Positions 1 to 64,000 of a stretch of 64,000 nt of DNA are shown in pieces. The stretch is from a virus. The DNA lies in the IMG/VR virus record IMGVR_UViG_3300037264_003623, positions 45,084 to 109,083 of that record; one strand, given 5' to 3'. The notes under the pieces are model-generated. The model was not told the origin of the DNA. It did no database searches and saw nothing but the letters and a program-made list of their open reading frames with translations. The translations under genes were made by a program, and so were the position numbers. How positions within the stretch are numbered: the first letter of the stretch is position 1; every line of letters starts with the position of its first letter.

Positions 1-78
1 GACTATTTGTCGAAGGCTCGAACATGGAAGAGCACCTGGGATGACAGTAGTGCAGCCAAGAGGCTCTACGAGGAGTAG
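1..78 (+). CDS. 3' end of a probable HipA/PI3-PI4K-like kinase paralog (partial)
   Basis: Frame 1 reads DYLSKARTWKSTWDDSSAAKRLYEE*; D-x-L-x5-W aligns with the C-termini of the two complete kinases (DVLKALGGW, REMKGLTEW) and it precedes the same small partner gene. Confidence 0.4.
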   Translation, partial: DYLSKARTWKSTWDDSSAAKRLYEE

Positions 79-98
79 AGCGGGTCAGGAGGAGAAAC

Positions 99-416
99 AT
101 GCTCATCGGGATGAGGGTTCGGAAGGACACGGATAAGGGCGAGGCTACCGTGTTCGAGTACCGGATGGGCCAGAATGGCAGGGTGGCCCTTACGGTCGGG
201 GATCCGAACGAGATCGTCTCGGAGATCACGCTGGGGTCGGGGGACAACACGATGATCGAGGACATGGGCGGGTCATACGGGGTGAGGATGCCCCCGTTCG
301 CGAAGGGGGCCGAGAAGACATACACCCCCGCCGACGGGGTGAGCTTCATCCTTGCGCTCCTCGTCCAGTTCAGCAGGAACAACGGCTACTCGTGGGCGGA
401 GCCGATCCTCTCATGA
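99..416 (+). CDS. small kinase-associated protein (putative immunity), paralog of 1603..1923
   Basis: RBS AGGAG; LIG.R...D.D.G....FEYR and TPADGVSFILALL..GY..AEP shared with 1603..1923. Confidence 0.75.
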   Translation: MLIGMRVRKDTDKGEATVFEYRMGQNGRVALTVGDPNEIVSEITLGSGDNTMIEDMGGSYGVRMPPFAKGAEKTYTPADGVSFILALLVQFSRNNGYSWAEPILS

Positions 417-1606
417 AGACGTTCTACTCCAGGAAGTTCGCGAGGTTCATGGGTTCCATCCTGGCGAAGGCCACATGGGACCCGGATCTCCACCCGAGGA
501 GCGAGGGCGGGAAGTTCTCCAGGACCGAGGGAGTCTCTGAGGAGAGGCGGGTCGCGGAGAGGCTCATGGGGACCTCGGCGGATCAGCTTGAGGCGGAGGC
601 ACGGGAGACCGAGCGGGAGGCTTCCGCGCTGAGGGCGATGGGGAAGGGCGAGAAGGCCGCGATGGCCGACGCCGTGGCGAGGGACCTGATGGAGAGGGCG
701 AAACTGGCGAGGGAGCCGGTCAGGGTGTTCAGGCCGGGATCGGAGCCGAGGAGGCCCGCCCCGCCGATAGATCCCACGAGGCATCCGCAGGAGTCCGTGA
801 GGGGGAGGGCAGAGACGATGAGAAAAGCCTCGGGGAAGCCTGAGGCTTTCATCATGAACACGCGCAGGGTCATGGGGGGCAAGGGAGAGTGCCACCGAGT
901 CCTCTTCGACGACGGGACCAGGGCCGCCTACAAGCCGACGGCGGGGTCCGTCCTTGTGCAGATGGAGAAGCAGGGCCGGGGTGAGGAGATCACGATCGAC
1001 CCGAAGATCCCGGAATCGAAGCGCGAACGGGCCGTCTTCGATCTCAGCGCGATGGCCGGGTTCGACGTGGTGCCCCCGGTCGAGCTCGTGGACTACGATG
1101 GGGTGGGGTCCCCCGGGGGCGGGCACGCTATGGCATGGGTGGACGGGCAGGAGGCCATTGACATCGAGGACCAGTACTACAAGGACATCTCCGCGAACCA
1201 TCCCGACCTTCACCGGATTGCGGCGCTCGACTTCATCACGGGCAATGTAGACCGGCACCAGGGGAACTTCATGAGGGGGAAGGACGGGCGCTGGTACGCG
1301 ATCGACAATGGCCTCTGCTTCACCAGGGACATGGAGCTCGGGATGTCGTGGTCCGATGTCATGCGGAAGCTCATGATGCACGTCACGCCGCCGGAGGTGC
1401 GGGCGGAGATCGCCTCGATCGACAAGGACGCTATGGGCGGAATCATGAAGGAGGCGGGCTTCGACGCCGTGGACATCAAGGCCGCGCAGACGAGGCTGGA
1501 TGTGCTCAAGGCCTTGGGCGGGTGGGGGACGGAGGGGCAAATGTACGGGGCGGCCGAGGACGCCTACTTCCAGGCGGGTGGGCGCAGGCGGCCAGGGAGG
1601 GAATGA
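413..1606 (+). CDS. HipA/PI3-PI4K-like kinase with N-terminal LAK|ATWDPDLHPRSEGGKF tag
   Basis: ATGA overlap start; motifs AAYKP, RERAVFDL, VVPPVEL, LDFITGNVDRHQGN, YAIDNGLCF. Confidence 0.85.
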   Translation: MKTFYSRKFARFMGSILAKATWDPDLHPRSEGGKFSRTEGVSEERRVAERLMGTSADQLEAEARETEREASALRAMGKGEKAAMADAVARDLMERAKLAREPVRVFRPGSEPRRPAPPIDPTRHPQESVRGRAETMRKASGKPEAFIMNTRRVMGGKGECHRVLFDDGTRAAYKPTAGSVLVQMEKQGRGEEITIDPKIPESKRERAVFDLSAMAGFDVVPPVELVDYDGVGSPGGGHAMAWVDGQEAIDIEDQYYKDISANHPDLHRIAALDFITGNVDRHQGNFMRGKDGRWYAIDNGLCFTRDMELGMSWSDVMRKLMMHVTPPEVRAEIASIDKDAMGGIMKEAGFDAVDIKAAQTRLDVLKALGGWGTEGQMYGAAEDAYFQAGGRRRPGRE

Positions 1607-1923
1607 TCGTGCTCATTGGGGTAAGATGGGTGAGGGACGTGGACACCGGGCGGGATGTGTCGTTCGAGTACAGGCTGGACCCGAGGACCGGCAAGGCTGT
1701 CCAGGTCGCGGGGCCCGCGAGGGCGAACGACGAGGTGATCCTCTCCCCGTGGGATGGGGTGATGGGCCCCGAGATCGCCAAGTATCACGGGATGGATTTC
1801 AAGCCGGTTCCGAAGGGCGGGAGGAGGCTGACCCCGGACGACGGGGTTGACTTCCTTCTCGCCGTTCTCGTCAAGTACGCGAGGAACACCGGCTACGGCA
1901 GGGTCGAGCCGATCAGCCGATAG
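1603..1923 (+). CDS. small kinase-associated protein (putative immunity)
   Basis: RBS GGAGG, ATGA overlap with the kinase; LTPDDGVDFLLAVL..GYGRVEP. Confidence 0.75.
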   Translation: MIVLIGVRWVRDVDTGRDVSFEYRLDPRTGKAVQVAGPARANDEVILSPWDGVMGPEIAKYHGMDFKPVPKGGRRLTPDDGVDFLLAVLVKYARNTGYGRVEPISR

Positions 1924-1932
1924 GAGGATCAG

Positions 1933-3258
1933 ATGGAGACGCCGTCGAGCAGGGCCACGAGCAATCTGATTTCCAAGTCCCTGGAGACCGTCCAGGAGAC
2001 GCCGGGCCAGGTGTCCTCGAAGGAGATGCAGGACCTCTCCGCGATGATCCTGAAGGCGATGGACGACCCCGCCTTCGTCGAGACGGTCTGCCCGAGCGGC
2101 GGCTGCCCCGAGCTCCGCGGCCTCCTCCTGGAGGTGGTCGAGCGGGCCAAGGAGGAGGACGACTCCCCCGAGGTCAAGGCGTGCGTCTCGAAGAAGATCC
2201 CGATCCTCATCGAAGAGGGATATCCGAGAGCCCAAAGTGTCGCGATCGCGTTCTCGGTTTGCCGCAAGGACCCGTCCGTCGCCGACAAGGCGGTGAAGGT
2301 CGAGGGGACGCCCCGCTACATGACCGAGGCGGAGCTCCGCGCCATGAAGCCGAAGAAGCCGGAGACCGACACGGACACGGAGATCGAGTCCGCGATCGGG
2401 TGCGATCTCGACGCGCTCAACAGGACGACTTCCGTCCTGATTTCCAAGGCCGGGACCTCTGATGGCGCGAAGCTGGGGTGGGAGACCCGTAGGGGCGGAG
2501 CGCCCACTGATGAACCCAAGGCTGGGATGCCCTCCAGGCAGGAGTGGGATGGGTTCCAATCGAACGCTGATGCGGTATTCGATGTCAGCAGGGGCGCGGT
2601 CAAAGAGGTTGAACGGATCGAGGAGAGGGCCATAGAAGCGGAAGAGGAGGGTAGATCCCGCCTACATCCGTTCGGCGTGAAAGAGCCGACGACGCCGAAG
2701 GGCGTGGAGCAGGCTCTGAACAAGCTGGCGGATGTCGCGCCGAAGGCCGCTGACCTCGCGGCGAGACTGAAAGGCGTCCCTGGGGTGGACGAGGGGAAGA
2801 GGAAGGCCGCTGAGGACAAGATGCGGGGATGGAAAGGTGGGGTGCCCCGTGAGGAGATGCAGGATTTCAACGACATCGTGTCCGACATCTACACGATGGT
2901 AGACAGCGCCAGGGCGGACCATGACCCGAAGTACATGGAGGGGTCCGAGCCCGTGACGCGGCCTTCCGTGGGCAAGGAGCTCGTTCTGAACCTGGGCGTG
3001 CAGAAGCGGTTCTTGTCCCTGCAAGACCTTGAGGGATTCAAGCCGACGAAACCGGAGGACGTCCGCCCGCCACGGGAGAGCACCAGGCACGAGGGCGAGC
3101 CGGAAGACTCGGGGCTTCGTCGCCTCATCATGCCGGGATGGGCCCGAAAGGGCGGCCAGGTTGCGCCTCCCGGTGACGTCCCGAAGGATAGGATCAGGGG
3201 CGATGGCTTGACCGAGATGCTCATGCCGAGCAGGAAAGAGGACGAGCCCAAGGAATAG
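1933..3258 (+). CDS. putative head-cargo protein with ISK|AGTSDGAKLGWETRR tag
   Basis: RBS AGGAGG; CVSKKIPILIEEGYPRAQSVAIAFSVC head-protein-like segment; tag at 2446-2493. Confidence 0.7.
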   Translation: METPSSRATSNLISKSLETVQETPGQVSSKEMQDLSAMILKAMDDPAFVETVCPSGGCPELRGLLLEVVERAKEEDDSPEVKACVSKKIPILIEEGYPRAQSVAIAFSVCRKDPSVADKAVKVEGTPRYMTEAELRAMKPKKPETDTDTEIESAIGCDLDALNRTTSVLISKAGTSDGAKLGWETRRGGAPTDEPKAGMPSRQEWDGFQSNADAVFDVSRGAVKEVERIEERAIEAEEEGRSRLHPFGVKEPTTPKGVEQALNKLADVAPKAADLAARLKGVPGVDEGKRKAAEDKMRGWKGGVPREEMQDFNDIVSDIYTMVDSARADHDPKYMEGSEPVTRPSVGKELVLNLGVQKRFLSLQDLEGFKPTKPEDVRPPRESTRHEGEPEDSGLRRLIMPGWARKGGQVAPPGDVPKDRIRGDGLTEMLMPSRKEDEPKE

Positions 3259-3273
3259 CGCACACGATGTGCG
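3259..3273. promoter_or_regulatory. 15-bp palindrome CGCACACnGTGTGCG, copy 1 (one mismatch)
   Basis: CGCACACGATGTGCG directly after the TAG of the previous gene. Confidence 0.55.
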
Positions 3274-3292
3274 GAAACCGGAGGAATACCCC

Positions 3293-3976
3293 GTGAAAGA
3301 GCGCAAGGACAAGGACCTGGGCTCGATTTTCAACGCCAAGTCCCTCCTCGACGGGCAGGGGACCCCACAGCGGGACACCGCCCAGAGCAGGAAGGTCGCC
3401 CTGGACTTCGCCGGGATGCTCGCGAAGGATGGCACGAGCGAGGGTGCGAAGAAGGGCTGGGAAACTCGACGCGGCGCGGCAGCCCTGTCCGAGGGCCCCA
3501 AGGAGTTCAGAGACTTCATGGTAGGAGCCATCGCCCAGCGCGACACCCCTGATGCCAAGGCGACGAAGGAGATGGCGGAGAATCTCAAGGACAGTGATGT
3601 TCCCCTGAAGGATGCTTTTACCGCCGCTCAGAAACGGGTTGACCAGGCCGACGCCCTCGCCGGGGAGACCCTCAAGCGGTTCGGCTCCGCCCTTTCCCAG
3701 TATCACGTCGACAACATCAATCGCGAGCGGGAGACGATCAAGCGGGCCATGGATGTCGCCGACAGGCATGTCCGGGAGAACAGCCGGGGGTATGCCGCCG
3801 ACGCCATCAGCAACGCCGTCGAGGGCGCGGACCTCATGTCGATCTGGGCATCTTCCGCGGTCGGAGAAGTCTGGAAAAAGCAGACCCGGGAGAGGGGGGT
3901 GGGGAAGTCCGGCACTTCCGAGGGGGTCCCGAAGACCCTCAAGGGGTCGTTCCTGACCGAAGGCGACACACAATAG
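3293..3976 (+). CDS. putative head-cargo protein with LAK|DGTSEGAKKGWETRR tag and a degenerate second tag
   Basis: GGAGG before GTG 3293; tags at 3425-3472 and 3905-3934. Confidence 0.7.
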   Translation: MKERKDKDLGSIFNAKSLLDGQGTPQRDTAQSRKVALDFAGMLAKDGTSEGAKKGWETRRGAAALSEGPKEFRDFMVGAIAQRDTPDAKATKEMAENLKDSDVPLKDAFTAAQKRVDQADALAGETLKRFGSALSQYHVDNINRERETIKRAMDVADRHVRENSRGYAADAISNAVEGADLMSIWASSAVGEVWKKQTRERGVGKSGTSEGVPKTLKGSFLTEGDTQ

Positions 3977-4001
3977 GTTGCGTTTCCCATCCGGTTCCTT
4001 C

Positions 4002-4029
4002 TTGGCGAATACGCTAAAGGGTGTATAAT
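4002..4029 (+). promoter_or_regulatory. sigma70-type promoter, probably leaderless transcript
   Basis: TTGGCG-16-TATAAT, ATG 6 nt downstream at 4036. Confidence 0.55.
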
Positions 4030-4035
4030 AGGATC

Positions 4036-5598
4036 ATGGAAGTGGGCGCGATCTATGACGTCCAGAAGGAAGGCACCTCCGAGGGTGCCTACCGCGGGTG
4101 GGAGACTAGGAGAGACGGCCCGAGGGCCGCCCCTTTCGTCGAAGCGCGGAGGAAGATTGGGAGCATGGTGGAGGAGGCCAACGAGGAGTTCAAGAGGGAG
4201 GTTGCTCTTCACCTGAAGGGTATCCCGAGCGACTACGCGGGGATGACACGCAGGGACAGGGAGAACAGAGCCGAAGGCCTGAGGCTCGTTCGGGATGCAG
4301 TCGAGAGACTGAGGGGGGCCGAGGTCGCGGAGGCGGACAGGGGTACGCTCGCCAGGATGATCGACTACGCGGAGCGGGAAGCCCCCATCATCAGCGAGCG
4401 CGACAAGGGGGACCGGAGGTGGCACGAGGAGTTCGACGCCTTCCTCGCCGAAGCCGAGGAGGTCGCGTCCAGGGCGAAGGAGCCCGAGGGAATGGAAAAG
4501 GGCGAGGTCGTCGTCTGGGAGCCGAGCAGGCATCCCCGGGGGGAGGGGGGCCGGTTCGCCCAGGCCGAGGCCAGGGATCCCGAGGAGAGGCGGAGGCTGG
4601 TCGAGTCCGCGGCGTCCGAGGCCGCCAGGCGGGTTATCGACAGCATGGGCCGAGACGCGAACAGGGTGATCTACGATACGGTGAGCGAGTTCGGCCTGTC
4701 CGGCAACGACGCGGCCGAGGCGTTCCAGATGGCCGACCGGAGGCTGCGGAAGGAGCGGGAGCTGGATGTGCTCCGCAAGGCCACTGGGGACCTGCTCTCG
4801 AAGGTCGAGTTCGAGGAGGACGAGCACCCGAGGGACCCCGCAGGCAGGTTCGCCTCCAGGGGAGAAGGGGTCGCGCCGAGGGCCGATGCCGTCTCGAAGG
4901 AGGAGATCGACAGGGTGTTCGACGGCAGGGCGAAGAACCCGAGCACGCCCGATGAGCAGAGCCGCCTGCACCAGGAGATCGAGGCCTCGGCGGACAGGGC
5001 GAGTCGGATGTCGCAGGAGGACCACATCTCCGGGGTGCCCGAGAGGATGACCAAGGTATCCGAGAGGGCGGAGGCCGTCGTGATGTCCCTCGGCAGGAGG
5101 ATCATGGAGGAGGGCGCAGCTAACTGGAAGGAGTTCGTCTTCGCGGTGGAGAACGGGAGCGGGGACGTGGTGGGGATGAGGGAGGGCGACAAGGAATCAG
5201 CGTCGTGCGTCGGGATCTACGGGGGGATGGACAGGGATAGGGGATACACGTTCGTCCACAACCATCCCACAAGCAACTCCTTCTCGGACGTGGACGTGAT
5301 CATATTCACTAGGATCCCCCAGTTTACGAGGGCGGTGGTGGTCAGCGGGATGTGGACGTACATTCTGGAGAAGCCGCCGGGGTGGAACTTCAGGAAGGTT
5401 TGGGGCGTGGACGATGCCAGGGCGGAGTACCTCCGCCAGAGCGACGTGCTGACGCCCAAGTACAAGCCCCCCGCCAACCCGGACGGGACGAGGGACGACG
5501 CCAGGGACAGGGTCGCGTGGCGGGAGCAGGGCCATGAGGTGATATCCAACCTGGCGAAGCTCTACGGGCTGTCCTACAGGAGGGAGAAGAGGGCATGA
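4036..5598 (+). CDS. polyprotein-like cargo with three tags and a C-terminal JAB/MPN (RadC-like) domain
   Basis: VQK|EGTSEGAYRGWETRR, MEK|GEVVVWEPSRHPRGEGGRF, LSK|VEFEEDEHPRDPAGRF; then E..HNHPTSNSFSDVD metal motif. Confidence 0.75.
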   Translation: MEVGAIYDVQKEGTSEGAYRGWETRRDGPRAAPFVEARRKIGSMVEEANEEFKREVALHLKGIPSDYAGMTRRDRENRAEGLRLVRDAVERLRGAEVAEADRGTLARMIDYAEREAPIISERDKGDRRWHEEFDAFLAEAEEVASRAKEPEGMEKGEVVVWEPSRHPRGEGGRFAQAEARDPEERRRLVESAASEAARRVIDSMGRDANRVIYDTVSEFGLSGNDAAEAFQMADRRLRKERELDVLRKATGDLLSKVEFEEDEHPRDPAGRFASRGEGVAPRADAVSKEEIDRVFDGRAKNPSTPDEQSRLHQEIEASADRASRMSQEDHISGVPERMTKVSERAEAVVMSLGRRIMEEGAANWKEFVFAVENGSGDVVGMREGDKESASCVGIYGGMDRDRGYTFVHNHPTSNSFSDVDVIIFTRIPQFTRAVVVSGMWTYILEKPPGWNFRKVWGVDDARAEYLRQSDVLTPKYKPPANPDGTRDDARDRVAWREQGHEVISNLAKLYGLSYRREKRA

Positions 5599-6704
5599 AG
5601 GATCCGAAGGTGCCGATCACCGAGTGGGACATCGACGACCGCGGCAACGTGCCTCCCTACGGGAACGCCGTCGCGAAGGAGGGCACTTCTGAAGGGGCGA
5701 AGCTGGGATGGGAAACGAGGCGGGAGGGCGGACAGGCGGAGGAGAAGAAGCCGGACGCCTCATCCTTCGAGACGCCCCCCGAGAATTGGCAGCAAAGTCT
5801 GCCGTACCAGCATCGGCTGAACTTGGGTGCATGGACGGAGTGGCTCACCAACCTGAGGATGTCCCATGTCTACCGCCAGGGGGGCGAGGCCAAGCCCTAC
5901 CGGCCAGAGTTCGCCGACGTCGCGGCTCGGCGCGAGGTCGGGCGGTGGCTCGATCGCAACGACGATAAGATGATCTACCACATCTCGCGGAAGGTGGACA
6001 TCTCGCATGGGCCGAGGGACGAGAAGATCGGCGAGGCGGTCGGGCTGGTTCAGGAGATCGTTCGCATGGCCCAGGCCGAGGCGCGGAGGGAGGCCGAGAC
6101 GCAGGCCAAGAAGAACCCTCTGTCCGGCGTCCTGTTCGGGAAGGCCAGGGTCGTGGGCGGATTCCCACTCACGCAGGAGGACGCGCTCGCGAAGGAAGGC
6201 ACGTCCGAAGGCGCCAAGAAAGGGTGGGAGACCAGGCGCGAGGGCGGCGGGGCGCTATCCGAAGAGGAGCGCAAGAGGGCCATTCGATCCCTTGAGGTGC
6301 GGGGCGCGGCGGACAGGGGCGACGTGTCCGTGAAGATCGTCCCCCTTCTTACCGGGGAGGGGTTCGGGGTGGAGACCACGGTGGCTGGCGACAGGAGGAA
6401 CCCGAGGGAGCCCGCCATGACGATGGAGGAGGCACGCAGGTTCGCCCTGGAGCAGCTCCAGAGCCCCCGCCCGACCCAGACCCCCGAGATGAAGCCGAAG
6501 CCCGAGGCGGAGGAGAAGAAGCCCTCTCCGACGCCCGTGAGGCCCTACAGGAACCCCGGAGACTTGGCCGCCGACTACAAGCGGCAAGGTATCCCGAAGC
6601 AACGTGCCTGGGATCAGTTCATCATCGACACTGTCCTCTCCCCGAAGTTCCGGTCGGAGCAGGTGGACGCGAGGGAGTTCTTCCAGGCCTACGATAGGGC
6701 GTAG
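5595..6704 (+). CDS. polyprotein-like cargo with two GTSEGAK.GWETRR tags
   Basis: Tags at 5676-5723 and 6192-6239; ATGA overlap. Confidence 0.7.
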   Translation: MKDPKVPITEWDIDDRGNVPPYGNAVAKEGTSEGAKLGWETRREGGQAEEKKPDASSFETPPENWQQSLPYQHRLNLGAWTEWLTNLRMSHVYRQGGEAKPYRPEFADVAARREVGRWLDRNDDKMIYHISRKVDISHGPRDEKIGEAVGLVQEIVRMAQAEARREAETQAKKNPLSGVLFGKARVVGGFPLTQEDALAKEGTSEGAKKGWETRREGGGALSEEERKRAIRSLEVRGAADRGDVSVKIVPLLTGEGFGVETTVAGDRRNPREPAMTMEEARRFALEQLQSPRPTQTPEMKPKPEAEEKKPSPTPVRPYRNPGDLAADYKRQGIPKQRAWDQFIIDTVLSPKFRSEQVDAREFFQAYDRA

Positions 6705-6789
6705 GTCGCGGGGAGATGGAACGGTGGAGGCAGACTGCATCCTATCTCTGCTTCTTGCCCTACCAGATCCTGCGGCTTGAGCACAGAGG

Positions 6790-6804
6790 CGCACACGGTG
6801 TGCG
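6790..6804. promoter_or_regulatory. 15-bp palindrome CGCACACGGTGTGCG, copy 2
   Basis: Perfect 7-1-7 inverted repeat at a gene junction. Confidence 0.6.
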
Positions 6805-6818
6805 GGAATGGGTGTCAC

Positions 6819-7397
6819 ATGGCGGAGGCGGGAGGAAGGGTTTGCTCGTGCGGCCATCCCGAGTCGTCGCACGACCGGTTCGGCTGCCACTATGGCGGCT
6901 GCCCTTGTCCCCGCTTCGACCCCTTGCCTTCCTTGGCAGAGAACTTCAAGGAGGTCATCGACCTTGTGCGCCTCGCAATCGAGCTGCACCCACAGCTCAA
7001 GATGTACTGGTATTACTCTCCTCGGGGTCACCGGCGCTACCTGATGCCCACCCGGGTTGGGAAGTCGAGGCGCTACTCGACGGGCACCCTGAAAGGTGAC
7101 ACGGAAGCGGCCCCCGTAGGGCTCGGATCCGGGTCGGCCGCGCCCTCAAACCCCTCCGGAATCGGTCGCGGGGCCGTCCAGGCTGCCCCCAGGAACCAGC
7201 GCGAAGCCTCTTGGGCCACTTCCCCGCATGGGCGCGGCGGCCTCCTCGCTCCGGGCCGCGGGCGCCGTCTCCCCTTCTCCATCAACGACTTGCATCCCAC
7301 CAGGAACCAGGACGCACACGCATACCCCCTCGATGGGTATGCGCCGGCTCTCAAAAACGTCGCAAGTCCTCGCGCACGAGGGATTTACGTCAGATAG
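6819..7397 (+). CDS. Cys/His zinc-finger protein (start and C-terminal half uncertain)
   Basis: CSCGHPESSHDRFGCHYGGCPCPRF. Confidence 0.5.
   Translation: MAEAGGRVCSCGHPESSHDRFGCHYGGCPCPRFDPLPSLAENFKEVIDLVRLAIELHPQLKMYWYYSPRGHRRYLMPTRVGKSRRYSTGTLKGDTEAAPVGLGSGSAAPSNPSGIGRGAVQAAPRNQREASWATSPHGRGGLLAPGRGRRLPFSINDLHPTRNQDAHAYPLDGYAPALKNVASPRARGIYVR
6958..7021 (+). repeat. 64-bp imperfect direct repeat, copy 1
   Basis: 55/64 identical to 8033..8096; encodes DLVRLAIELHPQLKMYW. Confidence 0.8.
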
Positions 7398-7417
7398 AGA
7401 AGTCATAGGAGGAGGCT

Positions 7418-7627
7418 ATGAGAGCGGAAACGAGTGAGGAAACGAGGTCCCCGACGAGGGTGATGTCGTCTGCCCTGGAGAAGGCGGGGTTCCGGGACCT
7501 GGGGGCGTACTTCCGGGCGAGGACGAGGGCGACGTTCGTCGTAATGTCAAGGGAGATGGGGGTTTCGGGCGAGACAGTGAGGCGGTGGTACAGGGATTGG
7601 TCGGGGGTGAACTCGGACTGCTCGTAG
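7418..7627 (+). CDS. small helix-turn-helix protein
   Basis: RBS AGGAGG; TFVVMSREMGVSGETVRRWY. Confidence 0.6.
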   Translation: MRAETSEETRSPTRVMSSALEKAGFRDLGAYFRARTRATFVVMSREMGVSGETVRRWYRDWSGVNSDCS

Positions 7628-7651
7628 GAAGACGATTCCCAACTCTCCGTC

Positions 7652-7756
7652 TTTGCATGCCTCTTGGAGAGGCGTGTTATTCCCTTGATCCGCCTCTGGG
7701 AGAGGCGTATTATCCCCAGGAAAGCACTTGACCAGCCTCTCGGAGAGGCGTATAAT
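7652..7756 (+). promoter_or_regulatory. three tandem sigma70 promoters, each with a GCCTCT-N3-AGAGGC operator in the spacer
   Basis: Operators 7659-7673, 7692-7706, 7735-7749; TTTGCA/TTGATC/TTGACC-17-TGTTAT/TATTAT/TATAAT. Confidence 0.75.
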
Positions 7757-7762
7757 AGAGAC

Positions 7763-8029
7763 ATGACCAGAACGAGGAAGCACACGAAGGAGATCCGGGT
7801 CTGGGTCACGCCGGAGCTCGACGCTCTGTTGGGGGAGAAGGCAGGGACGGAGGGCCGGAGCAAGTCCGATTTCGTGAGGAGGCTGTTGGAGGGGGTGCTG
7901 TCTCCAGGCCAGGCGGATTCCCATCGAGCGGCCCCCGCTGATGCTTCCTCCCGCGCCGCGCCTTGGGGGACATCGGTGAAGTTGACGCGGACCAGCATGA
8001 GCTCGGACGAGTTCCTGAAGGACACGTAG
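7763..8029 (+). CDS. ribbon-helix-helix (CopG-like) regulator
   Basis: KEIRVWVTPELDALLGEKAGTEGRSKSDFVRRLL; ATG 6 nt after TATAAT. Confidence 0.75.
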   Translation: MTRTRKHTKEIRVWVTPELDALLGEKAGTEGRSKSDFVRRLLEGVLSPGQADSHRAAPADASSRAAPWGTSVKLTRTSMSSDEFLKDT

Positions 8030-8032
8030 GAT

Positions 8033-8096
8033 TCGACCTAGTGCGCCTCGCACTGGATCTGCACCCGCAACTCAAGATGTATTGGGATCACTCTCC
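8033..8096 (+). repeat. 64-bp imperfect direct repeat, copy 2
   Basis: Encodes DLVRLALDLHPQLKMYW, out of frame with any start. Confidence 0.8.
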
Positions 8097-8102
8097 ACGT
8101 CG

Positions 8103-8549
8103 ATGGAGGCGTCACCTGATCTGGAGGACGCGATGAGGAAGGCTCGGTTCAAGGTGAAGAAGGCGGAGCCCTGGCTGTGCCTGCTGTGCGGGAAGCCCGT
8201 GTCCCAGCCCGTGCTCCTGAGGGGGAGGGGCGGGGCGAACGTGGTCTCCCACGAGTTCGGCCAGGCCCTGCACTTCTACATGCCGGGGAACTGGGGCTCG
8301 GGCATCTGGGACCCCTGCTCTACGAGCTCCACGCAGACGAGGCTGGAGGGCGCGATCTGCGACGTCTGCCTGATGCCTCTGCTCAAGAGGGTGCGCGTGG
8401 TGCGCTTCAGGGAGGAGTACCACGAGGTCTACAGCGAGCCGCACCCTGTGTGGGAGAAGGAGCAGAAGAGGCTGCACAGGGAGAGGCTCAAACACGAGAG
8501 GCGCGAGAAGGCCAGGAGGGGGAGATGCCGGGTGAAGAAGAGTTCGTGA
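8103..8549 (+). CDS. hypothetical zinc-binding protein
   Basis: CLLC...CDVC, basic C-terminus; start uncertain. Confidence 0.6.
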   Translation: MEASPDLEDAMRKARFKVKKAEPWLCLLCGKPVSQPVLLRGRGGANVVSHEFGQALHFYMPGNWGSGIWDPCSTSSTQTRLEGAICDVCLMPLLKRVRVVRFREEYHEVYSEPHPVWEKEQKRLHRERLKHERREKARRGRCRVKKSS

Positions 8550-8773
8550 AGTGCGCGTGCTGCAAGGAAGAGGTCGCGGGCGAGGACATCATCAAGTGCT
8601 CGCGCTGCAAGCGCGGTGTGTGTGACGAGTGCTACCTCGTGACGTGCGCGGGCAGCATGTGTGAGGACTGCGCCGCGGGCGAGGAAGAGGACGACGAGGA
8701 TCCCGGCGATAGTGATGAGCGTGATGAGTGGGATGAAGAGGAAGAAGAGGAAGAGGACACTGACGAGGACTGA
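8546..8773 (+). CDS. Cys-rich protein with acidic tail
   Basis: GTGA overlap; four CxxC-like pairs then poly-D/E. Confidence 0.65.
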   Translation: MKCACCKEEVAGEDIIKCSRCKRGVCDECYLVTCAGSMCEDCAAGEEEDDEDPGDSDERDEWDEEEEEEEDTDED

Positions 8774-9037
8774 CAGTGCTGACTCCGAGTGACAGGAGGA
8801 GGCATCTTCTACACGGGCATGAGACCAGGGGGGTGGTCAAACTTTCCTCCGCATGCCGATCGATCGCCCCCTGCACCGCCTCCCATCGCCCCTCCCGCCT
8901 TGCACATACTGGGCGGAATTATGCGGGGTCGGGGCGTGTCGGCCTGCCCACAATGTTCCCTCCTGTGGATCGGATCGGCTCCCCGGATGGCCTCCGGAAA
9001 TTTCGGTGGATTTCCCCCCGGTTTTTCGGGGATTCTA

Positions 9038-9078
9038 CTTGACGAAAGGCCAGAAACACATATAATATGTGTGTCAAG
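9038..9078 (+). promoter_or_regulatory. conserved early promoter (CTTGACG-16-TATAAT..GTGTCAAG)
   Basis: Matches copies at 15098, 26993, 32041, 34748. Confidence 0.85.
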
Positions 9079-9093
9079 ATAAAGGAGTCAGAG

Positions 9094-9369
9094 ATGAGCG
9101 AGACGAACGTGGACTTGGGGACGGCGTACATCGCGGTGCGTAGGGAGGGGGCGACGGGGATCGAGTTCGGCGACTCCTCGACGTTGAGCCGCTACTTGGT
9201 GGACGCGGTTCGGTCCGCGAGAAGGCATGACAAGCTTCGTGATTCTGCGTCCAGCGACTACCCTGTGGTGCGGTTCGCCACGGTGCAGTTGGTCGAGGTG
9301 GCGGACGCGACGAAGGATGCCTGCATGGAGGAGATCGAGGCGGCTATGGGCCTGCGGGGGGAGGGGTAG
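9094..9369 (+). CDS. hypothetical early protein
   Basis: RBS AAGGAG, first gene after promoter. Confidence 0.7.
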   Translation: MSETNVDLGTAYIAVRREGATGIEFGDSSTLSRYLVDAVRSARRHDKLRDSASSDYPVVRFATVQLVEVADATKDACMEEIEAAMGLRGEG

Positions 9370-9438
9370 GGGGAGATCAATCCGAGGTGCCACTGGTTCA
9401 AGAACACGAGGGAGAGGGCGGCATAGCCGGTCTTTCTT

Positions 9439-9466
9439 TTGACGAAGGCGGGAAAACGCCTATAAC
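9439..9466 (+). promoter_or_regulatory. degenerate copy of the early promoter
   Basis: TTGACG-16-TATAAC, then ATGGGTGT. Confidence 0.65.
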
Positions 9467-9498
9467 ATGGGTGTTGTTTCAAGGCAAGGGAGGAAGCG

Positions 9499-9756
9499 AT
9501 GGTGATCAAGCTGAGGTCCGAGCGCAAGGGCGGGCACGTCCACGAGCGGGTGTTCGTCGGCCCCGACGAGGGGCACCTCGCCCTGGCGGGGACTCTGGTG
9601 CTCGACGTCGGGCAGTGGCAGGAGCTCGGGGCCGCGCTGCTCCTCGGGGCGGGCAGGATGCACGGGAGAGTGAAGGTGCTGCTGGAGGGGGATCGGCAGG
9701 TCGTCGGCGGGTTCGACGAGATCCCGGAGGTCACCGAGGGGAGGGTCGAGGGGTGA
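9499..9756 (+). CDS. hypothetical protein
   Basis: RBS GGAGG; ORF track. Confidence 0.7.
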   Translation: MVIKLRSERKGGHVHERVFVGPDEGHLALAGTLVLDVGQWQELGAALLLGAGRMHGRVKVLLEGDRQVVGGFDEIPEVTEGRVEG

Positions 9757-10235
9757 GCAAGGGCCGGAGGATCTTCAGGCGGGTCAACCCGTTCGTCGGT
9801 CGCTCGAAGTGCGCGCCGAAGTCGAAGGTCGACCACTACCTAGATCTCCCCGGCGGGCTCTTCGTCGTCTACAAGGACGGGACGAAGATCAGGTCCGGCT
9901 ACTCGCTCTACGACCTCCTTGGGCCGGACAAGCCGGAGGGCGACATCATCGAGGTCGACGGGCAGGGCCGGGAGATCAAGGCGTGGCGGGGGCTGGGCGA
10001 GGATCGGGAGGGGGAGAGGATGACCGAGGAACGGAAGACCCTGATCAGGCGGGCGAGGCGCGAGTGCTCTAAGTGCTACCGCGGGCCGAAGATCGTGGGG
10101 CATGCGTTCACGGCCTTCATCTGCTCCCTGTGCGGGGAGGAGAAGTCTTACCCAAACACGGGCGTCCCGAAGGTCTGCGACGAGTGTTGCGAGAAGAAGG
10201 GGGTCTGCTGTAGATGCGGCGGGCCTATGGATTGA
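9753..10235 (+). CDS. hypothetical protein with C-terminal Cys-rich domain
   Basis: GTGA overlap; CSKC, CSLC, CDEC, CCRC; possible internal start at MTEERK. Confidence 0.55.
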   Translation: MSKGRRIFRRVNPFVGRSKCAPKSKVDHYLDLPGGLFVVYKDGTKIRSGYSLYDLLGPDKPEGDIIEVDGQGREIKAWRGLGEDREGERMTEERKTLIRRARRECSKCYRGPKIVGHAFTAFICSLCGEEKSYPNTGVPKVCDECCEKKGVCCRCGGPMD

Positions 10236-10236
10236 C

Positions 10237-10494
10237 ATGAGCGCCAAGAAGAAGCGGATGTCGCTGCAAGAGGTCGTCAATGAACTTGAGAGGAGAACCG
10301 GCAGGACCCCGGTGTTCGTTGACGGTCAGTTCAGGGACCCCAAGACGTGCTCGAAGTCCAAGGACAGGAGGTGCCCGAAGTGCAAGTCGGTCCTGAGGCT
10401 AGGCTACGGCTTCGCCGGGGGCTACGGACTCGGGGGGTACAACTACTGTGAGAAGTGCCACAAGGTCTACGATTTCGTCGAGGACAAGGAGTAG
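10237..10494 (+). CDS. zinc-ribbon protein
   Basis: CPKC...CEKC. Confidence 0.6.
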   Translation: MSAKKKRMSLQEVVNELERRTGRTPVFVDGQFRDPKTCSKSKDRRCPKCKSVLRLGYGFAGGYGLGGYNYCEKCHKVYDFVEDKE

Positions 10495-10497
10495 GGG

Positions 10498-11010
10498 ATG
10501 GTCGAGTACACCCACAAGTCGGCGGTCCTGTCCGAGGACGGGAAGTACCGGTACGTGTTGCGTCGCCAGTGGTCGATGTGCGATGCGACCCAGTTCTTCA
10601 CCCCCGTCTTCATATGCTTAAATCCTTCGACCGCCGACGAATCGGTGGACGACCCGACCGTCCGCAGGTGCGTGGGGTTCGCGAAGGCGTGGGGCTGGTG
10701 TGAGGTGACCATCCTGAACCTCTTCGCCCTGCGCTGCACCGACCCGAGGGGCCTGGTCGGCCATCCCGATCCTCGTGGCCCCGAGAACGAGAAACACCTC
10801 CTGGAGTTCGGAAAGTTCAACCAGGCGATCGCGTGCTGGGGCGTCGGTGGGGCGCTGATGGGAGAGGGGAAGAGGGTAAGCCAGATGCTCGCGTTCCACG
10901 GGTGCGAGCTTCTGCACCTCGGGCTGACGAAGGATGGGTATCCCAGGCACCCGCTGTATCTCCCATCCTCGGCGAGGCCGGTCTCGTGGGTGTGGCGAAG
11001 GAGGATTTGA
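10498..11010 (+). CDS. DUF1643 family protein
   Basis: YRYVLRRQW, CLNPSTADESVDDPTVRRC, NLFA, TKDGYPRHPLY. Confidence 0.85.
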   Translation: MVEYTHKSAVLSEDGKYRYVLRRQWSMCDATQFFTPVFICLNPSTADESVDDPTVRRCVGFAKAWGWCEVTILNLFALRCTDPRGLVGHPDPRGPENEKHLLEFGKFNQAIACWGVGGALMGEGKRVSQMLAFHGCELLHLGLTKDGYPRHPLYLPSSARPVSWVWRRRI

Positions 11011-11495
11011 TGGACAGCTACGGTGACACGATGAAGCACATCGGCAGGGTGAGGGAGATCCTGTCGATCGTGGCGGAGAGGCTGAAGAATAGGGGAGTGG
11101 GCCACGACCGGTCCAAGCTGGAGTCTCCGGAGAAGGATGTCCTCGACGAGTTCACCCCGAAGCTGGCTGGGTCCGAGTACGGGGGCGAGGAGTACAAGGG
11201 CTTCCTCAAGGCGATGAAGCCTGCCCTGGACCACCACTACGCGGAGAGCCCTCACCACCCGGAACATTACCCGAACGGAATCAACGACATGACCCTGATC
11301 GATCTGGTGGAGATGATGGCGGACTGGGCCGCCGCGTCAGAAAGACACCAGAGCGGAAGTGTGGCACGGTCGGTCGAGGTGAACCGGAAACGGTTCGGGC
11401 TAACGGACCAGCTTGCCACCATCTTCCTCAACACCTACAGGGAACTGGGACTGCTTCCGAAACCGAACGATGCTGGCGCACAAGTCAAGGAATAG
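11010..11495 (+). CDS. DUF5662 family (HD-like) protein
   Basis: HDRSK, HHY..SPHHPEHY, DLVEMMADWAAA. Confidence 0.8.
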   Translation: MDSYGDTMKHIGRVREILSIVAERLKNRGVGHDRSKLESPEKDVLDEFTPKLAGSEYGGEEYKGFLKAMKPALDHHYAESPHHPEHYPNGINDMTLIDLVEMMADWAAASERHQSGSVARSVEVNRKRFGLTDQLATIFLNTYRELGLLPKPNDAGAQVKE

Positions 11496-12185
11496 CGGCT
11501 CATGAATCTTATTCTTCATGACATTCACGATCGAGCAGACGAACTGGAAGTTGCCGATCTCGTACCCGAGCCCGGAATCTATCCTATCAATGGACGGGCG
11601 GTACGGGGATGCCTTGTCCACGATCATCGTGATGCCGGACAGGGCGCAGATTCCTCCCTGGAGGAGGAACTGATGGTCGAGATCCTCCTTTGTCAGATTC
11701 CACTCGTGGCCCCGGCGTGCGGCGCTGAACTTCCAGGCGAAGATCAATCGTCCCGCAAAGTTCTCGGAGCCGGTCCAGTTCGCGGTTCGACCGCCGTGCA
11801 TCTTCATGACGGCGTGGCGAACGCACCGGGGGCACAGATTCCGGTCGAACACCTTCTTTCCGTGCTGGGGCGTATTCCTGATCAGATGCTTGCCGCAATC
11901 TTCGCAGGTGTACTCGATCAGAACGGTTCGGTCCCTGGAGGCGAAGCAGGAGCGGCACCACGACGAAAGACCGTCGCTGGAGCGAGAGTTCTTCGTAAAC
12001 GACGCGGCGGGTCTCATGACCCCGCAATGACTGCATGTCTTGGACTTTACCAAGCGCGGCGGTTGTCTCTGCGCCTCGACTTGGCACCGGTGCGAGCAGT
12101 AGACGCGGGTGTGGCACCTCGGATGGAAGACTTCTTTGCATGTGGGACAGATGATCGACGTGAGGTGATGATAGATTCGGGCCAT
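11400..12185 (-). mobile_element. free-standing His-Me finger homing endonuclease with zinc fingers
   Basis: CALSG..PSIDRIDSGLGYEIGNFQFVCSIVNVMKN; own TATAAT and AAGGAGG; lower GC. Confidence 0.8.
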
Positions 12186-12245
12186 GCTTCCTCCTTGTTA
12201 AAAGTTCCTATCTCTATTATACCTGATAGCAGCTACAAGGCAATA

Positions 12246-12380
12246 GCGTCAGAAAGGCACATCACGGGGGATGTGCTCAAGAGCATCGAGATCAACACGA
12301 AGCGGTTCTCGATCTCTCCCCAGCTCGCGGCGATTCTGGTGAACACGGTGAGGGAGATATGGCCGAAGAAGGAGGGGTAG
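12246..12380 (+). pseudogene. displaced 3' end of the DUF5662 gene
   Basis: ASERHITGDVLKSIEINTKRFSISPQLAAILVNT parallels ASERHQSGSVARSVEVNRKRFGLTDQLATIFLNT. Confidence 0.8.
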
Positions 12381-12617
12381 ATGCCGATTCTCAGCATCGA
12401 GATCACCTGCTTGAAGACGCGGTGCGAGGGGTGCTACCACTGCCACTATGGGAAGGAGCGCAGGCTTGTCCCGGACATCACCTGTTCTCTCTTCGGTAGG
12501 GCGCTCCAGGCCCCGGGCGGGAGCCCGCTGCGCCTGAAGCAGTGCGTAGCGGCGGAGGCAAGGGCGCACCTTACCGAGACGGCGCGTAAGGCCCTGGCGA
12601 TGTGCGGGGTGGTGTGA
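12381..12617 (+). CDS. Cys-rich hypothetical protein
   Basis: RBS AGGAGG; CEGCYHC. Confidence 0.6.
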   Translation: MPILSIEITCLKTRCEGCYHCHYGKERRLVPDITCSLFGRALQAPGGSPLRLKQCVAAEARAHLTETARKALAMCGVV

Positions 12618-12799
12618 TGTGGACCGTGATCCGCGACGAGAAGGGGATGGCCGTTGCCCTCGGGTGGGACCCGAGGCCGGATCCCCCGAAACTGAGGATT
12701 CCCAAGCAGCGGCCCTACCCTCAGGCGGAGCGGTGGTGCCGTGAACGCGGGATGCTCGACGGGGACGGGTGCCTCAAGGAGGAGGAGAAGTCGAAGTGA
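12617..12799 (+). CDS. hypothetical protein
   Basis: TGATG overlap. Confidence 0.5.
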   Translation: MWTVIRDEKGMAVALGWDPRPDPPKLRIPKQRPYPQAERWCRERGMLDGDGCLKEEEKSK

Positions 12800-12840
12800 A
12801 CATCATCGACGGGAAGTGGCGGAAGTACAAGCGGGACTAG

Positions 12841-13524
12841 ATGGTCGCGCTGAAGGAGCCGGTCCAGGTCGTGAAGGTCGGCTACGAGGTTGGCCGGGAC
12901 GAGATCATGGAGCAGCTCGCGAGGGAGGCGAGCCCGGTGCCCGCGGATGCTCCGACCGGTTTCGAGGGGGACTACTTCCCGTTCAAGGACTTCGTCTTCC
13001 ATGTCGTGTCGGGGCACAACCTTCTCTGGAAGTACTGGAACGATAGGGAGAACTTCAGGAAGCATCTCGACTCGCTCCTGGGGGACGCCCTTGGATCCGC
13101 CGACATCGGCGAGGTCCTCCAGTCCATCGACATGGCGGTGGTGAGGCGGATGGTCCGGGCGCGGGTCCGGCAGGAGCTTGTCGGGAATCGAAAGCGGATC
13201 CTCTGGACCGAGCCGATCGAAGGTGATGCGGATGAATCGTGGAGGGGGCCCTGGGCGGTGCGCGGGTGGAGGATGGCGACCACCGGGACGTACACCCCCG
13301 GGTATGGGGGTGGGTATGGGGGTGGGGAGGATGAGGAGGGACCCTCGATCAGGAACGTGAAGCACCATGTCCTTCTGCTGGTCGAATGGGTCGGGGAAGG
13401 CGGGCTTAGGGGGGGCAGTTACGTCGTCGAAAAGGGGAACACTTACCCCTGGACGAATGTGGCGACGGCGAACACCCTGATGGAGGAGGATCGGTCATTG
13501 ATGTTGGTCGATCCGTTTGCATGA
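12841..13524 (+). CDS. hypothetical protein
   Basis: ORF track; preceded in frame by GTG 12796, 14 codons and TAG. Confidence 0.65.
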   Translation: MVALKEPVQVVKVGYEVGRDEIMEQLAREASPVPADAPTGFEGDYFPFKDFVFHVVSGHNLLWKYWNDRENFRKHLDSLLGDALGSADIGEVLQSIDMAVVRRMVRARVRQELVGNRKRILWTEPIEGDADESWRGPWAVRGWRMATTGTYTPGYGGGYGGGEDEEGPSIRNVKHHVLLLVEWVGEGGLRGGSYVVEKGNTYPWTNVATANTLMEEDRSLMLVDPFA

Positions 13525-13901
13525 TGAGCGAGTGCGTGAGGTGCGGGTACTGCTGCACGGTAGCCTCGTGTGGTTTCGGGGAGTGGAACCCGACGCTGGG
13601 GCAGTGCAGGTTCCTGACCGGCGACAACCTCTGTGGCAAGCACGAGGAGATCTTCGTCATGGAAGGATCCGACGTCAGCCCCGCGTTCGGGAAGGGGTGT
13701 CCCTCCTCGCTGTTCAACGAGCGGCGGGACGCGAAGATTAGGGGGGACTGGCCCAAGACATCGCAGGGGAAGGACATCGACATGAGCTTGGAGTTCGTTG
13801 GCCGGTTTCTCCGGTTCCCGGACGTGAACGAGGATTTCGAGTTCGGAGGGTACGCCTACGTCTACAAGGGCAACCGGGTGTGGGAAAGGAAGAAGGGATG
13901 A
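13521..13901 (+). CDS. CxxCGxCC (YkgJ-like) Cys-cluster protein
   Basis: ECVRCGYCC...CRFL...LC. Confidence 0.6.
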   Translation: MMSECVRCGYCCTVASCGFGEWNPTLGQCRFLTGDNLCGKHEEIFVMEGSDVSPAFGKGCPSSLFNERRDAKIRGDWPKTSQGKDIDMSLEFVGRFLRFPDVNEDFEFGGYAYVYKGNRVWERKKG

Positions 13902-14470
13902 GCCTACTTGTGGGGATCGACGAGGTGGGGCTCGGGCCTCTCGCGGGTCCCGTTGTGGCGGCGGCGGTCCTGATCGAGGACGGCGCGGTGCCCGGGGTGC
14001 GCGACTCGAAGAAGGTGCCGGAAGGGCGGCGGTACGCCCTGGCGGAGGAGATCCGGCAGAAGGCCAAGTGGTTCCACATCGCCCGGCGGGGGCCGGAGGA
14101 CGTGAACGCCCACAACACGATCTGGTGCTGGCGGGCGGTCCTATACGAGGCGGCGAAGGCGGCGCACCTCGCCTGGCCGGAGGTGGAAATCCTGATCGAC
14201 GGGCCGGGGAAGAAGGAGTGGCGGGGGACGCTGACCTACGCCCGGTTCGTCCCCGGCGGCGACGACAACGTGTACCAGGTTGCGGCGGCCTCCCTGTTGG
14301 CGAAGGCGGCGAGGGACCTGGAGATGATCGAGATGGGGGAGAAGTTCCCGAAGTACACCTTCGGCCACCACAAGGGATATGGAGTTCCGGCCCATCTGGC
14401 CGAGATCCGGCGGTGGGGACTGTGCGAGATCCACCGGCGCGTGCCCGCGATGCACGCGATCGAACGGTGA
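13898..14470 (+). CDS. rnhB: ribonuclease HII
   Basis: GIDEVGLGPLAGPVVAAAV, RDSKK, LIDG, VAAASLLAK..RD, HKGYG. Confidence 0.92.
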   Translation: MSLLVGIDEVGLGPLAGPVVAAAVLIEDGAVPGVRDSKKVPEGRRYALAEEIRQKAKWFHIARRGPEDVNAHNTIWCWRAVLYEAAKAAHLAWPEVEILIDGPGKKEWRGTLTYARFVPGGDDNVYQVAAASLLAKAARDLEMIEMGEKFPKYTFGHHKGYGVPAHLAEIRRWGLCEIHRRVPAMHAIER

Positions 14471-14474
14471 GGAC

Positions 14475-14546
14475 GCCAGCGTGGCGCAACGGTAGCGCGG
14501 CGGTTTTGTAAATCGCAGGTTGGGAGTTCGAGTCTCCCCGCTGGCT
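14475..14546 (+). tRNA. tRNA-Thr(TGT)
   Basis: Acceptor GCCAGCG/CGCTGGC, loop TT-TGT-AA, TTCGA T-loop. Confidence 0.9.
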
Positions 14547-14662
14547 CTCGGTTTTTTCAGGATTCCTTGCCCAATCCCCGGGTTCTCCGTCATTCCTTGT
14601 CACGGATTCTCGTACATAGGGATGTGAGGGGCGAAGTGAAACGCCCCGAAAGGAGGACGGAG

Positions 14663-14872
14663 ATGGGCAGGTTCTACGACTTTTTCGATGAGGTGGACGG
14701 GATCGGCAACCTAGTCAACGCCGAGGCGATCCTGGGGGAGAGGTACTTCCAGGAGGGGTACAGGGGCAAGGCGCTCCGCCGGAAGGTCCGGTGGGCGATG
14801 ATCATGATCCGGCACATGGATCGGCTCGACATGGCCGACGTTGTCCCCCTCTGGGAGATGGAGGTGGGGTAG
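14663..14872 (+). CDS. hypothetical protein
   Basis: RBS AGGAGG. Confidence 0.65.
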   Translation: MGRFYDFFDEVDGIGNLVNAEAILGERYFQEGYRGKALRRKVRWAMIMIRHMDRLDMADVVPLWEMEVG

Positions 14873-14902
14873 AATGGGAGGTGGACCTTCGGGGGCCGAC
14901 CG

Positions 14903-15073
14903 ATGGAAGACAGAGACAAGCCCTGGTACCACTGGCAGATCCGGTGCCAGGAGGATGGGGACGACGGGTGGACGTGCATCGCTAACATCAACGGGGGCAA
15001 GGCGGGCCCCTGCATGTTCAGGAGCAGGGGTGAGGCGGAGAGGAAGTGCCCCGTCTACAAGCCGGAGGGATGA
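14903..15073 (+). CDS. small hypothetical protein (56 aa)
   Basis: MEDRDKPWYHW...CPVYKPEG* read by eye. Confidence 0.45.
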   Translation: MEDRDKPWYHWQIRCQEDGDDGWTCIANINGGKAGPCMFRSRGEAERKCPVYKPEG

Positions 15074-15097
15074 CCTCCGATTTTTTTTGTTTTCCCC

Positions 15098-15138
15098 CTT
15101 GACGAAAGGGACGAAACGCATATAATATGAGTGTCAAG
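15098..15138 (+). promoter_or_regulatory. conserved early promoter
   Basis: CTTGACG-16-TATAAT-ATGAGTGTCAAG, upstream T-tract. Confidence 0.88.
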
Positions 15139-15154
15139 AGCGAAGGAGATGATG

Positions 15155-15385
15155 ATGGCCGAGACGACGACCCTGACGGCGGAACAGCAGAAGGAGTTCG
15201 TGAGGCTGGTGGGGGCGCTCTCCCCGGAGAACCTGTACTGCGACGGCGAGATCTCGCACGCCCAGGGCGTCAAGAAGTACAAGGCCCTGCGGAAGCAGTG
15301 GTGGGCCCTGGAGATCAGGGTCGGCCGCAAGGTGACCGAGGACGAGGTGTGGGCGGCCCACATGGCCGAGAATCGAAAGGAGTAG
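15155..15385 (+). CDS. hypothetical early protein
   Basis: RBS AAGGAG; LSPENLYCDGEIS. Confidence 0.7.
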   Translation: MAETTTLTAEQQKEFVRLVGALSPENLYCDGEISHAQGVKKYKALRKQWWALEIRVGRKVTEDEVWAAHMAENRKE

Positions 15386-15558
15386 AGGCCCCCTGGAAGA
15401 GGGGAGGGAGGGGCGCTGGCCGATCCGCAGGTAGCCGGTGCCCTATGCTCCGGGGGATGCGGGCCCCTGGCTTGTCCTTCCACGCAGGCCTCCGTCGCCC
15501 CTACGGTGGCGGAGGACCTGCGGGTGGGCTCGGTTCTCCTCTCTTTCAGCGGGCTTCT
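15384..15558 (+). ncRNA. candidate structured ncRNA (multibranch)
   Basis: Closing stem of about 23 bp with G-U pairs plus two internal hairpins; no convincing ORF. Confidence 0.5.
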
Positions 15559-15580
15559 GGGGAAGCGGACAGAAAATGAT

Positions 15581-15727
15581 CTCAGGGGGCCAGCCAGCGC
15601 CGGTTCCCGCCACGGTACTTGGAGTCGTGGGATCGGGGCCGATAAGCGTGGGCCGTGGAGGCCAGCGGCAGGAGGGGGGCCAAGCCTCTGAATGTCGTCG
15701 CGGGTTCGAGGCCCGTCCCTGGGGCCA
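15581..15727 (+). ncRNA. tRNA-like RNA of 147 nt with acceptor stem, T-arm and encoded CCA
   Basis: CTCAGGG/CCCTGGG-G-CCA; GCGGG-TTCGAGG-CCCGT; several hairpins in place of D and anticodon arms. Confidence 0.55.
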
Positions 15728-15875
15728 GATGCGTGGGGGTCATGATGAAGCGGTTCGAGAACAAGGTCGATACCGACGCGGACTGCGTCCGGGCCGGGCC
15801 TCCGATTCCCCCTCCGGGGTGCGAACTCTCGTTCGTGAGGAGGATGGTGGCCTTGTGGCGGGAGAGGAGCAAGCG

Positions 15876-16139
15876 ATGACCGAATCCAAGGGAGAGCCGA
15901 CGGGATTCCTGGCGGGGAAGCGGTACCGCAGGATGGCGCTGGCGCAGCACGTCATGGTGGTCGCCGTGTTCGACCTGGAAGTGGGGGACTGGTCGGCCTA
16001 CATCGACGCCGTGCCGGGGAACGACCACGCGGCGGAGTGGGGGTCCGTGGTGGACCATGGCGACAAGATCCCGAAGGACGTAGCGGCGGTGCTGTTCCCC
16101 GGCCTCGCGGCGGACAAGGGGCTGAAGTGGAGAGAGTGA
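15876..16139 (+). CDS. hypothetical protein
   Basis: RBS AGGAG; DWSAYIDAVPG. Confidence 0.65.
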   Translation: MTESKGEPTGFLAGKRYRRMALAQHVMVVAVFDLEVGDWSAYIDAVPGNDHAAEWGSVVDHGDKIPKDVAAVLFPGLAADKGLKWRE

Positions 16140-16405
16140 CGGAGGAAGAGATGGCCTTGCCGATGGAAGGGGCGAAGCTCGACCTCTGCCGGGAGGCGGT
16201 GAAGACGCTCCCCGAGAGGGCCTGTGCCTACTACGCCGAGAGGTTTCGGCGGGGTTTCATGGAACAACATCGCCCAAGCCCCGACGACGCGGCCCTGGAG
16301 ATCTACCGCTACGCCTTCTTAGGGGAGAAGCCCCCGAGGCGGTTCCGTGAACTGGTCAGGCCGATCCTGGTGGCGTTGAGGTTCGCGGCAGATGGAGATG
16401 ATTGA
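16136..16405 (+). CDS. hypothetical protein
   Basis: GTGA overlap. Confidence 0.55.
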   Translation: MTEEEMALPMEGAKLDLCREAVKTLPERACAYYAERFRRGFMEQHRPSPDDAALEIYRYAFLGEKPPRRFRELVRPILVALRFAADGDD

Positions 16406-16658
16406 GATCCTGCGGCGGCTGGGTACCGTCGAGAAGAGGAAGGGGGGAGTCCTGCGAGACGGGATGCAGATAGGGATGATCCGTCTTGTTCTTTTCTCGG
16501 ACGGGAGCGGGGAGGTGCAGGCGGACTGGGCCAAGTATGACGAGGAAATGTGCCGGGAGGAGAAACTTCTTCATGCGATATTCTCGGTCGACGGTCCTAT
16601 CTTCGAGTTTGAGAAGATCGAGCAGTTAGAGGCGTGGCTGGTGGAGCAGAGCGGATGA
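16398..16658 (+). CDS. hypothetical protein
   Basis: ORF track, coupled genes. Confidence 0.55.
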   Translation: MIEILRRLGTVEKRKGGVLRDGMQIGMIRLVLFSDGSGEVQADWAKYDEEMCREEKLLHAIFSVDGPIFEFEKIEQLEAWLVEQSG

Positions 16659-16942
16659 ATGAGCATGGAGGGCCGGACTCGAAGGTGATGTCCAGGTGGG
16701 AGGAGTGCTACTTCGCCGCCAAGGATCTCCCGTCGTTTGTCTGCGTCCGTCTTGCCAGGAGGACTCGGGCGAGGATGAACTGGACGGCGGGGGGGTCGAC
16801 GGAGAGCGTTGCGGCCTCGGAGATCTACGCGATCGCCTTCGAGGGGGTTCCGATCCTTCGTAGCGTCGAGGAGCATCTTCAGCCGGTCCTCGACCGGCTC
16901 AGGGCGTTGCAAGTGGCCGAGAGGATGATGGGCGATGAGTAG
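16655..16942 (+). CDS. hypothetical protein with C-terminal VAERMMG tag
   Basis: ATGA overlap; ends LQVAERMMGDE. Confidence 0.6.
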   Translation: MNEHGGPDSKVMSRWEECYFAAKDLPSFVCVRLARRTRARMNWTAGGSTESVAASEIYAIAFEGVPILRSVEEHLQPVLDRLRALQVAERMMGDE

Positions 16943-17171
16943 AGACCTCAAGTGCAGGACATGCGGGGAGTGGATGAAGGAGATTGCCTGTCACGAGGAC
17001 TCCAACGCTCGCGACTGGATCACGATGTGGTGCCCGGAGTGCGGGACCATCTGCGGATCCTTCGAGTCGGTGTCAGGTCCGCAGGATTACCACTGGGAGT
17101 TCCCGAAGATGGCATCCCTCCCCGAGGTCGGGGCCGCACTTTCTCTCATGCGTGACAGGAACAAGGGTTGA
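16935..17171 (+). CDS. zinc-ribbon protein
   Basis: CRTC...CPECG. Confidence 0.65.
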   Translation: MSRDLKCRTCGEWMKEIACHEDSNARDWITMWCPECGTICGSFESVSGPQDYHWEFPKMASLPEVGAALSLMRDRNKG

Positions 17172-17195
17172 CGGAGAGGCGAAACCGCCTATAAT
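17168..17195 (+). promoter_or_regulatory. promoter of the tRNA cluster
   Basis: TTGACG-16-TATAAT. Confidence 0.75.
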
Positions 17196-17377
17196 AGGGT
17201 CATGAAGATCGGTGCTGACATCCGCGAGGGAAACCGGGGGGCGGCCACGCTCCTCTGGTCCAGCACCACGCCAACATCATGCCTTAGCTTCCACTACCCG
17301 CTGTCCTTGTAGGGCCGCCAGGCCTCTTCGACTCGGTTCCTTGGTCTGGCGGCGGAAACCCCTTCGGGAACCACTGC

Positions 17378-17462
17378 GGGCAGGTCGGATAGCGGCAAGT
17401 CCACCTGGCTGTAAACCAGGCGCCTCAGGCTTACGTGAGTTCGAGTCTCACCCTGCCCACCA
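17378..17462 (+). tRNA. tRNA-Tyr(GTA)
   Basis: GGGCAGG/CCTGCCC, CCTGG-CTGTAAA-CCAGG, long variable arm, CCA. Confidence 0.92.
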
Positions 17463-17537
17463 CGCGCTGTGGCCCAGTCTGGCTAGGGCGCCTGCTTCGG
17501 GAGCAGGAAAACGCCGGTTCGATTCCGGCCAGCGCGA
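17463..17537 (+). tRNA. tRNA-Pro(CGG)
   Basis: CGCGCTG/CAGCGCG, CCTGC-TTCGGGA-GCAGG. Confidence 0.9.
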
Positions 17538-17538
17538 T

Positions 17539-17615
17539 GCTGGGATAGCTCAGACGGTAGTAGCACTGGACTGAAAATCCAGGTGTCGCCGGTTCGATTC
17601 CGGCTCCCAGCGCCA
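17539..17615 (+). tRNA. tRNA-Phe(GAA)
   Basis: GCTGGGA/TCCCAGC, CTGGA-CTGAAAA-TCCAG, CCA. Confidence 0.9.
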
Positions 17616-17703
17616 GCGGAAGTGGCGGAACGGCTAACGCACCCGGTTCAAGGCCGGGCGGCTCGAAAGGGCCTTGCGGGTTCGAGTCCCGCCTTCCGCA
17701 CCA
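17616..17703 (+). tRNA. tRNA-Leu(CAA)
   Basis: GCGGAAG/CTTCCGC, CCCGG-TTCAAGG-CCGGG, long variable arm, CCA. Confidence 0.9.
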
Positions 17704-17787
17704 GGGCGAGTGGTGGAGTTGGCAGACACCTGTGTTTGAGGGGCACAGGCCCGAAAGGGCATGCGGGTTCGACCCCCGCCTCGCCCA
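17704..17787 (+). tRNA. tRNA-Leu(GAG)
   Basis: GGGCGAG/CTCGCCC, loop TTGAGGG, variable arm GCCCGAAAGGGC. Confidence 0.85.
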
Positions 17788-17789
17788 TT

Positions 17790-17821
17790 GCCGGGGTGGT
17801 GAAGTTGGCAGACGCGCTGGC
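17790..17821 (+). tRNA. 5' half of a split tRNA-Leu(GAG)
   Basis: GCCGGGG, D-arm and CTGGC; pairs perfectly with the 3' half at 18501..18555. Confidence 0.8.
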
Positions 17822-17823
17822 AT

Positions 17824-17907
17824 GTTGGAGTGGCGTAATGGCTAACGCACCGGACTCAGGATCCGGGTCCGAAAGGACACCTGTGGGTTCGACTCCCACC
17901 TCCGACA
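17824..17907 (+). tRNA. tRNA-Leu(CAG), nested inside the split tRNA
   Basis: GTTGGAG/CTCCGAC, CCGGA-CTCAGGA-TCCGG. Confidence 0.88.
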
Positions 17908-17915
17908 TTAAAGAC

Positions 17916-17944
17916 TTGGCAGACTCATAGGAACGGGTTATAAT
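17916..17944 (+). promoter_or_regulatory. promoter of the HNH gene
   Basis: TTGGCA-17-TATAAT, RBS AGGAGG downstream. Confidence 0.65.
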
Positions 17945-17970
17945 ATGTCGTCCAAGTAGGAGGACGACAG

Positions 17971-18504
17971 ATGAGAAGGGAAGAGGATCTGCGAAGGGTG
18001 GTTTCCGAGTGCGTGTCTTTTGCCCAGGTTCTTCGACGTTTGGGATTGAAGCAGGCTGGCGGAAGTCAGAGCGAGTTGAAGAAGAGGGTGGAGGCGCTCG
18101 GGATAAGCACAAGTCATTTCCTTGGCAGGAGGACGAACTCGGGGGCGCACCATCGCGGCGGGTGCCCCAAGAAGGCTTGCTCGGAGGTATTGGTTCGTAG
18201 CGTGAGGCGGCATCCCTACCTTCTTCGCCGGGCCTTGCTCGAATCGGGGAGGGAGTACCGCTGCCAAGGAGACGGTTGCCCGGTAAGGGATGAATGGCTT
18301 GGGAAGAAGATCGTCTTGCAGGTGGATCACGTTGATGGAGACAGGAGCAACAATAGGGCTTCCAACCTTCGATTCCTTTGCCCCAACTGTCATTCGCAGA
18401 CAGGCAACTGGGGAAAGAACGAAGGGGGAACGGATCTGACCACTAACGCGAGGCAGTGCCAGAACTGGAGACGGAAACGCCGGGAAGCATCGGGCACGGT
18501 TTGA
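17971..18504 (+). mobile_element. HNH homing endonuclease in the tRNA cluster
   Basis: LQVDHVDGDRSNNRASNLRFLCPNCHSQT; N-terminal SFAQVLRRLGL domain. Confidence 0.9.
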
Positions 18505-18555
18505 GGAGCCAGTGCCCGAAAGGGCGTGCGAGTTCGACCCTCGCCCCCGGCACCA
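18501..18555 (+). tRNA. 3' half of the split tRNA-Leu(GAG)
   Basis: TTGAGGA-GCCAG, variable arm, GCGAG-TTCGACC-CTCGC, CCCCGGC-A-CCA. Confidence 0.8.
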
Positions 18556-18556
18556 T

Positions 18557-18630
18557 GTGGTCGTGGTCCAGCGGTAGGGCGCTTGGTTGTGCCCCAAGAG
18601 ATGGCGGTTCGACTCCGCCCGATCACCCCA
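18557..18630 (+). tRNA. tRNA-His(GTG)
   Basis: GTGGTCG/CGATCAC, CTTGG-TTGTGCC-CCAAG, C73, CCA. Confidence 0.85.
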
Positions 18631-18706
18631 GCCCTCGTAGCTCAGTTGGTAGAGCGGCGCTTTCGTAAAGCGCAGGCCGCAGGTCCGATGCCTGCCGGGG
18701 GCTCCA
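18631..18706 (+). tRNA. tRNA-Thr(CGT)
   Basis: GCCCTCG/CGGGGGC, GCGCT-TTCGTAA-AGCGC, CCA; T-loop TCCGATG. Confidence 0.85.
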
Positions 18707-18950
18707 GGGGCATGGAAATCGCGGATAGCCTATCCGCGCCGCTATACCGCATCTATATCCGGAACGGTGAGTTCACCCCTCGGGACCTACCCCCGGCGAT
18801 CTTTTTCCCCCTTCTCCAGATGTGGATTCCTGTCGAACTTCGCACTTCTCGCGGAATAGGAGGGAATCAGAGGACGATTCCTGTAAGAAACGCGATCGAC
18901 AGGTGTTCAGGAGGGATGAAGTGAGGTTGAAGTGAGGCTGGAGGTGGCTG

Positions 18951-19466
18951 ATGAACGAGGTCAGGGCGAGGATCAGGTGCTCCGGGACGTTCCACACGAT
19001 CGGGATCGACCGCGACGGGATGCCTTTCGCCGCCCACCACTCCCGCGAGGAGATGGAGGCGGCCAGGGTCGCCGAGCAGATCGGAGGGGTCCAGGTGGAC
19101 GTGCCCTGCGTCAGGATGCTGGCGGAGATCGAGGAGTGCCTGCGGAGGAAGTCCTCGCCCCCGTCCGACATGCCCAGGGCGATCCTCGATTTCCTCCTCC
19201 GGCGGAGAGCGCAGGCGGTGGTCGAGCTGCGGGACCGGCAGAGGTACCTGGAGAGGAGGGTCAAGCGGGTGATGCGGCAGGCCGAGCTGGCGGCCAAGGG
19301 GGACCTCTCCTGCCTGGAGGACATCCTGGAGGGGGTGGAGGACGAGATCTACGACCGGTTCCACGGGGAGGGCACCAACGTCCTCCTGGACGTCTTTACC
19401 GAGGCCGAGGCCAGGATCATGCACCGGAGGCAGGATTTCGACCTGCGGAACTTCGAGTCCGTGTGA
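18951..19466 (+). CDS. hypothetical protein
   Basis: RBS GGAGG; typical codon usage. Confidence 0.7.
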   Translation: MNEVRARIRCSGTFHTIGIDRDGMPFAAHHSREEMEAARVAEQIGGVQVDVPCVRMLAEIEECLRRKSSPPSDMPRAILDFLLRRRAQAVVELRDRQRYLERRVKRVMRQAELAAKGDLSCLEDILEGVEDEIYDRFHGEGTNVLLDVFTEAEARIMHRRQDFDLRNFESV

Positions 19467-19483
19467 TTTTTTTTGCTTTTACC

Positions 19484-19524
19484 CTTGACGAAGACCGTGA
19501 TATGTGTATAATACAGGTGTCGAG
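19484..19524 (+). promoter_or_regulatory. conserved early promoter (variant)
   Basis: CTTGACG-16-TATAAT..GTGTCGAG, upstream T-tract. Confidence 0.8.
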
Positions 19525-19539
19525 TTTGAGGTACGCGAG

Positions 19540-19854
19540 ATGGACGAGACGAACGGGCGCAAGACACTCCGGGAGGCTCATGCCGAGTACTGCCGTGAGG
19601 CGGGGATGGCCGAGGAGGCGATAGCCCGGGACTGGGCCGAGTTCCAGACCGACTACGACGCCTGGCTCGACGATCGCCGGGCGCAGGAAGACGCTGATGA
19701 CCCAAGGTTCGCCGACGCGGACTGCGATGAGGAGTCCGAGGATCTGGAGGAGGTCCTCACCGGATCGGGATGGGACCATGACGATTACCGCAACATCATC
19801 ACGGGATCCTTCGACGACGAGACACCATTCGGCCACGAATTAGAGGGCGAGTGA
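19540..19854 (+). CDS. highly acidic small protein
   Basis: About one third Asp/Glu over 104 aa. Confidence 0.65.
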   Translation: MDETNGRKTLREAHAEYCREAGMAEEAIARDWAEFQTDYDAWLDDRRAQEDADDPRFADADCDEESEDLEEVLTGSGWDHDDYRNIITGSFDDETPFGHELEGE

Positions 19855-20378
19855 TGACGACGACTGAGATCACGGCCAACGACGTGGCCCTCGCGCAGGC
19901 GGGGGATTCCGAGGCGAAGGAACGGCTGATCGCCCGGATCGAGCCCCTGATCGGCTGGTGGCTCAAGCGGGTGAGGTGGGCGGGGGCATGGGAGGAAGGG
20001 ATGCAGGAGGGGCGCGTGGGCGTCCTGGAGGCCCTCCGGCGGTTCGATGCTGGTCGTGGGGCCAGGTTCACGACCTTCGCGGGCTGGTGGATCCGCCAGG
20101 CGGTCGAGAGCGCGATGACCCATGCTCCGCTCTCGGTCGAGGAAGTCCCGGAGCGGGAGTCAGGCATGGACGTGGTGGTGGACGCCGCTGCCGCCGCCGA
20201 GATCGTCGGGGCGGTCGGACTGCTTCCTGAGAGGGAGGCCGACCTTCTTCGGTGGCGGTTCTGGGAGGAGGAGTCCCTGGAGGCGATAGGCAAGCGGCTG
20301 GGCCGCCACAAGTACAGCGTGTCCCTGATGATCCAGAAGTCCCTCCGCAAGGTGCGGGGGCTGGTCGGCAAGTGCTGA
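19851..20378 (+). CDS. sigma-70 family sigma factor (regions 2 and 4)
   Basis: QEGRVGVLEALRRFDAGRGARFTTFAGWWIRQAV; LPERE..SLEAIGKRLG. Confidence 0.88.
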   Translation: MMTTTEITANDVALAQAGDSEAKERLIARIEPLIGWWLKRVRWAGAWEEGMQEGRVGVLEALRRFDAGRGARFTTFAGWWIRQAVESAMTHAPLSVEEVPERESGMDVVVDAAAAAEIVGAVGLLPEREADLLRWRFWEEESLEAIGKRLGRHKYSVSLMIQKSLRKVRGLVGKC

Positions 20379-20388
20379 GAGGTGCAGG

Positions 20389-20628
20389 ATGTTCTGTGCA
20401 AAGTGTGCCAGGGATTTCACCGGCGGACGGATGGGCGTGGTCGTGAAGACCGTCCGCAAGGTCACCCGGCGCAACGAGAAGACGAAGCAGGACGTCGTGA
20501 TCGAAAAGGCATCCTTCCGTCGCGGCGACGAGTGCGTTTGTCCCGGGTGTGGGGCGGTCGTGATCGCCCATTTCGGGGATTCTTACGAGGGCGAGACGCG
20601 GACGCCGGACTACACGGTCCAGGCGTAG
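20389..20628 (+). CDS. zinc-ribbon protein
   Basis: CAKC...GD..VCPGCG; similar to 22089..22310. Confidence 0.65.
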   Translation: MFCAKCARDFTGGRMGVVVKTVRKVTRRNEKTKQDVVIEKASFRRGDECVCPGCGAVVIAHFGDSYEGETRTPDYTVQA

Positions 20629-20638
20629 GGGGTCCTTC

Positions 20639-20971
20639 ATGCTCTACGGGAGGATGGCGAGGCGCGTCTACAGTCATCATCCATTAGGCAGGATGACGAA
20701 CTTCCCTGAGACGGGGAAGATAGTACACGCTTTCATTGTGGACGAACCCGTCCGCCACGACTCCAGCAAGTCCCCGCTTCTGGAGATGACTTCTCTGTGC
20801 GGCAAGGTCGTGGCTAGGAGGTGGACTGTTGATGTATGGGATGTGTCGTGGCCGAAGCGTCTGGTCAAGACGTGCAAACAGTTCGACTTTTACATGCACC
20901 CGTGCCGGTCGTGCAAGAAGAGGCACTACGATGCGAGGGTTGTGGAGATATTGGCTGGAGTAGAGACATGA
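20639..20971 (+). CDS. H-CG-CxxC zinc-finger family protein with C-terminal tag
   Basis: VHAF..SLCG..CRSC..VVEILAG. Confidence 0.65.
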   Translation: MLYGRMARRVYSHHPLGRMTNFPETGKIVHAFIVDEPVRHDSSKSPLLEMTSLCGKVVARRWTVDVWDVSWPKRLVKTCKQFDFYMHPCRSCKKRHYDARVVEILAGVET

Positions 20972-21336
20972 GGATCCTCATCCTTGATGACGACCCGACT
21001 CGTGGGATGGCCTTCCGGAGGGTACTGATCGGACACCTCGTCACGGTCGTGACGACGGCCCCGGAGGCGATCCAGAGACTCGCCGCGGAGGACTGGGACG
21101 CGACATCCCTGGACCACGACCTGGGCGACGAGCAGATGGTCGACTCCGGGCCGGGGACCGGGTGGGAGGTGGCGAGGTGGCTCGCCGAGAACCCCACCAG
21201 GATTCCCAAGGCGGTCGTCCTGCACTCCTTCAACCCCCCGGGGCGGGCGAGGATGAGGGACCTGCTCCCGGACTCCGTGCTGGCCCCGGGGTGGTGGATG
21301 ACCGGGAAGTGGCCGCTGGAGGCGGATGTCGGATGA
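20968..21336 (+). CDS. cyclic-phosphate-processing receiver-like domain protein
   Basis: RILILDDD, SLDHDLG, TGWEVARWL, LHSFNPPGRARM. Confidence 0.8.
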   Translation: MRILILDDDPTRGMAFRRVLIGHLVTVVTTAPEAIQRLAAEDWDATSLDHDLGDEQMVDSGPGTGWEVARWLAENPTRIPKAVVLHSFNPPGRARMRDLLPDSVLAPGWWMTGKWPLEADVG

Positions 21337-21674
21337 GCGGATGTGCGCCGGACGATAGCGCGAACCGGTTCTACATCGGGGATCTGATGATCTCCGCCGA
21401 GCCCTTGTATCACGTCTGGACCCTGATCGACGGCAACCTTGGGGAGGGGACTCTGCGCTCGATGTGCGGACTCACGAAACGGCGCGATGAGATATCGCTG
21501 TATCGGGGAATGTGGAGAAAGTTGAAGCGGTACAGGGGTGGTCTCTGCAAGAAGTGTCGGTGGGAGGAAGTCCAGGCCGCTGCCATACTTTCGGATGTCG
21601 ACAGGAACGTGACTCTGGACGAGCATGATTTTCTGGCGGCCATGTTCGATGAGGAGGATGAGGGTCTGCCGTGA
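21333..21674 (+). CDS. H-CG-CxxC zinc-finger family protein
   Basis: YHVW..SMCG..CKKC..AAAILSD. Confidence 0.6.
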   Translation: MSGCAPDDSANRFYIGDLMISAEPLYHVWTLIDGNLGEGTLRSMCGLTKRRDEISLYRGMWRKLKRYRGGLCKKCRWEEVQAAAILSDVDRNVTLDEHDFLAAMFDEEDEGLP

Positions 21675-21997
21675 GGATGTTCATCTACGTCAAGGACACG
21701 CCGGAGCAGCGGAAGGCCCGACGCCGGTTTCGGAACCGGTCCCCGAGGCGGGTGGTCCACACCACGACATCTTTCGCATCGGCCGGGGTCTACCTCTGCG
21801 GCTGCGGCCTGAAGGCCCGTGTAGACGACGTCAAGGACTTCGAGTCGGTCGCCGGGAGGGTGTCCAACTCCTTCGACATGGACAGGGCCGGGGGGGTCGA
21901 GTGCATCGACCAGATGTCGTGCTGGGAGTGGTGCCCAGGCTGCCGTGAGGACTATATGACGGAGGTGACGGCGGAGATCCTGGCTGGGAAGAGGTGA
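21671..21997 (+). CDS. H-CG-CxxC zinc-finger family protein with C-terminal tag
   Basis: VHTT..GCG..CPGC..TAEILAG. Confidence 0.65.
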   Translation: MRMFIYVKDTPEQRKARRRFRNRSPRRVVHTTTSFASAGVYLCGCGLKARVDDVKDFESVAGRVSNSFDMDRAGGVECIDQMSCWEWCPGCREDYMTEVTAEILAGKR

Positions 21998-22013
21998 TTT
22001 TTTTAGGTTGGGT

Positions 22014-22051
22014 CTTGACGAAAGGACGAAAACATCTATAATATGGGTGTC
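22014..22051 (+). promoter_or_regulatory. conserved early promoter (variant)
   Basis: CTTGACG-16-TATAAT-ATGGGTGTC. Confidence 0.82.
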
Positions 22052-22088
22052 GGTTTGAGGTAAGTACCGTGAAGATGATGGAGGGTGC

Positions 22089-22310
22089 ATGAGGCCGATC
22101 TGCGTGAGGTGTCGCCGGGAGATGGCCCCGGGGGTCAACGAGTTCCTGGTCAAGGACAAGGCTGTCGGCAATTCCCCGTCGACCTACCGGTTCGGAGACC
22201 TGTTCGAGTGCCCCGACTGTGGGGCCCAGGTCGTCGTCGGATTCGGGAAGGGGCTGACGGAGTCGGAGGTCGGGGGCAGGGCGAAGGACGCGCTGGAGTT
22301 CATTCGATGA
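22089..22310 (+). CDS. zinc-ribbon protein
   Basis: CVRC...GDLFECPDCG. Confidence 0.7.
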   Translation: MRPICVRCRREMAPGVNEFLVKDKAVGNSPSTYRFGDLFECPDCGAQVVVGFGKGLTESEVGGRAKDALEFIR

Positions 22311-22642
22311 GACGGTCCTTCTTCAGCAGCCACGATAAGGAGTTCGCCGCCGTTCATGCCCTGGAGCGCAGGGGATGGTGCCGGGCGTGCTCCGCTGCCC
22401 CGTCTCTGCGGAGCCTGAGGGTGCCGGTCGAGATGGTCCCGATGCCGTACCGGGGGAAGAACTGGTTCCATCTCCGAATCGTTCCGTGGGCACCCAAGTG
22501 GGCGGTGGGACTGGTTAAGCGCATGAAGGGGCTCAAGGTCAGGCGGTCGGACAGGGCCGCCGCCTTCAAGGAGGCGCTGGAACTGGGGGGAGCGGGCCCC
22601 CTTGCCGAGGCTATTATCGTGGCCGGGAAGATGATGAGGTAG
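22307..22642 (+). CDS. hypothetical protein with C-terminal tag
   Basis: Ends EAIIVAGKMMR. Confidence 0.6.
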   Translation: MRRSFFSSHDKEFAAVHALERRGWCRACSAAPSLRSLRVPVEMVPMPYRGKNWFHLRIVPWAPKWAVGLVKRMKGLKVRRSDRAAAFKEALELGGAGPLAEAIIVAGKMMR

Positions 22643-22645
22643 GCC

Positions 22646-22912
22646 ATGCATTATGTGTTGATCGCGAGGAAGAGAGGGTTGAACCTCCATCTCCCACCCG
22701 GCGCCAGGAGATGTGGGAAGATCCACGCCTATGAGGAGGAACCTAATGTGGGGGAGCCCATCGTGTCTTTGTGCGGTCAGCGGGCCGTGTCCCATAGGTG
22801 CGACTTCCCGGGGAATCCGCTTCCCAACCGCCGCTGGAAGGTCTGCAAGAGGTGCCTCCCGGCGATCGAAGCGGAGACGGTGGGCAAGATTTTGGCAGAG
22901 AGGCCGCCATGA
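22646..22912 (+). CDS. H-CG-CxxC zinc-finger family protein with C-terminal tag
   Basis: IHAY..SLCG..CKRC..VGKILAE. Confidence 0.65.
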   Translation: MHYVLIARKRGLNLHLPPGARRCGKIHAYEEEPNVGEPIVSLCGQRAVSHRCDFPGNPLPNRRWKVCKRCLPAIEAETVGKILAERPP

Positions 22913-23121
22913 CCGACGCGGACATCTTCTACAGGGAGCCCGGCACTGGATGGAGGAAGTACTGCATCCGGTCGGGGACGCGGAAGGAGATCGAGGAGAC
23001 GGCCAGGGATCTCCTCAAGAGCCTGCGGGAGGAGAGCGCGAGGTCCTCGGTCAAGATCGTGTGGCCGGGGAACCGGACGACGATGGTGCGGCTCCAGAGT
23101 GGTGCCGCGAAGGGGGCGTGA
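22909..23121 (+). CDS. hypothetical protein
   Basis: ATGA overlap. Confidence 0.55.
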   Translation: MTDADIFYREPGTGWRKYCIRSGTRKEIEETARDLLKSLREESARSSVKIVWPGNRTTMVRLQSGAAKGA

Positions 23122-23579
23122 TGGACCAGAAGATGAAGGCTCTCATCAAGAAGTTCGCCGACTTCTTCCTGATGGATCCGGCGTTCAAGGACATCCCGGA
23201 CGACATCATGGGGGCGGTCTCCGACCCGGCTTTGGCCCCTATCCTGGCCTCGACGGCGCACGTCTTCCTCTTGGGGAAGGAGGACAACGGGACGGACGAG
23301 GAGCTGGAGAAGGAAGGGGACGCCCTTTTCCATGCGTTCTATCTGGAGAGCCTCAGGCGGATGTTCGCCTCCGACCGGCCGAAGACCTTCGCCTTTCGGG
23401 ACCGGAAGGTCCGCGACTTCATGAAGGTCTTGGAGTTCGCGTTCGACGAGGACGAGGCGATCCACTCGATGCGTCTGAAGATCCAGGGGCTTATCGGCAT
23501 CGAGCTCTCGGTCGAGAAGATGCGGGAGATCATGCAGGAGACGATCGCGGACGCGATCAGGCCCCACGAGGGAAGATGA
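23121..23579 (+). CDS. hypothetical helical protein
   Basis: Coupled ORF MDQKMKALIKK. Confidence 0.65.
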   Translation: MDQKMKALIKKFADFFLMDPAFKDIPDDIMGAVSDPALAPILASTAHVFLLGKEDNGTDEELEKEGDALFHAFYLESLRRMFASDRPKTFAFRDRKVRDFMKVLEFAFDEDEAIHSMRLKIQGLIGIELSVEKMREIMQETIADAIRPHEGR

Positions 23580-23908
23580 TCGAGCAGGGCGAGCCGGTGA
23601 AGGCAAGGTTCGGGAGGACCGCGCCTGTCGGGGATGGGTGGGTCTACGGGTGCATCGTCTGCAAAGTCAGGCCGAGAACCCTGACGATATGCAAGTGTCT
23701 CTCCGACGGGAACGAGTACGCCTTGTGCTTCCCGTGCCTGGACGCGATGGGCGACCTCGGGATGGTCGAGGAGAGGATCGAGACATACGTCTAGGAGTCC
23801 GGCAACAACTTCACTTTGAGGCATACGACGACAGTCAACAAGCACGACCTGACCCGGTGTCCAAGGGACGAGGGCCTCCGGGCGGCGGTCATGCTGGCGA
23901 GGCGGTGA
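23576..23908 (+). pseudogene. Cys-rich paralog interrupted by in-frame TAG at 23792
   Basis: Reading through TAG gives CPRDEGLRAAVMLARR*, matching the CP+tag ends of the next three genes. Confidence 0.6.
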
Positions 23909-23909
23909 G

Positions 23910-23924
23910 CGCACACCGTGTGCG
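23910..23924. promoter_or_regulatory. 15-bp palindrome CGCACACCGTGTGCG, copy 3
   Basis: Perfect palindrome just after TGA 23908. Confidence 0.6.
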
Positions 23925-24187
23925 CGGATCAGAGGAAGTGCGGGTACTGCGGAATGACGGGCGATCGGCGCACACGGTGGAAGATGTTCCAGTGCTCGTG
24001 CGGGAAGATCCACTACTTCTGCGAGCTCTGCTACAGGGACCTCCTGAGCAAGGGGATCATCGTCCGCAGGGGGCGGAGGGGCGGGGGGAAGAAGGACTTC
24101 CTGAAGGCGTGCCCGGCGGAGGTCCGTGTCGCCGAGGCGATTATGCGGGAGAACCGCAGGGTGGACTGGGAGGTCACGAACCTGTGA
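23918..24187 (+). CDS. Cys-rich tandem paralog
   Basis: CGYC..CSCG..CELC..CPAEVRVAEAIMR. Confidence 0.65.
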   Translation: MCADQRKCGYCGMTGDRRTRWKMFQCSCGKIHYFCELCYRDLLSKGIIVRRGRRGGGKKDFLKACPAEVRVAEAIMRENRRVDWEVTNL

Positions 24188-24402
24188 TCTGCGATCTATG
24201 CAAGACGGCTTTCATCTCCAGGGGGTCGGTTCGGGACCTCCAGTGCGGGTGCGGGAGCGTCTACCGGGCGTGCCTGACGTGCAGGCGTGCCCTGCTGAGG
24301 CAGGACTTCGCCTACTACGAGGGCAAGGGGATGGTCCTCAAGATATGCCCGACGGCATTAGAGGTCGCCCAGAGGCTGATGGATGGTGGGGACGGCGGAT
24401 GA
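24184..24402 (+). CDS. Cys-rich tandem paralog
   Basis: CDLC..CGCG..CLTC..CPTALEVAQRLMDG. Confidence 0.65.
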   Translation: MICDLCKTAFISRGSVRDLQCGCGSVYRACLTCRRALLRQDFAYYEGKGMVLKICPTALEVAQRLMDGGDGG

Positions 24403-24650
24403 GCGAGTCTCTATGCGTGATCTGCGGGAAGGGGCAGTACCAGCCCGACGAGCAGGGGGGGTACATCGGGATGCGCGACGTGTTGTGCGCGTGCGGGGAT
24501 GTCCACCGCGTCTGCAAGCGGTGCTGGACGAACCCCGGGAGCAAAGTCCTGGCCGAGGCGTTCTCCTGGGATTCCAAAACCTGGATGGGGGACGCCAAGT
24601 TCGACGTGTGCCCGAAGGATATTCTGGTGGCCTGGAGGTTGATGGGATGA
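24399..24650 (+). CDS. Cys-rich tandem paralog
   Basis: CVIC..CACG..CKRC..CPKDILVAWRLMG. Confidence 0.65.
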   Translation: MSESLCVICGKGQYQPDEQGGYIGMRDVLCACGDVHRVCKRCWTNPGSKVLAEAFSWDSKTWMGDAKFDVCPKDILVAWRLMG

Positions 24651-24801
24651 TCAGGTTCAAGAAGAGCATGTTCGGGTTAGGGGCCAACTCCTGCGTCTCG
24701 CCGACGAAGGGGACGGCGGACAAATGCGAGGGGTGCCCGGTCAAGGGCCTGGTCGGGATCGTGGTCGTGGTGAAGGTGGGGCCGAGGCCGATCGGGAGGG
24801 G

Positions 24802-25272
24802 ATGATGCCCAGGGAAGACCCGATCCGCGAGTACTTCGAGATCGATCTCCCCGACAAGAGATTCCGTGAGCAGAACGAGCGCCTTCAGCGGAAGATCGAC
24901 GAGGGCATCGGGATGAGGGGGAGTCCGCCGCGTTTGAGGAAGACATGGTGGATCTCCACTCCAGGGATGGATTCCAAACGTGCGTTCGGTCTCTCCGATG
25001 CCATTGAGGCGCTCGACTCCCCGGACATGATCTCGGATATGGGCCACATCCCTCTGGTCCGGTGGAGCGGGTGTTTGTGGCACCTGATGGTTTCCTCCCA
25101 CTGCAACCCGGCCAGGGTGGTGTCGGCGTGCGGAGAAACCTTCCCGATGGGAGAGAGGGTGGAGGGGAAACTGGAGATCGAGCCGAACCGGAACCTGACC
25201 TGCATGGGGTGCTGGACCCACGTCGAGGCGGCCAAGGTCGCCCTGATCCTGGCGGGGGAGAGCGATGAGTGA
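24802..25272 (+). CDS. H-CG-CxxC zinc-finger family protein with C-terminal tag
   Basis: WHLM..SACG..CMGC..VALILAG. Confidence 0.65.
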   Translation: MMPREDPIREYFEIDLPDKRFREQNERLQRKIDEGIGMRGSPPRLRKTWWISTPGMDSKRAFGLSDAIEALDSPDMISDMGHIPLVRWSGCLWHLMVSSHCNPARVVSACGETFPMGERVEGKLEIEPNRNLTCMGCWTHVEAAKVALILAGESDE

Positions 25273-26896
25273 GGCCGACCGCTTCGCCGGATTTCCATCG
25301 CCCTCGTGGGCATCGCCCGCTGGCTGGGCCCGGCTTCACCTGGGGAACTGCGTCGAGGTGATGAGGTCCCTGCCTGAGTCCTCGATCGACGCGATCGTGA
25401 CCGACCCCCCGTATGGTATTGAGTTCATGGGGAGGGATTTCGACAAGTTGGGGCAGGGGCCGCAGATGCAGGAATGGCACCGGGCGTGGGCGGTCGAGGC
25501 TCTTCGAGTGGCTAAACCCGGTGCCTTCCTTCTTGCCTTTGGCGGAACCCGGACTTGGCATCGACTTGCGTGCGCGATTGAGGATGCAGGATGGGAGATC
25601 AGGGATACTCTCATGTGGATGTACGGGCAGGGATTTTCTAAAAGCATGGATGTCTCGAAGGCGATCGATAAGGCGGCGGGGTCTGATCGGGAGAAGATCC
25701 CGGAGGGGAACTCCGTAAAGCGGATGGTGCCGGGGGCGGACCAATACAAGACTAATTCCTGGATCAAAAGCGACGATCACATGTACCAGTCGGGGCGGGA
25801 GGTTCCGGTGACGGAGGCCGCGAGGACTTGGGAGGGCTATGGCACATCGCTAAAACCAGCCTGGGAGCCGGTCGTGGTCGCCCGGAAGCCCCTGGCCGGG
25901 ACGGTGGTTGATAACGTCCTGAAGCACGGGACGGGGGCGCTGAACATCGATGGGACGAGAATCAGGATCGCGCCCACTTCTCAGGATGGCTCTCGTAGTA
26001 GTCCTGATGATAGCATTTGCGACACATGCCCTTCGCGTGAGGTTTCCCATACTGTCCGCAGCGAGGACATTCACATGGAGGCCTCGTCTGCTCCTCAACG
26101 CGACGGTCGTAGCGTCCTTCGACCCAGTGAATCCGAATATGAGATCGAGAATCAATCACGCATAGATTCTCGGGCGAGTCGTCGTCCTTCCTACCGTTTA
26201 GATGATGGACTTGCTCATGCGGAAGAAGAGCCCGACCAAGCATACGTTCAGCAACGACTCGGTGATACCGAGTCTCCCGTCCGTCAACTAAGCAGCAGGT
26301 GTATCCACGCGGGTCTTTCCACATGTTTACATCGTACTACACCACATGTTGAAAGTCAAGGCCGCTTCCCCGCGAACGTGATCCACGACGGGAGCGAGGA
26401 GGTGGTAGGGATGTTCCCCGATCGCAAGACGACCTGGATCGATCCGTCTCATGCGAACAACCGGGGCGGGGATTTCCTGGGGGCTCTTGGGCATCCCGGG
26501 ATGCAGGGGTTCAACGACTCCGGCTCCGCCGCCCGCTTTTTCTACACGTCGAAGGCTGATGCGTCCGAGCGGTGGTTCTACTGCCGGATCTGCCAGGGGG
26601 CCTACCCCGCGTCCGCGGAGCAGGGGCACCACCACGGGAAGGGGCTGGGGAAGTGCCAGCACATCTTTAGACACCCGACCGTGAAGCCCTTGTCTCTATG
26701 CTCTTGGCTCTGCCGCCTCGTCTCGATGCCAGGGGGGAGCGTGATCCTCGATCCGTTCATGGGGTCGGGCTCGACGGGCGTGGCGGCCCTCGTGGAGGGC
26801 CAGCGGTTCGTTGGGGTGGAGATGGACGGGGAGTTCTTCGCCCTATCGGCGGCCCGGGTCGCGGACGCGAAGCGCCAGCCGGGCCTCTTCGACTGA
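25265..26896 (+). CDS. N6-A/N4-C DNA methyltransferase (beta class) with a long in-frame insertion
   Basis: IVTDPPY, LKPAWEP, GRFPAN, HPTVKP, LDPFMGSGSTG. Confidence 0.92.
   Translation: MSEADRFAGFPSPSWASPAGWARLHLGNCVEVMRSLPESSIDAIVTDPPYGIEFMGRDFDKLGQGPQMQEWHRAWAVEALRVAKPGAFLLAFGGTRTWHRLACAIEDAGWEIRDTLMWMYGQGFSKSMDVSKAIDKAAGSDREKIPEGNSVKRMVPGADQYKTNSWIKSDDHMYQSGREVPVTEAARTWEGYGTSLKPAWEPVVVARKPLAGTVVDNVLKHGTGALNIDGTRIRIAPTSQDGSRSSPDDSICDTCPSREVSHTVRSEDIHMEASSAPQRDGRSVLRPSESEYEIENQSRIDSRASRRPSYRLDDGLAHAEEEPDQAYVQQRLGDTESPVRQLSSRCIHAGLSTCLHRTTPHVESQGRFPANVIHDGSEEVVGMFPDRKTTWIDPSHANNRGGDFLGALGHPGMQGFNDSGSAARFFYTSKADASERWFYCRICQGAYPASAEQGHHHGKGLGKCQHIFRHPTVKPLSLCSWLCRLVSMPGGSVILDPFMGSGSTGVAALVEGQRFVGVEMDGEFFALSAARVADAKRQPGLFD
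25962..26324 (-). mobile_element. HNH endonuclease embedded antisense inside the methyltransferase ORF
   Basis: HRVVAERMLGRAL..VHHLNGRKDDDSPENL..H...H plus C-terminal CPRC..CRKC; lower GC. Confidence 0.85.
26331..26359 (-). promoter_or_regulatory. promoter of the antisense HNH (leaderless)
   Basis: TTGACT-17-TACGAT-6-ATG on the minus strand; AACATGTGG repeated twice. Confidence 0.7.
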
Positions 26897-26992
26897 GACA
26901 TCCCCGTCGGATTTCGGGAAAGAATCTCGCCGGTTCGCCGTAAGTCATTCCCTGTCAACCGATAAAAACTTGCGGGGGAAAACGGATTTCCC

Positions 26993-27033
26993 CTTGACGA
27001 AAGGGACGAAACGTATATAATATGGGTGTCAAG
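26993..27033 (+). promoter_or_regulatory. conserved early promoter
   Basis: CTTGACG-16-TATAAT-ATGGGTGTCAAG. Confidence 0.88.
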
Positions 27034-27049
27034 AGTGGAGGAGAAAGAG

Positions 27050-27544
27050 ATGAGCGAGACGATGACGAGAAGCGGCCTGGTGGACCTGATCAACGCCAAG
27101 GGCGGCGCCTTCCCGGTGGGGCTCCTCACGAAGACCCAGCCGAAGGTCCGCAAGACCGGCAACCCCTACCCCGAGATCAGCCGGGTCACCCGGCGCAACA
27201 TGTTCCTCGGCGCCTCCTACGAGTCCTGCGTGAACAACAAGCAGGAGCGGCAGGGCGGAGAGCGGGACTTCGAGGCCGAGTCCCTTCCCTGGGGCGAGCA
27301 CAGGGGCCGGTTCCTCATCGAGCATAAGGGCAAGACCTACCTCGCCGCCTACCCGGTCGCGAGCGGCTGCCACGGCGAGGACAAGTGGATCACCCCGGAC
27401 GGGGTCGAGGTGGACTTCTCCGTGGTCGAGCCCTTCCTTCCCAAGTCGAACGAGCCCAAGTCGGGCGTGGCCTGGAGGACGATCGCCCTGGAGAACATCC
27501 TGGAGGTCTCCCTCGACGGGCGGACGATCACCCTGGTCGGCTAA
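27050..27544 (+). CDS. hypothetical early protein
   Basis: RBS GGAGG; KTGNPY..YE..VN..LPWG. Confidence 0.75.
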   Translation: MSETMTRSGLVDLINAKGGAFPVGLLTKTQPKVRKTGNPYPEISRVTRRNMFLGASYESCVNNKQERQGGERDFEAESLPWGEHRGRFLIEHKGKTYLAAYPVASGCHGEDKWITPDGVEVDFSVVEPFLPKSNEPKSGVAWRTIALENILEVSLDGRTITLVG

Positions 27545-27663
27545 ATAGGGGCGGGGAGGCTTCCCGCCACCCGGCCCCCCTCGGCCTTCGGTCTCTGACT
27601 GGGGGGTACCGAGATAAGGGGGTCGGGCGGCAGGGGGCCTCGGGCCCCGAGATGGAGGATACG

Positions 27664-27843
27664 ATGGACGAGCGCGAGAGCAACGAGGCGGCGGACGAGC
27701 TCCTGGCGGGGATCCGGCGGGTCGAGACGGAGCGGTGCAGGCGGGACCGCCGGAATTGGCGCCGCAGGGAGCGCGAGCAGTGCCTCCGCGACCTGGGGCT
27801 CACGAAGGTCAAGGGCACCCTGGGCGGCACCTACTGGGAGTGA
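27664..27843 (+). CDS. small basic protein
   Basis: RBS GGAGG; DLGLTKVKGTLGGTYWE. Confidence 0.6.
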   Translation: MDERESNEAADELLAGIRRVETERCRRDRRNWRRREREQCLRDLGLTKVKGTLGGTYWE

Positions 27844-27848
27844 TCGCC

Positions 27849-28118
27849 ATGAAGAACCCCTGCGGCAAGCTGCGTCCCATCGAGGACCCCTACGCCGTCT
27901 ACTGGTCGGCGGACGGGTGGGAGTGGAGGGTCCTGAAGAAGAACCTGTCTCCCGACCAGGAGGCGAGGAACCCCTTCGCGGCCTGGTTCTGCGCCACGAA
28001 GTCTCCCTTCACGTTCGGGCGGTACGAGTACGGGGACGTGTACGCGGCCGATGTGCTCAAGAACGGGGTGGACGTCACGGAGGAGACGATGGTGGCGGAT
28101 AGGATCGCCGGGGGGTGA
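27849..28118 (+). CDS. hypothetical protein with C-terminal tag
   Basis: WEWRVLK..WFCATKSPFTFG..EYGDVY; ends MVADRIAGG. Confidence 0.7.
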   Translation: MKNPCGKLRPIEDPYAVYWSADGWEWRVLKKNLSPDQEARNPFAAWFCATKSPFTFGRYEYGDVYAADVLKNGVDVTEETMVADRIAGG

Positions 28119-28135
28119 TCTTTTCGGATTTCCCT

Positions 28136-28163
28136 TTGACGAAAGGGGGAAAATACCTATAAT
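28136..28163 (+). promoter_or_regulatory. conserved early promoter (no downstream half-site)
   Basis: TTGACG-16-TATAAT. Confidence 0.78.
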
Positions 28164-28190
28164 ATACACAGTGAGAGTGGGGGACGGGAG

Positions 28191-28456
28191 ATGCCAAAGG
28201 TTGCAAAGACGTACATCCGGCCCTCTCCGAGCGGACAGGGCTGGAGGTCCGCCGGGAGGGCGGGGAGTCGCATCACGTCCGGGCGGTCGGGCATGACCGG
28301 GACACGGGCGAGCCCCGTCTGGCGTGCGACTGCGAGGGGTTCCGGTTCCGGCGGCGCTGCTGCCACATCGAGGAGGCCGAGGCCGCCGCGAACTTCGACG
28401 AGGAGATGATGCACGGCGAGATCGAGGTCGACTGGCCGTGGCCGTTCACGGATTGA
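28191..28456 (+). pseudogene. SWIM zinc-finger protein, frameshifted near 28243
   Basis: ACDCEGFRFRRRCCHI lies in a frame with no start; one added G joins it to ATG 28191. Confidence 0.6.
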
Positions 28457-28466
28457 GGAGGACGCG

Positions 28467-29099
28467 ATGATCACCAGGTCGAGCGACTGGCTGAAGAACG
28501 ACTCCAGGTTCAAGTCCTGGGGCAAGAAGGTCCGCCCCCAGGACGTGGACCTCTCGAAAGAGAACGGATACGCCCTCGGGGGCGCGTGGGCCCGGTGGGA
28601 CGAGAGCGTGGCCCTGGGGGCCGGGGAGTTCCTGGTCGTGGCGGCGGAGACGGGGAGCAGGGCGAGCCACGACTACGACTACGCCCTCATCGAGGGAGGA
28701 GAGACGGCGCGGTGCCTGTTCAACGGGCAGGACAAGGCCAAGGGCCTTCCGGCGGAGGAGTGGAGGGCACTGAAGGAAGCGGCCCTGAAGGACCTGCCCG
28801 AGGATCAGCGGGCCAAGGCGATGAACTCGACCCTGTATCGGTTCGCGGCGGTCATCCATCACCTGGGCCAGTCGGAGCGCGTGGCGAAGGCCCTCGGGGA
28901 CATCCAGGAGGAGGTCCGGGGATCGGCCTGGTGCGGGATCTTCAGGGGGAAGGACGGCAACGGCACCCCCCGGACGATCCTCGGCACGCACGCGGTCGCC
29001 GAGACGCGGGACGAGGCATACGAGAAGGGTAACGCCGATCCGGACTTCCTCGGGGTGGTGAAGGTCGAGGTCGTGTGGGGCGGCAAGATGCCGGAATGA
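28467..29099 (+). CDS. hypothetical protein
   Basis: RBS AGGAGG. Confidence 0.7.
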   Translation: MITRSSDWLKNDSRFKSWGKKVRPQDVDLSKENGYALGGAWARWDESVALGAGEFLVVAAETGSRASHDYDYALIEGGETARCLFNGQDKAKGLPAEEWRALKEAALKDLPEDQRAKAMNSTLYRFAAVIHHLGQSERVAKALGDIQEEVRGSAWCGIFRGKDGNGTPRTILGTHAVAETRDEAYEKGNADPDFLGVVKVEVVWGGKMPE

Positions 29100-29386
29100 C
29101 GATGACGAAAGAAGAGCTGGATCTTTGCTTCCACCGGGCGCATCAGGAGGTGGAGGACTTCGCGGTGAAAGCCGCGATCCCGTGGGAGGACGGGAAGAAG
29201 GTCGAGGTCACCACGGAGCAGGCGGCGGCCTTCCTCCGGTGGCAGGCCCTCCAGCTCAACGGCGAGTGGGATGCCGAGGCGCTGAAGGATGCCCGCTGGT
29301 GTCTCTGTACCAAGACGGAGCTTATCAAGGGAGGGCCGGGCTGGGTCCTAGTATGGGACGGGGGCGTCCAGGGGGCGGTTCGATGA
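29096..29386 (+). CDS. hypothetical protein
   Basis: ATGA overlap. Confidence 0.6.
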   Translation: MTMTKEELDLCFHRAHQEVEDFAVKAAIPWEDGKKVEVTTEQAAAFLRWQALQLNGEWDAEALKDARWCLCTKTELIKGGPGWVLVWDGGVQGAVR

Positions 29387-29741
29387 TCGTCTTCAAGCAT
29401 CTTGAGTACCGGATCTACAAGGTGAAACGGCACCGTCAGTACAGCTACGACCTCCACCGGTACGTCGAGAAGCGGGAGTACGACTACGAGCATCCCGTCG
29501 TGAAGACGCGGGCGCATTCGCATCTCTTCATCCGGGAGGAGGGGATAGGTGGATGTCCCCGTGCGGGCACGAGATCGAGCACAAGGCGGCCTTCGGGGGT
29601 ATCCGCCCCGAAGACCTTGATCACGCAGTGGAGATTTTCGTCGGTAGGGAATCGGTCATCCTTCCCTGCCTGAAGTGCAGGGATTGGCTGCGGAGGAACA
29701 AGGAGGCGGTGCTCGCCGCGGAGCACCTGAATAGAGAATGA
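29383..29741 (+). pseudogene. H-CG-CxxC family protein, frameshifted in the G run at 29541-29544
   Basis: HLFIREEG + DRWMSPCG..CLKC..AAEHLNRE parallels the adjacent paralog 29738..30016. Confidence 0.6.
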
Positions 29742-30016
29742 TCGTGATCAGAAACAAGGGGACGATCTTCGAACGTGGGGTAGTGCATGTCTTCGTCCGG
29801 CAGGGATCCGAGTTCAGGGCTCTGTGTGGGGTCAAGGCCGACTTCCCCGCCTCCGAAATGCGGACGCTTGCCGAGGACATCCTGTCAGAGGACGGGGCCG
29901 AGCGGGCCGTCGAGAGGTTCAAGAGGGTTCGGGATGGGTGCGAGAGGTGCGCGGTCTGGCTGGAGAAGAACTGGGATGCCCTGGTCGTGGCGGAGCGCCT
30001 GGCGGCGACGAGGTGA
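29738..30016 (+). CDS. H-CG-CxxC zinc-finger family protein with C-terminal tag
   Basis: VHVF..ALCG..CERC..VVAERLAA. Confidence 0.65.
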   Translation: MIVIRNKGTIFERGVVHVFVRQGSEFRALCGVKADFPASEMRTLAEDILSEDGAERAVERFKRVRDGCERCAVWLEKNWDALVVAERLAATR

Positions 30017-30019
30017 TTC

Positions 30020-30469
30020 ATGTTCGTCCTGGTGGGGAAGGATCTGGTGGACCTGGTGACCCGGCGCATCCCCGAGGTCGTCGAGAAGGTGATGCAGAGG
30101 GGCCACTCGAAGTGGTGCGATAGCGCGAGGATCGTCCCCTGGTCGGCGGGTGACGAGGTGGGGGCGACCCTTCGGGTTTCCATCAAGCCTTCCTCCGTTC
30201 GGGCCTCGCGTGGGGACTTCGCCCTCTCATGGGGCGTGGCGCTCAACGGGCAATCGAAGATGGAGATCGCCCTCTATGACGGGGACATGGCGGGCCTTCT
30301 TCACGAGTCACTGTTCGGTCGGGATGGGCAGGTGGACGACGTGAGGCTCGACCTCGACTCGGCCATCAAGGGGAGGGTGGGGTGCGCGGACGTGAATGTC
30401 CTCGTGAGCAGGGTCGTCGAGAAAGTCCGGAACGCGGTGGTGGCCCACAAGATGATGGAGGGGGCATGA
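30020..30469 (+). CDS. hypothetical protein with C-terminal tag
   Basis: Ends NAVVAHKMMEGA. Confidence 0.6.
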   Translation: MFVLVGKDLVDLVTRRIPEVVEKVMQRGHSKWCDSARIVPWSAGDEVGATLRVSIKPSSVRASRGDFALSWGVALNGQSKMEIALYDGDMAGLLHESLFGRDGQVDDVRLDLDSAIKGRVGCADVNVLVSRVVEKVRNAVVAHKMMEGA

Positions 30470-30738
30470 CGAGGTGCAAGTTCGACCGGTCGAACAAGGG
30501 GGGCGTGACCTACGAGAAGCCCTGCCGCGTATGCGGGCTGGGGATCATGCGGGCGCTTCGGGACGACTGCCCGTACCGCAAGCTCGAAGGGAAGCTCGCG
30601 GTCCTCATCAAACGGCACCTCGCCTACTACGAGGGGATCGGGTTGGCGCTGAAGGACGTGAGGAAGTATCGGAGCACCGGGGAACCGGCGCTGTCGGACC
30701 GAGAGGAGATCGAGAGGTTGAAGGGGAGGAAGTCATGA
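30466..30738 (+). CDS. hypothetical Cys-containing protein
   Basis: ATGA overlap. Confidence 0.55.
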   Translation: MTRCKFDRSNKGGVTYEKPCRVCGLGIMRALRDDCPYRKLEGKLAVLIKRHLAYYEGIGLALKDVRKYRSTGEPALSDREEIERLKGRKS

Positions 30739-31076
30739 GCGAGCAGGGTGTCAGTCTGGAGTTCTTCGCCGGGGCGTGCAAGTTGCTCGCCAGGAGCTTC
30801 GGGAACCGGCTCATGGACGTGTCCACGGCGAACGCGATCAAGGACCATTTCGCCGACATCGAGGCCCTCTACAAGACGCTGGAGATGGTCCCCAGGCGGA
30901 AGCCGGGGCACAAGGGCAAGAACGCCTACTACTGCACCTGCTGGGACAGGGACGCCTGGGTGGAGCCGATAGGCGGGGATGCGGTGAAAGACAAGAGCGT
31001 CCGGCGGGGCCGTTCCGACGGGCCCCTCCACGAGCGCGGGAGCGAGAAGTGCTGGGTCGGGAAGGAGAAAAAGTGA
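30735..31076 (+). CDS. hypothetical protein
   Basis: RBS GGAGG, ATGA overlap. Confidence 0.55.
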   Translation: MSEQGVSLEFFAGACKLLARSFGNRLMDVSTANAIKDHFADIEALYKTLEMVPRRKPGHKGKNAYYCTCWDRDAWVEPIGGDAVKDKSVRRGRSDGPLHERGSEKCWVGKEKK

Positions 31077-31483
31077 ACGAGGAGAGGCTGTTCTCGATGC
31101 TCCAAGAGCTGACGGAGGCCGTCGTCGCCCTCGCGAAGGCGGTCGAGGCCGGGCGCAAGGAGACGGAGCGTCTCTGTGACCTGATCCAGCCGATCACCGA
31201 GAAGGTATTGGATTCCGAGGACGAGGGGAGGGTTGCCAGGGCCATCATGGGCCCCCCGAAAGTGGGGATGATGCTTCGCAACGACTACGCGGCCCTCAAG
31301 GACGCGATCGAGAATCCCCCCGATGCGGGCAAGAAGATCAGTGCCATAAAGGCCGTCCGGTCGGCGACGAGAAGTAGCCTGAAGGACGCGAAGGACCTGG
31401 TCGACAAGTATTGGGACACGCTGGAGAGAAGGCGGAATCTCCTCGACATGTTCGATGTTGGTGAGGCACCTTCCCCCGTATGA
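31073..31483 (+). CDS. coiled coil plus ribosomal L7/L12 C-terminal-like domain
   Basis: GKKISAIKAVRSATRSSLKDAKDLVD. Confidence 0.7.
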   Translation: MNEERLFSMLQELTEAVVALAKAVEAGRKETERLCDLIQPITEKVLDSEDEGRVARAIMGPPKVGMMLRNDYAALKDAIENPPDAGKKISAIKAVRSATRSSLKDAKDLVDKYWDTLERRRNLLDMFDVGEAPSPV

Positions 31484-31728
31484 CGAGGCAGTGCGCGTGG
31501 TGCGGGAACTTCGACGGCCAGTCTTACTGGAAGGTCGTCGGCGGGATCCTGGGCGGGAAGAGCGGCAGGGCGCGGGGCGTCTGCCGCCTACGGGATTTCC
31601 ATGCGATCGTCGTGGACGAGCTGGGTAATAGGAATGAGATTGATGTCTCCTGCTGCTCGAAGAAGGAGGCGGACCTCTGGGCGAAGGCTCTCGGGAAGGG
31701 GGAGATCAAGTGGGTCCTGGGGCTCTGA
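31480..31728 (+). CDS. hypothetical protein
   Basis: ATGA overlap; CAWC. Confidence 0.5.
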   Translation: MTRQCAWCGNFDGQSYWKVVGGILGGKSGRARGVCRLRDFHAIVVDELGNRNEIDVSCCSKKEADLWAKALGKGEIKWVLGL

Positions 31729-32018
31729 TCCTGCCGAAGGCGTTCTTCGACGCCCTGACTGCCGGGAGCCTGCATCGGAGGGACGTCGGGTTGTCGGTCG
31801 CGTTGCGCGACGATGCGACGATCCTCGAAGTCATCGCCGGAGGGGAGACTCATTCGTTCGCGATCTCCCGCGCCAAGAAGAACGGGAAGATCCACATCAG
31901 CGCCCTCTTCACCGAGCATCTATGGGCGGAGGATGCGAGGGGGTGGGAGGTGGCGGGCAGGACCATACGCGGGGCGGTGGAGGCGGCATGGGTCGGATCC
32001 GTCTTCGCCAACGATTGA
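31710..32018 (+). CDS. hypothetical protein
   Basis: RBS GGAG before GTG. Confidence 0.5.
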   Translation: MGPGALILPKAFFDALTAGSLHRRDVGLSVALRDDATILEVIAGGETHSFAISRAKKNGKIHISALFTEHLWAEDARGWEVAGRTIRGAVEAAWVGSVFAND

Positions 32019-32040
32019 CCTGCTTTTTTTCGGTTTCCTA

Positions 32041-32080
32041 TTGACGAAAGGGAGAAAACAGATATAATATCGGTGTCAAG
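32041..32080 (+). promoter_or_regulatory. conserved early promoter
   Basis: TTGACG-16-TATAAT-ATCGGTGTCAAG. Confidence 0.88.
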
Positions 32081-32095
32081 AGCGAGGAGGATGAA

Positions 32096-32497
32096 ATGGG
32101 CTGGTTGTTCATGTTCGAGATGGCGACCCGCAAGGCGATGATCGCCGATCGGATCGCCCCCCAGGAATGGGTGAACCCGGACGGGACCAAGTGCTCCCAA
32201 ACGACCCTCGCCCACACGTTCAAGGGGTCCCCCTTCGCGGGGGTCCTCTACTACGTGCGCGAGACCCGGATCGGCGAGAAGACCGATCGGTTCATCCAGA
32301 TCGACCTCCTCAGGTACTCCAAGACAGACGGCCCCGGGTGCTGGGGCTACAAGGACATGACAGAAGAATGCGGACCAAACCACGTATCATGCCCCCGCAG
32401 TTATTTGGGCATGGTTCCTTGCCCTGACAATCAGATCGCAAGAGCATGGCGGGGTAGAGTATTGGCATGGCATGATGAAAGATACAAAATTACTTGA
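32096..32497 (+). CDS. DUF6927-like protein with replaced C-terminus
   Basis: MGW start; WGYKDMTEECGP...CP...ARAWR. Confidence 0.7.
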   Translation: MGWLFMFEMATRKAMIADRIAPQEWVNPDGTKCSQTTLAHTFKGSPFAGVLYYVRETRIGEKTDRFIQIDLLRYSKTDGPGCWGYKDMTEECGPNHVSCPRSYLGMVPCPDNQIARAWRGRVLAWHDERYKIT

Positions 32498-32529
32498 CAG
32501 CGGGGGGAATGATTTTGTATCCTAAACAC

Positions 32530-33114
32530 ATGAAAACAAAAACATGTAGCCGATGCGGCAGGAACCTTCCGGCCACAGAGGAATTTTTCTTCAGAAAAAG
32601 CAAGAGGACCGGCTGGTTGTCGGGGTGCCGGGACTGCCGAAGAGTTTTGTCGAGGGATGCTTATCGCAATCGCAACAGAATCAATCACGGAAGGCTGCAA
32701 AAACTGGAGGAGCTTAGAGTCTGGAGGAGCAAGTACGGCCTCCGGAAAAAGGCGGCACAGAGGTCACATGACCCAATCGGTTATTATGCGTCTGTCATGT
32801 TCAATTCTTCTTACAGGGCATCTCTTCGTAAGAAGATACCGCATACCATTACCAGGGCATGGATCCGGCAACAGTTAGACAAGGGGATATGCTCGGCAAC
32901 TGGGCTACATTTTAGATTTCCGAAACCAGAGGAAGGGAACCTTATAGGGCGGGATCCTTACCGGCCTTCACTTGACAGAATAGACAACACCAAGGGGTAC
33001 ACCCCGGATAATAGCAGAGTAGTTCTTTGGTGGTACAACGTCGCCAAGGGGCCTTGGTCGGACGAAGAGATGCTGGTCTTGGCGGAGGCGGTAGTCCGTT
33101 ACGTAAGACGATGA
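32530..33114 (+). mobile_element. free-standing His-Me finger homing endonuclease
   Basis: CSATG..PSLDRIDNTKGYTPDNSRVVLWWYNVAKG; own TTGACA..TATCCT promoter; low GC. Confidence 0.82.
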
Positions 33115-33269
33115 TGGGGCCCTGCTACTACGGGTGCCCCCTCAAGTACCTGGAGATGGTGCCCTGCCCGGACAGTCAGTACGCCCGCGAGTGGCGGGAG
33201 GTGGTGAAGCGGTGGTGGGCGGTCCAGCGGGAGCGGAGGCAGGAGCGCAAGGCGAGGCAATCGGCGTGA
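33111..33269 (+). pseudogene. displaced original 3' end of gene 32096
   Basis: MGPCYYGCPLKYLEMVPCPDSQYAREWR parallels CGPNHVSCPRSYLGMVPCPDNQIARAWR. Confidence 0.8.
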
Positions 33270-33277
33270 GGTGTTGG

Positions 33278-33490
33278 ATGCCCGAGATGCCCGAGATGCC
33301 CTTAGAAGTGAAGCTGGCCATCGGACGGTTGTTCAGGATGATGAGCCGCCCCAGTCAGCCTGGCGATGTGGACATGTTCTACAAGTGCCGATCCATCATC
33401 CTGAACGCCGCGGAGGCCGGGGGTGTCTCTGTGGATGACTATCAGCCGAACTGGGTCCGAGATCGGTTGAAGGGTGCCCAGGGCGATTGA
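33278..33490 (+). CDS. hypothetical protein
   Basis: RBS GAGG; MPE repeat start. Confidence 0.55.
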   Translation: MPEMPEMPLEVKLAIGRLFRMMSRPSQPGDVDMFYKCRSIILNAAEAGGVSVDDYQPNWVRDRLKGAQGD

Positions 33491-33632
33491 GGGGGGTGGG
33501 AGATGAGGCGGTTGGCGGTATGGATTCTCAGGAGAGCGGCCTTGCTCTGCTACCGGGGCGAGGTCATCTTTCGGATCGGATGCTGGCCGGGGCCGAATGG
33601 TTCCGGAGAAAGAGTTACGGAGGGAGGGGCAG

Positions 33633-33911
33633 GTGAAGATTCTCGACATGTCGGTGGTGGCGGTTCGGAAGCCACTAATTAGCGACACGAGGGAGTGCGA
33701 CTGCTGCGGCAAGACGATACCTCGCAAGACGAAGGCGTTGCGGGGCAAAGTTAGGGAGGGTTACGCAACCACGACGCTGTACGTCTGCGGAGACTGCGAG
33801 ACGGCTTACGGGGGAGAGGAAGCGATCAAGAGGGCCCACGCGAAACTAGTCAGCGACATCCGGACGATGCTCGCCAACGCGAAGCCCGCGACGGACATGG
33901 ATTTGAGGTGA
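33633..33911 (+). CDS. zinc-binding protein
   Basis: CDCCG...CGDC; start uncertain. Confidence 0.55.
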   Translation: MKILDMSVVAVRKPLISDTRECDCCGKTIPRKTKALRGKVREGYATTTLYVCGDCETAYGGEEAIKRAHAKLVSDIRTMLANAKPATDMDLR

Positions 33912-33914
33912 TAC

Positions 33915-34727
33915 GTGACCTGGTTCAAGATCGAGTGGCCGAAGATGGTCGAGGTGGTTCCCGAGGGGCAGATCGGGGAGGCCAAGGTTATGCACTTCGA
34001 GGTGTCGGAGAAGATGAGCCGCATGACGTCCATCCGTGCGGCCCTCAACTCCAGCCGGAACGAGTACGTCCCCGGGGGCCGATACGCGAAGCTCATCGTC
34101 GGCCAGGACTTGATGATGAGCGACACGCTCATGGAGCAGTCCACGAACGCCAGGGCCGTGATGGAGGCCAACGGTGACGTTCTGATTGCGGGTATGGGGC
34201 TCGGGGTCATGCTGATCCCGGTCTGCCGCAAGCCTGATGTCAGGAGCGTCCTGGTCGTCGAGAAGTCCGCCGACGTGATCGTCCTGATCGAGCCCCACGT
34301 CCGCCGGTTCCTGGGCGCGGACGCCGCGAAGCTCACGGTGGTCCAGGGGGACATCTTCGACTTCAAGCCCCCCAAGGGGCAGAAGTGGGATGTTCTGTGG
34401 TTCGATATATGGGCGCAAAAGTGCGAAGACAACCTGGACGAGATGAGCGTCCTGAAGCGCCGGTTCGCCCGGCGGCTCAATCGCGGGAATCCGAAGTGCT
34501 GGATGGGTGCGTGGGAGGAGGCACGCCTCCGCTACCTCCGACGGCAGAGTAGGCGCGAGAACGCATACCAGATGGCGAGGGGCCTCGATAGCGAGGAGAA
34601 GATCGCCGACTTCGTGTCGGCGTTCGCCGAGGCCACGGGGGAGGACCAGGGGGATGTCCGGAGGGAGGTCGTCGGGATCATCCGGGACGTGCGGATGTCC
34701 GACCGGGCGGTGGTGGCTAGGGTGTGA
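33915..34727 (+). CDS. class I SAM-dependent methyltransferase (spermidine-synthase-like fold)
   Basis: GDVLIAGMGLG, VVEKS, QGDIF, WFDIW. Confidence 0.75.
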   Translation: MTWFKIEWPKMVEVVPEGQIGEAKVMHFEVSEKMSRMTSIRAALNSSRNEYVPGGRYAKLIVGQDLMMSDTLMEQSTNARAVMEANGDVLIAGMGLGVMLIPVCRKPDVRSVLVVEKSADVIVLIEPHVRRFLGADAAKLTVVQGDIFDFKPPKGQKWDVLWFDIWAQKCEDNLDEMSVLKRRFARRLNRGNPKCWMGAWEEARLRYLRRQSRRENAYQMARGLDSEEKIADFVSAFAEATGEDQGDVRREVVGIIRDVRMSDRAVVARV

Positions 34728-34747
34728 TCGTTTTTTTTTGCTTTCCT

Positions 34748-34788
34748 CTTGACGAAAGGGAACAAACGGATATAATATGAGTGTCAAG
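34748..34788 (+). promoter_or_regulatory. conserved early promoter
   Basis: CTTGACG-16-TATAAT-ATGAGTGTCAAG, upstream T-tract. Confidence 0.88.
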
Positions 34789-34804
34789 AGTGAGGAGTAG
34801 GACG

Positions 34805-35236
34805 ATGATCTGGAACACCGAAGCGACGAAGAAAGCGAAGAAGGTCCTGGTCCAGGACGTCCTGGAGCGGTCCGACGATTTCGTGGTCAGGGCGCTCAAG
34901 GCCGTCTACGCCCGGCAGACCGCCGACGAGCGGGGGGCCGAGATCACCGTCCACCAGAACGGGAGGGGCTTCACCGGCTTCGACGCCCACATCCTCTCCT
35001 CCTTCGCCAAGCAGGTCGAGAAGTGGGAGGCTGCCGCCGAGAGGCAGTTCCCCTCCCCTCTGTCCCCCAAGCAGATGGCGACTGCCCGCAAGATGATGGG
35101 CAAGTACTGGGCACAGCTTATCGAGGTGGCCGACGAGAAGGCGAAGACCGCCCCTGCCCCGGTCGTACCCGTCCAGGCTCCCGCGGTCCTGCGGGTGTCC
35201 CCCTACAAGGGGCGGCGGATAGCCGAGGCGAGTTAG
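34805..35236 (+). CDS. hypothetical early protein
   Basis: RQTADE..NGRGFTGFDA.ILSSFA..LSPKQ..KYWAQL. Confidence 0.75.
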   Translation: MIWNTEATKKAKKVLVQDVLERSDDFVVRALKAVYARQTADERGAEITVHQNGRGFTGFDAHILSSFAKQVEKWEAAAERQFPSPLSPKQMATARKMMGKYWAQLIEVADEKAKTAPAPVVPVQAPAVLRVSPYKGRRIAEAS

Positions 35237-35239
35237 GAC

Positions 35240-35851
35240 GTGAGGACGGACATGTACGCGAATCGAATCGATTTGACCGAGGACGAGATCCTGCTCCTCG
35301 ACGGGAGGAGTCGGGCGGAGGTCCAGTCCGAGGTAGATAGGATCAAGTCCTTCCGGGCCAAGGTCGCGGGGGGGATGAGCATCTACATGGCCCGGATCAT
35401 CTCTGACGCTGAGACGACGGGTATCCTGGACTTCAAGAACTCATCAGGAGGGAAATGCGCCCGGTGCGGGGAGCCGGGGTCGTCTGATGCCGTGTACCTT
35501 CGGGGGCCGAATAGGGGCCAGAGGAAGAAGCGCAACCCCACCATCTATCACACGACCTCTTATGTGGGGAGTCAGAGCTTCTGTATGGGGTGCTGGCCGA
35601 CCGTCATGAAGGAGCTCAGGGAGATGGACCACGCCCCGCTTTACGAGATCAAGATACAGGGGATCGTCAACAAGGTGATCCTCGATTTGGAGATGAAGTG
35701 CTACGGTTGCGAGCTGGTGTATTGGAAGACAGAGACGAAGGCCGGGTGGGATTGCCCTAGCTGCGGGAGGAGTATGAGACCGTTCAATGGGTCAGGCAAG
35801 AGGATCATCGAGATCGCCGCGCTGAACGCGGCTAATATACTGATGAGGTGA
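35240..35851 (+). CDS. zinc-binding protein with C-terminal tag
   Basis: Four CxxC; ends LNAANILMR. Confidence 0.65.
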   Translation: MRTDMYANRIDLTEDEILLLDGRSRAEVQSEVDRIKSFRAKVAGGMSIYMARIISDAETTGILDFKNSSGGKCARCGEPGSSDAVYLRGPNRGQRKKRNPTIYHTTSYVGSQSFCMGCWPTVMKELREMDHAPLYEIKIQGIVNKVILDLEMKCYGCELVYWKTETKAGWDCPSCGRSMRPFNGSGKRIIEIAALNAANILMR

Positions 35852-35854
35852 CCG

Positions 35855-36325
35855 GTGGACCCGAGACACGATCCGAGGCGGATTCGGGAGGCCAGGCAGG
35901 CTGTCAGGGATGCCCGTGAGGAGATCAGGGCCGCCGCGGGGCGGCAGAGGAACGGCTCCATCCTGGCCCTGGTCGAGGGCTTCCTCTGCGCGTCGGTCCT
36001 GGCGGGGGTATCGGACGCCGACCTCCCCCTTCTCGGGCTCATCAAGGACTACTTGATCAAGGGCCTCCAGGTGTCCCGGAATCTCAGGGAGTTCATCGAT
36101 GTGCTGCTGGACGGGGGGAGCGTCCAGGAAGGGGAGGAGCGCGAGATCATCCTCGACATGCTCAAGGGGGCGGTGGGCCTGCTGTCAGGGGCGAGGAAGG
36201 AGTCCGTCTACGGGCTGCTCAGGATGAGAGAGAAGTTCCTGTGTCTTCGCGGCGAGGAGTGGGATCGGGTCATTATTCTTCTGGATGAGGCGCTCGGTAG
36301 GGGCGTGTTCGCTTTCCGGTGCTGA
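35855..36325 (+). CDS. hypothetical helical protein
   Basis: RBS GAGG. Confidence 0.55.
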   Translation: MDPRHDPRRIREARQAVRDAREEIRAAAGRQRNGSILALVEGFLCASVLAGVSDADLPLLGLIKDYLIKGLQVSRNLREFIDVLLDGGSVQEGEEREIILDMLKGAVGLLSGARKESVYGLLRMREKFLCLRGEEWDRVIILLDEALGRGVFAFRC

Positions 36326-36338
36326 CAGGAGGTGGTCC

Positions 36339-37475
36339 GTGGTAAAGGTTGATGAGCGGGTGAATCCGGTCTCACTTTTTTGCACGGAGGGGAACTCCAA
36401 CAAGCAGTACACGGTGTGGATGGAGAAGTCCGGGTCCGGCTGGCTCGTGAACTTCCAGTTCGGGCCCGTGGGCGGATGGGTTCAGGGCGGCACCAAGACG
36501 CCGTCTCCGGTGTCCCGCGCCCAGGCGGAGAAGGTCTTCGAGGGCCTCCTCAAGCAGAAGCGGGCGAAGGGCTACTCCGAGGGCGAGGATGCCCCGGCTT
36601 TCTCGCATCCGGCCGTCAAAGCCGTGGCTGCATCGGTCCCCAATGTCTCCGCGAAGGCGGAGGAGGACTCCGGCCTGCGACCCATGCTCCTGACCTGGGC
36701 CGAGGAAAGCGACCTGGAGTGGCTTATCGGGGACGACGGGTGGGGTGCCCAGGAGAAGATCAACGGCAATCGCATCCAGATCAAGGTGATGCCGGACGGA
36801 GTGGTCGGGTCGAACAAGCGGGGTCTGCCCTGCCCGATCCCGGAGGCCGTGGCCCGCGAGATGTCCGGGCTGCTCGGAGAGTTCGACGGGGAGATGGTCG
36901 GGGACGTCTACAACGACTTCGACATGACGATGAACTCGATCTCGGCCGACTTCAAGCGCGAGCGGTGTGACTACCGGCACGAGCGGCTCGCGTCGCGGCT
37001 GGCGAACAGGCCGATGGCCCATGTGAGGCTCGTCCCGCTCGTGGTGGGAGCGGGGCAGAAGAGGGCGCTGGTCGAGAGCCTGCGGGCGAACAGGAAGGAA
37101 GGGGTGGTCTTCAAGCGGCTGGACGCGCCCTACGAGGCCGGGAGGCGTCCGAGCTTGGGGAAAGCGATCGCCGTGAAGGTCAAGTTCTACGCCGAGATCG
37201 CGGTTGAGGTCCTGCGCTGGAACAAGGACAAGTCCTCCGTCGAGGTCGCGGCCTTGGACTCCGGGCGGCTCGTTTCGGTGGGGAAGGTCACGATCCACAA
37301 CAAGTACGTCAGCCAGGTGGTGCCGGGGGTGGTGGTCCGGGTGAAGTACCTGTACGCGACCGAGGCCGCGCAACTGTACCAGGCGAACCTGGACCCGACC
37401 GACGATGGGTCGGTGGTCGCTGACCAGGTGGCAGCGGACCCGATCGGGCGGCTGAAGTTCGAGAACAAGGATTAA
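36339..37475 (+). CDS. WGR domain fused to ATP-dependent DNA ligase
   Basis: SNKQY..FQFGPVG..KRAKGY; QEKINGNR, FDGE, EGVVFK, KVK. Confidence 0.82.
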   Translation: MVKVDERVNPVSLFCTEGNSNKQYTVWMEKSGSGWLVNFQFGPVGGWVQGGTKTPSPVSRAQAEKVFEGLLKQKRAKGYSEGEDAPAFSHPAVKAVAASVPNVSAKAEEDSGLRPMLLTWAEESDLEWLIGDDGWGAQEKINGNRIQIKVMPDGVVGSNKRGLPCPIPEAVAREMSGLLGEFDGEMVGDVYNDFDMTMNSISADFKRERCDYRHERLASRLANRPMAHVRLVPLVVGAGQKRALVESLRANRKEGVVFKRLDAPYEAGRRPSLGKAIAVKVKFYAEIAVEVLRWNKDKSSVEVAALDSGRLVSVGKVTIHNKYVSQVVPGVVVRVKYLYATEAAQLYQANLDPTDDGSVVADQVAADPIGRLKFENKD

Positions 37476-37489
37476 GAAGGGGGGGTAAC

Positions 37490-37690
37490 ATGGGGGCGTG
37501 GAAGAGGTGTCCGTACTGCGGGGGGAGGATCAGGATCCTCATGGTCATGGGGAGCAGGGAGGAACGCTGTGCCGCCGTGCTGCGGGACGAGGTCGATCCG
37601 AGCCGGGAGGCGTGGGAGTGCCTCAACCCGGCCTGCAAGCAGATCATGATCGTCAAGAAAGGCGCGATTCTGGCGCACCAGGGGAAGTAG
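37490..37690 (+). CDS. zinc-ribbon protein
   Basis: CPYCG...CLNPAC. Confidence 0.55.
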   Translation: MGAWKRCPYCGGRIRILMVMGSREERCAAVLRDEVDPSREAWECLNPACKQIMIVKKGAILAHQGK

Positions 37691-37700
37691 GAGGATTTCC

Positions 37701-38258
37701 ATGCCCGACTTCGGCTTCAGGGTCGAGGAGAAGGACCTCGACTCTCTTGCCCCTTTGGACGGGAACCCGAGGACGATCATCGATGAGTCTCTCGACGGTC
37801 TGGAGAGGTGCATCCTCAAGTATGGGTTGGTCCAGCCGATCGTGTGGAACGAGAGGACGGGCCACATCGTCGGAGGCCACCAGCGGCTGAAGGTGCTGCG
37901 TAGGAACGGGGCGGCCAGGACGCAGGTCGTCGTGGTGGACCTACCGATCGATGATGAGAGGTCCCTCGCCGTCGCCCTGAACAACGAGAAGCTTCAGGGC
38001 CGGTGGACGGACGGCCTCTCCGCTTTCCTGGCAAGCATCGGGGATGGGAAGGCCATCGAGGGCCTGATGACGGACGAGCTGGTCGAGTCCCTGGGTGGGC
38101 ACGACGAGGGCGTGGTTCGCCCCGTGAACGTGTCCAGGCCCCCTCGCATGGTGTGGACGGTCGTCGCCGTGCCTGAGGACAAGGCCGGGGAGGCTACCCC
38201 CTACATCGATAGGTTGTCGAGGATCGAGGGGGCCTTCGTCGAATCGGTGAAGAGATGA
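37701..38258 (+). CDS. ParB-like N-terminal domain protein
   Basis: NPR..KYGLVQPIVWNERTGHIVGGHQRLKVL..ALNN. Confidence 0.82.
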   Translation: MPDFGFRVEEKDLDSLAPLDGNPRTIIDESLDGLERCILKYGLVQPIVWNERTGHIVGGHQRLKVLRRNGAARTQVVVVDLPIDDERSLAVALNNEKLQGRWTDGLSAFLASIGDGKAIEGLMTDELVESLGGHDEGVVRPVNVSRPPRMVWTVVAVPEDKAGEATPYIDRLSRIEGAFVESVKR

Positions 38259-38881
38259 GCCAGGTCGAGGCATTCGTTCTCCTTCGGAAGCACTTCATCG
38301 ACCGGCACCACCAGGACGGCGATGTGCGGGTACTCGATTGCGCCGGGAACGGGGCGGTGTGGGATCGCCTGGCGTGCGGGCGCGTGATATACCTGGGGTA
38401 CGACGCGGGGAAGGCCGCCGCGGAGGGGCTCGCGCTCGACTTCGGGAAGGTGGACGCCGACATCGTTGACATCGGGGGAGGGAACCCGTGGGGGATGTAC
38501 GCCGACGTTTTGGATGGCTTCGCGGGCAGGAGTCTCACCGTCTTCCTCCTCATCCCGGACACCACGCTGAGGGTCAAGGACGGGCTGCCCAAGTACGTGT
38601 GGGAGCGAACCGGGATACCGATTGACTGGAGCCGATGGGAGGGCCCGGGCTTCGACTCCCTTGTTATGAGGGCCGGGCTGTCCTACGCTCTTGACAAGGG
38701 GTTCGAGATTGAGGACGCCCAAGCGGTTCAATTCGTAGGCAAGCCGTTCCCTTGGCGTTACAATCATGTCGGGATAAGACTTCGTTCAATGGGTGAGGAT
38801 GGACGAGAAGGAATCAGTCCTGCTGGAGTTCAAGGCCCGGGAGGAGCTTCGGGCGGAGAACCTCCATCCTCTCATCCGTGA
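38255..38881 (+). CDS. methyltransferase-like hypothetical protein
   Basis: VRVLDCAGNGAVW. Confidence 0.45.
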   Translation: MSQVEAFVLLRKHFIDRHHQDGDVRVLDCAGNGAVWDRLACGRVIYLGYDAGKAAAEGLALDFGKVDADIVDIGGGNPWGMYADVLDGFAGRSLTVFLLIPDTTLRVKDGLPKYVWERTGIPIDWSRWEGPGFDSLVMRAGLSYALDKGFEIEDAQAVQFVGKPFPWRYNHVGIRLRSMGEDGREGISPAGVQGPGGASGGEPPSSHP

Positions 38882-39224
38882 CCCCATCCTGCGGAACCTC
38901 GTCACCGCCTGGGCCATGTACCCCGTGAGGTTTGGGGACCCGGAGGGGGCCAAGCCCGCCGACGAGAAGGGTCAGTGGCAGTGGCTCTGGTCGAACGTCG
39001 AGTTCGACTCCGAGGAGCTCGCCGACATCCTCCGGCTCGACTCCCTGAAGATAGGGAAGATCGTGAAGCGGGCTGCCGCCTTCCGGTTGATCTATCCGGA
39101 TGGGTCATCCTCCGGGCTTGCCCTCCAGTTCGTCAGGAGAGAGATCGAGAAGGCGGTCGCCAAGAAGCCGGGGCGTCCGAAGAAGGAGGACAAGGAGGAC
39201 AAGTCAGAGGGGAAGGAGAAGTAG
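38799..39224 (+). CDS. hypothetical protein with AT-hook-like tail
   Basis: KKPGRPKK. Confidence 0.65.
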   Translation: MDEKESVLLEFKAREELRAENLHPLIRDPILRNLVTAWAMYPVRFGDPEGAKPADEKGQWQWLWSNVEFDSEELADILRLDSLKIGKIVKRAAAFRLIYPDGSSSGLALQFVRREIEKAVAKKPGRPKKEDKEDKSEGKEK

Positions 39225-39225
39225 G

Positions 39226-39729
39226 ATGTACGCGACCAAGCCATCGACGCAGGAGACCTACGAGCGCAGGATCAAGGTCTTCCGCATGAAGATGCGGGGC
39301 CTGAGCCACACGTCGATCGCCAAGGAGCTGAGTGTCACTCGGAACGCGATCATCAGGGACGCGAAGTGGATCCAGGAGCACTTCACCCAGCTCGCGGCGG
39401 ATGCCGATCGAAACTCCGAGATGGGCATGGCGATGGCGAAGCTGGAGGAGATCGAGAAGGAGGCCATGTTCAACTATTCCGAGACGGAGAACCCGAAGGC
39501 CAAGAACGACTTCCTCCTGACCGCCATCACCGCCTGCGAGAAGCGGATCAAGCTGATGATGGACGCCGGGATCATCTCGAAGGCCCCTGTGGACCTGAAC
39601 CTCACGATGGACTTCTCGAAGATGTCCACCGAGGAGTTGGTCCAGCGCAGGCGCGAGGTCGTGAACCGTCTCGCCACGTTCGGTGTGGCGGCGGCTATGG
39701 GGGCTGATGGTGAGCAAGCCCAAAACTAA
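39226..39729 (+). CDS. terS: probable terminase small subunit
   Basis: HTH (GLSHTSIAKELSVTRNAIIRD), helical body, directly upstream of terL. Confidence 0.6.
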   Translation: MYATKPSTQETYERRIKVFRMKMRGLSHTSIAKELSVTRNAIIRDAKWIQEHFTQLAADADRNSEMGMAMAKLEEIEKEAMFNYSETENPKAKNDFLLTAITACEKRIKLMMDAGIISKAPVDLNLTMDFSKMSTEELVQRRREVVNRLATFGVAAAMGADGEQAQN

Positions 39730-42700
39730 GGTCCCGAAGCCGGACATGGCGGCGCTCCGGAACGACCTGACCTACCTCGCCCGCCTCGACGGCGAGATCT
39801 CGGGGCGGATCAAGTCTCAGGACCCGAGGACGTATGGCCTTCCTGACCTCCTCCGACCCAAGGAGGACGGTGAGACGGAGGAGCAGCTTGTCGATCGGCA
39901 GAACCGGGAGATCAAGGACCTGATCGAGAAGCAGCTCTGGGTCCTGAAGGACGCGAGAAGGCTCGCGATCAAGCTCTCGCCCCCGATGGTCGACTTCATC
40001 GCCACGATGTTCTACCGGCGGGCGAACCTCGCGATCCTGTGGAAGGGGCGCGGCTCCGGCGGGACCCTGTGCGCGGCCATCCTCGTCTGGCTCTGCCTCG
40101 TCTACCACCGGATGTCGTTCACCAGCATGGCCGGGTGCCTCCTGCCGGGCACGCTCGTCTCCACAAGGAGGAGGGGGTGGGTGCCGGTGGAGGACGTGTC
40201 TGATGATGATGAGGTGGTGGGGCGGGACGGGGTGGTCCGCAGGGTAGTCTCGAAGACCTCGAAGGAGTGGGACGGTCCGATCACTAAGTTGGAGCCCCAC
40301 GGTTTCGACGGGAACTTCTTCACCTCTGACCACCGAATCTGGGTCCTTCGTGATGCGGTCGAAGAGGATAAGCGCGGGCATCTTGTTGGGCAGGATATTC
40401 GGCGGTGGGACACCATGTCTCCGGAATGGGTCCCGTGCGGAGAGGTCACGAGGCGGGACGTGTTTGTCCTCCCGAGGCCGAAGCGGACGGGCGTCCTGCT
40501 GCCGTCCCTGATGGTGTCGACCGGCGTCGGGGGCAAGGGGGAGAAGGTGGAGGTGCCTTGGACGCCGGATCTCTGCCGATTCATCGGGTACTGGCTTGCC
40601 GAGGGTAGCGTCTATCGACTCAAGGATGGGGGTCGATTTGTTCGGTTCGATGTGGGGAAGCGGGATCAGTGGCTTGATGACCTTCAGGATCTGATCGTGC
40701 GGTTGTTCGGCAGGAAGCCTTCCTACGATGAGCCGGGGGGGGATCTGACACTTGAGGCGAGGGTGCGGTTCGGGTCGAAGGATGTGGCCCAGTTCCTGGA
40801 GGACAACTTCGGGACCGGGGCGGTCGGAAAGCGCATCCCGTGGGAGATGGTGGTGGGTCTCGACGACGAGTGCGCGATGGCCCTACTCGCCGGTTTCCTT
40901 CGGGGAGATGGGGCCGTGGACATGACGAGCCGAGGGGGGCTCGACGTGTCTCTTTATACGGTCTCCCCTGCCCTCTCGTCCGGGATCTACTGGCTGTCTT
41001 TGCGCCTTGGCCTGGTCCCGTCGCTGGGGATCTCGAAGCCGAAGAATCGCAGCGGCTTTCACAAGGTTCACGACGGGTGGAGGATGCGGTACGGGTCCAT
41101 CGACGCCGATCGTCTTCTGGAGGAGGCGTTCGGTTGGCGCTCTCAGAAGGAGAGGGTTTCGAGGCAGCGTAGGGTGTGGGTCTCCGAGGACCGGGTGTAC
41201 GTCGGCGTGAGGGACGTGAAGCACTCGACCTATCAGGGCGAGGTGTGGGACCTTGAAGTCGAGGGGGACCCGTCGTTCTCCGTTCCGATGATGGAGGTTC
41301 ACAACTCCACCGAGCAGGCTAAGCTGATCTACCAGTACACCAAGTCCTTCTGGGAGTGCTTCCCGGTCCTGTCGGAGTCGCTCCTTGAGGTGGACCCCCT
41401 CCAGACCGAGACCAGGCTGAAGAACGGGGTCATCCTCAAGATCATCAGCGCGTCGGAGAAGCAGACACGCGGCAAGCACAACCCCGGGTTCATCGTTGAC
41501 GAGTCCTGCCAGTCGTCGCAGAACGTGGACTACCTGATCCAGGCCGCCATGCAGGGCTCGATGTCCGAGCCCAACCACATGGTGGTGGTGCTCTCGACCT
41601 TCCACTACCCGATTGGTCTGTTCCAGGAGCTGTGGGACTACGCCGAGGAGCGCGGGTTCAAGCGGTTCAACTGGGACTGCGTCCTGCCCGGAACGTGGAT
41701 CATCACTGCCAGGGGCCTCATCAAGATCGAGGAGGTGGTGGCGGGGGATCTCGTCCTTGCCGAGAACGGCAGGTTCGAGACGGTGGAGAGGGCGTGGTCG
41801 TCGCAGGTCTCGGGCGGGGCTGTCCGAATCTTTCCGTATGGATGGACCGAGGGGATCGAGACTACACCAGACCATCGTTTCAAGGTTCGTAGGGATGGCC
41901 GGGACGATTGGGTCGAGGCGTCGAAGATCCGCGAGGGGGACGATCTTGTTTTCCCGCGTCCGCAGAGGGCGGGGGTTTCGGTCGATCATCTGGGGTCGCA
42001 GATCTCGCCGGACTTCGCCCGTTTTCTCGGGTACTGGTACGGGGACGGGTGGCTTGATGGGAACCGGGTCGGCATCTCGTTCGGAGATCCCGAGAAGTTC
42101 AAGGAGGACTACCTGTCGCTCGTGGGCGGGCTGTTCAAGGCCGACGTTCGTCTGAGGCATAGGGAGCCCAACGAGCAGGGCAGGTTCGACAATGGGCCGC
42201 TCGCTGACTGGATGAGGACGGTTGGGTATCGGGGCGGGGAGAAGCATGTCCCGATCGAGATGGTCCTTGGGATGTCGGACGACGCGCTTCGGGAGTTCGT
42301 GACCGGGATGCTCAGGACGGATGGGTGCGTGACGTTGGCGAACGGGGTGCCGGTCGTGAAGTTCACCCAGGTCTCCTCAAGCGTGACGTGCGCCGTGTTT
42401 CTTGCGTGCGCCAGGCTTGGGGTGTTCATGGCCGTGGACAGGAGGCGGCAGTCCACCTTTGTCATCGAGGGGAGGGAAGTATCGGGCCAGGACTGGTGGA
42501 TGCTTCGGTCGGGGGGGAGGGACACGGATCGGCTCATGGGGTGGCTCGGGGAGTCTACGGATAGGGTTATGAGGAATGGGCAGCACTCCCTGGATGGGGA
42601 CGTGTATCTTACGCGGGTGAGGAAGGTCGAGCGGAGAGAGTACGCCGGACTCGTATTCGATCTGGCGGTCAAGGACGTCCACTCGTTCTCGATGCCCTGG

Positions 42701-45079
42701 GCGGTGGCCCACAACTGTTACGACTCGATGTCCCCCTGCAACGAGGGGCTGCTGACCGCCACGGAAGGAGACCCGGACGCCCTGGAATTCTGTCGGACGC
42801 AGTGCCCGCTGACGGAGAAGCGGTCGAACCTCGACGCCGAAGGCAACCAGGATGGGTGGAAATACATCGGGTGCGGCGGGAAGGCACGGCACTCCGAGGG
42901 GTTCCAGACCAGGGCCAACATGATCCTGGCGAAGAAGATGAACCGGGGGACGGACGTCTTCGAGAACGAGTACGAGAACAACCGGCCCAAGTGGATGCAG
43001 CCGATCTACAACCCCGAGCTCGTCGACCAGATTCTCGTGCCCGAGACGTGGCCGCTGCCATCGGCCTCGGACGCGGAGGCCCCTGACGTCGTGGCGGGTA
43101 GGGTCATGGGTGATAGCGGGTTCGAGATCGTCGAGAAGTCGGTGGGGATCGACTGGGGGTTGGAGGGGCAGACCGCTCTGGTCCTGGCGGCCCTGATTCG
43201 GTTCCATCGTTCGAGGCCGGTGGTGCCCTCCAAGGGTCTCCCGGATGGACCGCCGGTCGACTGGTGCATCGGGATCCTGGAATCCGAGTTCCTGTCGGGG
43301 AAGCTCACGTCCGAGGCCATTAAGGTCCTCATGATGTGGCAGGAGATGTACGGGGAGAACAACTTCTTCGTCTACGGCGACGCGAGCCACCCATTCAACA
43401 ACCTGGAGGTCGAGCAGGCCGGGTTCAACACCAACAACGTGCAGTTCGCCAAGTGGAAGGACTATGGGGTGGGGAACTGCATCAAGTATCTCGTGACGCC
43501 GGGCAAGCTGTTCATCAGGGAGAACCTGCACACCCTCCTGGATCAGATGAAGCGGTACAGGAGGGACAAGTTCGGGAGGCCGATTAAGAAGGACGACCAC
43601 GGTCCTGACGCATGGATGTCCTATCTCGATGCCAAGACGAGAGTTATAACACGTTCGGGATGGACCCCGGTGGGAAGGCTGGGTGTGGGGGTTGAAGTTC
43701 TGACGCATGCCGGAAGGTTTCGTCCGATCGTCAGGTATGAGCCCGCCCGCTACACGAGAGGGAGTCTTGTGGAGGTGAACTTTGCGGGTCAGACGCATCC
43801 GGTCGATGCCCATCGAGTGACTCTTGAACATCCGTTCCAGCTTGATGATGGTTCATGGGTTGAGGCTGAGAACCTGAAGTCGGGGATGAGGGTCCGGTGT
43901 CTGGCCTCTCGATGTGCTAGGTGCGGGATGAAGATCCCCTGGTCGCGCAAGTTTTGTGACGGGTGCGTAGGGAAGGGACGTAACGTGAGATGGAAAAATC
44001 CTGGGGAGCGCGAGCGGGTAGAGGCCGAAAAGAAGGCGGAGGCTCTCCGATCCGAATACGCGACGGGAGCGCGAGACGCGGCCACGAACGCAAGGGCTGC
44101 GACAGCGGCTCGGGCCGACATGATCCGGTCGAACCCTGGGGAGAGAGAGAAGGTCCGAGAACATCTGAGAGCGATTCTTCCGCTGGTGAATACGCCCGAG
44201 AAGAGGGTACGGCAGTCACATCTGATGAAGATGCTTCACGCCAGGGAGGGATTCTTTGATCATCTTCGTACCCTTGAAGGGAGGGAGAATGCCCGTCAGC
44301 GGGTCATCGCACGGATGCTTGCTGATCGTCAGATTCCCTTCAACTGCCGTTTGAGGCACTTCACCGACATCGAGCGGGAGATGTTCGACTCGTTCGTGAG
44401 GGCGGGATTCGAGCCGGTTCATAATCTTCGGGTTGGACGATGGTTTCTTGACGTTGCTCTCCCGGAGTTGAAGGTCGCGGTGGAGTGCGACGGGGGAAAC
44501 TGGCACAACTCGAAGCAGGCTCGGGAGAGGGACGCCAAGAAGGACGCCTACTTGAGGGGACACGGATGGGAGGTGTTCCGGTTTTCAGGGAAACGGATCA
44601 AGGACGACGTGGACGGGTGCCGGGACGATGTTCTGCGGGTTGCGGCCAACCACGAGGGTCTCTACGAGTTCACTTCGATCGAGGTCGTCTCGGTGAAGAT
44701 CGTCGAGATGAAACGGCCACGGACGGCGTACCACTTTGAGGTGGAGGAGGACCGGAGCTACGTGGCCCGTGGGATCGTCTCCCATAACTGCTCGATGCTC
44801 CACTACCGGTTCGAGGAGAGGTTCCACGAGGTGTACGACATCGAGGCGGCCCCGCCGAAGGCCGCTTCCAGCGCGATGCCCATCCCCGCCCCCGTGGCGG
44901 GGGCGTTCGGGGTTGCCCCAGTCACCTGTTCGCCCGACTTCGGGGGGGATTCCTTCTCCCAGCCGGTCCTGTTCGGCGGCGTCCAGGCCCCTGCGATGGA
45001 TCGTCCGGCTGGTTCTCCTATTGACACAAGGGGCAAATCACGGAAGACTGGTGGTAACGGTTCCGTGGTCGTCATCTGA
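39707..45079 (+). CDS. terL: terminase large subunit with three inteins (about 664 aa after splicing)
   Basis: KGRGSGGT, STEQA, FIVDE, LSTF, GIDWG, YGDAS, KKDDHGPDA. Confidence 0.9.
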   Translation: MVSKPKTKVPKPDMAALRNDLTYLARLDGEISGRIKSQDPRTYGLPDLLRPKEDGETEEQLVDRQNREIKDLIEKQLWVLKDARRLAIKLSPPMVDFIATMFYRRANLAILWKGRGSGGTLCAAILVWLCLVYHRMSFTSMAGCLLPGTLVSTRRRGWVPVEDVSDDDEVVGRDGVVRRVVSKTSKEWDGPITKLEPHGFDGNFFTSDHRIWVLRDAVEEDKRGHLVGQDIRRWDTMSPEWVPCGEVTRRDVFVLPRPKRTGVLLPSLMVSTGVGGKGEKVEVPWTPDLCRFIGYWLAEGSVYRLKDGGRFVRFDVGKRDQWLDDLQDLIVRLFGRKPSYDEPGGDLTLEARVRFGSKDVAQFLEDNFGTGAVGKRIPWEMVVGLDDECAMALLAGFLRGDGAVDMTSRGGLDVSLYTVSPALSSGIYWLSLRLGLVPSLGISKPKNRSGFHKVHDGWRMRYGSIDADRLLEEAFGWRSQKERVSRQRRVWVSEDRVYVGVRDVKHSTYQGEVWDLEVEGDPSFSVPMMEVHNSTEQAKLIYQYTKSFWECFPVLSESLLEVDPLQTETRLKNGVILKIISASEKQTRGKHNPGFIVDESCQSSQNVDYLIQAAMQGSMSEPNHMVVVLSTFHYPIGLFQELWDYAEERGFKRFNWDCVLPGTWIITARGLIKIEEVVAGDLVLAENGRFETVERAWSSQVSGGAVRIFPYGWTEGIETTPDHRFKVRRDGRDDWVEASKIREGDDLVFPRPQRAGVSVDHLGSQISPDFARFLGYWYGDGWLDGNRVGISFGDPEKFKEDYLSLVGGLFKADVRLRHREPNEQGRFDNGPLADWMRTVGYRGGEKHVPIEMVLGMSDDALREFVTGMLRTDGCVTLANGVPVVKFTQVSSSVTCAVFLACARLGVFMAVDRRRQSTFVIEGREVSGQDWWMLRSGGRDTDRLMGWLGESTDRVMRNGQHSLDGDVYLTRVRKVERREYAGLVFDLAVKDVHSFSMPWAVAHNCYDSMSPCNEGLLTATEGDPDALEFCRTQCPLTEKRSNLDAEGNQDGWKYIGCGGKARHSEGFQTRANMILAKKMNRGTDVFENEYENNRPKWMQPIYNPELVDQILVPETWPLPSASDAEAPDVVAGRVMGDSGFEIVEKSVGIDWGLEGQTALVLAALIRFHRSRPVVPSKGLPDGPPVDWCIGILESEFLSGKLTSEAIKVLMMWQEMYGENNFFVYGDASHPFNNLEVEQAGFNTNNVQFAKWKDYGVGNCIKYLVTPGKLFIRENLHTLLDQMKRYRRDKFGRPIKKDDHGPDAWMSYLDAKTRVITRSGWTPVGRLGVGVEVLTHAGRFRPIVRYEPARYTRGSLVEVNFAGQTHPVDAHRVTLEHPFQLDDGSWVEAENLKSGMRVRCLASRCARCGMKIPWSRKFCDGCVGKGRNVRWKNPGERERVEAEKKAEALRSEYATGARDAATNARAATAARADMIRSNPGEREKVREHLRAILPLVNTPEKRVRQSHLMKMLHAREGFFDHLRTLEGRENARQRVIARMLADRQIPFNCRLRHFTDIEREMFDSFVRAGFEPVHNLRVGRWFLDVALPELKVAVECDGGNWHNSKQARERDAKKDAYLRGHGWEVFRFSGKRIKDDVDGCRDDVLRVAANHEGLYEFTSIEVVSVKIVEMKRPRTAYHFEVEEDRSYVARGIVSHNCSMLHYRFEERFHEVYDIEAAPPKAASSAMPIPAPVAGAFGVAPVTCSPDFGGDSFSQPVLFGGVQAPAMDRPAGSPIDTRGKSRKTGGNGSVVVI
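40136..41305 (+). mobile_element. intein 1 in terL, LAGLIDADG
   Basis: G|CLLPGT..TSDH..FIGYWLAEG..LAGFLRGDG..VHN|S. Confidence 0.92.
41678..42715 (+). mobile_element. intein 2 in terL, LAGLIDADG
   Basis: D|CVLPGT..TPDH..FLGYWYGDG..VTGMLRTDG..AHN|C. Confidence 0.92.
43619..44788 (+). mobile_element. intein 3 in terL, Ser1, DUF559/Vsr-like endonuclease
   Basis: M|SYLDAKT..TLEH..LDVAL..AVECDG..WH..GWEVFRF..SHN|C. Confidence 0.85.
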
Positions 45080-45096
45080 TCCGAAGGAGAACAGCG

Positions 45097-45393
45097 ATGA
45101 AGAACGTGTACGTTTCGTTCCCTCAGATGGGGGTGTCGGGCCCCGAGGCCGATTTCCTGGAGCCGATCGCCGAGGCGCTCGCCGACGCGGTCGCCGAGAG
45201 ATCGTTCACCATGTTCTTCCGCGACCGGGTCGGCGCGGTCCGGGTCCTCCTGGAGGACGCGGACAATCGCGACGACGCCGCCCTCGCGGTCGCCACAGGC
45301 GTCAACGCCATCACGGGAGGGACCTCCTTCAAGGCCGTCGAGATCGACTCGACGGGCACGAGGACCGAGCTCACCGACCCCGTCGTCCCGTAA
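45097..45393 (+). CDS. hypothetical protein
   Basis: RBS AAGGAG. Confidence 0.7.
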   Translation: MKNVYVSFPQMGVSGPEADFLEPIAEALADAVAERSFTMFFRDRVGAVRVLLEDADNRDDAALAVATGVNAITGGTSFKAVEIDSTGTRTELTDPVVP

Positions 45394-45434
45394 CGGGGTC
45401 GCCGTAGGTCCTTGCTGACATCGAAGAGGATCGT

Positions 45435-46142
45435 ATGGTTCCATCGCGGGGCGAGGACGGCCTGTCCGTCCTGAAGTCTGTCACCAGGGGGATGGTCGAG
45501 AAGTTCAATCCCTTCCACGACGAGCAGGGGCGTTTCACCAGCGCGTCGGGTGGGGAGAAGGAGTCGATGGGGCGCTCCGAGCGTGAGCTGGAGCAGAAGC
45601 ACGTCGACTACATCCACGCCAACGAGAAGGCGGGCAAGACGCCGGGCCCCCGCGGCCACTTCCTCCATTACACGACCAAGGCGGAGATGACCGGAAGGGA
45701 GCCAGAGGGCTGGAAGAAGTTGAACACCAAGATCGGCAACTACGAGGGGATGGCGAACGCCTACATCAAGAGGGGGACGGAGAAGGGGGCGGAGGGTTGG
45801 CAGAGGAAGCTCAATCTGGCGCGTGCCGAGACCATGCGGAAGGCCTCCGATCAGTACAAGAGGCAGAGGGACAAGATCGAGGTCCCGAAGGCCGAGGCCG
45901 CTCCTGCGTCCGCCGTTCCGAAGCCGGAGGAGAAGTCGATGGAAGCTGCCAAGGCCAAGATCCATCCGCTTCTTGCGGCGGACTTCAAGCTGATCGAGGA
46001 GGCGCACGGGTACAGCGCGGAGGAGGAGAGCAAGCTCCCACCCGAGGAGATCAAGCAGGTCAAGGTCGGTGCCGTGAAGGACGCCGTTCGGATCGGGATG
46101 ATCACGGCCGAAGAGGGCAAGGAAATCATCGACGGGCTGTAA
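45435..46142 (+). CDS. putative head-cargo protein with VEK|FNPFHDEQGRF tag
   Basis: Tag at 45501-45536. Confidence 0.7.
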   Translation: MVPSRGEDGLSVLKSVTRGMVEKFNPFHDEQGRFTSASGGEKESMGRSERELEQKHVDYIHANEKAGKTPGPRGHFLHYTTKAEMTGREPEGWKKLNTKIGNYEGMANAYIKRGTEKGAEGWQRKLNLARAETMRKASDQYKRQRDKIEVPKAEAAPASAVPKPEEKSMEAAKAKIHPLLAADFKLIEEAHGYSAEEESKLPPEEIKQVKVGAVKDAVRIGMITAEEGKEIIDGL

Positions 46143-46152
46143 GGAGGGATAG

Positions 46153-47298
46153 ATGTCCACCGAGAAGACTCCGTGGGAAGGACGCCTCGGGATCGAGGTG
46201 ATGGGCAAGATGCACGGATGCTGCGTCGGGACCATCGCCAAGTGGCGGCCCCAGATGATCGGGGTCAAGAAGGAGTGCTCCTACTGCGGCTCCTTCCTGA
46301 AGACGATCCGGGCGGGCGAGGTACTCTCCCCCGTCTTCACGGGCGGCATGCTGGAGCACCACCGGGACGTCGAAGAGCCCCCGATGGTCATCGGCGGGCT
46401 CTACTTCGCCTCGTACAAGTTCCCGACCGAGGAGGCCGTGAAGGCGTGGATGGGCGAGCGGGAGATCCCGGGGGACTTCGTCGGCAAGATCGACGACCAT
46501 GCCTTCTACCACCCCATCGACGACTCCCTCATGGTGAACTCCGTCCGGCTGATCTGGGTCGCCCCCGGCGTCGTGGGAGAGATCGGGGTGTCCGAGAAGC
46601 AGGTCGCCACGGGTGGGGGCCAGGCGTCCATGTCGTCCCCCGGAATGACGACCACATCCATCGCGTCCGGGGGTGATCTCTTCCCGGCCCAGGGCCCGGC
46701 GCAGGCTGCCGCCGAAGTCCCTGGCGTGCCGTCCGTGATCCAGGGGATCACCGACGTGCAGGACGGGCACCAGCACGAGTTCTTCCTGACGCCTACCCCC
46801 GAGGTCGGCGGGTGGAGGGTCAAGTCGTTCACGTCCTACAACAGCGGGCACGCGCACATGGTGGAGTGCTCCATCGGGGCGGGCGGAGAGATCGATACCA
46901 GGACGGCCCCGGACCAGACCCCCGTGGGCGGGCACGCGCACGCGCACCGGATCGCGTGGCCGGTCGGCAAGTCCTTCGGCGAGACGAAGCCCTACGAGAG
47001 GCAGTTCCGGGTCACCTCCGGCGACGTGGTCCTGCTCCGCCGGGCGGCGGGGATGGTGGACAACTTCTGCAAGAACATCCAGAATGGCAGGAGTGTCCTC
47101 GACTCCGCGAGCGACTTCCAGGCCCAGCTCTCCAGCGCGATCGAGAGGGCCAGGGGGCAGGTCACGGGCATGGAGGGGGTGGTCGCCATCAAGACCGCGG
47201 ACATCGAGCGCCTCCAGGGGTGCGCGAAGTTCATCGACGACATGGGCGACGGCCTCGCCATAAACATCGGGATGGAGAAGGGGAAGGAGCAACCATGA
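46153..47298 (+). CDS. head-associated protein with HxH metal-binding repeats
   Basis: KFPTEEAVKAWM; DGHQH, SGHAH, GHAHAH. Confidence 0.65.
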   Translation: MSTEKTPWEGRLGIEVMGKMHGCCVGTIAKWRPQMIGVKKECSYCGSFLKTIRAGEVLSPVFTGGMLEHHRDVEEPPMVIGGLYFASYKFPTEEAVKAWMGEREIPGDFVGKIDDHAFYHPIDDSLMVNSVRLIWVAPGVVGEIGVSEKQVATGGGQASMSSPGMTTTSIASGGDLFPAQGPAQAAAEVPGVPSVIQGITDVQDGHQHEFFLTPTPEVGGWRVKSFTSYNSGHAHMVECSIGAGGEIDTRTAPDQTPVGGHAHAHRIAWPVGKSFGETKPYERQFRVTSGDVVLLRRAAGMVDNFCKNIQNGRSVLDSASDFQAQLSSAIERARGQVTGMEGVVAIKTADIERLQGCAKFIDDMGDGLAINIGMEKGKEQP

Positions 47299-48515
47299 AC
47301 GAGGGACGCGACGTATGGAGCGGGGGCAACCTCTCCGAGAAGGGTGTCCAGGTCAACAAGTCGCTCCGCAGGGGCCTCGACATCCACAAGGGCATGGAGC
47401 TCTTCCCGAAGAAGGCGAAGCCCTCCGAGATCGATCAGACCCTCGAAGATCTCCAGGATGCCCAGGATTACATCGAGAAGGAGAGGAGACTCCGCAAGGT
47501 CGGAGGCCCTTTCGTCAATAGCCCCCTCGTCGAGAAGGAAGGTACCTCCGAGGGGGCGAAGCGCGGATGGGAGACCCGTCGAGAGGGTGGGGCCGGAGAT
47601 GAGGAGAAACCGACGGGTTCCTCCAAGGCCGAGCGTATGGGCATCCAGAACCCCGACTCCTCCGGCATGGGATCCCACCCGGACCACGACAAGCATCCCC
47701 TTCACGAGACCCTCGCCAACGCGGGGCTTGAGTATTCCCACTCGGTGGTGGTCAACCACGGGTCGGGGGACGACCGCGTCCATCACGCCTACAAGATCCC
47801 CGGAACCGACCGCCAGGTCGGGGTACACCAGACGGCGAAGGGCGACTGGATGTGGGAGTCGAGCAAGGCCGGTTCGGGCCGCATGAAGACGGGGGGAGAC
47901 GCGGCCTCCCTGGCCTCCCACCTCAAGAGGGCGGAGAAGGGCCTCGATGGCGACGAGTCGGTGCGGATCTCCAAGGACCAGGTCGAGAAGATCCTGAAGG
48001 ACGCAGGGTGGGACAAGCTCCCGCTCCCCGACAAGGCGAAGGAGGCACTGGAGGATCTGGTCAGCAACGGGGCGAAGCCGGTGTCCGAGTACACCGGGAA
48101 GATCATGGTGGAGCATGGGATTCCCGAGGAGCCACCGGCGTTCGTCAGGCCGAAGAAGCTGGAAGTCGGGGACATGGTGATCCCGATCGACTGGAGGTCC
48201 GTCGGGGCGTTCGGGGGAAAGTTCGACATGCCGATGGTGCCCCAGGCCGCCAAGGTGAAGAAGATCTACATGGGCCCCGCGAGGGTCTCGAAGAACGCCT
48301 ATCCGTTCGGAAGGACGCCTGCTGATCTCTCCAAGGTCGAGATGGTCACCGAGGATCGGATGTGGGGACTCGACCTGGAGGAGGGGAAGGTCAAGAAGGA
48401 CGACGACACTTTCCCCTCCCCTGTTTCTACCCGGGACACTACAATGGTACTTCGGATGGAGGCGCTGGCCTCGCCAGAAGGGGAGATCAACCCCGGCGCG
48501 GCATCGCCTCGTTGA
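47295..48515 (+). CDS. putative head-cargo protein with VEK|EGTSEGAKRGWETRR tag
   Basis: RBS AAGGAG; tag at 47535-47582. Confidence 0.72.
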   Translation: MNEGRDVWSGGNLSEKGVQVNKSLRRGLDIHKGMELFPKKAKPSEIDQTLEDLQDAQDYIEKERRLRKVGGPFVNSPLVEKEGTSEGAKRGWETRREGGAGDEEKPTGSSKAERMGIQNPDSSGMGSHPDHDKHPLHETLANAGLEYSHSVVVNHGSGDDRVHHAYKIPGTDRQVGVHQTAKGDWMWESSKAGSGRMKTGGDAASLASHLKRAEKGLDGDESVRISKDQVEKILKDAGWDKLPLPDKAKEALEDLVSNGAKPVSEYTGKIMVEHGIPEEPPAFVRPKKLEVGDMVIPIDWRSVGAFGGKFDMPMVPQAAKVKKIYMGPARVSKNAYPFGRTPADLSKVEMVTEDRMWGLDLEEGKVKKDDDTFPSPVSTRDTTMVLRMEALASPEGEINPGAASPR

Positions 48516-48516
48516 A

Positions 48517-48531
48517 CGCACACGGTGTGCG
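48517..48531. promoter_or_regulatory. 15-bp palindrome CGCACACGGTGTGCG, copy 4
   Basis: Perfect palindrome 1 nt after TGA 48515. Confidence 0.6.
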
Positions 48532-48548
48532 GTTTTTCGGAGGAGCCC

Positions 48549-48968
48549 ATGAACCTTGGAAACTACGCGAGATCGGGGGCTGGCAAGGTGTCCAAGTCCC
48601 AGCGGGCGCGGGAGGGCGACGTCAACAAGCAGTTCGACCCGACCAAGCAGCCCCGCGTGCCGTCGAACATCCCCGGGGCGGGGCCGCAGGGCGTCCCCCC
48701 GGCGGATCGCGACGAGATGGCCGCCTTCGCCAGGACCGGGAACGCGGAGATGATCCCGCAGGTGGTCGCGGCTCAGACGGGCCTCGCCTCCCACGGGCCC
48801 GCGCTGGCCTCCTCGCTCGCCCGGATGGGCGGGCAGGTGCGCCTGTCGCCGGGGCAGTTCCGCGCCTGGGCGAACCCGCAGGACCCGGCCCCGAAGCCCT
48901 CGACGCAGGTCACGAGCGATGCGTCGAAGCCGGGTTCGCTGCCGCCTCCGGCCCCCCCGGTGTACTAG
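48549..48968 (+). CDS. putative head-cargo protein with VNK|QFDPTKQPRVP tag variant
   Basis: RBS GGAGG; Pro-rich. Confidence 0.62.
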   Translation: MNLGNYARSGAGKVSKSQRAREGDVNKQFDPTKQPRVPSNIPGAGPQGVPPADRDEMAAFARTGNAEMIPQVVAAQTGLASHGPALASSLARMGGQVRLSPGQFRAWANPQDPAPKPSTQVTSDASKPGSLPPPAPPVY

Positions 48969-49000
48969 CTGGGCGGGAACCTGAATGACGGAGTGGAGCG

Positions 49001-49588
49001 ATGGCCCAGAGCCATGTCTACAAGGTGATCCCCGCGTCAAAGGCGGCGGAGGACGAGGCCGCCCTGAACGCTTTCGCGAAGGAAGGCTGGAGTCTCCTCG
49101 GGGGCACCGGCGGGAACCTCTACCTCGTGAAGGCGTTGGCCCCCCATGAGACGGGGGGAAGGGTCGACCCTGATGTCAAGGTCGCCAAGGTTTGTGCGAA
49201 CTGCGGCTCCTTCGAGACCGTGAAGGACACGGACGGGGTGGGTCGATGCCCCGAATGGAATCTCCTGGTGGAGGCATCCGGAGGGTGCGGGAAGTTCAAG
49301 ACGAGGGGCATGACCGAGAAGTCCATCCCGGACGAGGTCAGCGCATGGCACTGGACGCCGAGGACGGAGATTGGCGAGAAGCGGATCGAGGCGATCACGA
49401 CCCAGGGGTCGGGGGTCGCCTCCCCGGAGCACAAGCACCGGGTCATGGTGATCCGCGCCAAGGATGGCTCCGTCGTGAGGGGAAAGACCGACGTTGTGAA
49501 TGGACACGACCACCTCATCAAGTTTATGGGGATGGTCGAGGAGGCGGACGGGCACGGTCACACTTTCCTGCTTCCGCAGGAGTCATGA
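49001..49588 (+). CDS. multi-module protein (DUF4177-like start, CxxC, HxH repeats)
   Basis: YKVI..LNAFAKEGW; CANC; EHKH, NGHDH, DGHGH. Confidence 0.6.
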   Translation: MAQSHVYKVIPASKAAEDEAALNAFAKEGWSLLGGTGGNLYLVKALAPHETGGRVDPDVKVAKVCANCGSFETVKDTDGVGRCPEWNLLVEASGGCGKFKTRGMTEKSIPDEVSAWHWTPRTEIGEKRIEAITTQGSGVASPEHKHRVMVIRAKDGSVVRGKTDVVNGHDHLIKFMGMVEEADGHGHTFLLPQES

Positions 49589-49602
49589 AGGAGGATTGAG
49601 AG

Positions 49603-49974
49603 ATGGGAACCTTCACCACGAGTGCGACGATGGGGCTCTCGACGAGCGACGGGATCTCCCTGTCCAAGATCGTCAACGGCGACGCCATGAACGCGAAGGC
49701 GCTGCTCGACGACAACTTCGGGGCCCCGGTCAGCGTCGACCTCGCCCCGATCTGTCTCAGCATCGCCGACCCGAAGTGGGCGCTGCTGGTCTGCGACGGC
49801 GACGGGGCGCAGCTCAAGTTCGACGGCGTGGCCGCCTTCACGAACAAGGCGTACAAGGCGATGATGCTCCAGCTCACGCCGAACAGCCCCGGTCCGTCGG
49901 GCGTGCTCGACCTGGAGCTCCAGACGAACGGAACCTCCGCGCAGAGGATCCGGTTCATCTGCACAGGCGACTAA
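49603..49974 (+). CDS. putative virion protein
   Basis: RBS GGAGG; beta-rich. Confidence 0.6.
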   Translation: MGTFTTSATMGLSTSDGISLSKIVNGDAMNAKALLDDNFGAPVSVDLAPICLSIADPKWALLVCDGDGAQLKFDGVAAFTNKAYKAMMLQLTPNSPGPSGVLDLELQTNGTSAQRIRFICTGD

Positions 49975-49995
49975 CCCCGGCGGTAGTGAGGGATC

Positions 49996-50898
49996 ATGCA
50001 GACCCCCGAGTCTGCCAGGATGCGGCTCTTCGCGGGGGGCCTGCGGCCTGAGAACCAGGCTGTAGGCTCCCCGCTTGGTATTGGCCTTCTGTCCAAGATG
50101 AAGTCGTCCGCTGGAGGGCGTCAGTGGCCCCCGGCAGCCCCCAAGGAGGCCGACTTCACCGTGGTGGACATGATGTGCCAAGCTCTTCTTGGGGGCCAGG
50201 AGACCCTGGTCGAGCCCATCGGGGTGGGAATCCACAGGCCGTACAGGGTCGAGTTCCTCGACGGGATGGACTCCGGCCCGATGACCACGAGGCGGGCCGC
50301 CCTCAAGACGATCTACTGCCAGTACGAGAACAAGCGGTACTGCGCCTCTGTGGACTTGGATGTGACGGGGCCGGAGCGGGAGATCCTCTCCTTCGAGCTG
50401 GACCGCATGTTCGGGTTCGACCTGGTGCCCCCGACCGTGGGGAGAGAGATCGAGAAGGTCGGGTTTGGGAGCGTCCAGGCGTGGGTGGACTGTCCGACGG
50501 CGTGGCAGTGGATCGAGCGGGGCTACGACTACCGCGAGGACAAGACGAACCCCTGGCTCCACCGGCTTGCTGCCTTCGACTTCATCCGGGGTGAGATCGA
50601 TCGACACTCGAACAATTTCATCATGGACGACCAGCGGCGGGTCTACGCCATTGACAATGGGTACTCCATCGTGAAGGGTGACGACCGGACCTGGATGAGG
50701 TCGAGCGCGGGGAAGCACCTGGTGGGCACGCCCATCCATCCCGGAGTCATGGTGCAGATCCAGGCGATCGACGAGGGAAAGGCGTTCGACCTCGTGGACC
50801 GTGGCCGCTTCAAGAGCGGCGAGGCCGACGGGGTGGTCAAGCGGATCAGGGAGATGAAGGGTCTGACGGAATGGCGGAAGCTCGGCGATCTCTGGTAG
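49996..50898 (+). CDS. HipA/PI3-PI4K-like kinase
   Basis: REILSFELD, LVPPTV, GSVQAWV, FDFIRGEIDRHSNN, YAIDNGYS. Confidence 0.85.
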   Translation: MQTPESARMRLFAGGLRPENQAVGSPLGIGLLSKMKSSAGGRQWPPAAPKEADFTVVDMMCQALLGGQETLVEPIGVGIHRPYRVEFLDGMDSGPMTTRRAALKTIYCQYENKRYCASVDLDVTGPEREILSFELDRMFGFDLVPPTVGREIEKVGFGSVQAWVDCPTAWQWIERGYDYREDKTNPWLHRLAAFDFIRGEIDRHSNNFIMDDQRRVYAIDNGYSIVKGDDRTWMRSSAGKHLVGTPIHPGVMVQIQAIDEGKAFDLVDRGRFKSGEADGVVKRIREMKGLTEWRKLGDLW

Positions 50899-51482
50899 GG
50901 GCCCCGCAGCCGGTGGTGGCCGTCGACGTGGACGGGACCATCCTGTCCGAGAAGGACGGGTCCCTTCTTCCGGGTGCCCGCGAGGCGCTCGAACGCCTGA
51001 GAGCGACCGGGTGGCGGATCGTCATCTGGACGCACCGAGTGAACCTCGACGAGGTCAAGGCCGACCTGAAGAGGCACCGGATTCCCTACGACCACATCAA
51101 TGAGGACCCGGAGACGGACGCGAACGGGTTCTCGCGCAAGGTCTACTTCGACGCCACGGTGGACGACAAGGCGGTCCCGTTCGACGGGGATTGGGCCGCC
51201 GCGATCGGGGCATTGGAGAGGAAGAGGGCTGGGTGGAGGTCGGCGGGGGAGACGAAGGTTCGGATCATGGAGGCCAGGTCGGAATCTCCTCTGGCGGTCT
51301 TCTCACTCCGGGACGGGGTGGCCGTGGAGGAAACGGGTACCACGAGCAAGGCCGTCTTGGGTATGATAGAGGGCGGCATCGAGAACGAGGAAGGTCAGGT
51401 TGTTCGCCCCGGCGACGGGGAGATGTTCCTGAAGGCGCTCTCGGCCATGCGAGGCACGTACCTCTGGGCCGAGGCACGTTGA
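50871..51482 (+). CDS. HAD-family phosphatase fused to kinase-partner (immunity-like) domain
   Basis: VAVDVDGTI, IWT, K..FDATVDDKA; C-term VRPGDGEMFLKAL..GTYLWAE. Confidence 0.75.
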   Translation: MAEARRSLVGAPQPVVAVDVDGTILSEKDGSLLPGAREALERLRATGWRIVIWTHRVNLDEVKADLKRHRIPYDHINEDPETDANGFSRKVYFDATVDDKAVPFDGDWAAAIGALERKRAGWRSAGETKVRIMEARSESPLAVFSLRDGVAVEETGTTSKAVLGMIEGGIENEEGQVVRPGDGEMFLKALSAMRGTYLWAEAR

Positions 51483-51496
51483 AGAGGAGGTCAAAA

Positions 51497-51742
51497 ATGC
51501 CTGTTGGCGGCGGCGATCCGAAGGTCATCGGGGACGGGAATGTCGTGAAGATCCGTCCCGAGTTCACCCGGGGCAACTGCGACGTGTGGGACCTGCGCGA
51601 CGTGGTCGTGGCCCTGCTCGAAGAGCGCGAGGATCTCCGGACGGCCCTCGCGGGAGCGGCGACCTACGCCGACTTCCAGATCGCCGTCGCGGCGCTGCCC
51701 CGCTGGGTGCAGATCATCGACTCCCTCAACAACAACCCGTAG
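51497..51742 (+). CDS. hypothetical virion-region protein
   Basis: RBS AGGAGG. Confidence 0.65.
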   Translation: MPVGGGDPKVIGDGNVVKIRPEFTRGNCDVWDLRDVVVALLEEREDLRTALAGAATYADFQIAVAALPRWVQIIDSLNNNP

Positions 51743-51766
51743 CGGGGGCGCGGGGGGGAGGTCGAG

Positions 51767-52234
51767 ATGGAGCCGAAGCAGCCTGTTGTTCTGCCGGTGG
51801 TCCAGCTTGGCCTTCCTCCCTATCCCGCGATCCGCGCCGTGCTCCAAGTGCGACGGGTGGTCGCGGCGACTCTGCATCGGCAATCTGGCGAGGGGAGCAT
51901 GTCCTCACTCGGGACAGTCCGGCAGGGGGATGTCGGTACCGTCTTCGAGATCACGATCATCGACGAGGATGGTGCGGTGGACATCAGCAACTCGGCCATC
52001 CGGGAGATACTTTTCGGCCGACCCGTGGCGGGGTGGTTCTCCCGCCATGCTGAGTTCACCACCGACGGTCAGGACGGAAAGATCAGGTACAAGTCCCAGC
52101 CTGGCGATCTCGACGTTCCGGGGGATTGGCGGCTTCAGGGGAAGGTCGCCCTCCCCACTTTCGTTGACGAGTTCCACACCGAGATGGCGAGGTTCACGGT
52201 GGAACCCATCGTCGAGGAGATGAATCATGCCTAA
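51767..52234 (+). CDS. BppU N-terminal-like domain protein
   Basis: QGDVGTVFEITI..VDIS..DGKIRY..GDLDVPG.W; start may be 51899. Confidence 0.6.
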   Translation: MEPKQPVVLPVVQLGLPPYPAIRAVLQVRRVVAATLHRQSGEGSMSSLGTVRQGDVGTVFEITIIDEDGAVDISNSAIREILFGRPVAGWFSRHAEFTTDGQDGKIRYKSQPGDLDVPGDWRLQGKVALPTFVDEFHTEMARFTVEPIVEEMNHA

Positions 52235-52637
52235 GTGGGGACCGAACCTCGACGAGGACTTCATCGTGGACGCGGGGAGCCCCCTCACCGCCGACTTCGC
52301 GGACAACTCCAGGGTCGGTCGCCTTGCGGGGGGTTCCGGCGTCGGCCAGATGTTCCTCTACGTGGACTACACGAAGGGGGACGAGACGGAGATGGATGTG
52401 GATGTCCGGTTCTCATCGGCTGAGGACGCCCCGCCGGGCGAGACGTTCTTCACGGAGGTCATCTCCAGCGACGTGGGTGCGCTTGGCGTCTTCCGCTACA
52501 GGCTCATCGCCACGGAGAACTATCGCATCCCGATCCAGTTCGGACGAAGCGAAGACTACGCTCAAGTATCGGTCAGGGGAACCGGGGGCGCGGGTCCGTT
52601 CACAGGAACAGCGAACCTCTTTTTCGGGATCGGATAG
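52227..52637 (+). CDS. putative virion protein
   Basis: RBS AGGAG; beta-rich. Confidence 0.6.
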   Translation: MPKWGPNLDEDFIVDAGSPLTADFADNSRVGRLAGGSGVGQMFLYVDYTKGDETEMDVDVRFSSAEDAPPGETFFTEVISSDVGALGVFRYRLIATENYRIPIQFGRSEDYAQVSVRGTGGAGPFTGTANLFFGIG

Positions 52638-53552
52638 ATGGGCAGAAAAAGCCTTGACGCGAACCGAGGCGACTTCGCCCCGAGGCCCTTCGGGGCCAGG
52701 ATCGCTGTGGGTAGTGGGATTCCAGCCGCCCACGCCCCCGTGCATGAGTCCGGGGGAATCGATCCCCTTGACCTCGGGAGCATCGTGGGCGAGATCACTG
52801 ACGCCCAGCATGGGGATCGAGCAGGGGGAACTCTGCATGACCTCGTCACGCCCGATCCGGCTGGTGTGGCGGGTTTCATGGACCCCGCCGACAAGGCGAA
52901 GCTGGATGGCTTTCCTTCGAGCGTGCCTCCGACCACGCGCCAGATCATCGCGGGAGCGGGGCTCACGGGCGGAGGGGACCTGAGTGCCGACCGTACCTTG
53001 AATGCGGCGGCGAACGCGGATGGCTCTATCGTCGTGAACGCCGACGATATTCAGGTCGGGGTGCTCGCCACGGATGCTCAGCATGGTGTCAGGGGTGGGG
53101 GAACACAGCACGCGGTTGCGACGGTGCTCCTGGCCGGGTTCATATCGGCGGCAGACAAGGGGAAGCTGGACAGCATCCTGGGAACCGGGAAGACCTTCGA
53201 CTACCAGTTCGGCAGGAACACCATCATCCCCGGCGGGGGATCCCTCCAGCTTTTCGGTCCGGGTCCGACGCAGACGGCCCTCCGGCTCCTCCGGGCGGGC
53301 ATCCTCACCGCCGCCTCGATCCAGGTGGGGGTGGTGGATGCCACGCGGACCTACAATCTTGATGTCCGAGTCAACGGCATCTTGGTCCAGACCGTCCCGC
53401 TCGCCATCAGCACACTTGGGAACCAGGTCGTGTTCGCTGTCCCGACCATCGTTGCCGCGGGGGATCTTGTAACGGTGTTCATGGTCAGGACCGGGGGGGT
53501 AGGGGCCTCGACCTTCTCTGACATGCAGGCGGTCGTCGAGGTGATTAGCTGA
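52638..53552 (+). CDS. fibre-like virion protein
   Basis: Two TDAQHG.R.GG..H...AGF...DK.KLD repeats; AGAGLTGGGDLSADRTL. Confidence 0.7.
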   Translation: MGRKSLDANRGDFAPRPFGARIAVGSGIPAAHAPVHESGGIDPLDLGSIVGEITDAQHGDRAGGTLHDLVTPDPAGVAGFMDPADKAKLDGFPSSVPPTTRQIIAGAGLTGGGDLSADRTLNAAANADGSIVVNADDIQVGVLATDAQHGVRGGGTQHAVATVLLAGFISAADKGKLDSILGTGKTFDYQFGRNTIIPGGGSLQLFGPGPTQTALRLLRAGILTAASIQVGVVDATRTYNLDVRVNGILVQTVPLAISTLGNQVVFAVPTIVAAGDLVTVFMVRTGGVGASTFSDMQAVVEVIS

Positions 53553-54316
53553 TGATGTACTTGAAGCTCAGGTACATGGGGACGGGGCAGTACCCTCTTG
53601 TGGATGTGGGGGTCTTCATCGACCCCGATCCCGGATCGGACTTTCCCGATGTGGCGCTCATGCGTCAGCTCGCGGAGTCGGCGGCGCTCCGGGCGCTCGT
53701 TCTGGCCGGGACCGTGGAAGTTGACGCGGGGGCGGGGTGGCTGACGGCGGCAAACGGGCTGAAGCATCTGGAACTGATTCACCTGATGGCGGGAAACGAC
53801 ACAGCCCCGCAGTTCACGCACATCGAGGGGCAGATCACCGACTACCAACACGGGGCTCGCGGGGCCGGTACGTTGCATCCCGATGCTACCCCGAGCGTTG
53901 CCGGTTTCATGAGTCCGACCGACAAGGGGAAGCTGGATGGGATTGGGAACGGGGGGATGCCGCGCACCGTCTTCACCTTCGGCGACCAGTCCGGGTCGGG
54001 GATCACCAAGACGGGGACGGGGTATGCCGCGAGGCGCTACTTCCGCTTCCCAGGGACTACTGCCATCGGCAGGACGACCGGGTTCTCCTGCTACATCATC
54101 GCTTTCAGGACATCCGGGACAAACTCCTGCTCGGTCAGGCTCTACAACGAGACGAACGGGCAGGTGATCGCGGAGCAGACCGGGATCGTTGCCGTCACGC
54201 GCACGATCTACACGCCGACAGTGTCGAACCTCCCGGCTGGGCAGGCTCTTTTCAGGATTGACCTGGATGGCGGCTCTGGATCAGCCGTGAACTGCGACCA
54301 CTTGGAGATCAATTAG
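53552..54316 (+). CDS. fibre-like virion protein
   Basis: TDYQHGARGAGTLH..AGFMSPTDKGKLDGI. Confidence 0.7.
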   Translation: MMYLKLRYMGTGQYPLVDVGVFIDPDPGSDFPDVALMRQLAESAALRALVLAGTVEVDAGAGWLTAANGLKHLELIHLMAGNDTAPQFTHIEGQITDYQHGARGAGTLHPDATPSVAGFMSPTDKGKLDGIGNGGMPRTVFTFGDQSGSGITKTGTGYAARRYFRFPGTTAIGRTTGFSCYIIAFRTSGTNSCSVRLYNETNGQVIAEQTGIVAVTRTIYTPTVSNLPAGQALFRIDLDGGSGSAVNCDHLEIN

Positions 54317-55135
54317 ATGGCCTCGACCTACAACAAGTACGCCTTGTGGTGTGATACCTGCGGGGCCACGCGGTACACGGACTACCGCAATGAGGAGGAA
54401 GGGGAGCCCACGGTCTGCCCCTTCAACGCCGCGCATACGAACATTCGGGACATCACCATCGTGGACACGTTCTCCACCGACCCCATGTCCGTCAAGATCG
54501 AGGACACGGAGGACATTGATCCCGCCAAGGCCAGGTCGAAAGTCAAGGGGGTCAACTTCGACGCCGTGCCCCAGGCTTGGACTAAGCACGGCGTTTCTTT
54601 CCCCTACAAGACAAACATCCTCTGCGGGAAGGGGTACGGTGGCTTCTGCGAAGACGGCGACAAGGTGGAGTTCTCCGTCGAGCCCCAGCAGATTGGTGCG
54701 GTCATGGCTCCCGCCGCCCAGGGCGCGACCGTGATCAACGCATTCCTTCCGCCTGAGGCGTGGGCCGTTCTTCTCCGGGGCATGTGGCTTCAGTTCGCCA
54801 GGAACCCCGGCCAGAACCCGGTGCCCGACTCCCAGCACCCCGGTGATGACGAGTACGAGATCGGGGACTTCGACGAGGTGGCGGAGACGATCACTCTCCG
54901 GACGGGGCTGGCGACGGCCCTCGCCGGAGGGGATGCCGTGTTCATGGTCGTGAAGTACGGCGAGGAGATTGAGCTCCAGAACAAGGAACTGGTGGACGTT
55001 GGGGCCGACGCCGCCGGTTCCGCCTCGCTCCCCGCGAACACGGTCTTCAACGTCTGGTACTACAACGCAGGAACGGCCCAGAAGAGGGTGCGGTTCCGCC
55101 TCTCCTTCAAGTACGGTCCCCCGAAGTCCCCGTAG
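54317..55135 (+). CDS. putative virion protein
   Basis: CDTC..CPFNAAH N-terminus, beta-rich. Confidence 0.6.
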   Translation: MASTYNKYALWCDTCGATRYTDYRNEEEGEPTVCPFNAAHTNIRDITIVDTFSTDPMSVKIEDTEDIDPAKARSKVKGVNFDAVPQAWTKHGVSFPYKTNILCGKGYGGFCEDGDKVEFSVEPQQIGAVMAPAAQGATVINAFLPPEAWAVLLRGMWLQFARNPGQNPVPDSQHPGDDEYEIGDFDEVAETITLRTGLATALAGGDAVFMVVKYGEEIELQNKELVDVGADAAGSASLPANTVFNVWYYNAGTAQKRVRFRLSFKYGPPKSP

Positions 55136-55296
55136 GAGTATGTTCCCAACGAATCCACCCAGGGGGTAGAATGAGGCAAGACCCGGAGGATCTATGGCCG
55201 CGAACGAGGGGACGATGAGAATGACGCGGGAGGACATCCTTCGGGAGCTCCATCGGATTCACCGTCTCTTCAACGCATGGGTGGAGATGAACGGAA

Positions 55297-55863
55297 ATGG
55301 GAACGGACGACATCCTGAAGCAGATCTTGGAGGCGTTGAAGCGGCTGGAGCGGGGCCTTCCCCCGGACGAGCCCCCTCGCTCTGCTTCTTCACGACCACC
55401 GGACCCAAGGGCGACAGAGCAATTCCCAAGGGTGGAGCTGGCGATCAAGGACGCAATCGAGAAACACTCGGACAAGTGCCTCGGGGCGACGAAAGAAAGG
55501 ATTACAGAGAAGACTGATCCCCTGGAGGTCAGGATTGAGAAGCTGGAGACCGACCTGAAGGACGCGCTCAAGGACTTGAAGGGGCGCATTCTTACGGCCA
55601 AGGAAGACGCGGCGAAAACGGCTGCGGGGCCGGTGATTTCGTTGGAGGAGAAGGTCAGGCTCGTCATGGAAAGCCTGAAAGGAGTTCAGGGCGAGCCGGG
55701 CCTGGAGGAGATGGTCAGAGACTTGGGGCAATGGGTGGAAACCGAGGAGCAGACCAGGCGGGATGTTGCGGAGAAGTCCAAGTTCAACCTGACGACCTTC
55801 CTTGAGATCATCGGCATCCTGACGGGAATTGGTCTCGGACTTGCAGGCATTTTCTTGAAGTAG
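55297..55863 (+). CDS. coiled-coil protein with C-terminal transmembrane helix
   Basis: Heptads; FLEIIGILTGIGLGLAGIFLK. Confidence 0.65.
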   Translation: MGTDDILKQILEALKRLERGLPPDEPPRSASSRPPDPRATEQFPRVELAIKDAIEKHSDKCLGATKERITEKTDPLEVRIEKLETDLKDALKDLKGRILTAKEDAAKTAAGPVISLEEKVRLVMESLKGVQGEPGLEEMVRDLGQWVETEEQTRRDVAEKSKFNLTTFLEIIGILTGIGLGLAGIFLK

Positions 55864-55870
55864 GTGAAGC

Positions 55871-56500
55871 ATGGCTGGAGTGGATCCCGCTTTTGTCGGC
55901 AGCGTCTTCAACAGCTTGCCCCTCGACCGAATGATCACCATCCCGCTCATGGCGATGGTGCAGGCCCAGGTCCAGGCGAGCAAGGCCTACGTGGACTTCC
56001 TCCTGGCCGTCTGCATCAAGGACGGGAAGGCCATCGCGGTCCAGTTCGACTACGACGAGACCCTGACGGACTCCGAGGGGAATATCACTGGTGTCATGAA
56101 GCGGACGATCCGGGTCCCGCTCATGGCCGCGGTGGTCCACCCCTGCATCTGCATCGAGGAAGGCACCATCGACTTCGAGTTGACGGTCTCCCAGGCGGAG
56201 GAGGAGAAGACGGCGACGGAGGGGGCCGCGACCTTGGAGGCCAGCATCGGCTGGGGGCCGTTCAAGGTGAGCGTCCACGGGTCGCTCTCCCACAAGAGCG
56301 AACAGACCAGGAAGACCGATACGAGGGCGAAGTACAGCATCCACATCACGGCCAAGCGGCAACCCGCGCCGGAGGGTCTCCAGAGGATCATCGACCATCT
56401 GGTTGACGCGGCCACGAGGCCGGGGACCCTGCCCGCGAACGCGGAGCCCCATAAGCCCGAAACCCTTGTGAACGAGATTCCACCACCGAAGCAACCTTGA
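55871..56500 (+). CDS. DUF2589 family protein
   Basis: LPLDRMI..PL.A...AQ, VPLMAAV..P...I....IDF, TDTRAKY, PEGLQRIID. Confidence 0.8.
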   Translation: MAGVDPAFVGSVFNSLPLDRMITIPLMAMVQAQVQASKAYVDFLLAVCIKDGKAIAVQFDYDETLTDSEGNITGVMKRTIRVPLMAAVVHPCICIEEGTIDFELTVSQAEEEKTATEGAATLEASIGWGPFKVSVHGSLSHKSEQTRKTDTRAKYSIHITAKRQPAPEGLQRIIDHLVDAATRPGTLPANAEPHKPETLVNEIPPPKQP

Positions 56501-56658
56501 CTCCCGGGGTGGGTATGGATCCCGGCAGTAATCCGAGATGCAGGGATTGCGGAAAAGAGTTGCTGCCGGGGGAGGCACGGTATCTGGCAAATGGCGAGGG
56601 GCGCGGGGGTCCTTTTTGCGTAAAATGCCACGATAAGAGAAAGAAGAAAGTGTGAACC

Positions 56659-57177
56659 TTGGGCTGGTTGAAGGAATGGTGGGAAGGCAAGCCGGTCAGC
56701 AAGCATGCCTTGACCGACATCACGCGGGGGATGCAGCACGCCGCGAGCACCACGACGGCGATGCTTGGCGAGCAGTTCCTTCATCTCATCAACCAGTACT
56801 TCGACAAGGAGAAGGACGGCACCCTCCGGGCGAAGATGGTCCGGGTTGAGCTCAGCCCGGGCAACATGGTCAACGTCCCCCTGATTTCCCTCGTCCAGCC
56901 CAGCGCCATCGTCCTCAAGAAGCTTCGGATTCGGATGTCGATCCGCATTGAGGAGGCGGAGATCAAGGCTGCCCAGAAGGAGCTGATGGGCAACTCTGAG
57001 GCGACCAGGCTCTCGTTCAAGGTGAGCATGTCCCCCAGGACTGGCATCCTCGGGCGCAGGTCGGACGTGACGGACATCGAGATGGTCTTCGAGGGGACGG
57101 ACGCCCCCGAGGGGATCATGCGGCTGATCGAGCAGCACACGAACCAGATCGAGCCCCGCAAGGAGGAGAAGAAGTGA
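56659..57177 (+). CDS. DUF2589 family protein (second type)
   Basis: ITRGMQHAA, VPLISLV.P, PEGIMRLIE. Confidence 0.75.
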   Translation: MGWLKEWWEGKPVSKHALTDITRGMQHAASTTTAMLGEQFLHLINQYFDKEKDGTLRAKMVRVELSPGNMVNVPLISLVQPSAIVLKKLRIRMSIRIEEAEIKAAQKELMGNSEATRLSFKVSMSPRTGILGRRSDVTDIEMVFEGTDAPEGIMRLIEQHTNQIEPRKEEKK

Positions 57178-57761
57178 AAATCCGACTCGTGTTCGCCAGG
57201 AAGGATGACTCGATCATCTCCAGGGCGATCTGCTGGTTCAGCCAGCGGAAGAGTGAGCCCGAGCGGAGATGCTCCCATGTCATGGTGAAGTTCCAGCCGG
57301 GAGGGGTCTACGAGCAGGATTGGGCCTGTTTCGAGGCGATGGAACGGGGGGTGTGGGCGAGCCCCTACGACGTGGCCCTGGGGAAACAAACCGTGGTGGC
57401 GGAGTTCGAGGCCGTGGTCTCGGACGAGGCCGCCTACAAGACCATGAGGGTCGCCCTCAACCGCTACCTGTCGTGGTACTACGATTTCTACGGGATCGGG
57501 CTCTGGGCCATCTGGATCCTGGCGAAGAAGTGGTTCTGGACACCTCTTCATTGGCTGGGGGTCACCTTCCGTCCAGGGAAGGCGCACAAGGCCCTGTTCT
57601 GCTCCGGGCTCGCTCTCCAGGTGGTGCAGATCATGGAGCAGATGGACCCGTTCGCGGACCTCGGGATGAAGGACTTGACGGCCAGAACGTCCACCCCTCA
57701 GAACGAGATCGACATCTGCTTCGACCATACGAAGGGATGGAAGAAGATCGGGGAACCTTGA
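57174..57761 (+). CDS. permuted papain-like amidase (YiiX/YebB-like)
   Basis: SHV..FEA..YDF..LFCSGL. Confidence 0.7.
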   Translation: MKIRLVFARKDDSIISRAICWFSQRKSEPERRCSHVMVKFQPGGVYEQDWACFEAMERGVWASPYDVALGKQTVVAEFEAVVSDEAAYKTMRVALNRYLSWYYDFYGIGLWAIWILAKKWFWTPLHWLGVTFRPGKAHKALFCSGLALQVVQIMEQMDPFADLGMKDLTARTSTPQNEIDICFDHTKGWKKIGEP

Positions 57762-57786
57762 CGCAAGCCCCGATGGGGGATACGTT
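57758..57786 (+). promoter_or_regulatory. candidate promoter upstream of the portal operon
   Basis: TTGACG-17-TACGTT. Confidence 0.45.
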
Positions 57787-57811
57787 AGGATTGTCTTTTG
57801 GGGAGTAGCCG

Positions 57812-58165
57812 ATGGGAGCTTCCGAAGGAACCTACCAGCCGGAACGCGGCTACAAGAATGGGGCGGGGGATTTCATTCTCGAAGCCGGGGCGCGATATCA
57901 CCCTTTCCGCCTCACCACGGTCCTCTGGCAGCGCAAGAACGTCAACGCCGTGGACATCCATCTGGAGATGCTCGACGGCGACAAGGTGTTCACCATCGAC
58001 GAGTATCTCACCTGCACGGACAAGCACTATTCCTGGCCGAACGAGGATAGCCCATGTCCTCTCGCTCTCGTGCCTTCGCAGAGGGTTAGGCTCCGAGTGA
58101 CCGGGGCCAATGCGACGGAGGAGCAGTCGGCGGTGGTCGTATGGGCGGAGCTGGGCGCGGTGTAG
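57812..58165 (+). CDS. putative virion protein
   Basis: RBS GGAG. Confidence 0.6.
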   Translation: MGASEGTYQPERGYKNGAGDFILEAGARYHPFRLTTVLWQRKNVNAVDIHLEMLDGDKVFTIDEYLTCTDKHYSWPNEDSPCPLALVPSQRVRLRVTGANATEEQSAVVVWAELGAV

Positions 58166-58184
58166 ACCCGGCTTGGGGGATTGC

Positions 58185-61100
58185 ATGGACGGCGACGGGA
58201 TCAGAGAAACGCTCGGGGAGGCGCTCATAGGCAAGGATGTTGGCCCCGATGCAATGGAGAACCTAGTGAAAGTTCTCCTGGTGGGCGGGGATGTCGAGGG
58301 GCAGAGTCCTCGGAAGAAGAAGAACAACGAGGAGCCGGAAGCGCCGCCCGCCACGAAACAGCTCGACGATTTTCAACAGATCGTCGGGGAGTTCGTCCCA
58401 CCCGCCTTCAACCCCGGTATATGGGCACAGACGCTCAAGGTCAACACTCGCCTCGCCAGGTGTATCCGGTCGTTCGCGAGGAACACCGTCGGCCTTGGGT
58501 GGAGCATCGAACCCATCCACCCGGTCACGGAGGAAATTCCGAAGCCGATCCGCGATCTCATCACGAAGCAGACCGAGGCGCTCCGGGAGTTCTTCAACCA
58601 CCCGAACCCGACGATACCGATGACCGAGATCTTCTACCTGGAGAAGGTGGATGAGGAGGCCACGGGCAACGGGTACATCGAGGTGGTGCGGAACAACTCG
58701 GGGAAGATCTCGAAGATGTTCCACGTCCCTTCCATCACAGTCCGGAGGAGGATCATCCGGGAGGAAGGGAAACCGGTGGTGTCGGGGTTCGTGCAGATCC
58801 GTGGGAGCCAGAAGAGATACTTCAAGGACTTTGGCGACAAGCGGGTGATGGATGCCTTCAATGGGAAGTACCATGACGGGAAGGAGCCGCTTTCGGCCGA
58901 TCATCGCGCCACCGAGATCCTCCATTTCCTGGTCTACGACCCGGGGAGCTCCTACTACGGGGCCCCGAGGTACATCCCGGCGGCGACCGCCATCGCGGGC
59001 AACCGTCAGGCCGCCATCCGCAACGTGAACTTCTTCGAGAATGACGCCGTCCCGCGCATGGCGCTCCTCATCTCCGGTGGGAAGCTCACCGGGGACTCCG
59101 TGCAGCAGATCGAGGACTTCGTTCGGGCCAAGGGCCGCGGCGTCGAGAACGCGCACAGGGTGATGATCGTCCAGGTGGAGCCGATCAAGGTCGGGTTCCA
59201 GCAGCAGAACAAGGTCATGGTGGACCTGAAGCCGCTGACCGTGGGCGTGACTGAGGACGCCAGCTTCTCCCAGTATCGGGAGGCGAACGACGAGGAGGTC
59301 CGCGAGATATTCGGGCTGGGCCAGATCTTCTTCAAGGCGGAGGGCGCGAACCGGGCGAACGCGCAGGTCTGTCTCGCGGGGCATGTCTCTATCCCCCTCC
59401 TCGATGGACGGGTTATCACGATGAGGGATCTCACCCGGGAATTCGCGGACGGGAGGAGGTTCGCCGTCTATTCCCTGGACCATGCGGGGAATGTCGTCTG
59501 CGGATGGGCTCACCATCCGAGGAAGACCAAAACCGACCAGACCTATGATGTCATTCTCGACTCGGGGCAGGCCGTCAGGGCCAACGCGAGTCATCCGTTC
59601 ATGCTCCGGGATGGGACGTATTGCCCCGTGGGCAACCTCAGGCCAGGGATGAGCCTGATGCCCTGGTATGTCCGGATGGGGTTCAAGAACGCCTTGAGCG
59701 TCGATGCGAGCACTTACGGATACTGGGAGATCTACAACCCTGCATCGGACAGATGGGATCTTGTGCATCGGAGGATCCTTGCGGGCGAGGGCGTGGACCT
59801 TCGCGGGATGTCGGTCCATCATCGAGACGGGAACCCGTTGAACAACGACTTGTCGAATCTGGACGCGCTAACGTGCTCGGAACATATCCGTCTGCACAAG
59901 GGCGGGAGGCGTGGTGAGTACTTCGGTTCGGATCACCCAGGGTTCAAGCACTTCGATTTCGATGAGGTGGTGAGGGTCGCGGCCACCTGCGGGGGTCGTC
60001 CGACGCTCCTGAGGCGACTGGAGATCGGCTCTTCGGCGCTCTACCGGGTCCTCAAGGAGCATGGACTGACCTATGAGGAGTTCCGATGGAAGCACATGGG
60101 GCCGAAGAATCGCCCTCCAGGGGGGAGGTCTCACACAAGGTTCCGGAAGGACGCGAGTTTTGAGCATCTCGCGGAGAAGGCACCGGGTTGCCGGTATCGG
60201 AGGGATTTGATCTCGGCCACGGGGTACTCCGCGAACCTCATCCTCCGTCTCATGAGGGAGCACGGGTACGACTACGCGAGATTCCGTGCGGAGTTCATGG
60301 GCATGAAAGCCCCCGTGATGAATCATCGTGTGGTGGCCGTGGTCCCCGCCGGGATCGAGGATGTGTTCGACCTCACGGTGGACCGGTATGAGAACTTCGC
60401 CGTGGCGGCGGGGGTGTTCGTCCACAATTCTCGCGAGATCACCAACGAGCAGGAGCTTGAGCCCGATCGCCTCTCGAAGGAGTACGTCATCAACCAGACC
60501 ATCGTGGAGGACATCCTCTTCCAGCAGATGGGCGTGACAGGCGATGAGTCTCCCGAGGAGGTCGAGGAGTTCCACAAGAACATCCACGTCCGGTTTCGGT
60601 TCGCCAGGCTTACGCTGACCGATCCGCTCGACGAGGCGCGGATGAACCAGATGTACGCCTCGCTCGGGGCAATCACCCCGAACGAACTCCGCGAGAGCCT
60701 CGGCAAGCCGCCGTTCCCGAAGGACTACTACTTCGCCGACAAGCCTTTGGCGATCGCGATGGCCGAGCTCACGGCAGGGCTCGCGCTTGCCATCGCCCAG
60801 AAGGACGAGGAGAAGATGCCGCAGGTCGCCGCCCCCGGTGCGCCTCCAGGGGTGGGGGTTCCAGGGGAAGAAGGCGTACCGCCGGAAGGGGTGCCTGCCG
60901 AGGAGGAACCTGAGGAAGAGGAAGCCCCGCCTGACGAGATGAATGGGCGGGAGCCGAAGGGCGTCGCTGGGATGCCTCCCATCCCTGGGGCACCGGGGGC
61001 GACACCGATCCCGGGGCTTCAGGTCATGCCGAAACCCGGTGGAGTCAAGAAGCCTTTGAGGAAACCCAGGCCCCCGAAACCAACACAGGGTATTGCATCT

Positions 61101-61250
61101 CTCCACGGGGTGCCGGTATCATCGAGGAAGACGATGGTTCCGAACCCACAGGCGTTCGGGATTCTTTCGGAGCTCATGAGCGACATCAGGAAGTTCGCCC
61201 TCGCGGGGGTGAGCTTTGCAAAGGGGGATGGAGATGGACAAGGTCGCTGA
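58185..61250 (+). CDS. portal protein with an intein
   Basis: DEEATGNGYIEVVRN, EILHF, YYGAP, FFENDAVP, ITPNELRE; upstream of protease and capsid. Confidence 0.9.
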   Translation: MDGDGIRETLGEALIGKDVGPDAMENLVKVLLVGGDVEGQSPRKKKNNEEPEAPPATKQLDDFQQIVGEFVPPAFNPGIWAQTLKVNTRLARCIRSFARNTVGLGWSIEPIHPVTEEIPKPIRDLITKQTEALREFFNHPNPTIPMTEIFYLEKVDEEATGNGYIEVVRNNSGKISKMFHVPSITVRRRIIREEGKPVVSGFVQIRGSQKRYFKDFGDKRVMDAFNGKYHDGKEPLSADHRATEILHFLVYDPGSSYYGAPRYIPAATAIAGNRQAAIRNVNFFENDAVPRMALLISGGKLTGDSVQQIEDFVRAKGRGVENAHRVMIVQVEPIKVGFQQQNKVMVDLKPLTVGVTEDASFSQYREANDEEVREIFGLGQIFFKAEGANRANAQVCLAGHVSIPLLDGRVITMRDLTREFADGRRFAVYSLDHAGNVVCGWAHHPRKTKTDQTYDVILDSGQAVRANASHPFMLRDGTYCPVGNLRPGMSLMPWYVRMGFKNALSVDASTYGYWEIYNPASDRWDLVHRRILAGEGVDLRGMSVHHRDGNPLNNDLSNLDALTCSEHIRLHKGGRRGEYFGSDHPGFKHFDFDEVVRVAATCGGRPTLLRRLEIGSSALYRVLKEHGLTYEEFRWKHMGPKNRPPGGRSHTRFRKDASFEHLAEKAPGCRYRRDLISATGYSANLILRLMREHGYDYARFRAEFMGMKAPVMNHRVVAVVPAGIEDVFDLTVDRYENFAVAAGVFVHNSREITNEQELEPDRLSKEYVINQTIVEDILFQQMGVTGDESPEEVEEFHKNIHVRFRFARLTLTDPLDEARMNQMYASLGAITPNELRESLGKPPFPKDYYFADKPLAIAMAELTAGLALAIAQKDEEKMPQVAAPGAPPGVGVPGEEGVPPEGVPAEEEPEEEEAPPDEMNGREPKGVAGMPPIPGAPGATPIPGLQVMPKPGGVKKPLRKPRPPKPTQGIASLHGVPVSSRKTMVPNPQAFGILSELMSDIRKFALAGVSFAKGDGDGQGR
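59370..60428 (+). mobile_element. intein in portal with HNH endonuclease
   Basis: V|CLAG..NASHPF..VHHRDGNPLNNDLSNL..FVHN|S. Confidence 0.9.
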
Positions 61251-62943
61251 TGTCAGCTCGGCCAACGACATCCTGTTCTCCTTCGACGCGGTGTGCGAGA
61301 AGGCGTGGCAGGACGAGAAGGGCAAGATGTTCGTTCGGGCCGTGGCCTCCGACGACCGCCTCGACCTCCAGCGCGACCGCATGAGCGCCAATGCCCTGAA
61401 GAAGATGGCCGACGCCGCCAAGAAGGGCGTCCCCTTCCTGGAAACCCACCGCTCCGTGTTCGAGTTCGGGAAGACCGTGGGCGGAGACGTGGTGGACTTC
61501 GAGGAGGGCGGGAAGAAGGTCCAGAAGTTCGTGGTGGACGTCGAGCTCGACGGTGACTTCCCTCAGGCGAGGAAGCTCTTCAAGGAGGTCGCCGGGAACA
61601 CCTGCAAGCGCCAGCTCTCGATCGGCGGGAAGCTGAACCTCAAGAACAAGGAGGCCGTCCACGTCGAGATGACTCCGACCGGCCTTGCTCGCACGATCAA
61701 CGACCTCGACCTCGATCACATCGCCTCAACCAGGGAGAGCCAGGCGGCCAATCCGCGCACCTCTTTCACCGAGGCGATTTCCAAGGCTCTCGACGATGCG
61801 GAAAAAGGGCTTGCAAAAGAAAAAGGGGATGGTCAGAATGTAACGCAGATGCAGTTCTCGCCTGAGATGCTGGCTGCGTTGAAGAAAGTGATCGAGATAG
61901 CGCAAGTTGGAGGGAAGGACATGAACAAGGCTCCGGAGACACCGGCCACTCCGGCGACGCCCGCCGAGACTCCCACGACTCCCACCGAAACGGCCCCCAC
62001 GACCGAGATCGCCTCGAAGGCTGTGGGAACGCCCCGCAACACCGAGACACCGAAGACCCCGGCGACCCGGCCGGAGCAGACGGCCCTCACGCCCGAGGCC
62101 CCCAAGTTCGGCCAGATCAAGGGCAAGGACGCCGCCTCCGCCTCCGACCTCGCCAACGACATCGCGATCCTGCTCGCCAAGAAGAAGCCCTTCCCCGGCG
62201 CGGCCACTCCCTTCGGGTCCGAGGATTCCAAGGACTCCGAGGACGAGATGACCGACGAGGAGAAGGCGGTCGTCGACTCCCTGTGGGCGACGCGCTTCGT
62301 GCTGGCGAAGCAGGCATCCGGCGCGGAGCTGGGCGCGGGCGAGAAGGCCAAGGCATCCGACATCGTGGGCGCGGGCCCCTACGCTCCGCGCTCCGGCGCG
62401 AAGGGTCTCGCCGCCGGTCCGTTCATCCCGGACAAGGCCCCGAAGGGCGACACGACGGACATGGGGACGAGCGCGGTCACCGACCACCGGAAGAACATCC
62501 AGGTGGGCGGCGAGATCAAGTCGACGGCCCCGACCGCCAAGGACGCTCTCGACCTGACCCTCCGGAACGCCAAGGAGGCCGACAGGCTCCCGCAGGGAGT
62601 CGACCTCGTCTCCTTCGGCAAGACCCTCGGCGAGGAGATCATCTCCAAGAGCGCTGAGATCACCAAGTCCCTCGTGATCGATGCCATCGAGAGGGTGGCC
62701 TCCGATAGCGTCAAGTCCGCCACCGAGATCCAGAAGTCGGTCGCGGGTCTCGGGGATGTGGTCAACGATTCCTCGAAGCGACTCGCCGCGATGGAGTCCC
62801 GGCTCGCCAGGGTGGAGAAGGCCGGGGGCGTGAGCCAGAGCGGACCGAAGGGCAAGGAGGACGCCGCTCCCGAGAGGGCTCGCGGTGGCGTGTGGGGAGG
62901 ACTCTTCAACCGGGCCGCCAAGGACGCGCTGGCCCAGTACTGA
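61228..62943 (+). CDS. prohead protease (HK97-like) fused to scaffold
   Basis: VASDDRLDLQRD, ETH, LSIGG, DHIA..AANP; low-complexity and coiled-coil C-terminus. Confidence 0.85.
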   Translation: MEMDKVADVSSANDILFSFDAVCEKAWQDEKGKMFVRAVASDDRLDLQRDRMSANALKKMADAAKKGVPFLETHRSVFEFGKTVGGDVVDFEEGGKKVQKFVVDVELDGDFPQARKLFKEVAGNTCKRQLSIGGKLNLKNKEAVHVEMTPTGLARTINDLDLDHIASTRESQAANPRTSFTEAISKALDDAEKGLAKEKGDGQNVTQMQFSPEMLAALKKVIEIAQVGGKDMNKAPETPATPATPAETPTTPTETAPTTEIASKAVGTPRNTETPKTPATRPEQTALTPEAPKFGQIKGKDAASASDLANDIAILLAKKKPFPGAATPFGSEDSKDSEDEMTDEEKAVVDSLWATRFVLAKQASGAELGAGEKAKASDIVGAGPYAPRSGAKGLAAGPFIPDKAPKGDTTDMGTSAVTDHRKNIQVGGEIKSTAPTAKDALDLTLRNAKEADRLPQGVDLVSFGKTLGEEIISKSAEITKSLVIDAIERVASDSVKSATEIQKSVAGLGDVVNDSSKRLAAMESRLARVEKAGGVSQSGPKGKEDAAPERARGGVWGGLFNRAAKDALAQY

Positions 62944-63004
62944 GAGTCCGAATCGGAGAGGTCGCCCCGTGCGGGGCATAAGTCGAGAGTAAAGAGGAGG
63001 ATTC

Positions 63005-64000
63005 ATGGAAACGGCCACTCGCGGAAGAGGGGTCGGCGGGGTCAACGAGGACATGATCGAGAAGACGATCACCACGGGCGACCTGCTGACCGGCGGACTG
63101 CTGAACCCGATCCAGCAGACGCAGTTCATCACCCTGGTCAAGAAGTTCTCGGTTCTCCTTCCCATCTCCCGGTTCATCCGCATGCCCCGCCCGCTCATGG
63201 ACGTGGACAAGCTGTGGATCGGCGAGCCGGTGACGGAGTCGGTGGACGAGGCGACGGACACGGGCAACCTGGCCCGCGCCAAGTTCCAGCGCATCGTTCT
63301 CCGCGCCCAGAAGGTGCGGAGCGCCTGGAACATCACCACCGAGGTGCTCCAGGGCAACATCGAACAGAACGAGTTCGAGCAGACCGTGATGAACACGATG
63401 ATCGAGAGGATCGCGACCGACCTCGAAGATCTCGGCATCAACGGCGACACCACCACGGTCGGCACCACGCCCCGCGACCGGCTGCTCCGCCGCCTCAACG
63501 GCTGGAACCAGTCGACCGAGGGAGCGCACATCCTCGACGTCAAGGGCTCCAGCATCCAGAAGGGCATCTTCTCCGAGATGAAGCGCCGGATGCCGAAGCA
63601 GTACAAGAACGACCCGGGCCTGCGTTGGCTGGTCGGCGACGCCATCGCGACCGACTGGGCCGACGTGGTCTCGGACCGCGGCACGATCCTCGGCGACGCG
63701 GCCCTCCAGGGAGCCGAGATGTCCCCGCTGGGCACGCCGATGATCCGCGTCCCTCTGATCCCGGACGACGCCCCGATCACCATCCTCCAGGCGACCCGTG
63801 CGGAGTTCCTGGGCTCGGAGTACGGGCCGTTCGTCATCACCGCCGCCAACGACACGCTCCTCCTCCAGGTGGGCGGGGCACCCGGCCCCGGTGTCACCGT
63901 GGTCCTGACCCACGGCACCCTGAACACGGTCGAGATCGCTCGGCAGATCAACGCCGCCCTCAAGGCCGCCATCGCCACCCTGACCCAGGACGTGGCTCGC
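63005..64000 (+). CDS. major capsid protein (HK97 fold, partial)
   Basis: RBS GAGGAGG; IEK|TITTGDLLTGGLLNP, NIE, DLEDLGINGDT, MPKQY; read by eye because it has no stop in the window. Confidence 0.9.
   Translation, partial: METATRGRGVGGVNEDMIEKTITTGDLLTGGLLNPIQQTQFITLVKKFSVLLPISRFIRMPRPLMDVDKLWIGEPVTESVDEATDTGNLARAKFQRIVLRAQKVRSAWNITTEVLQGNIEQNEFEQTVMNTMIERIATDLEDLGINGDTTTVGTTPRDRLLRRLNGWNQSTEGAHILDVKGSSIQKGIFSEMKRRMPKQYKNDPGLRWLVGDAIATDWADVVSDRGTILGDAALQGAEMSPLGTPMIRVPLIPDDAPITILQATRAEFLGSEYGPFVITAANDTLLLQVGGAPGPGVTVVLTHGTLNTVEIARQINAALKAAIATLTQDVAR

What the first reader, a model, noticed from the sequence alone, without database searches (positions are those of the whole stretch)
1..1923. 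Tandem kinase plus cognate small-partner cassettes (toxin-immunity-like)
Seen: the kinase at 413..1606 is translationally coupled to a 106-aa gene whose paralog (99..416) follows another gene end that aligns with the kinase C-terminus. Partners share P-x-DG-x2-F[IL]-x-A[LV]..GY..EP. The same motif follows the kinase at 49996. Knowledge: HipA-like kinases are toxins, and MuF polymorphic toxins are followed by immunity genes. Inference: at least three diversified kinase-partner pairs, one with a cargo tag, suggest injected kinases with dedicated inhibitors or activators.
Basis: partly seen in the sequence, partly recalled or inferred. Interest (0 to 1): 0.75.

Follow-up and report, generated by a model that had tools for sequence, protein, structure and literature searches.

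The report
Phage kinases with dedicated small partners
An uncultured sediment phage carries three copies of a lipid-kinase-like (PI4K type II fold) kinase, each followed by its own copy of a rare ~100-residue partner domain (once fused to a phosphatase), a pairing kept in many related phages that looks like a kinase with a built-in regulator or antidote, though binding is untested.

Summary
The window starts inside a 109-kb virus record. The gene ending at base 78 is a full kinase paralog (kinA). It is followed by partner 1 (99-416), kinB (413-1606) and partner 2 (1603-1923), joined by ATGA overlaps. The partners are paralogs (38% identity, E 9e-23) of a very rare family: about 21 small proteins among 1.8 billion representatives.

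- **Linkage:** a partner gene lies directly after the kinase in six other independent contig lineages.
- **Third cassette:** it is real. The protein after kinC (49996-50898) is a HAD phosphatase whose C-terminal 80 residues are a shortened partner domain (hhalign 94%, E 1e-7). In IMG/VR, 10 of 10 phosphatases with that domain overlap a kinC-type kinase; 0 of 27 without it do.

Best reading (about 45%): leader-tagged kinases, probably virion-delivered, each held in check by a docking partner. This is not a MuF toxin-immunity system. Binding and toxicity are untested.

The parts
1..78 (+). 3' end of kinA. It is a 613-aa leader-bearing PI4KII-like kinase paralog that starts upstream of the window at G000 43320.
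   Evidence: tblastn in the own genome gives 45% identity to kinB residues 54-390, E 1.4e-72. It was recovered as P0009 with PF00454.
99..416 (+). Partner 1 (105 aa), a stand-alone partner-family protein. It is cognate to kinA by position and by co-diversification.
   Evidence: BLASTP against partner 2 gives E 9e-23. A GGAGGAG Shine-Dalgarno-like sequence lies 7 nt before the ATG. Its closest relative follows the kinA-like long kinase in L010 (44% identity).
413..1606 (+). kinB (397 aa). It has an N-terminal leader plus HPR..GKF tag, a helical hairpin, and a PI4KII-like kinase core (residues about 117-390).
1603..1923 (+). Partner 2 (106 aa; an alternative GTG start lies at 1609), a stand-alone partner-family protein cognate to kinB.
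49996..50898 (+). kinC (300 aa), a third and more divergent kinase paralog with a leader-like N-terminus.
   Evidence: 31% identity to kinB residues 162-380, E 7e-22. The family HMM gives E 1.6e-85. TIGR03843 gives 4.6e-11. Orthologs sit in the same position in L017-L026.
50871..51482 (+). p3 (203 aa): a HAD-type phosphatase (residues about 15-118) fused to a C-terminal partner-like domain.
   Evidence: phrog_1238 at 1.8e-19. NF046079 BT0820-family HAD phosphatase at 3.1e-9. HAD motif residues D19, D21, T54, K90, D98 and D99 are invariant. The gene overlaps the end of kinC by 28 nt.
51246..51479 (+). Partner-like C-terminal domain of p3 (residues about 126-203). It lacks the segment that corresponds to helix 1 and the following loop of the stand-alone partners.
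   Evidence: hhalign of A7 against A3 gives probability 94.2%, E 1.1e-7 over 74 columns, with a gap of about 23 residues. Earlier comparisons with fewer sequences gave 88.7% and 67%. The partner HMM hits the ortholog in L026 directly, E 4e-5.

Best explanation
The phage encodes three paralogous atypical kinases of the type II PI4-kinase / Fam20 / HipA superfamily. Each is co-translated with its own copy of a small alpha/beta partner domain of about 100 residues.

The most likely mechanism is that the partner domain docks onto its cognate kinase and controls it while both are made in the infected cell. In cassettes A and B the partner would act as a stand-alone inhibitor, in the way the HipS antitoxin (a detached HipA N-subdomain 1) holds HipT inactive. 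In cassette C it would act as a tether that brings a HAD phosphatase to the kinase so that the phosphatase can reverse what the kinase does.

The kinases carry an N-terminal Lys-terminated leader and an HPR..G(K/R)F tag shared with neighbouring unrelated proteins. The partners do not carry them. The kinase is therefore probably loaded into the capsid and delivered to the next host free of its partner, where it would phosphorylate a host target that is still unknown.

Shown: paralogy, gene overlap, conserved adjacency across lineages, co-diversification of kinase and partner types, the kinase fold with intact catalytic residues, and homology of the phosphatase tail to the partner.

Inferred: physical binding, inhibition rather than activation, virion packaging, and the substrate.
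For: - **Conserved pairing.** A partner gene lies immediately after the kinase twice in G000, and in L010, L011, L012, L013 and L015/L016. Matching contig lengths suggest more pairs: P0003/P0005 at 1863 b, P0027/P0007 at 17066 b, and P0035/P0020 at 5317 b.
- **Motif specificity.** The motif is found three times in 109 kb, only after kinases, against 0.01 expected.
- **Co-diversification.** kinB-type short kinases are followed by partner-2-type proteins (kinase 57-58% identity, partner 50-60%). kinA-type long kinases are followed by partner-1-type proteins (50% / 44%).
- **Fused form.** hhalign 94.2%, E 1.1e-7. 10/10 HAD+domain loci have an overlapping upstream kinase against 0/27 HAD-only loci (Fisher 2.9e-9, or 9e-7 if only 6 lineages are counted).
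- **Kinase core boundary.** The kinase core aligns to HipA from residue about 120 and to HipT from residue 9. Like HipT, it therefore lacks N-subdomain 1.
- **Precedent for gene order.** Kinase-then-HipS-like gene order exists in hipJS and hipIN modules (PMC8262856).
- **Leader distribution.** The leader is present on kinA, kinB and neighbouring proteins and absent from the partners.
Against: - There is no sequence support for the HipS link. No member of the family matches Pfam Couple_hipA. hhalign against the E. coli HipA N-terminus gives probability 0.2%. The PDB profile search finds nothing.
- The kinase is much closer to PI4KII than to HipA/HipT, and PI4KII has no such N-subdomain.
- L009 has a kinase 97% identical in DNA to that of L012 but no partner gene after it. 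The partner is therefore either dispensable or encoded elsewhere in that phage.
- No complex prediction or experiment was possible.
- Packaging is inferred only from shared leaders. No virion proteome exists.
- The phosphatase belongs to a family annotated mostly for small-molecule substrates.
Confidence: 0.45

Rival explanations
1. The partner is an integral activating or structural subunit of a split kinase rather than an inhibitor. It would play the role that N-subdomain 1 plays within intact HipA. It would travel with the kinase, and the complex would be the active enzyme.
For: The adjacency, gene overlap and co-diversification evidence is the same as for the best explanation. In HipA the equivalent domain is part of the active enzyme (PMC10627512). 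Overlapping ATGA start/stop codons favour equimolar synthesis.
Against: A nearly identical kinase exists without the partner gene downstream (L009). Partners lack the leader carried by the kinases. In the third cassette the domain has lost helix 1 and is fused to an enzyme of opposite activity, which fits antagonism better than activation.
Confidence: 0.2
2. The cassettes are small-molecule or lipid metabolic modules, not host-directed protein kinases. The kinase would phosphorylate a sugar, lipid or nucleotide-like substrate. The partner domain would bind or present the substrate. The HAD enzyme would act in the same pathway.
Against: The kinases share the N-terminal leader and HPR tag with clearly unrelated neighbouring proteins in a module next to head genes, which suggests cargo rather than metabolism. 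A distant homolog is fused to a MuF head protein (P0024). Three diversified kinase-partner pairs in one genome are unusual for a metabolic step.
Confidence: 0.15
3. This is a classical MuF-type polymorphic toxin with a downstream immunity protein. The kinase would be the toxin and the partner would protect sibling or lysogenic cells.
For: A small gene lies directly after a potentially toxic enzyme. One distant kinase homolog carries a Phage_Mu_F domain (P0024). Kinase domains fused to MuF are known in phages (PMC5512222).
Against: None of the three kinases here has a MuF domain. The variable element is not a C-terminal toxin swapped onto a constant N-terminus; instead whole kinase-partner pairs have duplicated and diverged. 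No integrase or lysogeny context was examined, and the record looks like a large lytic-type phage with its own replication genes (notes).
Confidence: 0.08
4. There is no functional interaction. The small gene would simply be a neighbour that was co-duplicated with the kinase.
For: No binding data exist. L009 shows that the kinase can occur without the partner downstream.
Against: Adjacency is kept at 25-60% protein identity across at least seven lineages. The domain independently follows a third, divergent kinase type as a fusion, with perfect association.
Confidence: 0.07

Closest known systems
HipBST / hipJS / hipIN split Hip kinase toxin-antitoxin modules (HipT or HipJ kinase plus HipS antitoxin; PMC6581861, PMC8262856, PMC10627512, PMC9325769)
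   Same: Both have a kinase core that lacks an N-terminal subdomain, together with a separately encoded protein of about 100 residues. The partner's strand/helix order matches HipS, and its best (weak) structural matches are HipS. Gene order is kinase then small gene, as in hipJS and hipIN. A variant exists in which the small domain is fused to another domain (HipN = HipS-like + HIRAN; here HAD + partner-like).
Type II phosphatidylinositol 4-kinases (PI4KII-alpha/beta; PDB 4pla, 4hnd, 4wtv)
   Different: The phage proteins are much shorter and lack the palmitoylation and membrane-binding inserts. They carry a phage-type N-terminal leader. Most bacteria have no phosphoinositides, so the substrate is probably different.
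MuF polymorphic toxins and polyvalent proteins of phages (PMC3482391, PMC5512222)
   Same: In both, phage proteins are thought to be packaged and delivered with the DNA and to carry enzymatic effector domains, including kinases. Small accessory genes lie next to them.
   Different: No MuF domain is present on these kinases. The kinases are single-effector proteins with a short leader rather than multidomain polyvalent proteins. The kinase clade described for polyvalent proteins is a truncated Ser/Thr/Tyr kinase, not a PI4KII-like one.
SCO1664 family (TIGR03843), actinobacterial PI3/4-kinase-like hypothetical proteins
   Same: This is the best NCBIfam hit for all three kinases (E 5.7e-15, 5.5e-12, 4.6e-11).
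   Different: Scores are far below the family cut-off (55 against 172 bits), so the kinases are not members. The function of that family is unknown.

Membership tests
PI3/PI4-kinase-like superfamily (Pfam PF00454; type II PI4K fold) | Profile match above Pfam's gathering score | tested here: met
   kinB scores 32.5 bits against a cut-off of 27.1, E 1.1e-7. kinA (P0009) is precomputed as PF00454. kinC alone is below the cut-off (14.9 bits) but is linked through the family HMM at E 1.6e-85.
PI3/PI4-kinase-like superfamily (Pfam PF00454; type II PI4K fold) | Catalytic loop DRHxxN, metal-binding IDNG (the DFG equivalent), and glycine-rich loop plus ATP-binding lysine | tested here: met
   D280, R281, H282, N285, D298 and G300 are invariant and K174 is nearly invariant in 21 sequences. 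The motifs align to those of PI4KII-alpha in hmmsearch.
PI3/PI4-kinase-like superfamily (Pfam PF00454; type II PI4K fold) | Bilobal kinase fold superposable on PI4KII | tested here: met
PI3/PI4-kinase-like superfamily (Pfam PF00454; type II PI4K fold) | Lipid (phosphatidylinositol) kinase activity | not testable with these tools
   No assay was possible. The host lipid composition is unknown.
Hip kinase toxin-antitoxin modules (HipA/HipT with HipS) | Kinase belongs to the HipA family by sequence (HipA_C) | tested here: not met
Hip kinase toxin-antitoxin modules (HipA/HipT with HipS) | Small partner homologous to HipS / HipA N-subdomain 1 (Couple_hipA, PF13657) | tested here: inconclusive
Hip kinase toxin-antitoxin modules (HipA/HipT with HipS) | Partner neutralises a growth-inhibiting kinase | not testable with these tools
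   This needs co-expression and toxicity assays.
Hip kinase toxin-antitoxin modules (HipA/HipT with HipS) | HTH regulator (HipB) in the operon | not tested
   The flanking genes seen are a Zn-ribbon protein, a SAM decarboxylase and leader-tagged proteins. No dedicated HTH search was made.
MuF polymorphic toxin-immunity systems | N-terminal Phage_Mu_F (PF04233) domain on the toxin protein | tested here: not met
   No PF04233 hit on kinB or kinC, and only PF00454 is recorded for kinA (P0009). Only the distant homolog P0024 carries it.
MuF polymorphic toxin-immunity systems | Small cognate gene directly downstream of the toxin domain | tested here: met
   ATGA overlaps and short gaps. The arrangement is conserved in other loci.
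HAD-superfamily phosphatases (for the N-terminal domain of p3) | Motif I DxDxT, motif II T/S, motif III K, and motif IV acidic pair, plus a profile match | tested here: met
   D19, D21, T23, T54, K90, D98 and D99 are invariant. phrog_1238 gives 1.8e-19 and NF046079 gives 3.1e-9. Pfam HAD models match below their cut-offs.

The most novel reading that the evidence does not exclude
The partner is a true, highly diverged HipS / HipA-N-subdomain-1 homolog that regulates a PI4KII-like kinase. That would tie the Hip toxin kinases and the type II PI4-kinase lineage together through a shared detachable regulatory subdomain. Phages would use the arrangement as a safety catch for virion-delivered kinase effectors: the leader-tagged kinase is packaged, while the untagged inhibitor (or a tethered phosphatase) stays behind in the producer cell.
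Probability: 0.25. Interest if true: 0.8.

Novelty: new variant of a known kind. Interest (0 to 1): 0.62.

Why it matters
Phage-delivered enzymes that rewire the host in the first seconds of infection are known for ADP-ribosyltransferases and RNA polymerases. They are poorly known for kinases. No phage kinase with its own dedicated regulator was found in the literature searched here.

This module offers a compact, testable system. It has three kinase-partner pairs in one genome, so cognate against non-cognate specificity can be tested. It has a natural variant in which the docking domain carries a phosphatase. Both the partner family and the fold are unannotated.

If the HipS resemblance is real, it would extend the split-kinase toxin-antitoxin principle from chromosomal Hip modules to a different kinase lineage and to virions.

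Tried and rejected
Genomic context of most partner homologs could therefore not be fetched. Context came from the search for related loci instead.
- **IMG/VR scans** with the partner, kinB, the kinase alignment and a partner sub-alignment found no relatives. Two alignments were too variable to scan.
- **INPHARED phages:** no tblastn match for partner or kinase.
- **BLASTP** of the partners against p3 found nothing. Only profile comparison showed the relationship.
- **Partner fold searches:** Foldseek against PDB, BFVD (best row is an uncharacterised Caudovirales protein, prob 0.84, E 0.13) and the VIA second look gave no significant match.
- **ESM Atlas** was uninformative because its own model of the partner is poor (pLDDT 0.44).
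- **Sequence tests of the HipS idea were negative:** Pfam on all 25 members, Couple_hipA in the genome, hhalign against the E. coli HipA N-terminus, and a PDB profile search.
- **PADLOC:** no defence-system match.
- **Large proteins** hit by the partner profile (P0029, P0037, P0039) are repeat or Ig-like proteins and were judged spurious. P0032, at 5176 aa, was over the scan's size limit and was not checked.
- **Sequencing runs:** only the probable source sediment metagenome holds the stretch, and no RNA holder is listed.
- **Errors:** two calls failed on my own coordinate errors.
- **No complex prediction** could be run.

Full report
**Where the window lies.** The window is bases 45084-109083 of a 109,083-base linear IMG/VR virus record with about 75% estimated completeness. 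The only sequencing run that holds the stretch is a sediment metagenome, which is probably the source sample. G+C is about 64%, and real genes show the usual third-position G+C excess on the + strand.

**Checking the observation.**
- kinB (413-1606, 397 aa) matches PF00454 PI3_PI4_kinase above the curated cut-off.
- The stop codon of the 105-aa gene at 99-416 overlaps kinB's ATG in an ATGA. kinB's stop overlaps the ATG of the 106-aa gene at 1603-1923 in the same way.
- The two small proteins are 38% identical over 103 residues (E 9e-23).
- The open frame ending at base 78 belongs to a full kinase paralog, kinA. It is 45% identical to kinB over residues 54-390 (E 1.4e-72) and starts at G000 43320 with the same N-terminal leader.
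- A third paralog, kinC, lies at 49996-50898 (E 7e-22 to kinB).
The expectation from codon-shuffled genomes is 0.01.

**The kinase.**
- An AlphaFold2 model of kinB built on 21 homologs is confident over the catalytic core (mean pLDDT 85.7).
- The glycine-rich loop, the YKP lysine, DRHxxN and IDNG are conserved across the family, so the enzymes are probably active.
- 'HipA-like' is therefore true only at superfamily level.
- The best NCBIfam hit is the uncharacterised actinobacterial SCO1664 family, far below its cut-off.
- All three kinases begin with a leader of the form M-(R/K/Q)-T-x2-S...L-x-K. kinA and kinB follow it with an HPR-x3-G-K-F tag. Unrelated neighbouring proteins share these features here and in L009, L012 and L015. 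Earlier notes of this scan describe the same tags.

**The partner family.**
- A word-based search found only three relatives.
- An exhaustive HMMER search of 1.84 billion representatives found 25 hits, of which about 21 are small proteins of 100-148 residues. Three of the four long hits were checked and are repeat or Ig-like proteins, judged spurious; the fourth (P0032, 5176 aa) was too long to scan.
- The family has no Pfam, PHROG, NCBIfam or PADLOC match.
- Its AlphaFold2 model is very confident (pLDDT 93.4, pTM 0.86). The element order is strands 4-13, 16-25, 32-36 and 45-47, helix 51-61, a short strand, helix 82-92, and a last strand 99-105.
- Foldseek finds nothing significant in PDB or BFVD.
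- The published description of HipS is four N-terminal strands (1-52), a helical part (53-94) that contacts HipT, and a fifth strand (95-102) (PMC10627512). This is the same order and spacing as in the partner model.
- The kinase core aligns to HipA from about residue 120 and to HipT from residue 9, so like HipT it lacks that subdomain.
- I treat the HipS resemblance as a good lead, at roughly 40%, not a finding.

**Linkage elsewhere.** The kinase alignment recovered five metagenome loci and two genome-bin loci. Scanning them with HMMs of both families gave the following.

| Locus | Arrangement |
|---|---|
| L010 | long kinase, then partner |
| L011 | kinase, partner, second kinase |
| L012 | kinase, partner, leader-tagged protein |
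| L013 | kinase, then partner |
| L015 / L016 | kinase, then partner |

- Synteny upstream (AAA+ ATPase, SAM decarboxylase, Zn-ribbon protein, leader-tagged proteins) is shared with this genome.
- Kinase and partner types go together. Short kinases with the C-terminal YFQ-x-GGRRR tail are followed by partner-2-type proteins, and long kinA-type kinases by partner-1-type proteins. The cognate unit is therefore the kinase plus the gene after it.
- The one exception is L009. Its kinase is 97% identical in DNA to that of L012 up to the stop codon, and it is followed directly by a different leader-tagged gene.

**The third cassette.**
- The 203-aa protein that overlaps the end of kinC by 28 nt is a HAD-type phosphatase with all catalytic motifs. 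It also has a conserved C-terminal extension of about 80 residues.
- BLASTP sees no similarity to the partners.
- Profile comparison improves steadily as sequences are added: 67%, 88.7%, and 94.2% with E 1.1e-7 over 74 columns. The last alignment covers almost the whole partner except a segment of about 23 residues that corresponds to helix 1 and the following loop.
- In IMG/VR, all 10 loci (about 6 lineages) whose HAD protein has this extension carry a kinC-type kinase that overlaps its start. None of the 27 loci with HAD-only relatives has a kinase within 4 kb. Fisher's test gives 2.9e-9, or 9e-7 if lineages are counted. These loci are related to each other, so the p-values overstate independence.
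- The partner domain therefore travels with this kinase superfamily in two architectures.

**Mechanism.** The simplest reading is that the partner domain is a kinase-docking module.
- Fusion to a phosphatase, the opposing activity, argues for antagonism.
- The HipS-like topology points the same way, as does the precedent of kinase-then-HipS-like gene order in hipJS and hipIN (PMC8262856).
- The leader is present on the kinases and absent from the partners. This suggests that only the kinase is loaded into capsids, so it would be released from control in the next host. That step is an inference from shared tags, not shown.
- The rival readings are an activating subunit, a small-molecule pathway, true MuF toxin-immunity, and no interaction. 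They are weighed in the rival explanations of this report.
- The MuF reading fails its defining test here, because no MuF domain is present.

**Novelty.**
- Literature searches found split Hip kinases in bacteria. They also found kinase domains in phage polyvalent or MuF proteins, but of a different kinase clade.
- They found no description of PI4KII-like phage kinases with a dedicated partner.
- I class the finding as a new variant of a known kind: a kinase with a detachable small regulator, and a phage cargo effector with an accessory gene.

Noticed in passing
L009:1903-2751 and L012:776-1105: L009 and L012 share 97% DNA identity over the last 432 nt of the kinase gene and then diverge exactly at its stop codon. 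L012 continues with a partner gene. L009 continues with a leader-tagged protein that carries a P-loop-like GGVAAGKG motif. This suggests cassette shuffling at gene boundaries within the module.
   Followed up: partly
window 58110-61250: The 1046-aa portal ORF matches portal families over residues 72-418 and HNH endonuclease families over residues 524-661. The portal gene may therefore carry an HNH insertion or fusion.
   Followed up: no
window 49001-49588: A 195-aa protein two genes upstream of kinC matches a PHROG annotated as protease (phrog_15223, E 2.8e-8). It could be relevant to removal of the leader.
   Followed up: no
G000 42656-43060 (upstream of the window); L010:2-391; L011:3-278: A SAM-decarboxylase-like gene (identified by eye from the pyruvoyl-type motif region) and a small Zn-ribbon gene precede the kinase in this genome and in L010 and L011. 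L015 keeps only the Zn-ribbon gene. This synteny is unexplained.
   Followed up: no
L015, L016 (contigs of 108,720 and 116,336 bases): Two near-identical phage-like contigs carry the same AAA+ ATPase / leader-protein / kinase-partner module. They are filed in MAG bins labelled Methanomicrobiales and Bathyarchaeia, which are probably binning artefacts rather than host assignments.
   Followed up: no
kinA (G000 43320-45161) and long homologs P0010-P0018: The long kinase forms contain an internal duplicated helical module (consensus roughly MRRRM-x-AI-x2-P-x-K-x2-NFA...MGYD..G-x-P) separated by proline-rich linkers. The short kinB group lacks it and instead ends in a conserved AAEDAYFQ-x-GGRRR tail.
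   Followed up: no
window 413-1606, 49996-50898: All three kinases hit the actinobacterial SCO1664 family (TIGR03843) as their best NCBIfam model, well below its cut-off. That family's own gene neighbourhood may be worth comparing for a partner-like or phosphatase gene.
   Followed up: no

Follow-up and report, generated by a model that had tools for sequence, protein, structure and literature searches.

The window, by which we mean the whole 64,000-nucleotide stretch of DNA analysed here (positions 45,084 to 109,083 of IMG/VR record IMGVR_UViG_3300037264_003623), is part of the genome of an uncultured large phage. Two repeated peptides were found in it by six-frame scans, tag1 (core G-T-S-[ED]-G-A-x-x-G-W-E-T-R-R) and tag2 ([WF]-x4-H-P-R-x3-G-[RK]-F). 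The genes for the large terminase (terL), portal, protease-scaffold protein and major capsid protein (MCP) all lie in the window, which marks the phage as one with portal-terminase packaging:

39683..45079, + strand: large terminase with three inteins, at the start of the head-gene block (phrog_9, E 4.9e-6 for one extein piece)
58101..61250, + strand: portal protein with an HNH intein (PF04860, E 2.8e-20; phrog_12, E 5e-34)
61228..62943, + strand: predicted prohead protease (N-terminal ~170 aa) fused to a scaffold-like region (AF2/Foldseek, Atlas, conserved residues)
63005..64000, + strand: major capsid protein, truncated at the contig end (phrog_1623, E 2.5e-56; PF05065)

The insertions in the large terminase contain Intein, LAGLIDADG and DUF559 domains, and MuF (PF04233) had no match in the 109-kb record, which is incomplete. 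The tag carriers are:

392..1606, + strand: protein A (404 aa), K-terminated leader (residues 1-26), tag2, PI3/PI4-kinase-like domain
1933..3258, + strand: protein B (441 aa), leader ending L-I-S-K, untagged phrog_2423-like unit, tag1, second unit
3269..3976, + strand: protein C (235 aa), 53-aa leader, tag1, one unit; ends inside a degenerate tag
4021..5598, + strand: protein D (525 aa), three tagged units headed by tag1, tag2 and tag2
5595..6704, + strand: protein E (369 aa), two tag1-headed units, with tag1 at residues 30 and 202
45435..46142, + strand: protein F (235 aa), leader ending M-V-E-K, then a tag2 variant
47295..48515, + strand: protein H (406 aa), 81-aa N-terminal unit, tag1 after L-V-E-K, 325-aa unit

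The tags themselves, with the residues before them, are as follows (all tag1 copies are on the + strand and within long ORFs):

476..517, + strand: tag2, W-D-P-D-L-H-P-R-x3-G-K-F, after I-L-A-K
2452..2493, + strand: tag1 (six-frame scan), after L-I-S-K
3431..3472, + strand: tag1 (six-frame scan), after M-L-A-K
3911..3937, + strand: degenerate tag1 remnant G-T-S-E-G-V-P-K-T, after V-G-K, 13 codons ahead of the protein C stop
4072..4113, + strand: tag1 (six-frame scan), after D-V-Q-K
4516..4557, + strand: tag2, with G-M-E-K six residues upstream of Trp
4810..4851, + strand: tag2, after L-L-S-K-V-E
5682..5723, + strand: tag1 (six-frame scan), after A-V-A-K
6198..6239, + strand: tag1 (six-frame scan), after A-L-A-K
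45504-45536, + strand: tag2 variant F-N-P-F-H-D-x2-G-R-F (FNPFHDEQGRF), after the M-V-E-K that ends the leader
47541-47582, + strand: tag1 of protein H, after L-V-E-K

The six tag1 copies had been listed in a first-pass annotation (there beginning 6 nt earlier, at the preceding K), as had the tag2 copies at 476, 4516 and 4810 and the variant at 45504, and all of them were recovered. That annotation counted eight tagged genes; seven window genes carry tags, because FDPTKQPRVP (48633), taken there for a tag, is without the His and without G-[RK]-F, reads FSPTGQPRVS in a relative's 71%-identical homologue, and was rejected. From the six-frame composition of the window, ~4e-9 copies of tag1 and 0.02 copies of tag2 are expected by chance, compared with 6 and 3 seen. 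A third kinase-like protein carries an extra strict copy of tag2 at genome position 43398, 1.7 kb before the window begins. Codon pairs at the 11 invariant non-Trp positions of the window tag1 copies are identical in just 36% of cases, so conservation acts at the peptide level, as had been argued at first sight. The carriers are otherwise unrelated, the tags being the sole similarity between them detected by tblastn, which agrees with the original description. The two clusters described there are distinct in position: cluster 2 follows terL directly and lies within the head-gene block, whereas cluster 1 (0.4-6.7 kb) is outside that block, ~33 kb from the head genes.

Most carrier modules in the window are without a Pfam match. 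Protein A, a single-domain protein, is the only carrier in the window with a match to its domain, and its designation as a kinase holds at the Pfam threshold (PF00454, E 1.1e-7, 32.5 bits vs cut-off 27.1); tblastn placed paralogues at genome 43.1-45.2 kb and window 49996-50898, the latter below the PF00454 threshold. Tags and unit homology together delimit 2-3 modules each in proteins B, D, E and H, and the multi-unit ORFs first described are real, proteins D and E carrying several tags each. Protein B has one internal tag, at residue 174, and its units are homologous to units of P0001, P0006 and P0011; its unit B_u0 is untagged, though leader and site are present. Residues 54-213 of protein C correspond to residues 568-727 of P0006 at 75% identity, an end-to-end match to an internal polyprotein unit, and where protein C has its degenerate tag P0006 has a full tag and then a B-type unit. 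Protein D (tag1 at residue 18, tag2 at residues 171 and 269) has its units in reverse order in P0002. Domains like the one at its C-terminus (residues 345-525) are attached elsewhere to MuF, minor-capsid and portal proteins, as judged from its structural neighbours in the Atlas (TM by query 0.72-0.82). For a JAB domain there, just an H-N-H-P..S-x-x-D string was picked out by eye; Pfam and PDB sequence searches for it returned nothing, the Atlas Prok-JAB and RadC clusters score just 0.82-0.83, and the single-sequence AF2 model is unusable (pLDDT 44). The protein F homologues P0090 and P0092 retain the tag2-variant motif, and P0028 has both protein H units plus an extra tag-flanked unit between them. 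K-terminated leaders stand ahead of the first tag in proteins A, C, D, E and F, where this tag is near the N-terminus; in proteins B and H the internal tag stands apart from the leader or N-terminal unit. The leaders before the first tag are amphipathic in several carriers.

Beyond this genome, tag1 was matched in 549 or more protein clusters, with as many as nine stretches in a single protein, and both tags are widespread in phage multi-enzyme proteins (clear multi-effector examples being P0021, P0029, P0038 and P0067). Tag1 sits between InPase, zeta-toxin, NUDIX, GNAT, ART and kinase domains, and PBECR domains are also among those separated by tags; these are typical domains of injected effectors. 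The proposed link to head-associated proteins also finds its counterpart there, with tag1 following domains of Mu-type portals, of MuF and of the Mu I protease: a tag lies between a Mu portal and an ART-like domain (the latter by motif) in P0053, between the Mu I protease and its own scaffold part in P0044, P0051 and P0052, and in MuF+ART and portal+InPase proteins in P0091 and P0093. MuF fusions with tags outside this genome include P0091 and one K-type protein. No conjugation domains were seen among the domains of tag-bearing proteins. We found no published description of either peptide in the literature, and tblastn, which is insensitive to motifs this short, retrieved no cultured phage with the tags.

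The tags stand at module heads, not module ends. Among 170 proteins the first tag is at most 40 aa from the N-terminus in 57 (within 15 aa of the start in 13), and the last tag is at most 40 aa from the C-terminus in 3. The 20 residues following a tag are G/P-rich and poor in hydrophobics. Between relatives, units are swapped at tags, and modules are shuffled there; several 'polyprotein' units are separate genes in this window, and the G006 polyproteins of 869 and 911 aa are represented by separate ORFs in this genome.

A second element precedes the tags. In this genome [LIVM]-x-K comes before 12 of 12 tag copies, the degenerate copy included, and the same pattern recurs in the head proteins. 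The MCP here begins with a variable 20-aa leader ending M-I-E-K, followed by the conserved body; among its relatives (all K-type) the leader varies in length and sequence, and its end, [ILV]-E-K then [TS]-I, is invariant in 28 of 28. At the protease/scaffold border [LIVM]-x-K is invariant in 21 of 21 sequences, and the protease-scaffold family has 8 conserved [LIVM]-x-K columns vs 0-2 for nine other P1 residues, an excess that is partly compositional, Lys being frequent in sequence of the scaffold type. No tag accompanies the sites in MCP and scaffold, therefore the tag is not required for cutting as such. The protein most likely to cut at [LIVM]-x-K is the protease-scaffold protein. An AF2 model of its N-domain from 21 homologues (pLDDT 72.8) supports a prohead-protease fold of the HK97/T4 gp21/herpesvirus assemblin type: the top Foldseek match is T4 gp21 (5jbl; probability 0.99, TM 0.53 by target, E only 0.013), followed by the KSHV, EBV and PrV (herpesvirus) proteases. 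His72 and Ser129 are invariant in the 21 sequences, and the Atlas (language-model) neighbours are Peptidase_S78 clusters with scores of 0.94-0.95; Pfam Peptidase_S78 gave no match even at E 10.

A survey of the residues before the tag in 314 tag1 copies, from the 170 proteins, shows L/V/I at position -4 in 81%. Position -2, always two positions ahead of the first Gly of tag1, is a lineage-specific K, A or N. Within a protein, position -2 agrees in 88% of pairs vs 31% when shuffled; the figures for agreement at positions -3 and -1 are just 26% and 45%. In extended tag2 the K precedes the conserved start by one to three residues, and tag1 and tag2 of one genome share their P1 type (K in G000 and G006, N in G002 and G004), although the residues before tag2 in P0084 are without a clear hydrophobic-x-P1 pattern. 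The P1 type follows the protease family, as judged from about eight independent contigs: among the relatives searched, the contigs with a Pfam S78 match (G021, G025) are all K-type and those with Mu-like_Pro (G001, G002, G005, G017 and, weakly, G015) all N- or A-type, one Mu-like_Pro contig being A-type rather than N-type. Mu-like_Pro is present in 4 of 49 non-K tag proteins vs 0 of 63 K-type ones, and most A-type contigs searched yielded no recognisable protease.

On balance, and with moderate confidence, we read the junction as a head-protease site plus a retained module header on capsid cargo. Its first part, hydrophobic-x-Lys, would most likely be cut in the procapsid by the phage's own scaffold-fused prohead protease; its second part, one residue later, would be a conserved header peptide, either tag1 (G-T-S-E-G-A-x-K-G-W-E-T-R-R-x-G) or tag2 ([WF]-[DE]-x3-H-P-R-x3-G-[RK]-F), which would lead via a Gly/Pro-rich linker into a variable effector module. 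We infer that the carriers, which are kinase-like proteins and multi-module proteins of the 'polyvalent protein' kind, would probably be loaded into the head, cut to single modules that keep the header at each new N-terminus, and delivered along with the DNA. Since each cut module would keep it there, the header may act as a per-module handle rather than a removable address. Of the candidate roles, we put first the docking of soluble cargo to the protease or head interior, and second a lead-in for exit via portal and tail. The earlier idea that polyproteins are cut into tagged units is consistent with the conserved hydrophobic-x-P1 site before every tag.

In T4 the capsid-targeting sequence (CTS) is N-terminal and removed, short leaders being cleaved from cargo that is injected with the DNA. 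T4 head processing (gp21, L/I-x-E sites, CTS of IPI-III and Alt) resembles the proposed system in protease fold class and in the hydrophobic P3 with a defined P1, but the P1 residue here is Lys, in whose place other tag lineages have Asn or Ala; the tag, unlike the T4 CTS, lies after the putative cut, is internal and repeated, and is common to very distant phages. In HK97, gp5, which is cut at K103/S104, has T-F-N-K before Ser104 (sequence inspected), and the cut made by gp4 (Peptidase S78; gp5 delta domain) after Lys is thus in a comparable hydrophobic-x-K context, whereas the protease here is below the Pfam S78 threshold and fused to a scaffold. HK97 is not known to have packaged cargo or tags.

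That the tag itself is a capsid-targeting or ejection signal like the T4 CTS, with cleavage secondary, seems to us unlikely. The first-pass annotation saw an address label, and its tags are real, peptide-selected and borne by unrelated proteins; what is not supported is the removable address of T4 type, since the probable cut is upstream of the tag, which would therefore remain on the released module, and the internal repeats likewise speak against a removed N-terminal signal. An address would fit tags that are the sole common feature of unrelated carriers, that are borne by proteins associated with head genes and with fusions to portal or MuF, that appear once per module (as expected if released pieces are handled singly), and that in the 13 proteins with a tag within 15 aa of the start leave no room for a separate leader. 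Against it, tags also follow portal and protease domains already in the head, every polyprotein module is tagged though a single address would suffice, separate K-terminated leaders precede the first tag in this phage, and B_u0 has leader and site with no tag.

It is decidedly doubtful that the tag is purely a docking or exosite motif that presents substrates to assemblin-fold prohead proteases, with no role after cleavage. The rigid spacing from P1 to tag (two positions for tag1; K one to three residues before tag2) would suit such a motif, as would the absence of tags from MCP and scaffold, which co-assemble with the protease, and their presence on soluble cargo. However, the same tag is shared by lineages that differ in P1 specificity and protease family (S78-like, Mu I-like), and the extreme N-terminal tags of P0036 and P0091 have nothing upstream to remove. 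A role after delivery (effector stability, localisation or activation), or a mere linker or recombination joint, in either case with no cleavage, is very improbable. In its favour, the points of module shuffling coincide exactly with tags, ORF C ends at a degenerate tag, and PMC5512222 reports full-length transfer of plasmid polyvalent proteins, TraC1 and Sog among them; but peptide-level conservation with free synonymous change disfavours a DNA recombination signal, and a passive linker would hold neither eight invariant residues across unrelated phages nor a lineage-specific -2 residue plus a hydrophobic -4.

Among the closest known systems are the phage-type polyvalent proteins and the effectors fused to portal or MuF (Iyer, Burroughs, Anand, de Souza, Aravind 2017; PMC5512222). 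These combine several unrelated effector modules per polypeptide in phages with portal-terminase packaging; the tag proteins share their InPase, zeta toxin, NUDIX, GNAT, ART-PolyVal, PBECR and MPTase-like repertoire and include Mu portal and MuF fusions. That paper proposes processing before or after packaging, and autoprocessing by embedded metallopeptidases, whereas the site pattern here points to the prohead protease; text searches of it returned no mention of short junction peptides. The P1 Dar proteins (processed DdrB, DarB), as described in PMC5512222, and the SPN3US/phiKZ ejection proteins, as described in PMC7411985 and PMC10052503, are large, head-internal, proteolysed and host-delivered, and would be comparable to the carriers. 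The SPN3US/phiKZ sites differ in being of x-x-E type, and no shared header peptide was found reported in the literature for either group.

More tentatively, we consider it possible that interchangeable headers and a lineage-specific head-protease site form a general grammar for the capsid-carried effectors of unrelated tailed phages, with a header set of G-T-S-E-G..G-W-E-T-R and H-P-R..G-R-F and, probably, G-P-G-S-G..G-R-P-G as a third member. In such a grammar the junction would specify both the cut points of the precursor and the handling of each piece in the head or at ejection; injected effectors would be readable directly from phage sequence, and foreign proteins would be loadable into capsids by an added junction.

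As a rule, what a phage carries in its head and injects is learned only through proteomics of cultured phages. With a sequence signature of cargo modules and their processing sites, injected effectors (here kinases, ARTs, zeta toxins, NUDIX enzymes and nucleases) could be predicted across metagenomic phages; such a signature would also delimit the units in which 'polyvalent' proteins really function, and account for their evolution by module swapping at tags. The P1 residue before the tag may reveal the specificity of prohead proteases, which is known for very few phages, and the junction would offer a testable means of getting chosen proteins into phage capsids in the laboratory.

A sequence scan recovered in place the six copies of tag1 (G-T-S-[ED]-G-A-x-x-G-W-E-T-R-R) and the three copies of tag2 ([WF]-x4-H-P-R-x3-G-[RK]-F) that the first-pass annotation had located in the window, together with a degenerate tag1 at 3911 and a variant of tag2 (F-N-P-F-H-D..G-R-F) at 45504; one more strict tag2, the fourth, is found a short way upstream of the window, inside a third kinase-like protein. 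A chance match was rejected, because the copies expected from composition (4e-9 for tag1, 0.02 for tag2) are far below those seen. Identical codon pairs make up only 36% at the invariant residues, which agrees with the proposed selection on the peptide; since codons differ between copies, a DNA-level repeat or recombination signal was likewise rejected. The tags are, as had been claimed, the sole similarity among the carrier proteins. FDPTKQPRVP, counted earlier as a further variant, is not a tag, so that the tag-carrying genes of the window number seven and not eight.

The kinase-like assignment of one carrier is backed by Pfam. The JAB domain named in the first-pass annotation found no support in Pfam or in a PDB sequence search. 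Three PI3/PI4-kinase-like paralogues are present in this phage (window 392-1606 and 49996-50898, and 43.1-45.2 kb of the genome), two of which follow tag2, and polyvalent proteins that bear tags in other phages contain this domain as well. Two paralogous ORFs of ~105 aa (window 99-416 and about 1603-1923) each stand directly after a kinase-like gene, that of P0088 and that of protein A, and overlap its stop; they gave no family match and may act together with the kinases or regulate them. For the C-terminal domain of protein D, another carrier, a homologue search recovered only the domain itself, and a single-sequence AF2 model reached a pLDDT of 44. Compared with predicted models, this domain is similar (TM 0.72-0.82) to domains that are attached to MuF, minor-capsid and portal proteins, which connects it modestly with the virion as well.

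The record is a linear IMG/VR virus of 109,083 bp with 63% G+C and an estimated completeness of ~75%; the window forms its final 64 kb, and nearly all genes lie on the + strand. Its head genes are:

39683-45079, large terminase, split by three inteins that contain LAGLIDADG and DUF559/Vsr-like nuclease parts
58101-61250, portal with one intein carrying an HNH nuclease
61228-62943, 570-aa protein (predicted protease-scaffold)
from 63005, major capsid protein (MCP), truncated by the contig end

The first cluster of tagged genes (0.4-6.7 kb) lies a long way from the head genes, and a search of the genome yielded no MuF. Two neighbouring DUF2589 proteins (55868-56500, E 1.9e-25; 56656-57177, E 8.7e-14) are encoded between tail-fibre-like genes and the portal. 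The MCPs of two contigs, G006 (116 kb) and G007 (108.7 kb), are 91% identical to that of the window. The two contigs are overlapping parts of a single ~160-kb genome of a close relative (loci L048-L059), yet they are assigned to two archaeal MAG bins (Bathyarchaeia and Methanomicrobiales); they are probably mis-binned.

The tags are distributed well beyond this phage. A strict back-translated pattern of tag1 was found in 13 IMG/VR contigs and a looser pattern in 29 stretches, and in MAG contigs the back-translated pattern matched 12 stretches, mostly of Kiritimatiellia and Verrucomicrobiota. A tag1 profile (42 columns, built from 20 copies) matched 549 clusters (50% identity, E<=1e-3) among 1.84 billion proteins, with up to 9 matched stretches per protein; 170 of the proteins retrieved carry 314 copies at a median spacing of 183 aa. 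Tag1 sits between InPase, zeta-toxin, NUDIX, GNAT, ART, cytidylyltransferase, PI3/4-kinase-like and PBECR domains, and it also occurs after Mu-type portals, in one MuF protein, and between the Mu I protease and its scaffold part. No conjugation or T4SS domains were detected among the 168 proteins scanned. Tag2 behaves like tag1, with five copies ~300 aa apart in one protein (P0084) and with carriers that combine MuF and ART (P0091) or portal and InPase (P0093). Phage Mu itself has no tags, and tblastn searches of cultured phages and plasmids with a 24-aa tag, protein E and protein D, which are insensitive to 14-aa motifs, gave no match. Neither tag was described in the open-access papers searched (weak evidence of absence), and a text search of the polyvalent-protein paper (PMC5512222) returned no mention of them.

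Judged by their position in the sequences, the tags stand at the head of modules. Of the 170 proteins, 57 have their first tag no more than 40 aa from the N-terminus, and 3 have their last tag equally close to the C-terminus. Downstream of a tag, the next 20 residues are Gly/Pro-rich and poor in hydrophobic residues, and L, I, V and M are more frequent in the 20 that precede it. Modules have also been exchanged at the tags. Unit C of the window (residues 54-213) matches an internal unit of P0006, a related polyprotein, end to end with 75% identity; the stop of ORF C falls inside the degenerate tag, 13 codons beyond the decayed motif (window 3911-3976), precisely where P0006 goes on with a full tag and a B-type unit, so that the end of ORF C resembles a scar left by breakage or recombination at the tag junction. 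The order of the D units is reversed in P0002, one additional tag-flanked unit separates P0028 from protein H, and G006 carries like units in two polyproteins, of 911 and 869 aa, each of which has four tags. A separate gene and a segment of a polyprotein are therefore equivalent, in keeping with the proposed release of single modules.

Every tag copy in the genome is preceded by [LIVM]-x-K, and where the first tag lies near the N-terminus in this phage it follows a leader ending in K. The MCP also has an N-terminal leader, 6-25 aa long and variable in sequence among 28 relatives (67-92% identity), which ends with [ILV]-E-K followed by [TS]-I in 28/28; all of these relatives are K-type, and none has tags within 10 kb. 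A PF05065 search of the N-type contigs found no MCP. In HK97 gp5 the sequence before Ser104 is T-F-N-K, and cleavage of gp5 at that position is established.

The protein at 61228-62943 has no match in Pfam. Its AF2 model, built from a 21-sequence alignment (pLDDT 72.8), has T4 gp21 (5jbl) as its top PDB match (probability 0.99, E only 0.013), followed by herpesvirus proteases; its language-model neighbours are Peptidase_S78 clusters, and His72 and Ser129 are invariant in the 21 homologues. The most frequent hydrophobic-x-P1 site in these homologues is again [LIVM]-x-K (17 per sequence), with eight columns kept in at least 70% of them, compared with 0-2 columns for nine other P1 residues. One of these conserved sites, A-I-S-K, closes the N-terminal domain and is present in 21/21.

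Among the 314 tag1 copies, position -4 is L, V or I in 81%, and position -2 (the P1 residue) is K in 41%, A in 27% and N in 14%. Within multi-tag proteins, 88% of tag pairs share the residue at -2 (31% after shuffling), whereas agreement is only 26% at -3, 45% at -1 and near chance at -5 to -8; the agreement at -2 is therefore not merely a matter of copied flanks. The P1 type is common to tag1 and tag2 within a genome (K in G000 and G006, N in G002 and G004). Pfam S78 matches were confined to K-type contigs (G021, G025), which adds to the S78-like enzyme of this phage, and Mu-like_Pro was confined to N-type contigs (G001, G002, G005 and, weakly, G015) plus one A-type contig (G017); searches of the A-type contigs for S78, Mu-like_Pro, S77 and ClpP detected no other protease. 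Mu-like_Pro is fused to tags in 4/49 non-K proteins and in 0/63 K-type proteins. The P1 type appears to follow the protease family (3 versus 5 contigs with zero crossover, Fisher p ~0.02 by our own arithmetic, a small sample).

Further motifs were noticed beside the two tags. One (G-G-P-G-S-G-H-F-G-H-A-G-R-P-G-x-V-G-G-S) lies upstream of the window at genome position 41442 (about 11440 of locus L032), in a 349-aa ORF (L032:11256-12305) after a leader and L-L-T-R; it follows F-L-E-K in G006 and is also present in contig G003 and in proteins P0137, P0060 and P0067. This recurrence suggests a third interchangeable header type. Among cultured phages, 464 records gave InPase-domain matches to a tag-bearing protein, P0029, and the one inspected, Leptospira phage LE1, has a different repeat instead of a tag: the product of its gene LE1-0025 (L095, annotated 'tail protein') combines an InPase-type region with two copies of the spaced motif A-Q-V-G-E-x-R-T-W-x-D-G-x3-R-K-x3-G-W, which may be an additional junction motif in a cultured phage.

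The first-pass annotation had proposed an address label like that of T4. The tags, however, lie after the putative cut, are repeated, and follow portal and protease domains already in the head, so that our reading departs from such a label, the header here being retained downstream of the predicted cut. The best-supported reading is that each tag forms part of a composite junction, in which a predicted prohead-protease site precedes a header that is kept: the prohead protease would cut at the site, and the header peptide would stay on the released module. The rigid one-residue gap between site and tag suggests that the header either docks to the protease or is needed at the exact new N-terminus.

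Follow-up and report, generated by a model that had tools for sequence, protein, structure and literature searches.

A hydrophobic-x-lysine motif as the probable recognition site of the prohead protease in capsid, scaffold and tagged cargo proteins of an uncultured phage

Tripeptides of the form [ILVM]-x-K (phi-x-K) end the leader of the major capsid protein, mark the junction of a protease-scaffold fusion and precede short tags on putatively packaged proteins in the window, the whole 64,000-nucleotide stretch of viral DNA analyzed here (positions 45,084 to 109,083 of IMG/VR record IMGVR_UViG_3300037264_003623). This motif, with cleavage after the lysine, is probably the recognition site of the HK97-family prohead serine protease that the phage itself encodes, as the N-terminal domain of the fusion at 61228-62943. 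The enzyme would trim capsid, scaffold and cargo. Because the same signal occurs at the capsid leader end, the protease-scaffold junction and the tags, the head-maturation protease most likely cuts all three, both trimming the capsid protein and cutting about a dozen putatively packaged proteins into tagged modules. We infer the cleavage, the packaging of these proteins and the roles of their tags. The cargo candidates and two conserved proteins (47295 and 48525), with their leaders, motifs and tags, are as follows.

413..1606, + strand: cargo protein 1, with a PI3/PI4-kinase-like C-terminal domain (PF00454, E 1.1e-7); 19-aa leader MKTFYSRKFARFMGSILAK at 413-469, L-A-K at 461-469, type B tag at 470-517
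1933..3258, + strand: cargo protein 2; 15-aa leader ending I-S-K (1969-1977); internal I-S-K at 2440-2448, then type A tag at 2449-2493
3269..3976, + strand: cargo protein 3; L-A-K at 3419-3427, then type A tag at 3428-3472; second site V-G-K at 3899-3907, then a truncated type A tag, with the gene ending shortly after
4021..5598, + strand: three-module cargo polyprotein; V-Q-K at 4060-4068 with tag A, M-E-K at 4492-4500 with tag B, L-S-K at 4795-4803 with tag B
5595..6704, + strand: two-module cargo protein; V-A-K at 5670-5678 with tag A, L-A-K at 6186-6194 with tag A
45435..46142, + strand: cargo protein; leader ending V-E-K at 45495-45503, then type B tag FNPFHDEQGRF at 45504-45536
47295..48515, + strand: conserved head-region protein; V-E-K at 47529-47537, then type A tag at 47538-47582
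48525..48968, + strand: small conserved protein with no true tag; V-S-K at 48588-48596 and V-N-K at 48621-48629, both positionally conserved

The first-pass annotation of this DNA had listed twelve tags, each said to follow [ILVM]-x-K, and every one of the twelve tripeptides is found at its coordinates (in order LAK, ISK, LAK, VGK, VQK, MEK, LSK, VAK, LAK, VEK, VEK and VNK, the first at 461-469 and the last at 48621-48629). The list contains two real tag types. Type A, GTSEGAxxGWETRR, is present in six full copies and one truncated copy, and its lysine is always two residues before the first glycine. Type B, [FW]xxxxHPRxxxG[KR]F or FNPFHDxxGRF, has four copies within the window, and its lysine lies 0-5 residues ahead of the aromatic anchor. 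The twelfth entry, QFDPTKQPRVP, was rejected as a type B tag, although the V-N-K before it is still phi-x-K in eight lineages. Outside the window, LNK precedes a thirteenth tag (genome position 43398), and L-T-R, with arginine rather than lysine, precedes a fourteenth, of type C (GHFGHAGRPGAVGGS, genome position about 41436), so that [ILVM]xK stands before 13 of 14 tags genome-wide, a count that includes the rejected twelfth. The proteome holds 385 copies of the tripeptide in 26,826 residues (0.0144 per residue). Given independent copies, matches at a fixed position in seven type A copies, or inside a six-residue window in five type B copies (about 4e-6), go far beyond what chance would produce. 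Where residues are conserved, 53% of the synonymous positions differ between tag copies, which are therefore not recent duplicates.

The tagged proteins also carry phi-x-K 1.33 times as often as shuffling predicts (p 0.003), with no enrichment of phi-K, phi-xx-K, phi-xxx-K, phi-x-R, phi-x-E or phi-x-D in the same comparison. Many phi-x-K motifs lie inside folded domains, and an amphipathic helix also yields phi-x-K. The leaders MKTFYSRKFARFMGSILAK, MRTQDSKRFAGLLLGSLNK, MQTNRSQRWGKNISISLSK, MNTKESKVWG...IEK and METPSSR...ISK follow a common pattern on several unrelated proteins, and leaders of the same type are found in relatives. At the level of sequence, these leaders and the capsid leader all end in phi-x-K, which also marks the protease-scaffold junction. 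Tags bound the modules, among which only JAB-like and kinase-like ones are recognizable; the last module of the 4021..5598 polyprotein carries a JAB/MPN-like HNHPTSNSFSDVD motif. The one pointer to putative cargo in the mature head, ejected with the DNA, is positional: one of the gene clusters (45.4-49 kb) lies close to the head genes. The putative packaged proteins here include three lipid-kinase-like proteins and a JAB-type enzyme.

Comparison with relatives indicates that site and tag are separable. Behind a constant V-E-K, orthologues of the 47295 protein carry four different tags at the same position: LVEK with tag A in the window, AVEK with tag B in relative G001, SVEK with a divergent tag A in G019, and IVEK with a B-like tag in G016. 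Orthologues of the 45435..46142 protein have L-L-K or I-E-K in place of V-E-K. Among relatives of the same capsid family, phi-x-K precedes 16 of 18 additional tags, and all 18 lie behind a lysine. Type A tags in 16 contexts of unrelated phages have no lysine at the site, where asparagine or histidine is found instead, and five of those contigs, searched in full, have neither a PF05065 capsid protein nor a protease of this family. A low-GC lineage has type A tags behind [IL]-x-K-Y, a capsid start that reads MSDI[KR]K/A (slashes mark the bond after the lysine) and IQK or IKK at its protease-scaffold junction; its protease matches both our profile (E 1.9e-6) and PF04586 (E 9.5e-17). Type A tags of several unrelated lineages have phi-x-[K/N/H]-x before them, so this tag could by its nature carry an N-terminal extension made of a hydrophobic and a polar residue.

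The head genes at the end of the window supply the other occurrences of the motif.

58110..61250, + strand: portal protein with an intein bearing an HNH domain; likely start Met26
61228..61776, + strand: prohead serine protease domain, assemblin/T4 gp21 fold; His, Ser and His invariant
61777..61785, + strand: protease-scaffold junction I-S-K; phi-x-K in 21/21 orthologues
61786..62943, + strand: scaffold-like C-terminal region; phi-x-K at 61810, 62173, 62302, 62641, 62659, 62728 and 62812
63005..63064, + strand: capsid leader of 20 aa, ending I-E-K at 63056-63064 (residues 18-20)
63065..64000, + strand: major capsid protein, predicted mature part (PF05065 / phrog_1623); truncated by the contig end, relatives 450-467 aa

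The 20-residue capsid leader ending in IEK, and the IGK near the portal N-terminus (58227-58235, with L-V-K nearby at 58263-58271), are both present as first described. The leader ends in [ILV]-E-K in 28/28 relatives, although its length varies from 9 to 23 residues, and the capsid protein of Streptomyces phage BoomerJR (36% identity) begins MSNDEMIEK/V. HK97 gp5 is cut at K103/S104, which reads F-N-K/S (PMC10275583). Position 4 of PF05065 falls on residue 32 of the capsid protein here and on residue 115 or so of HK97 gp5, so K20/T21 and HK97 K103/S104 both lie 11 residues upstream of it. Measured from the PF05065 core, the predicted K20/T21 thus has the conserved offset of an HK97-type cut, which lies where the N-arm begins; the agreement is one of position only.

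The protease-scaffold fusion (about 61216-62943) is encoded between the portal (58110-61250) and capsid (from 63005) genes. An AF2 model of its protease domain (pLDDT 76) resembles T4 gp21 (5jbl) with Z 12.4 and rmsd 2.8 over 135 residues, and the next structural matches are herpesvirus proteases (Z 6-8). Residues His72, Ser129 and His162 are invariant in 18 protease sequences. Four of 18 orthologues match PF04586, Peptidase_S78, the HK97 gp4 family (best E 9.6e-6), and three match PF14550. For the window's own protease, Pfam gave no match within an E threshold of 0.01, and hhalign comparisons with single HK97 sequences were negative. The phi-x-K at the protease's own junction suggests autoprocessing. 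In the scaffold, 17-19 of 21 orthologues keep the motifs at 62173, 62302 and 62812, and across these 21 fusions phi-x-K tops all phi-x-Z motifs in conserved columns, with eight at 50% or more. The first-pass annotation had also called the motif dense in the scaffold, a description that is weak by count (10 against 6.6 expected, p about 0.10, not significant).

Its central proposal, that the protease at 61228 cuts after this lysine, fares better. Sequences and models argue for it through the fold and family of the enzyme, the alignment with HK97 K103/S104, and a signal that is conserved across relatives, kept when the tag is exchanged and absent before the tag in phages with other head modules. 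Against it stands an invariant C-E-K/AW that sits in the first beta-strand of the protease core model, so that conservation alone is no marker of a site and not every conserved phi-x-K is one. If the proposal is correct, then in the assembled procapsid the protease would remove the 20-residue capsid leader, would split itself from the scaffold and fragment the latter, and would remove the common 15-28-residue cargo leaders, which resemble capsid-targeting sequences. It would also cut the cargo polyproteins between modules, and each freed module would start with tag A, B or C. The further suggestion of the first-pass annotation, that a tag which becomes a new N-terminus would thereby arm the cargo on maturation, is conjectural.

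Alternatively, phi-x-K might not be cut at all, and might instead be a lineage-specific N-terminal extension of tags and leaders that contributes to an epitope by which the scaffold, DNA or the inside of the capsid is bound, in which case the capsid leader would stay on the mature protein. A similar hydrophobic-x-[N/H/K]-x-GTSEGA upstream of type A tags in unrelated phages is what such an extension predicts, and an amphipathic helix would be compatible with phi-x-K. We nonetheless consider this explanation unlikely, because the motif occurs with no tag at the capsid leader, the protease-scaffold junction, the tag-less leaders and the 48525 protein, it stands anywhere from 0 to 5 residues ahead of type B tags, a constant VEK is followed by different tags in different orthologues, and the capsid site coincides exactly with the HK97 cut position. 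Coincidence combined with paralogy is far less plausible still and already hard to hold. Under this explanation, copying of the tags took a few neighboring residues along, and a common tripeptide turned up in capsid and scaffold by chance. The tripeptide is indeed common, its count in the scaffold is not significant, and the tags are paralogous repeats. However, the motif is common to two unrelated tag types, it is kept in relatives in which the tag has diverged or been swapped, 28 relatives and one phage of 36% identity keep its capsid form [ILV]-E-K, and the synonymous divergence between copies speaks against recent copying.

A different enzyme could also act at these sites, such as a host lysine-specific protease, the phrog_15223-like protein at 49001-49588 or the JAB/MPN module of 4021-5598, or cutting could be restricted to the capsid and scaffold sites and spare the cargo. 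The His-rich 49001-49588 protein matches phrog_15223, annotated "protease" (E 2.8e-8), the JAB metallo-motif is present, and any link between the cargo sites and one particular enzyme is a prediction from sequence. JAB enzymes, however, are isopeptidases. Only the prohead protease fits by fold, family and genomic position, and its own junction bears the same motif, which suggests autoprocessing. Its HK97 relative cuts after F-N-K (PMC10275583). We therefore regard these possibilities as improbable, and cleavage by the phage's own prohead protease as the preferred explanation.

Many unrelated phages carry the tags, the literature searched does not mention them, and they therefore merit their own study. 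As a guess, they might hold modules on the DNA or the capsid, have a part in ejection, or bring substrate and protease together by docking. Encapsulin cargo-loading peptides, short terminal peptides that dock on the interior of an HK97-fold shell, offer an analogy only for a possible role of this kind. A broader hypothesis, which we offer tentatively and with considerable doubt, is that the three tags GTSEGAxxGW[ED]TR, [FY]NPxHDxxGRF/HPRxxxGRF and GHxGRPGxxGGS are near-universal, undescribed module-level signals on head cargo, each active as a new N-terminus after the resident prohead protease cuts just upstream. Site and tag would then form a portable cassette in which the site co-evolves with the head module and the tag is universal and exchangeable. 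Such a cassette, if it exists, would explain how phages of unrelated head types come to exchange the effector modules that they inject.

If the cuts are real, the capsid-loaded proteins of an uncultured phage, and the cut points of their modules, can be read off its sequence by means of a three-residue code. Such a code would also carry the principle of T4 capsid targeting over to the HK97/S78 proteases, a far more widespread family, provide a rule (a head-module-specific site plus a universal tag) for predicting repertoires of injected effectors, and suggest a cassette of leader, site and tag for loading foreign proteins into the HK97-type heads of laboratory phages.

The putative system is a lysine-specific, HK97-family variant of the T4 capsid-targeting/gp21 system, joined to widespread tags for which the literature searched has no description. 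In T4, the internal proteins IPI-III and Alt carry a capsid-targeting (CTS) propeptide that is removed by the prohead protease gp21 and ends in the motif at which capsid and scaffold are trimmed (PMC7411985, PMC3012670). Likewise, unrelated, putatively packaged proteins here have a common short N-terminal propeptide whose end motif is that of the predicted capsid and scaffold maturation sites; the protease has the gp21 fold, and the shape of the motif is the same, with a hydrophobic P3, any P2 and a charged P1. In T4, P1 is glutamate, in (L/I)-x-E, whereas it is lysine here, and the protease, to judge from its orthologues, belongs to S78 (HK97-like), not S77, and is fused to the scaffold. The present system also differs in that many sites are internal and would split polyproteins, in that modules would start with one of three tags that T4 proteins lack, and in that it is known from genomic data.

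The resemblance to HK97 gp4 (Peptidase_S78) lies in the protease orthologues that match PF04586, the PF05065 capsid protein, and the predicted K20/T21 at the profile offset of K103/S104. HK97, however, removes a 103-residue scaffolding domain fused to its capsid protein, whereas in the present phage the protease bears the scaffold and only 20 residues make up the capsid leader. We know of no tagged cargo proteins in HK97. The prohead protease of the giant phages SPN3US and phiKZ (gp245/gp175) processes ejection proteins at A-x-E, and as predicted here one short motif is cut in many head and ejection proteins, portal and protease included (PMC7411985). The motif, the protease lineage and the genome size differ, and SPN3US and phiKZ have no common tags after the cut.

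The polyvalent proteins of phages described by Iyer et al. 2017 (PMC5512222) are multi-module, as the cargo here may be. Their predicted route is through the head and, together with the DNA, into the host, and JAB-like and other enzymatic modules are among their parts. Their processing is ascribed to built-in metallopeptidase domains, and term searches of that text returned no mention of these tags or of sites between modules at which a prohead protease would cut. In P1, an N-terminal signal sends DarB, a large anti-defence protein, into an HK97-like head, and the Dar proteins showed neither a consensus leader nor a cut motif (PMC9024508), whereas in the present phage leader and motif are explicit and repeated.

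Two genuine short tags, A and B, recur in proteins of the window that are otherwise unrelated, and all modelled genes lie on the plus strand. The tags, as read from the sequence, are the following.

nt 2452, 3431, 4072, 5682, 6198 and 47541, with a truncated copy at 3911; plus strand; type A tag, GTSEGAxxGWETRR
about nt 479, 4531, 4825 and 45504; plus strand; type B tag, [FW]xxxxHPRxxxG[KR]F or FNPFHDEQGRF

The first-pass annotation had noted an [ILVM]-x-K tripeptide (here phi-x-K) before each tag, as a candidate site of cleavage after Lys. Its coordinates proved correct when rechecked, and every A and B tag follows such a tripeptide. The Lys is always two residues ahead of the first Gly in type A, and 0 to 5 residues ahead of the aromatic anchor in type B. 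Across the 121 modelled proteins the tripeptide has a background rate of 0.0144 per residue, so the matches before tags far exceed chance. At the nucleotide level the type A copies are only 70% identical, and 53% of their conserved residues use different codons, including switches between TCN and AGC and between CGN and AGR; what maintains them is selection on the peptide and not recent duplication. Two more tags lie outside the window: one of type B (genome 43398), which follows L-N-K, and GHFGHAGRPGAVGGS (genome about 41436), of a third type, which follows L-T-R. The twelfth sequence listed as a tag, QFDPTKQPRVP, is not type B, but the V-N-K before it is conserved: all eight lineages compared have phi-x-K both there and eleven residues earlier, where the window has V-S-K.

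Motif counts were compared with shuffles of each protein's own sequence. The ten tagged proteins contain 65 phi-x-K tripeptides, as against 48.9 expected (1.33-fold, p 0.003), while none of the control patterns phi-K, phi-xx-K, phi-xxx-K, phi-x-R, phi-x-E and phi-x-D is enriched in this set. The portal, protease-scaffold and capsid proteins together stand at 1.35-fold (p 0.02), other virion-region proteins at 0.78-fold and the remaining 93 proteins at 1.05-fold. The scaffold had been described as dense in the motif, which its count does not bear out (10 versus 6.6 expected, p 0.10).

The head module comprises three genes.

58110-61250, plus strand: portal (PF04860), split by an HNH-containing intein
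61216-62943, plus strand: protease-scaffold fusion of 575 residues, between portal and capsid
from 63005, plus strand: major capsid protein (PF05065; phrog_1623, E 2.4e-56)

The proposal that the capsid leader ends in the lysine motif holds for the relatives compared: [ILV]-E-K followed by [TSA]-I is found in 28 of 28 capsid relatives, although the residues ahead of NEE-x-phi-EK vary and the leader ranges from 9 to 23 residues. The capsid of Streptomyces phage BoomerJR, only 36% identical, starts MSNDEMIEK/VIRT (here and below, a slash marks the predicted cut or, in HK97, the known one). According to Pfam, position 4 of the PF05065 profile is residue 32 of the window's capsid; in HK97 gp5 it is about residue 115, interpolated from the reported match. 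The predicted K20/T21 cut and the HK97 cut at K103/S104 (PMC10275583), whose sequence is F-N-K/S, are therefore both 11 residues upstream of the same profile position (TITTGDLLTGG-LLNP here versus SLGSDADSAGS-LIQP in HK97). Searches with hhalign of the protease and capsid alignments against the single HK97 gp4 and gp5 sequences gave no match, and the link to HK97 is drawn from the fold search and Pfam coordinates.

The window's protease-scaffold protein has no Pfam or PHROG match, but 4 of 18 orthologues match PF04586 Peptidase_S78 (the HK97 gp4 family) and 3 match PF14550 XkdF. The N-terminal 199 residues were modelled with AlphaFold from the 18 orthologues (pLDDT 76). The nearest structure is that of T4 gp21 (5jbl), ranked first by Foldseek and aligned by VIA-align at Z 12.4 with an rmsd of 2.8 over 135 residues; herpesvirus proteases come next (Z 6-8). 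His72, Ser129 and His162 are invariant in the orthologues. Searching PDB sequences with a profile of this family gave nothing but spurious leucine-rich-repeat matches. In an alignment of 21 orthologues, no other phi-x-Z pattern has as many conserved columns as phi-x-K: 8 reach at least 50% conservation, against 5 for Gly as runner-up, and 6 reach at least 75%, against 4 for Leu. The junction site after the protease core, AANPRTSFTEA-I-S-K/A (nt 61777-61785), is present in all 21, and is found at the same place in BoomerJR as PANQLANVFSIQK/T. Other scaffold sites are RFVLAK (19 of 21), AILLAK (17 of 21) and RVEK/AGG (17 of 21). An invariant Lys at residue 29, in a C-E-K followed by AW, falls within the model's first beta-strand and probably has a structural role, so conservation alone does not define a site.

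The main rival to cleavage is that the Lys motif is an intrinsic part of the tag. A capsid-based search recovered 29 related loci with 67-92% identity, and eight long records were fetched. Orthologues of the protein at 47295 conserve the N-terminal 80 residues and the C-terminal domain, and at the tag site they carry LVEK plus EGTSEGAKRGWETRR (type A) in the window (47529-47582), AVEK plus SIDLDKEGKFREELHPRRSGKF (type B) in lineage G001 (L043:15217-16653), SVEK plus AGGSVDPARSEASRLAWEKRER (divergent A) in G019 (L116, about 36.9-38.3 kb, minus strand) and IVEK plus DFVGEDGMPGLGNAMGLGRF (B-like) in G016 (L106:13898-14920). V-E-K is thus constant with four different tags behind it, and from these sequences the tags appear to be interchangeable cassettes. 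Over all relatives, phi-x-K precedes 16 of 18 further tags and Lys precedes all 18. Five long relatives lack the exact type A pattern, either through divergence of their tags or because their contigs do not reach the cargo cluster, and a word-indexed search of leader and tag regions against 5.8 billion proteins returned only two relatives and the query.

A degenerate DNA scan of IMG/VR found the type A tag in 13 unrelated contigs, in 16 distinct contexts with Asn or His and no Lys at the motif's position (for example, LANA/G, LPNM/G and AHY/G, where the slash only sets off the first Gly of the tag). The head modules of these lineages (G006-G010) are of other kinds; the five contigs searched in full contain no PF05065 capsid and no profile-matching protease. 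A second scan, which required Lys before the type A tag, recovered a low-GC lineage in which tags follow [IL]-x-K-Y, the capsid starts MSDI[KR]K/A, the protease-scaffold junction is IQK or IKK, and the protease matches both the profile of the window-protease family (E 1.9e-6) and PF04586 (E 9.5e-17). The residue before the tag therefore tracks the type of head module and not the tag, which speaks against an intrinsic motif. Some doubt remains, because across lineages type A tags are preceded by hydrophobic-x-[K/N/H]-x, which could partly be an extension of the tag itself. In G007, an unrelated 58-kb phage (L083-L085, about 8.9-12.7 kb), four consecutive genes adjoining tail and baseplate genes each start with a conserved [FY]RPGxLAxE[YF]xAWAxxxGxxxHY segment and continue with a type A tag, so this tag is not confined to neighbors of capsid genes.

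Five or six cargo proteins open with a related leader, M-x-T-x-x-S-basic-basic-[FW]-[AG]...L-x-K, which is 19 residues long in three of them; relatives have the same leader type (MRTDASKKFALDFRAALDK/..., MRTTLS... and MRTPES...). Pfam and PHROGs identify almost nothing in the cargo proteins. Three are paralogous PI3/PI4-kinase-like proteins (PF00454, E 1.1e-7; window 413-1606 and 49996-50898, and genome 43320-45161 directly ahead of the window), two of which have the leader, Lys site and type B tag; the third has a related MQTPES leader and orthologues in all relatives. The last module of a three-module polyprotein (5100-5598) carries an intact JAB/MPN-type motif, E...HNHPTSNSFSDVD. The gene at 3269-3976 stops 22 residues past the truncated type A tag (VGK/SGTSEGVPKTLKGSFLTEGDTQ and a stop codon; 3899-3976), and in the relative P0002 RGSFLTEGEVGK/EGTSEGA is an internal module junction. 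Together with 4021-4113, this region appears to come from a polyprotein that was split, or recombined, at a tag.

The contig has 109,083 bp and 63% GC, and the window is its last 64 kb. It breaks off at residue 332 of the roughly 466 residues of the major capsid protein, and its start (genome 1-200) encodes the C-terminal end of another protein; the genome thus exceeds 109 kb, and its remainder may hold further tagged genes. A circular contig with the capsid continuing at its start was rejected, since the C-terminal 134 residues of relatives are absent there. The portal intein occupies about residues 429-773 (PF14890, E 5.5e-11; HNH domain PF13392, E 3.2e-6). An ORF of 1798 residues (39683-45079) has a weak match to phrog_9 (terminase large subunit), Hint/intein domains, a LAGLIDADG domain and a C-terminal REase_MTES_1575/DUF559 nuclease, and resembles a terminase gene with inteins and a fused nuclease. 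Two conserved head-region proteins (46153-47298 and 49001-49588) contain repeated His-rich motifs (DGHQHEF, GHAHMVE, GGHAHAHRI; NGHDHLIKF, DGHGHTF), with a weak match to YmaF and a match to phrog_15223, a "protease".

We propose that the S78-family protease acts inside the procapsid on exposed stretches of proteins, recognizing hydrophobic-x-Lys and cutting behind the Lys. It would thereby shorten the capsid protein by its leader, release the scaffold and break it into pieces, take off the cargo leaders and divide cargo polyproteins into modules that each begin with a tag. Cleavage after these lysines by the prohead protease is well supported but unproven. Since every module carries a tag of its own directly behind the predicted cut, the tag is probably required either as cleavage takes place or afterwards. 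It might serve in retention on DNA or the shell, in ejection or in protease docking, and the "arming" of cargo suggested in the first-pass annotation is one possibility among these.

Literature searches for the tag strings found no paper, and those on T5 pb11 specificity and on proteomics of Streptomyces relatives found nothing usable; term searches of the polyvalent-protein paper (PMC5512222) turned up neither these tags nor an inter-module cut code. IPI-III and Alt of T4 carry a capsid-targeting sequence, a propeptide of 10-20 residues, which gp21 cleaves off (PMC7411985). Judged by sequence, the window's cargo proteins share this leader architecture, and their processing would work like that of T4 and like A-x-E processing in SPN3US. 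Unlike in those phages, Lys would be at P1, the residue before the cut, the protease is of the HK97 family and fused to its scaffold, internal sites punctuate polyproteins, and the tags are present.
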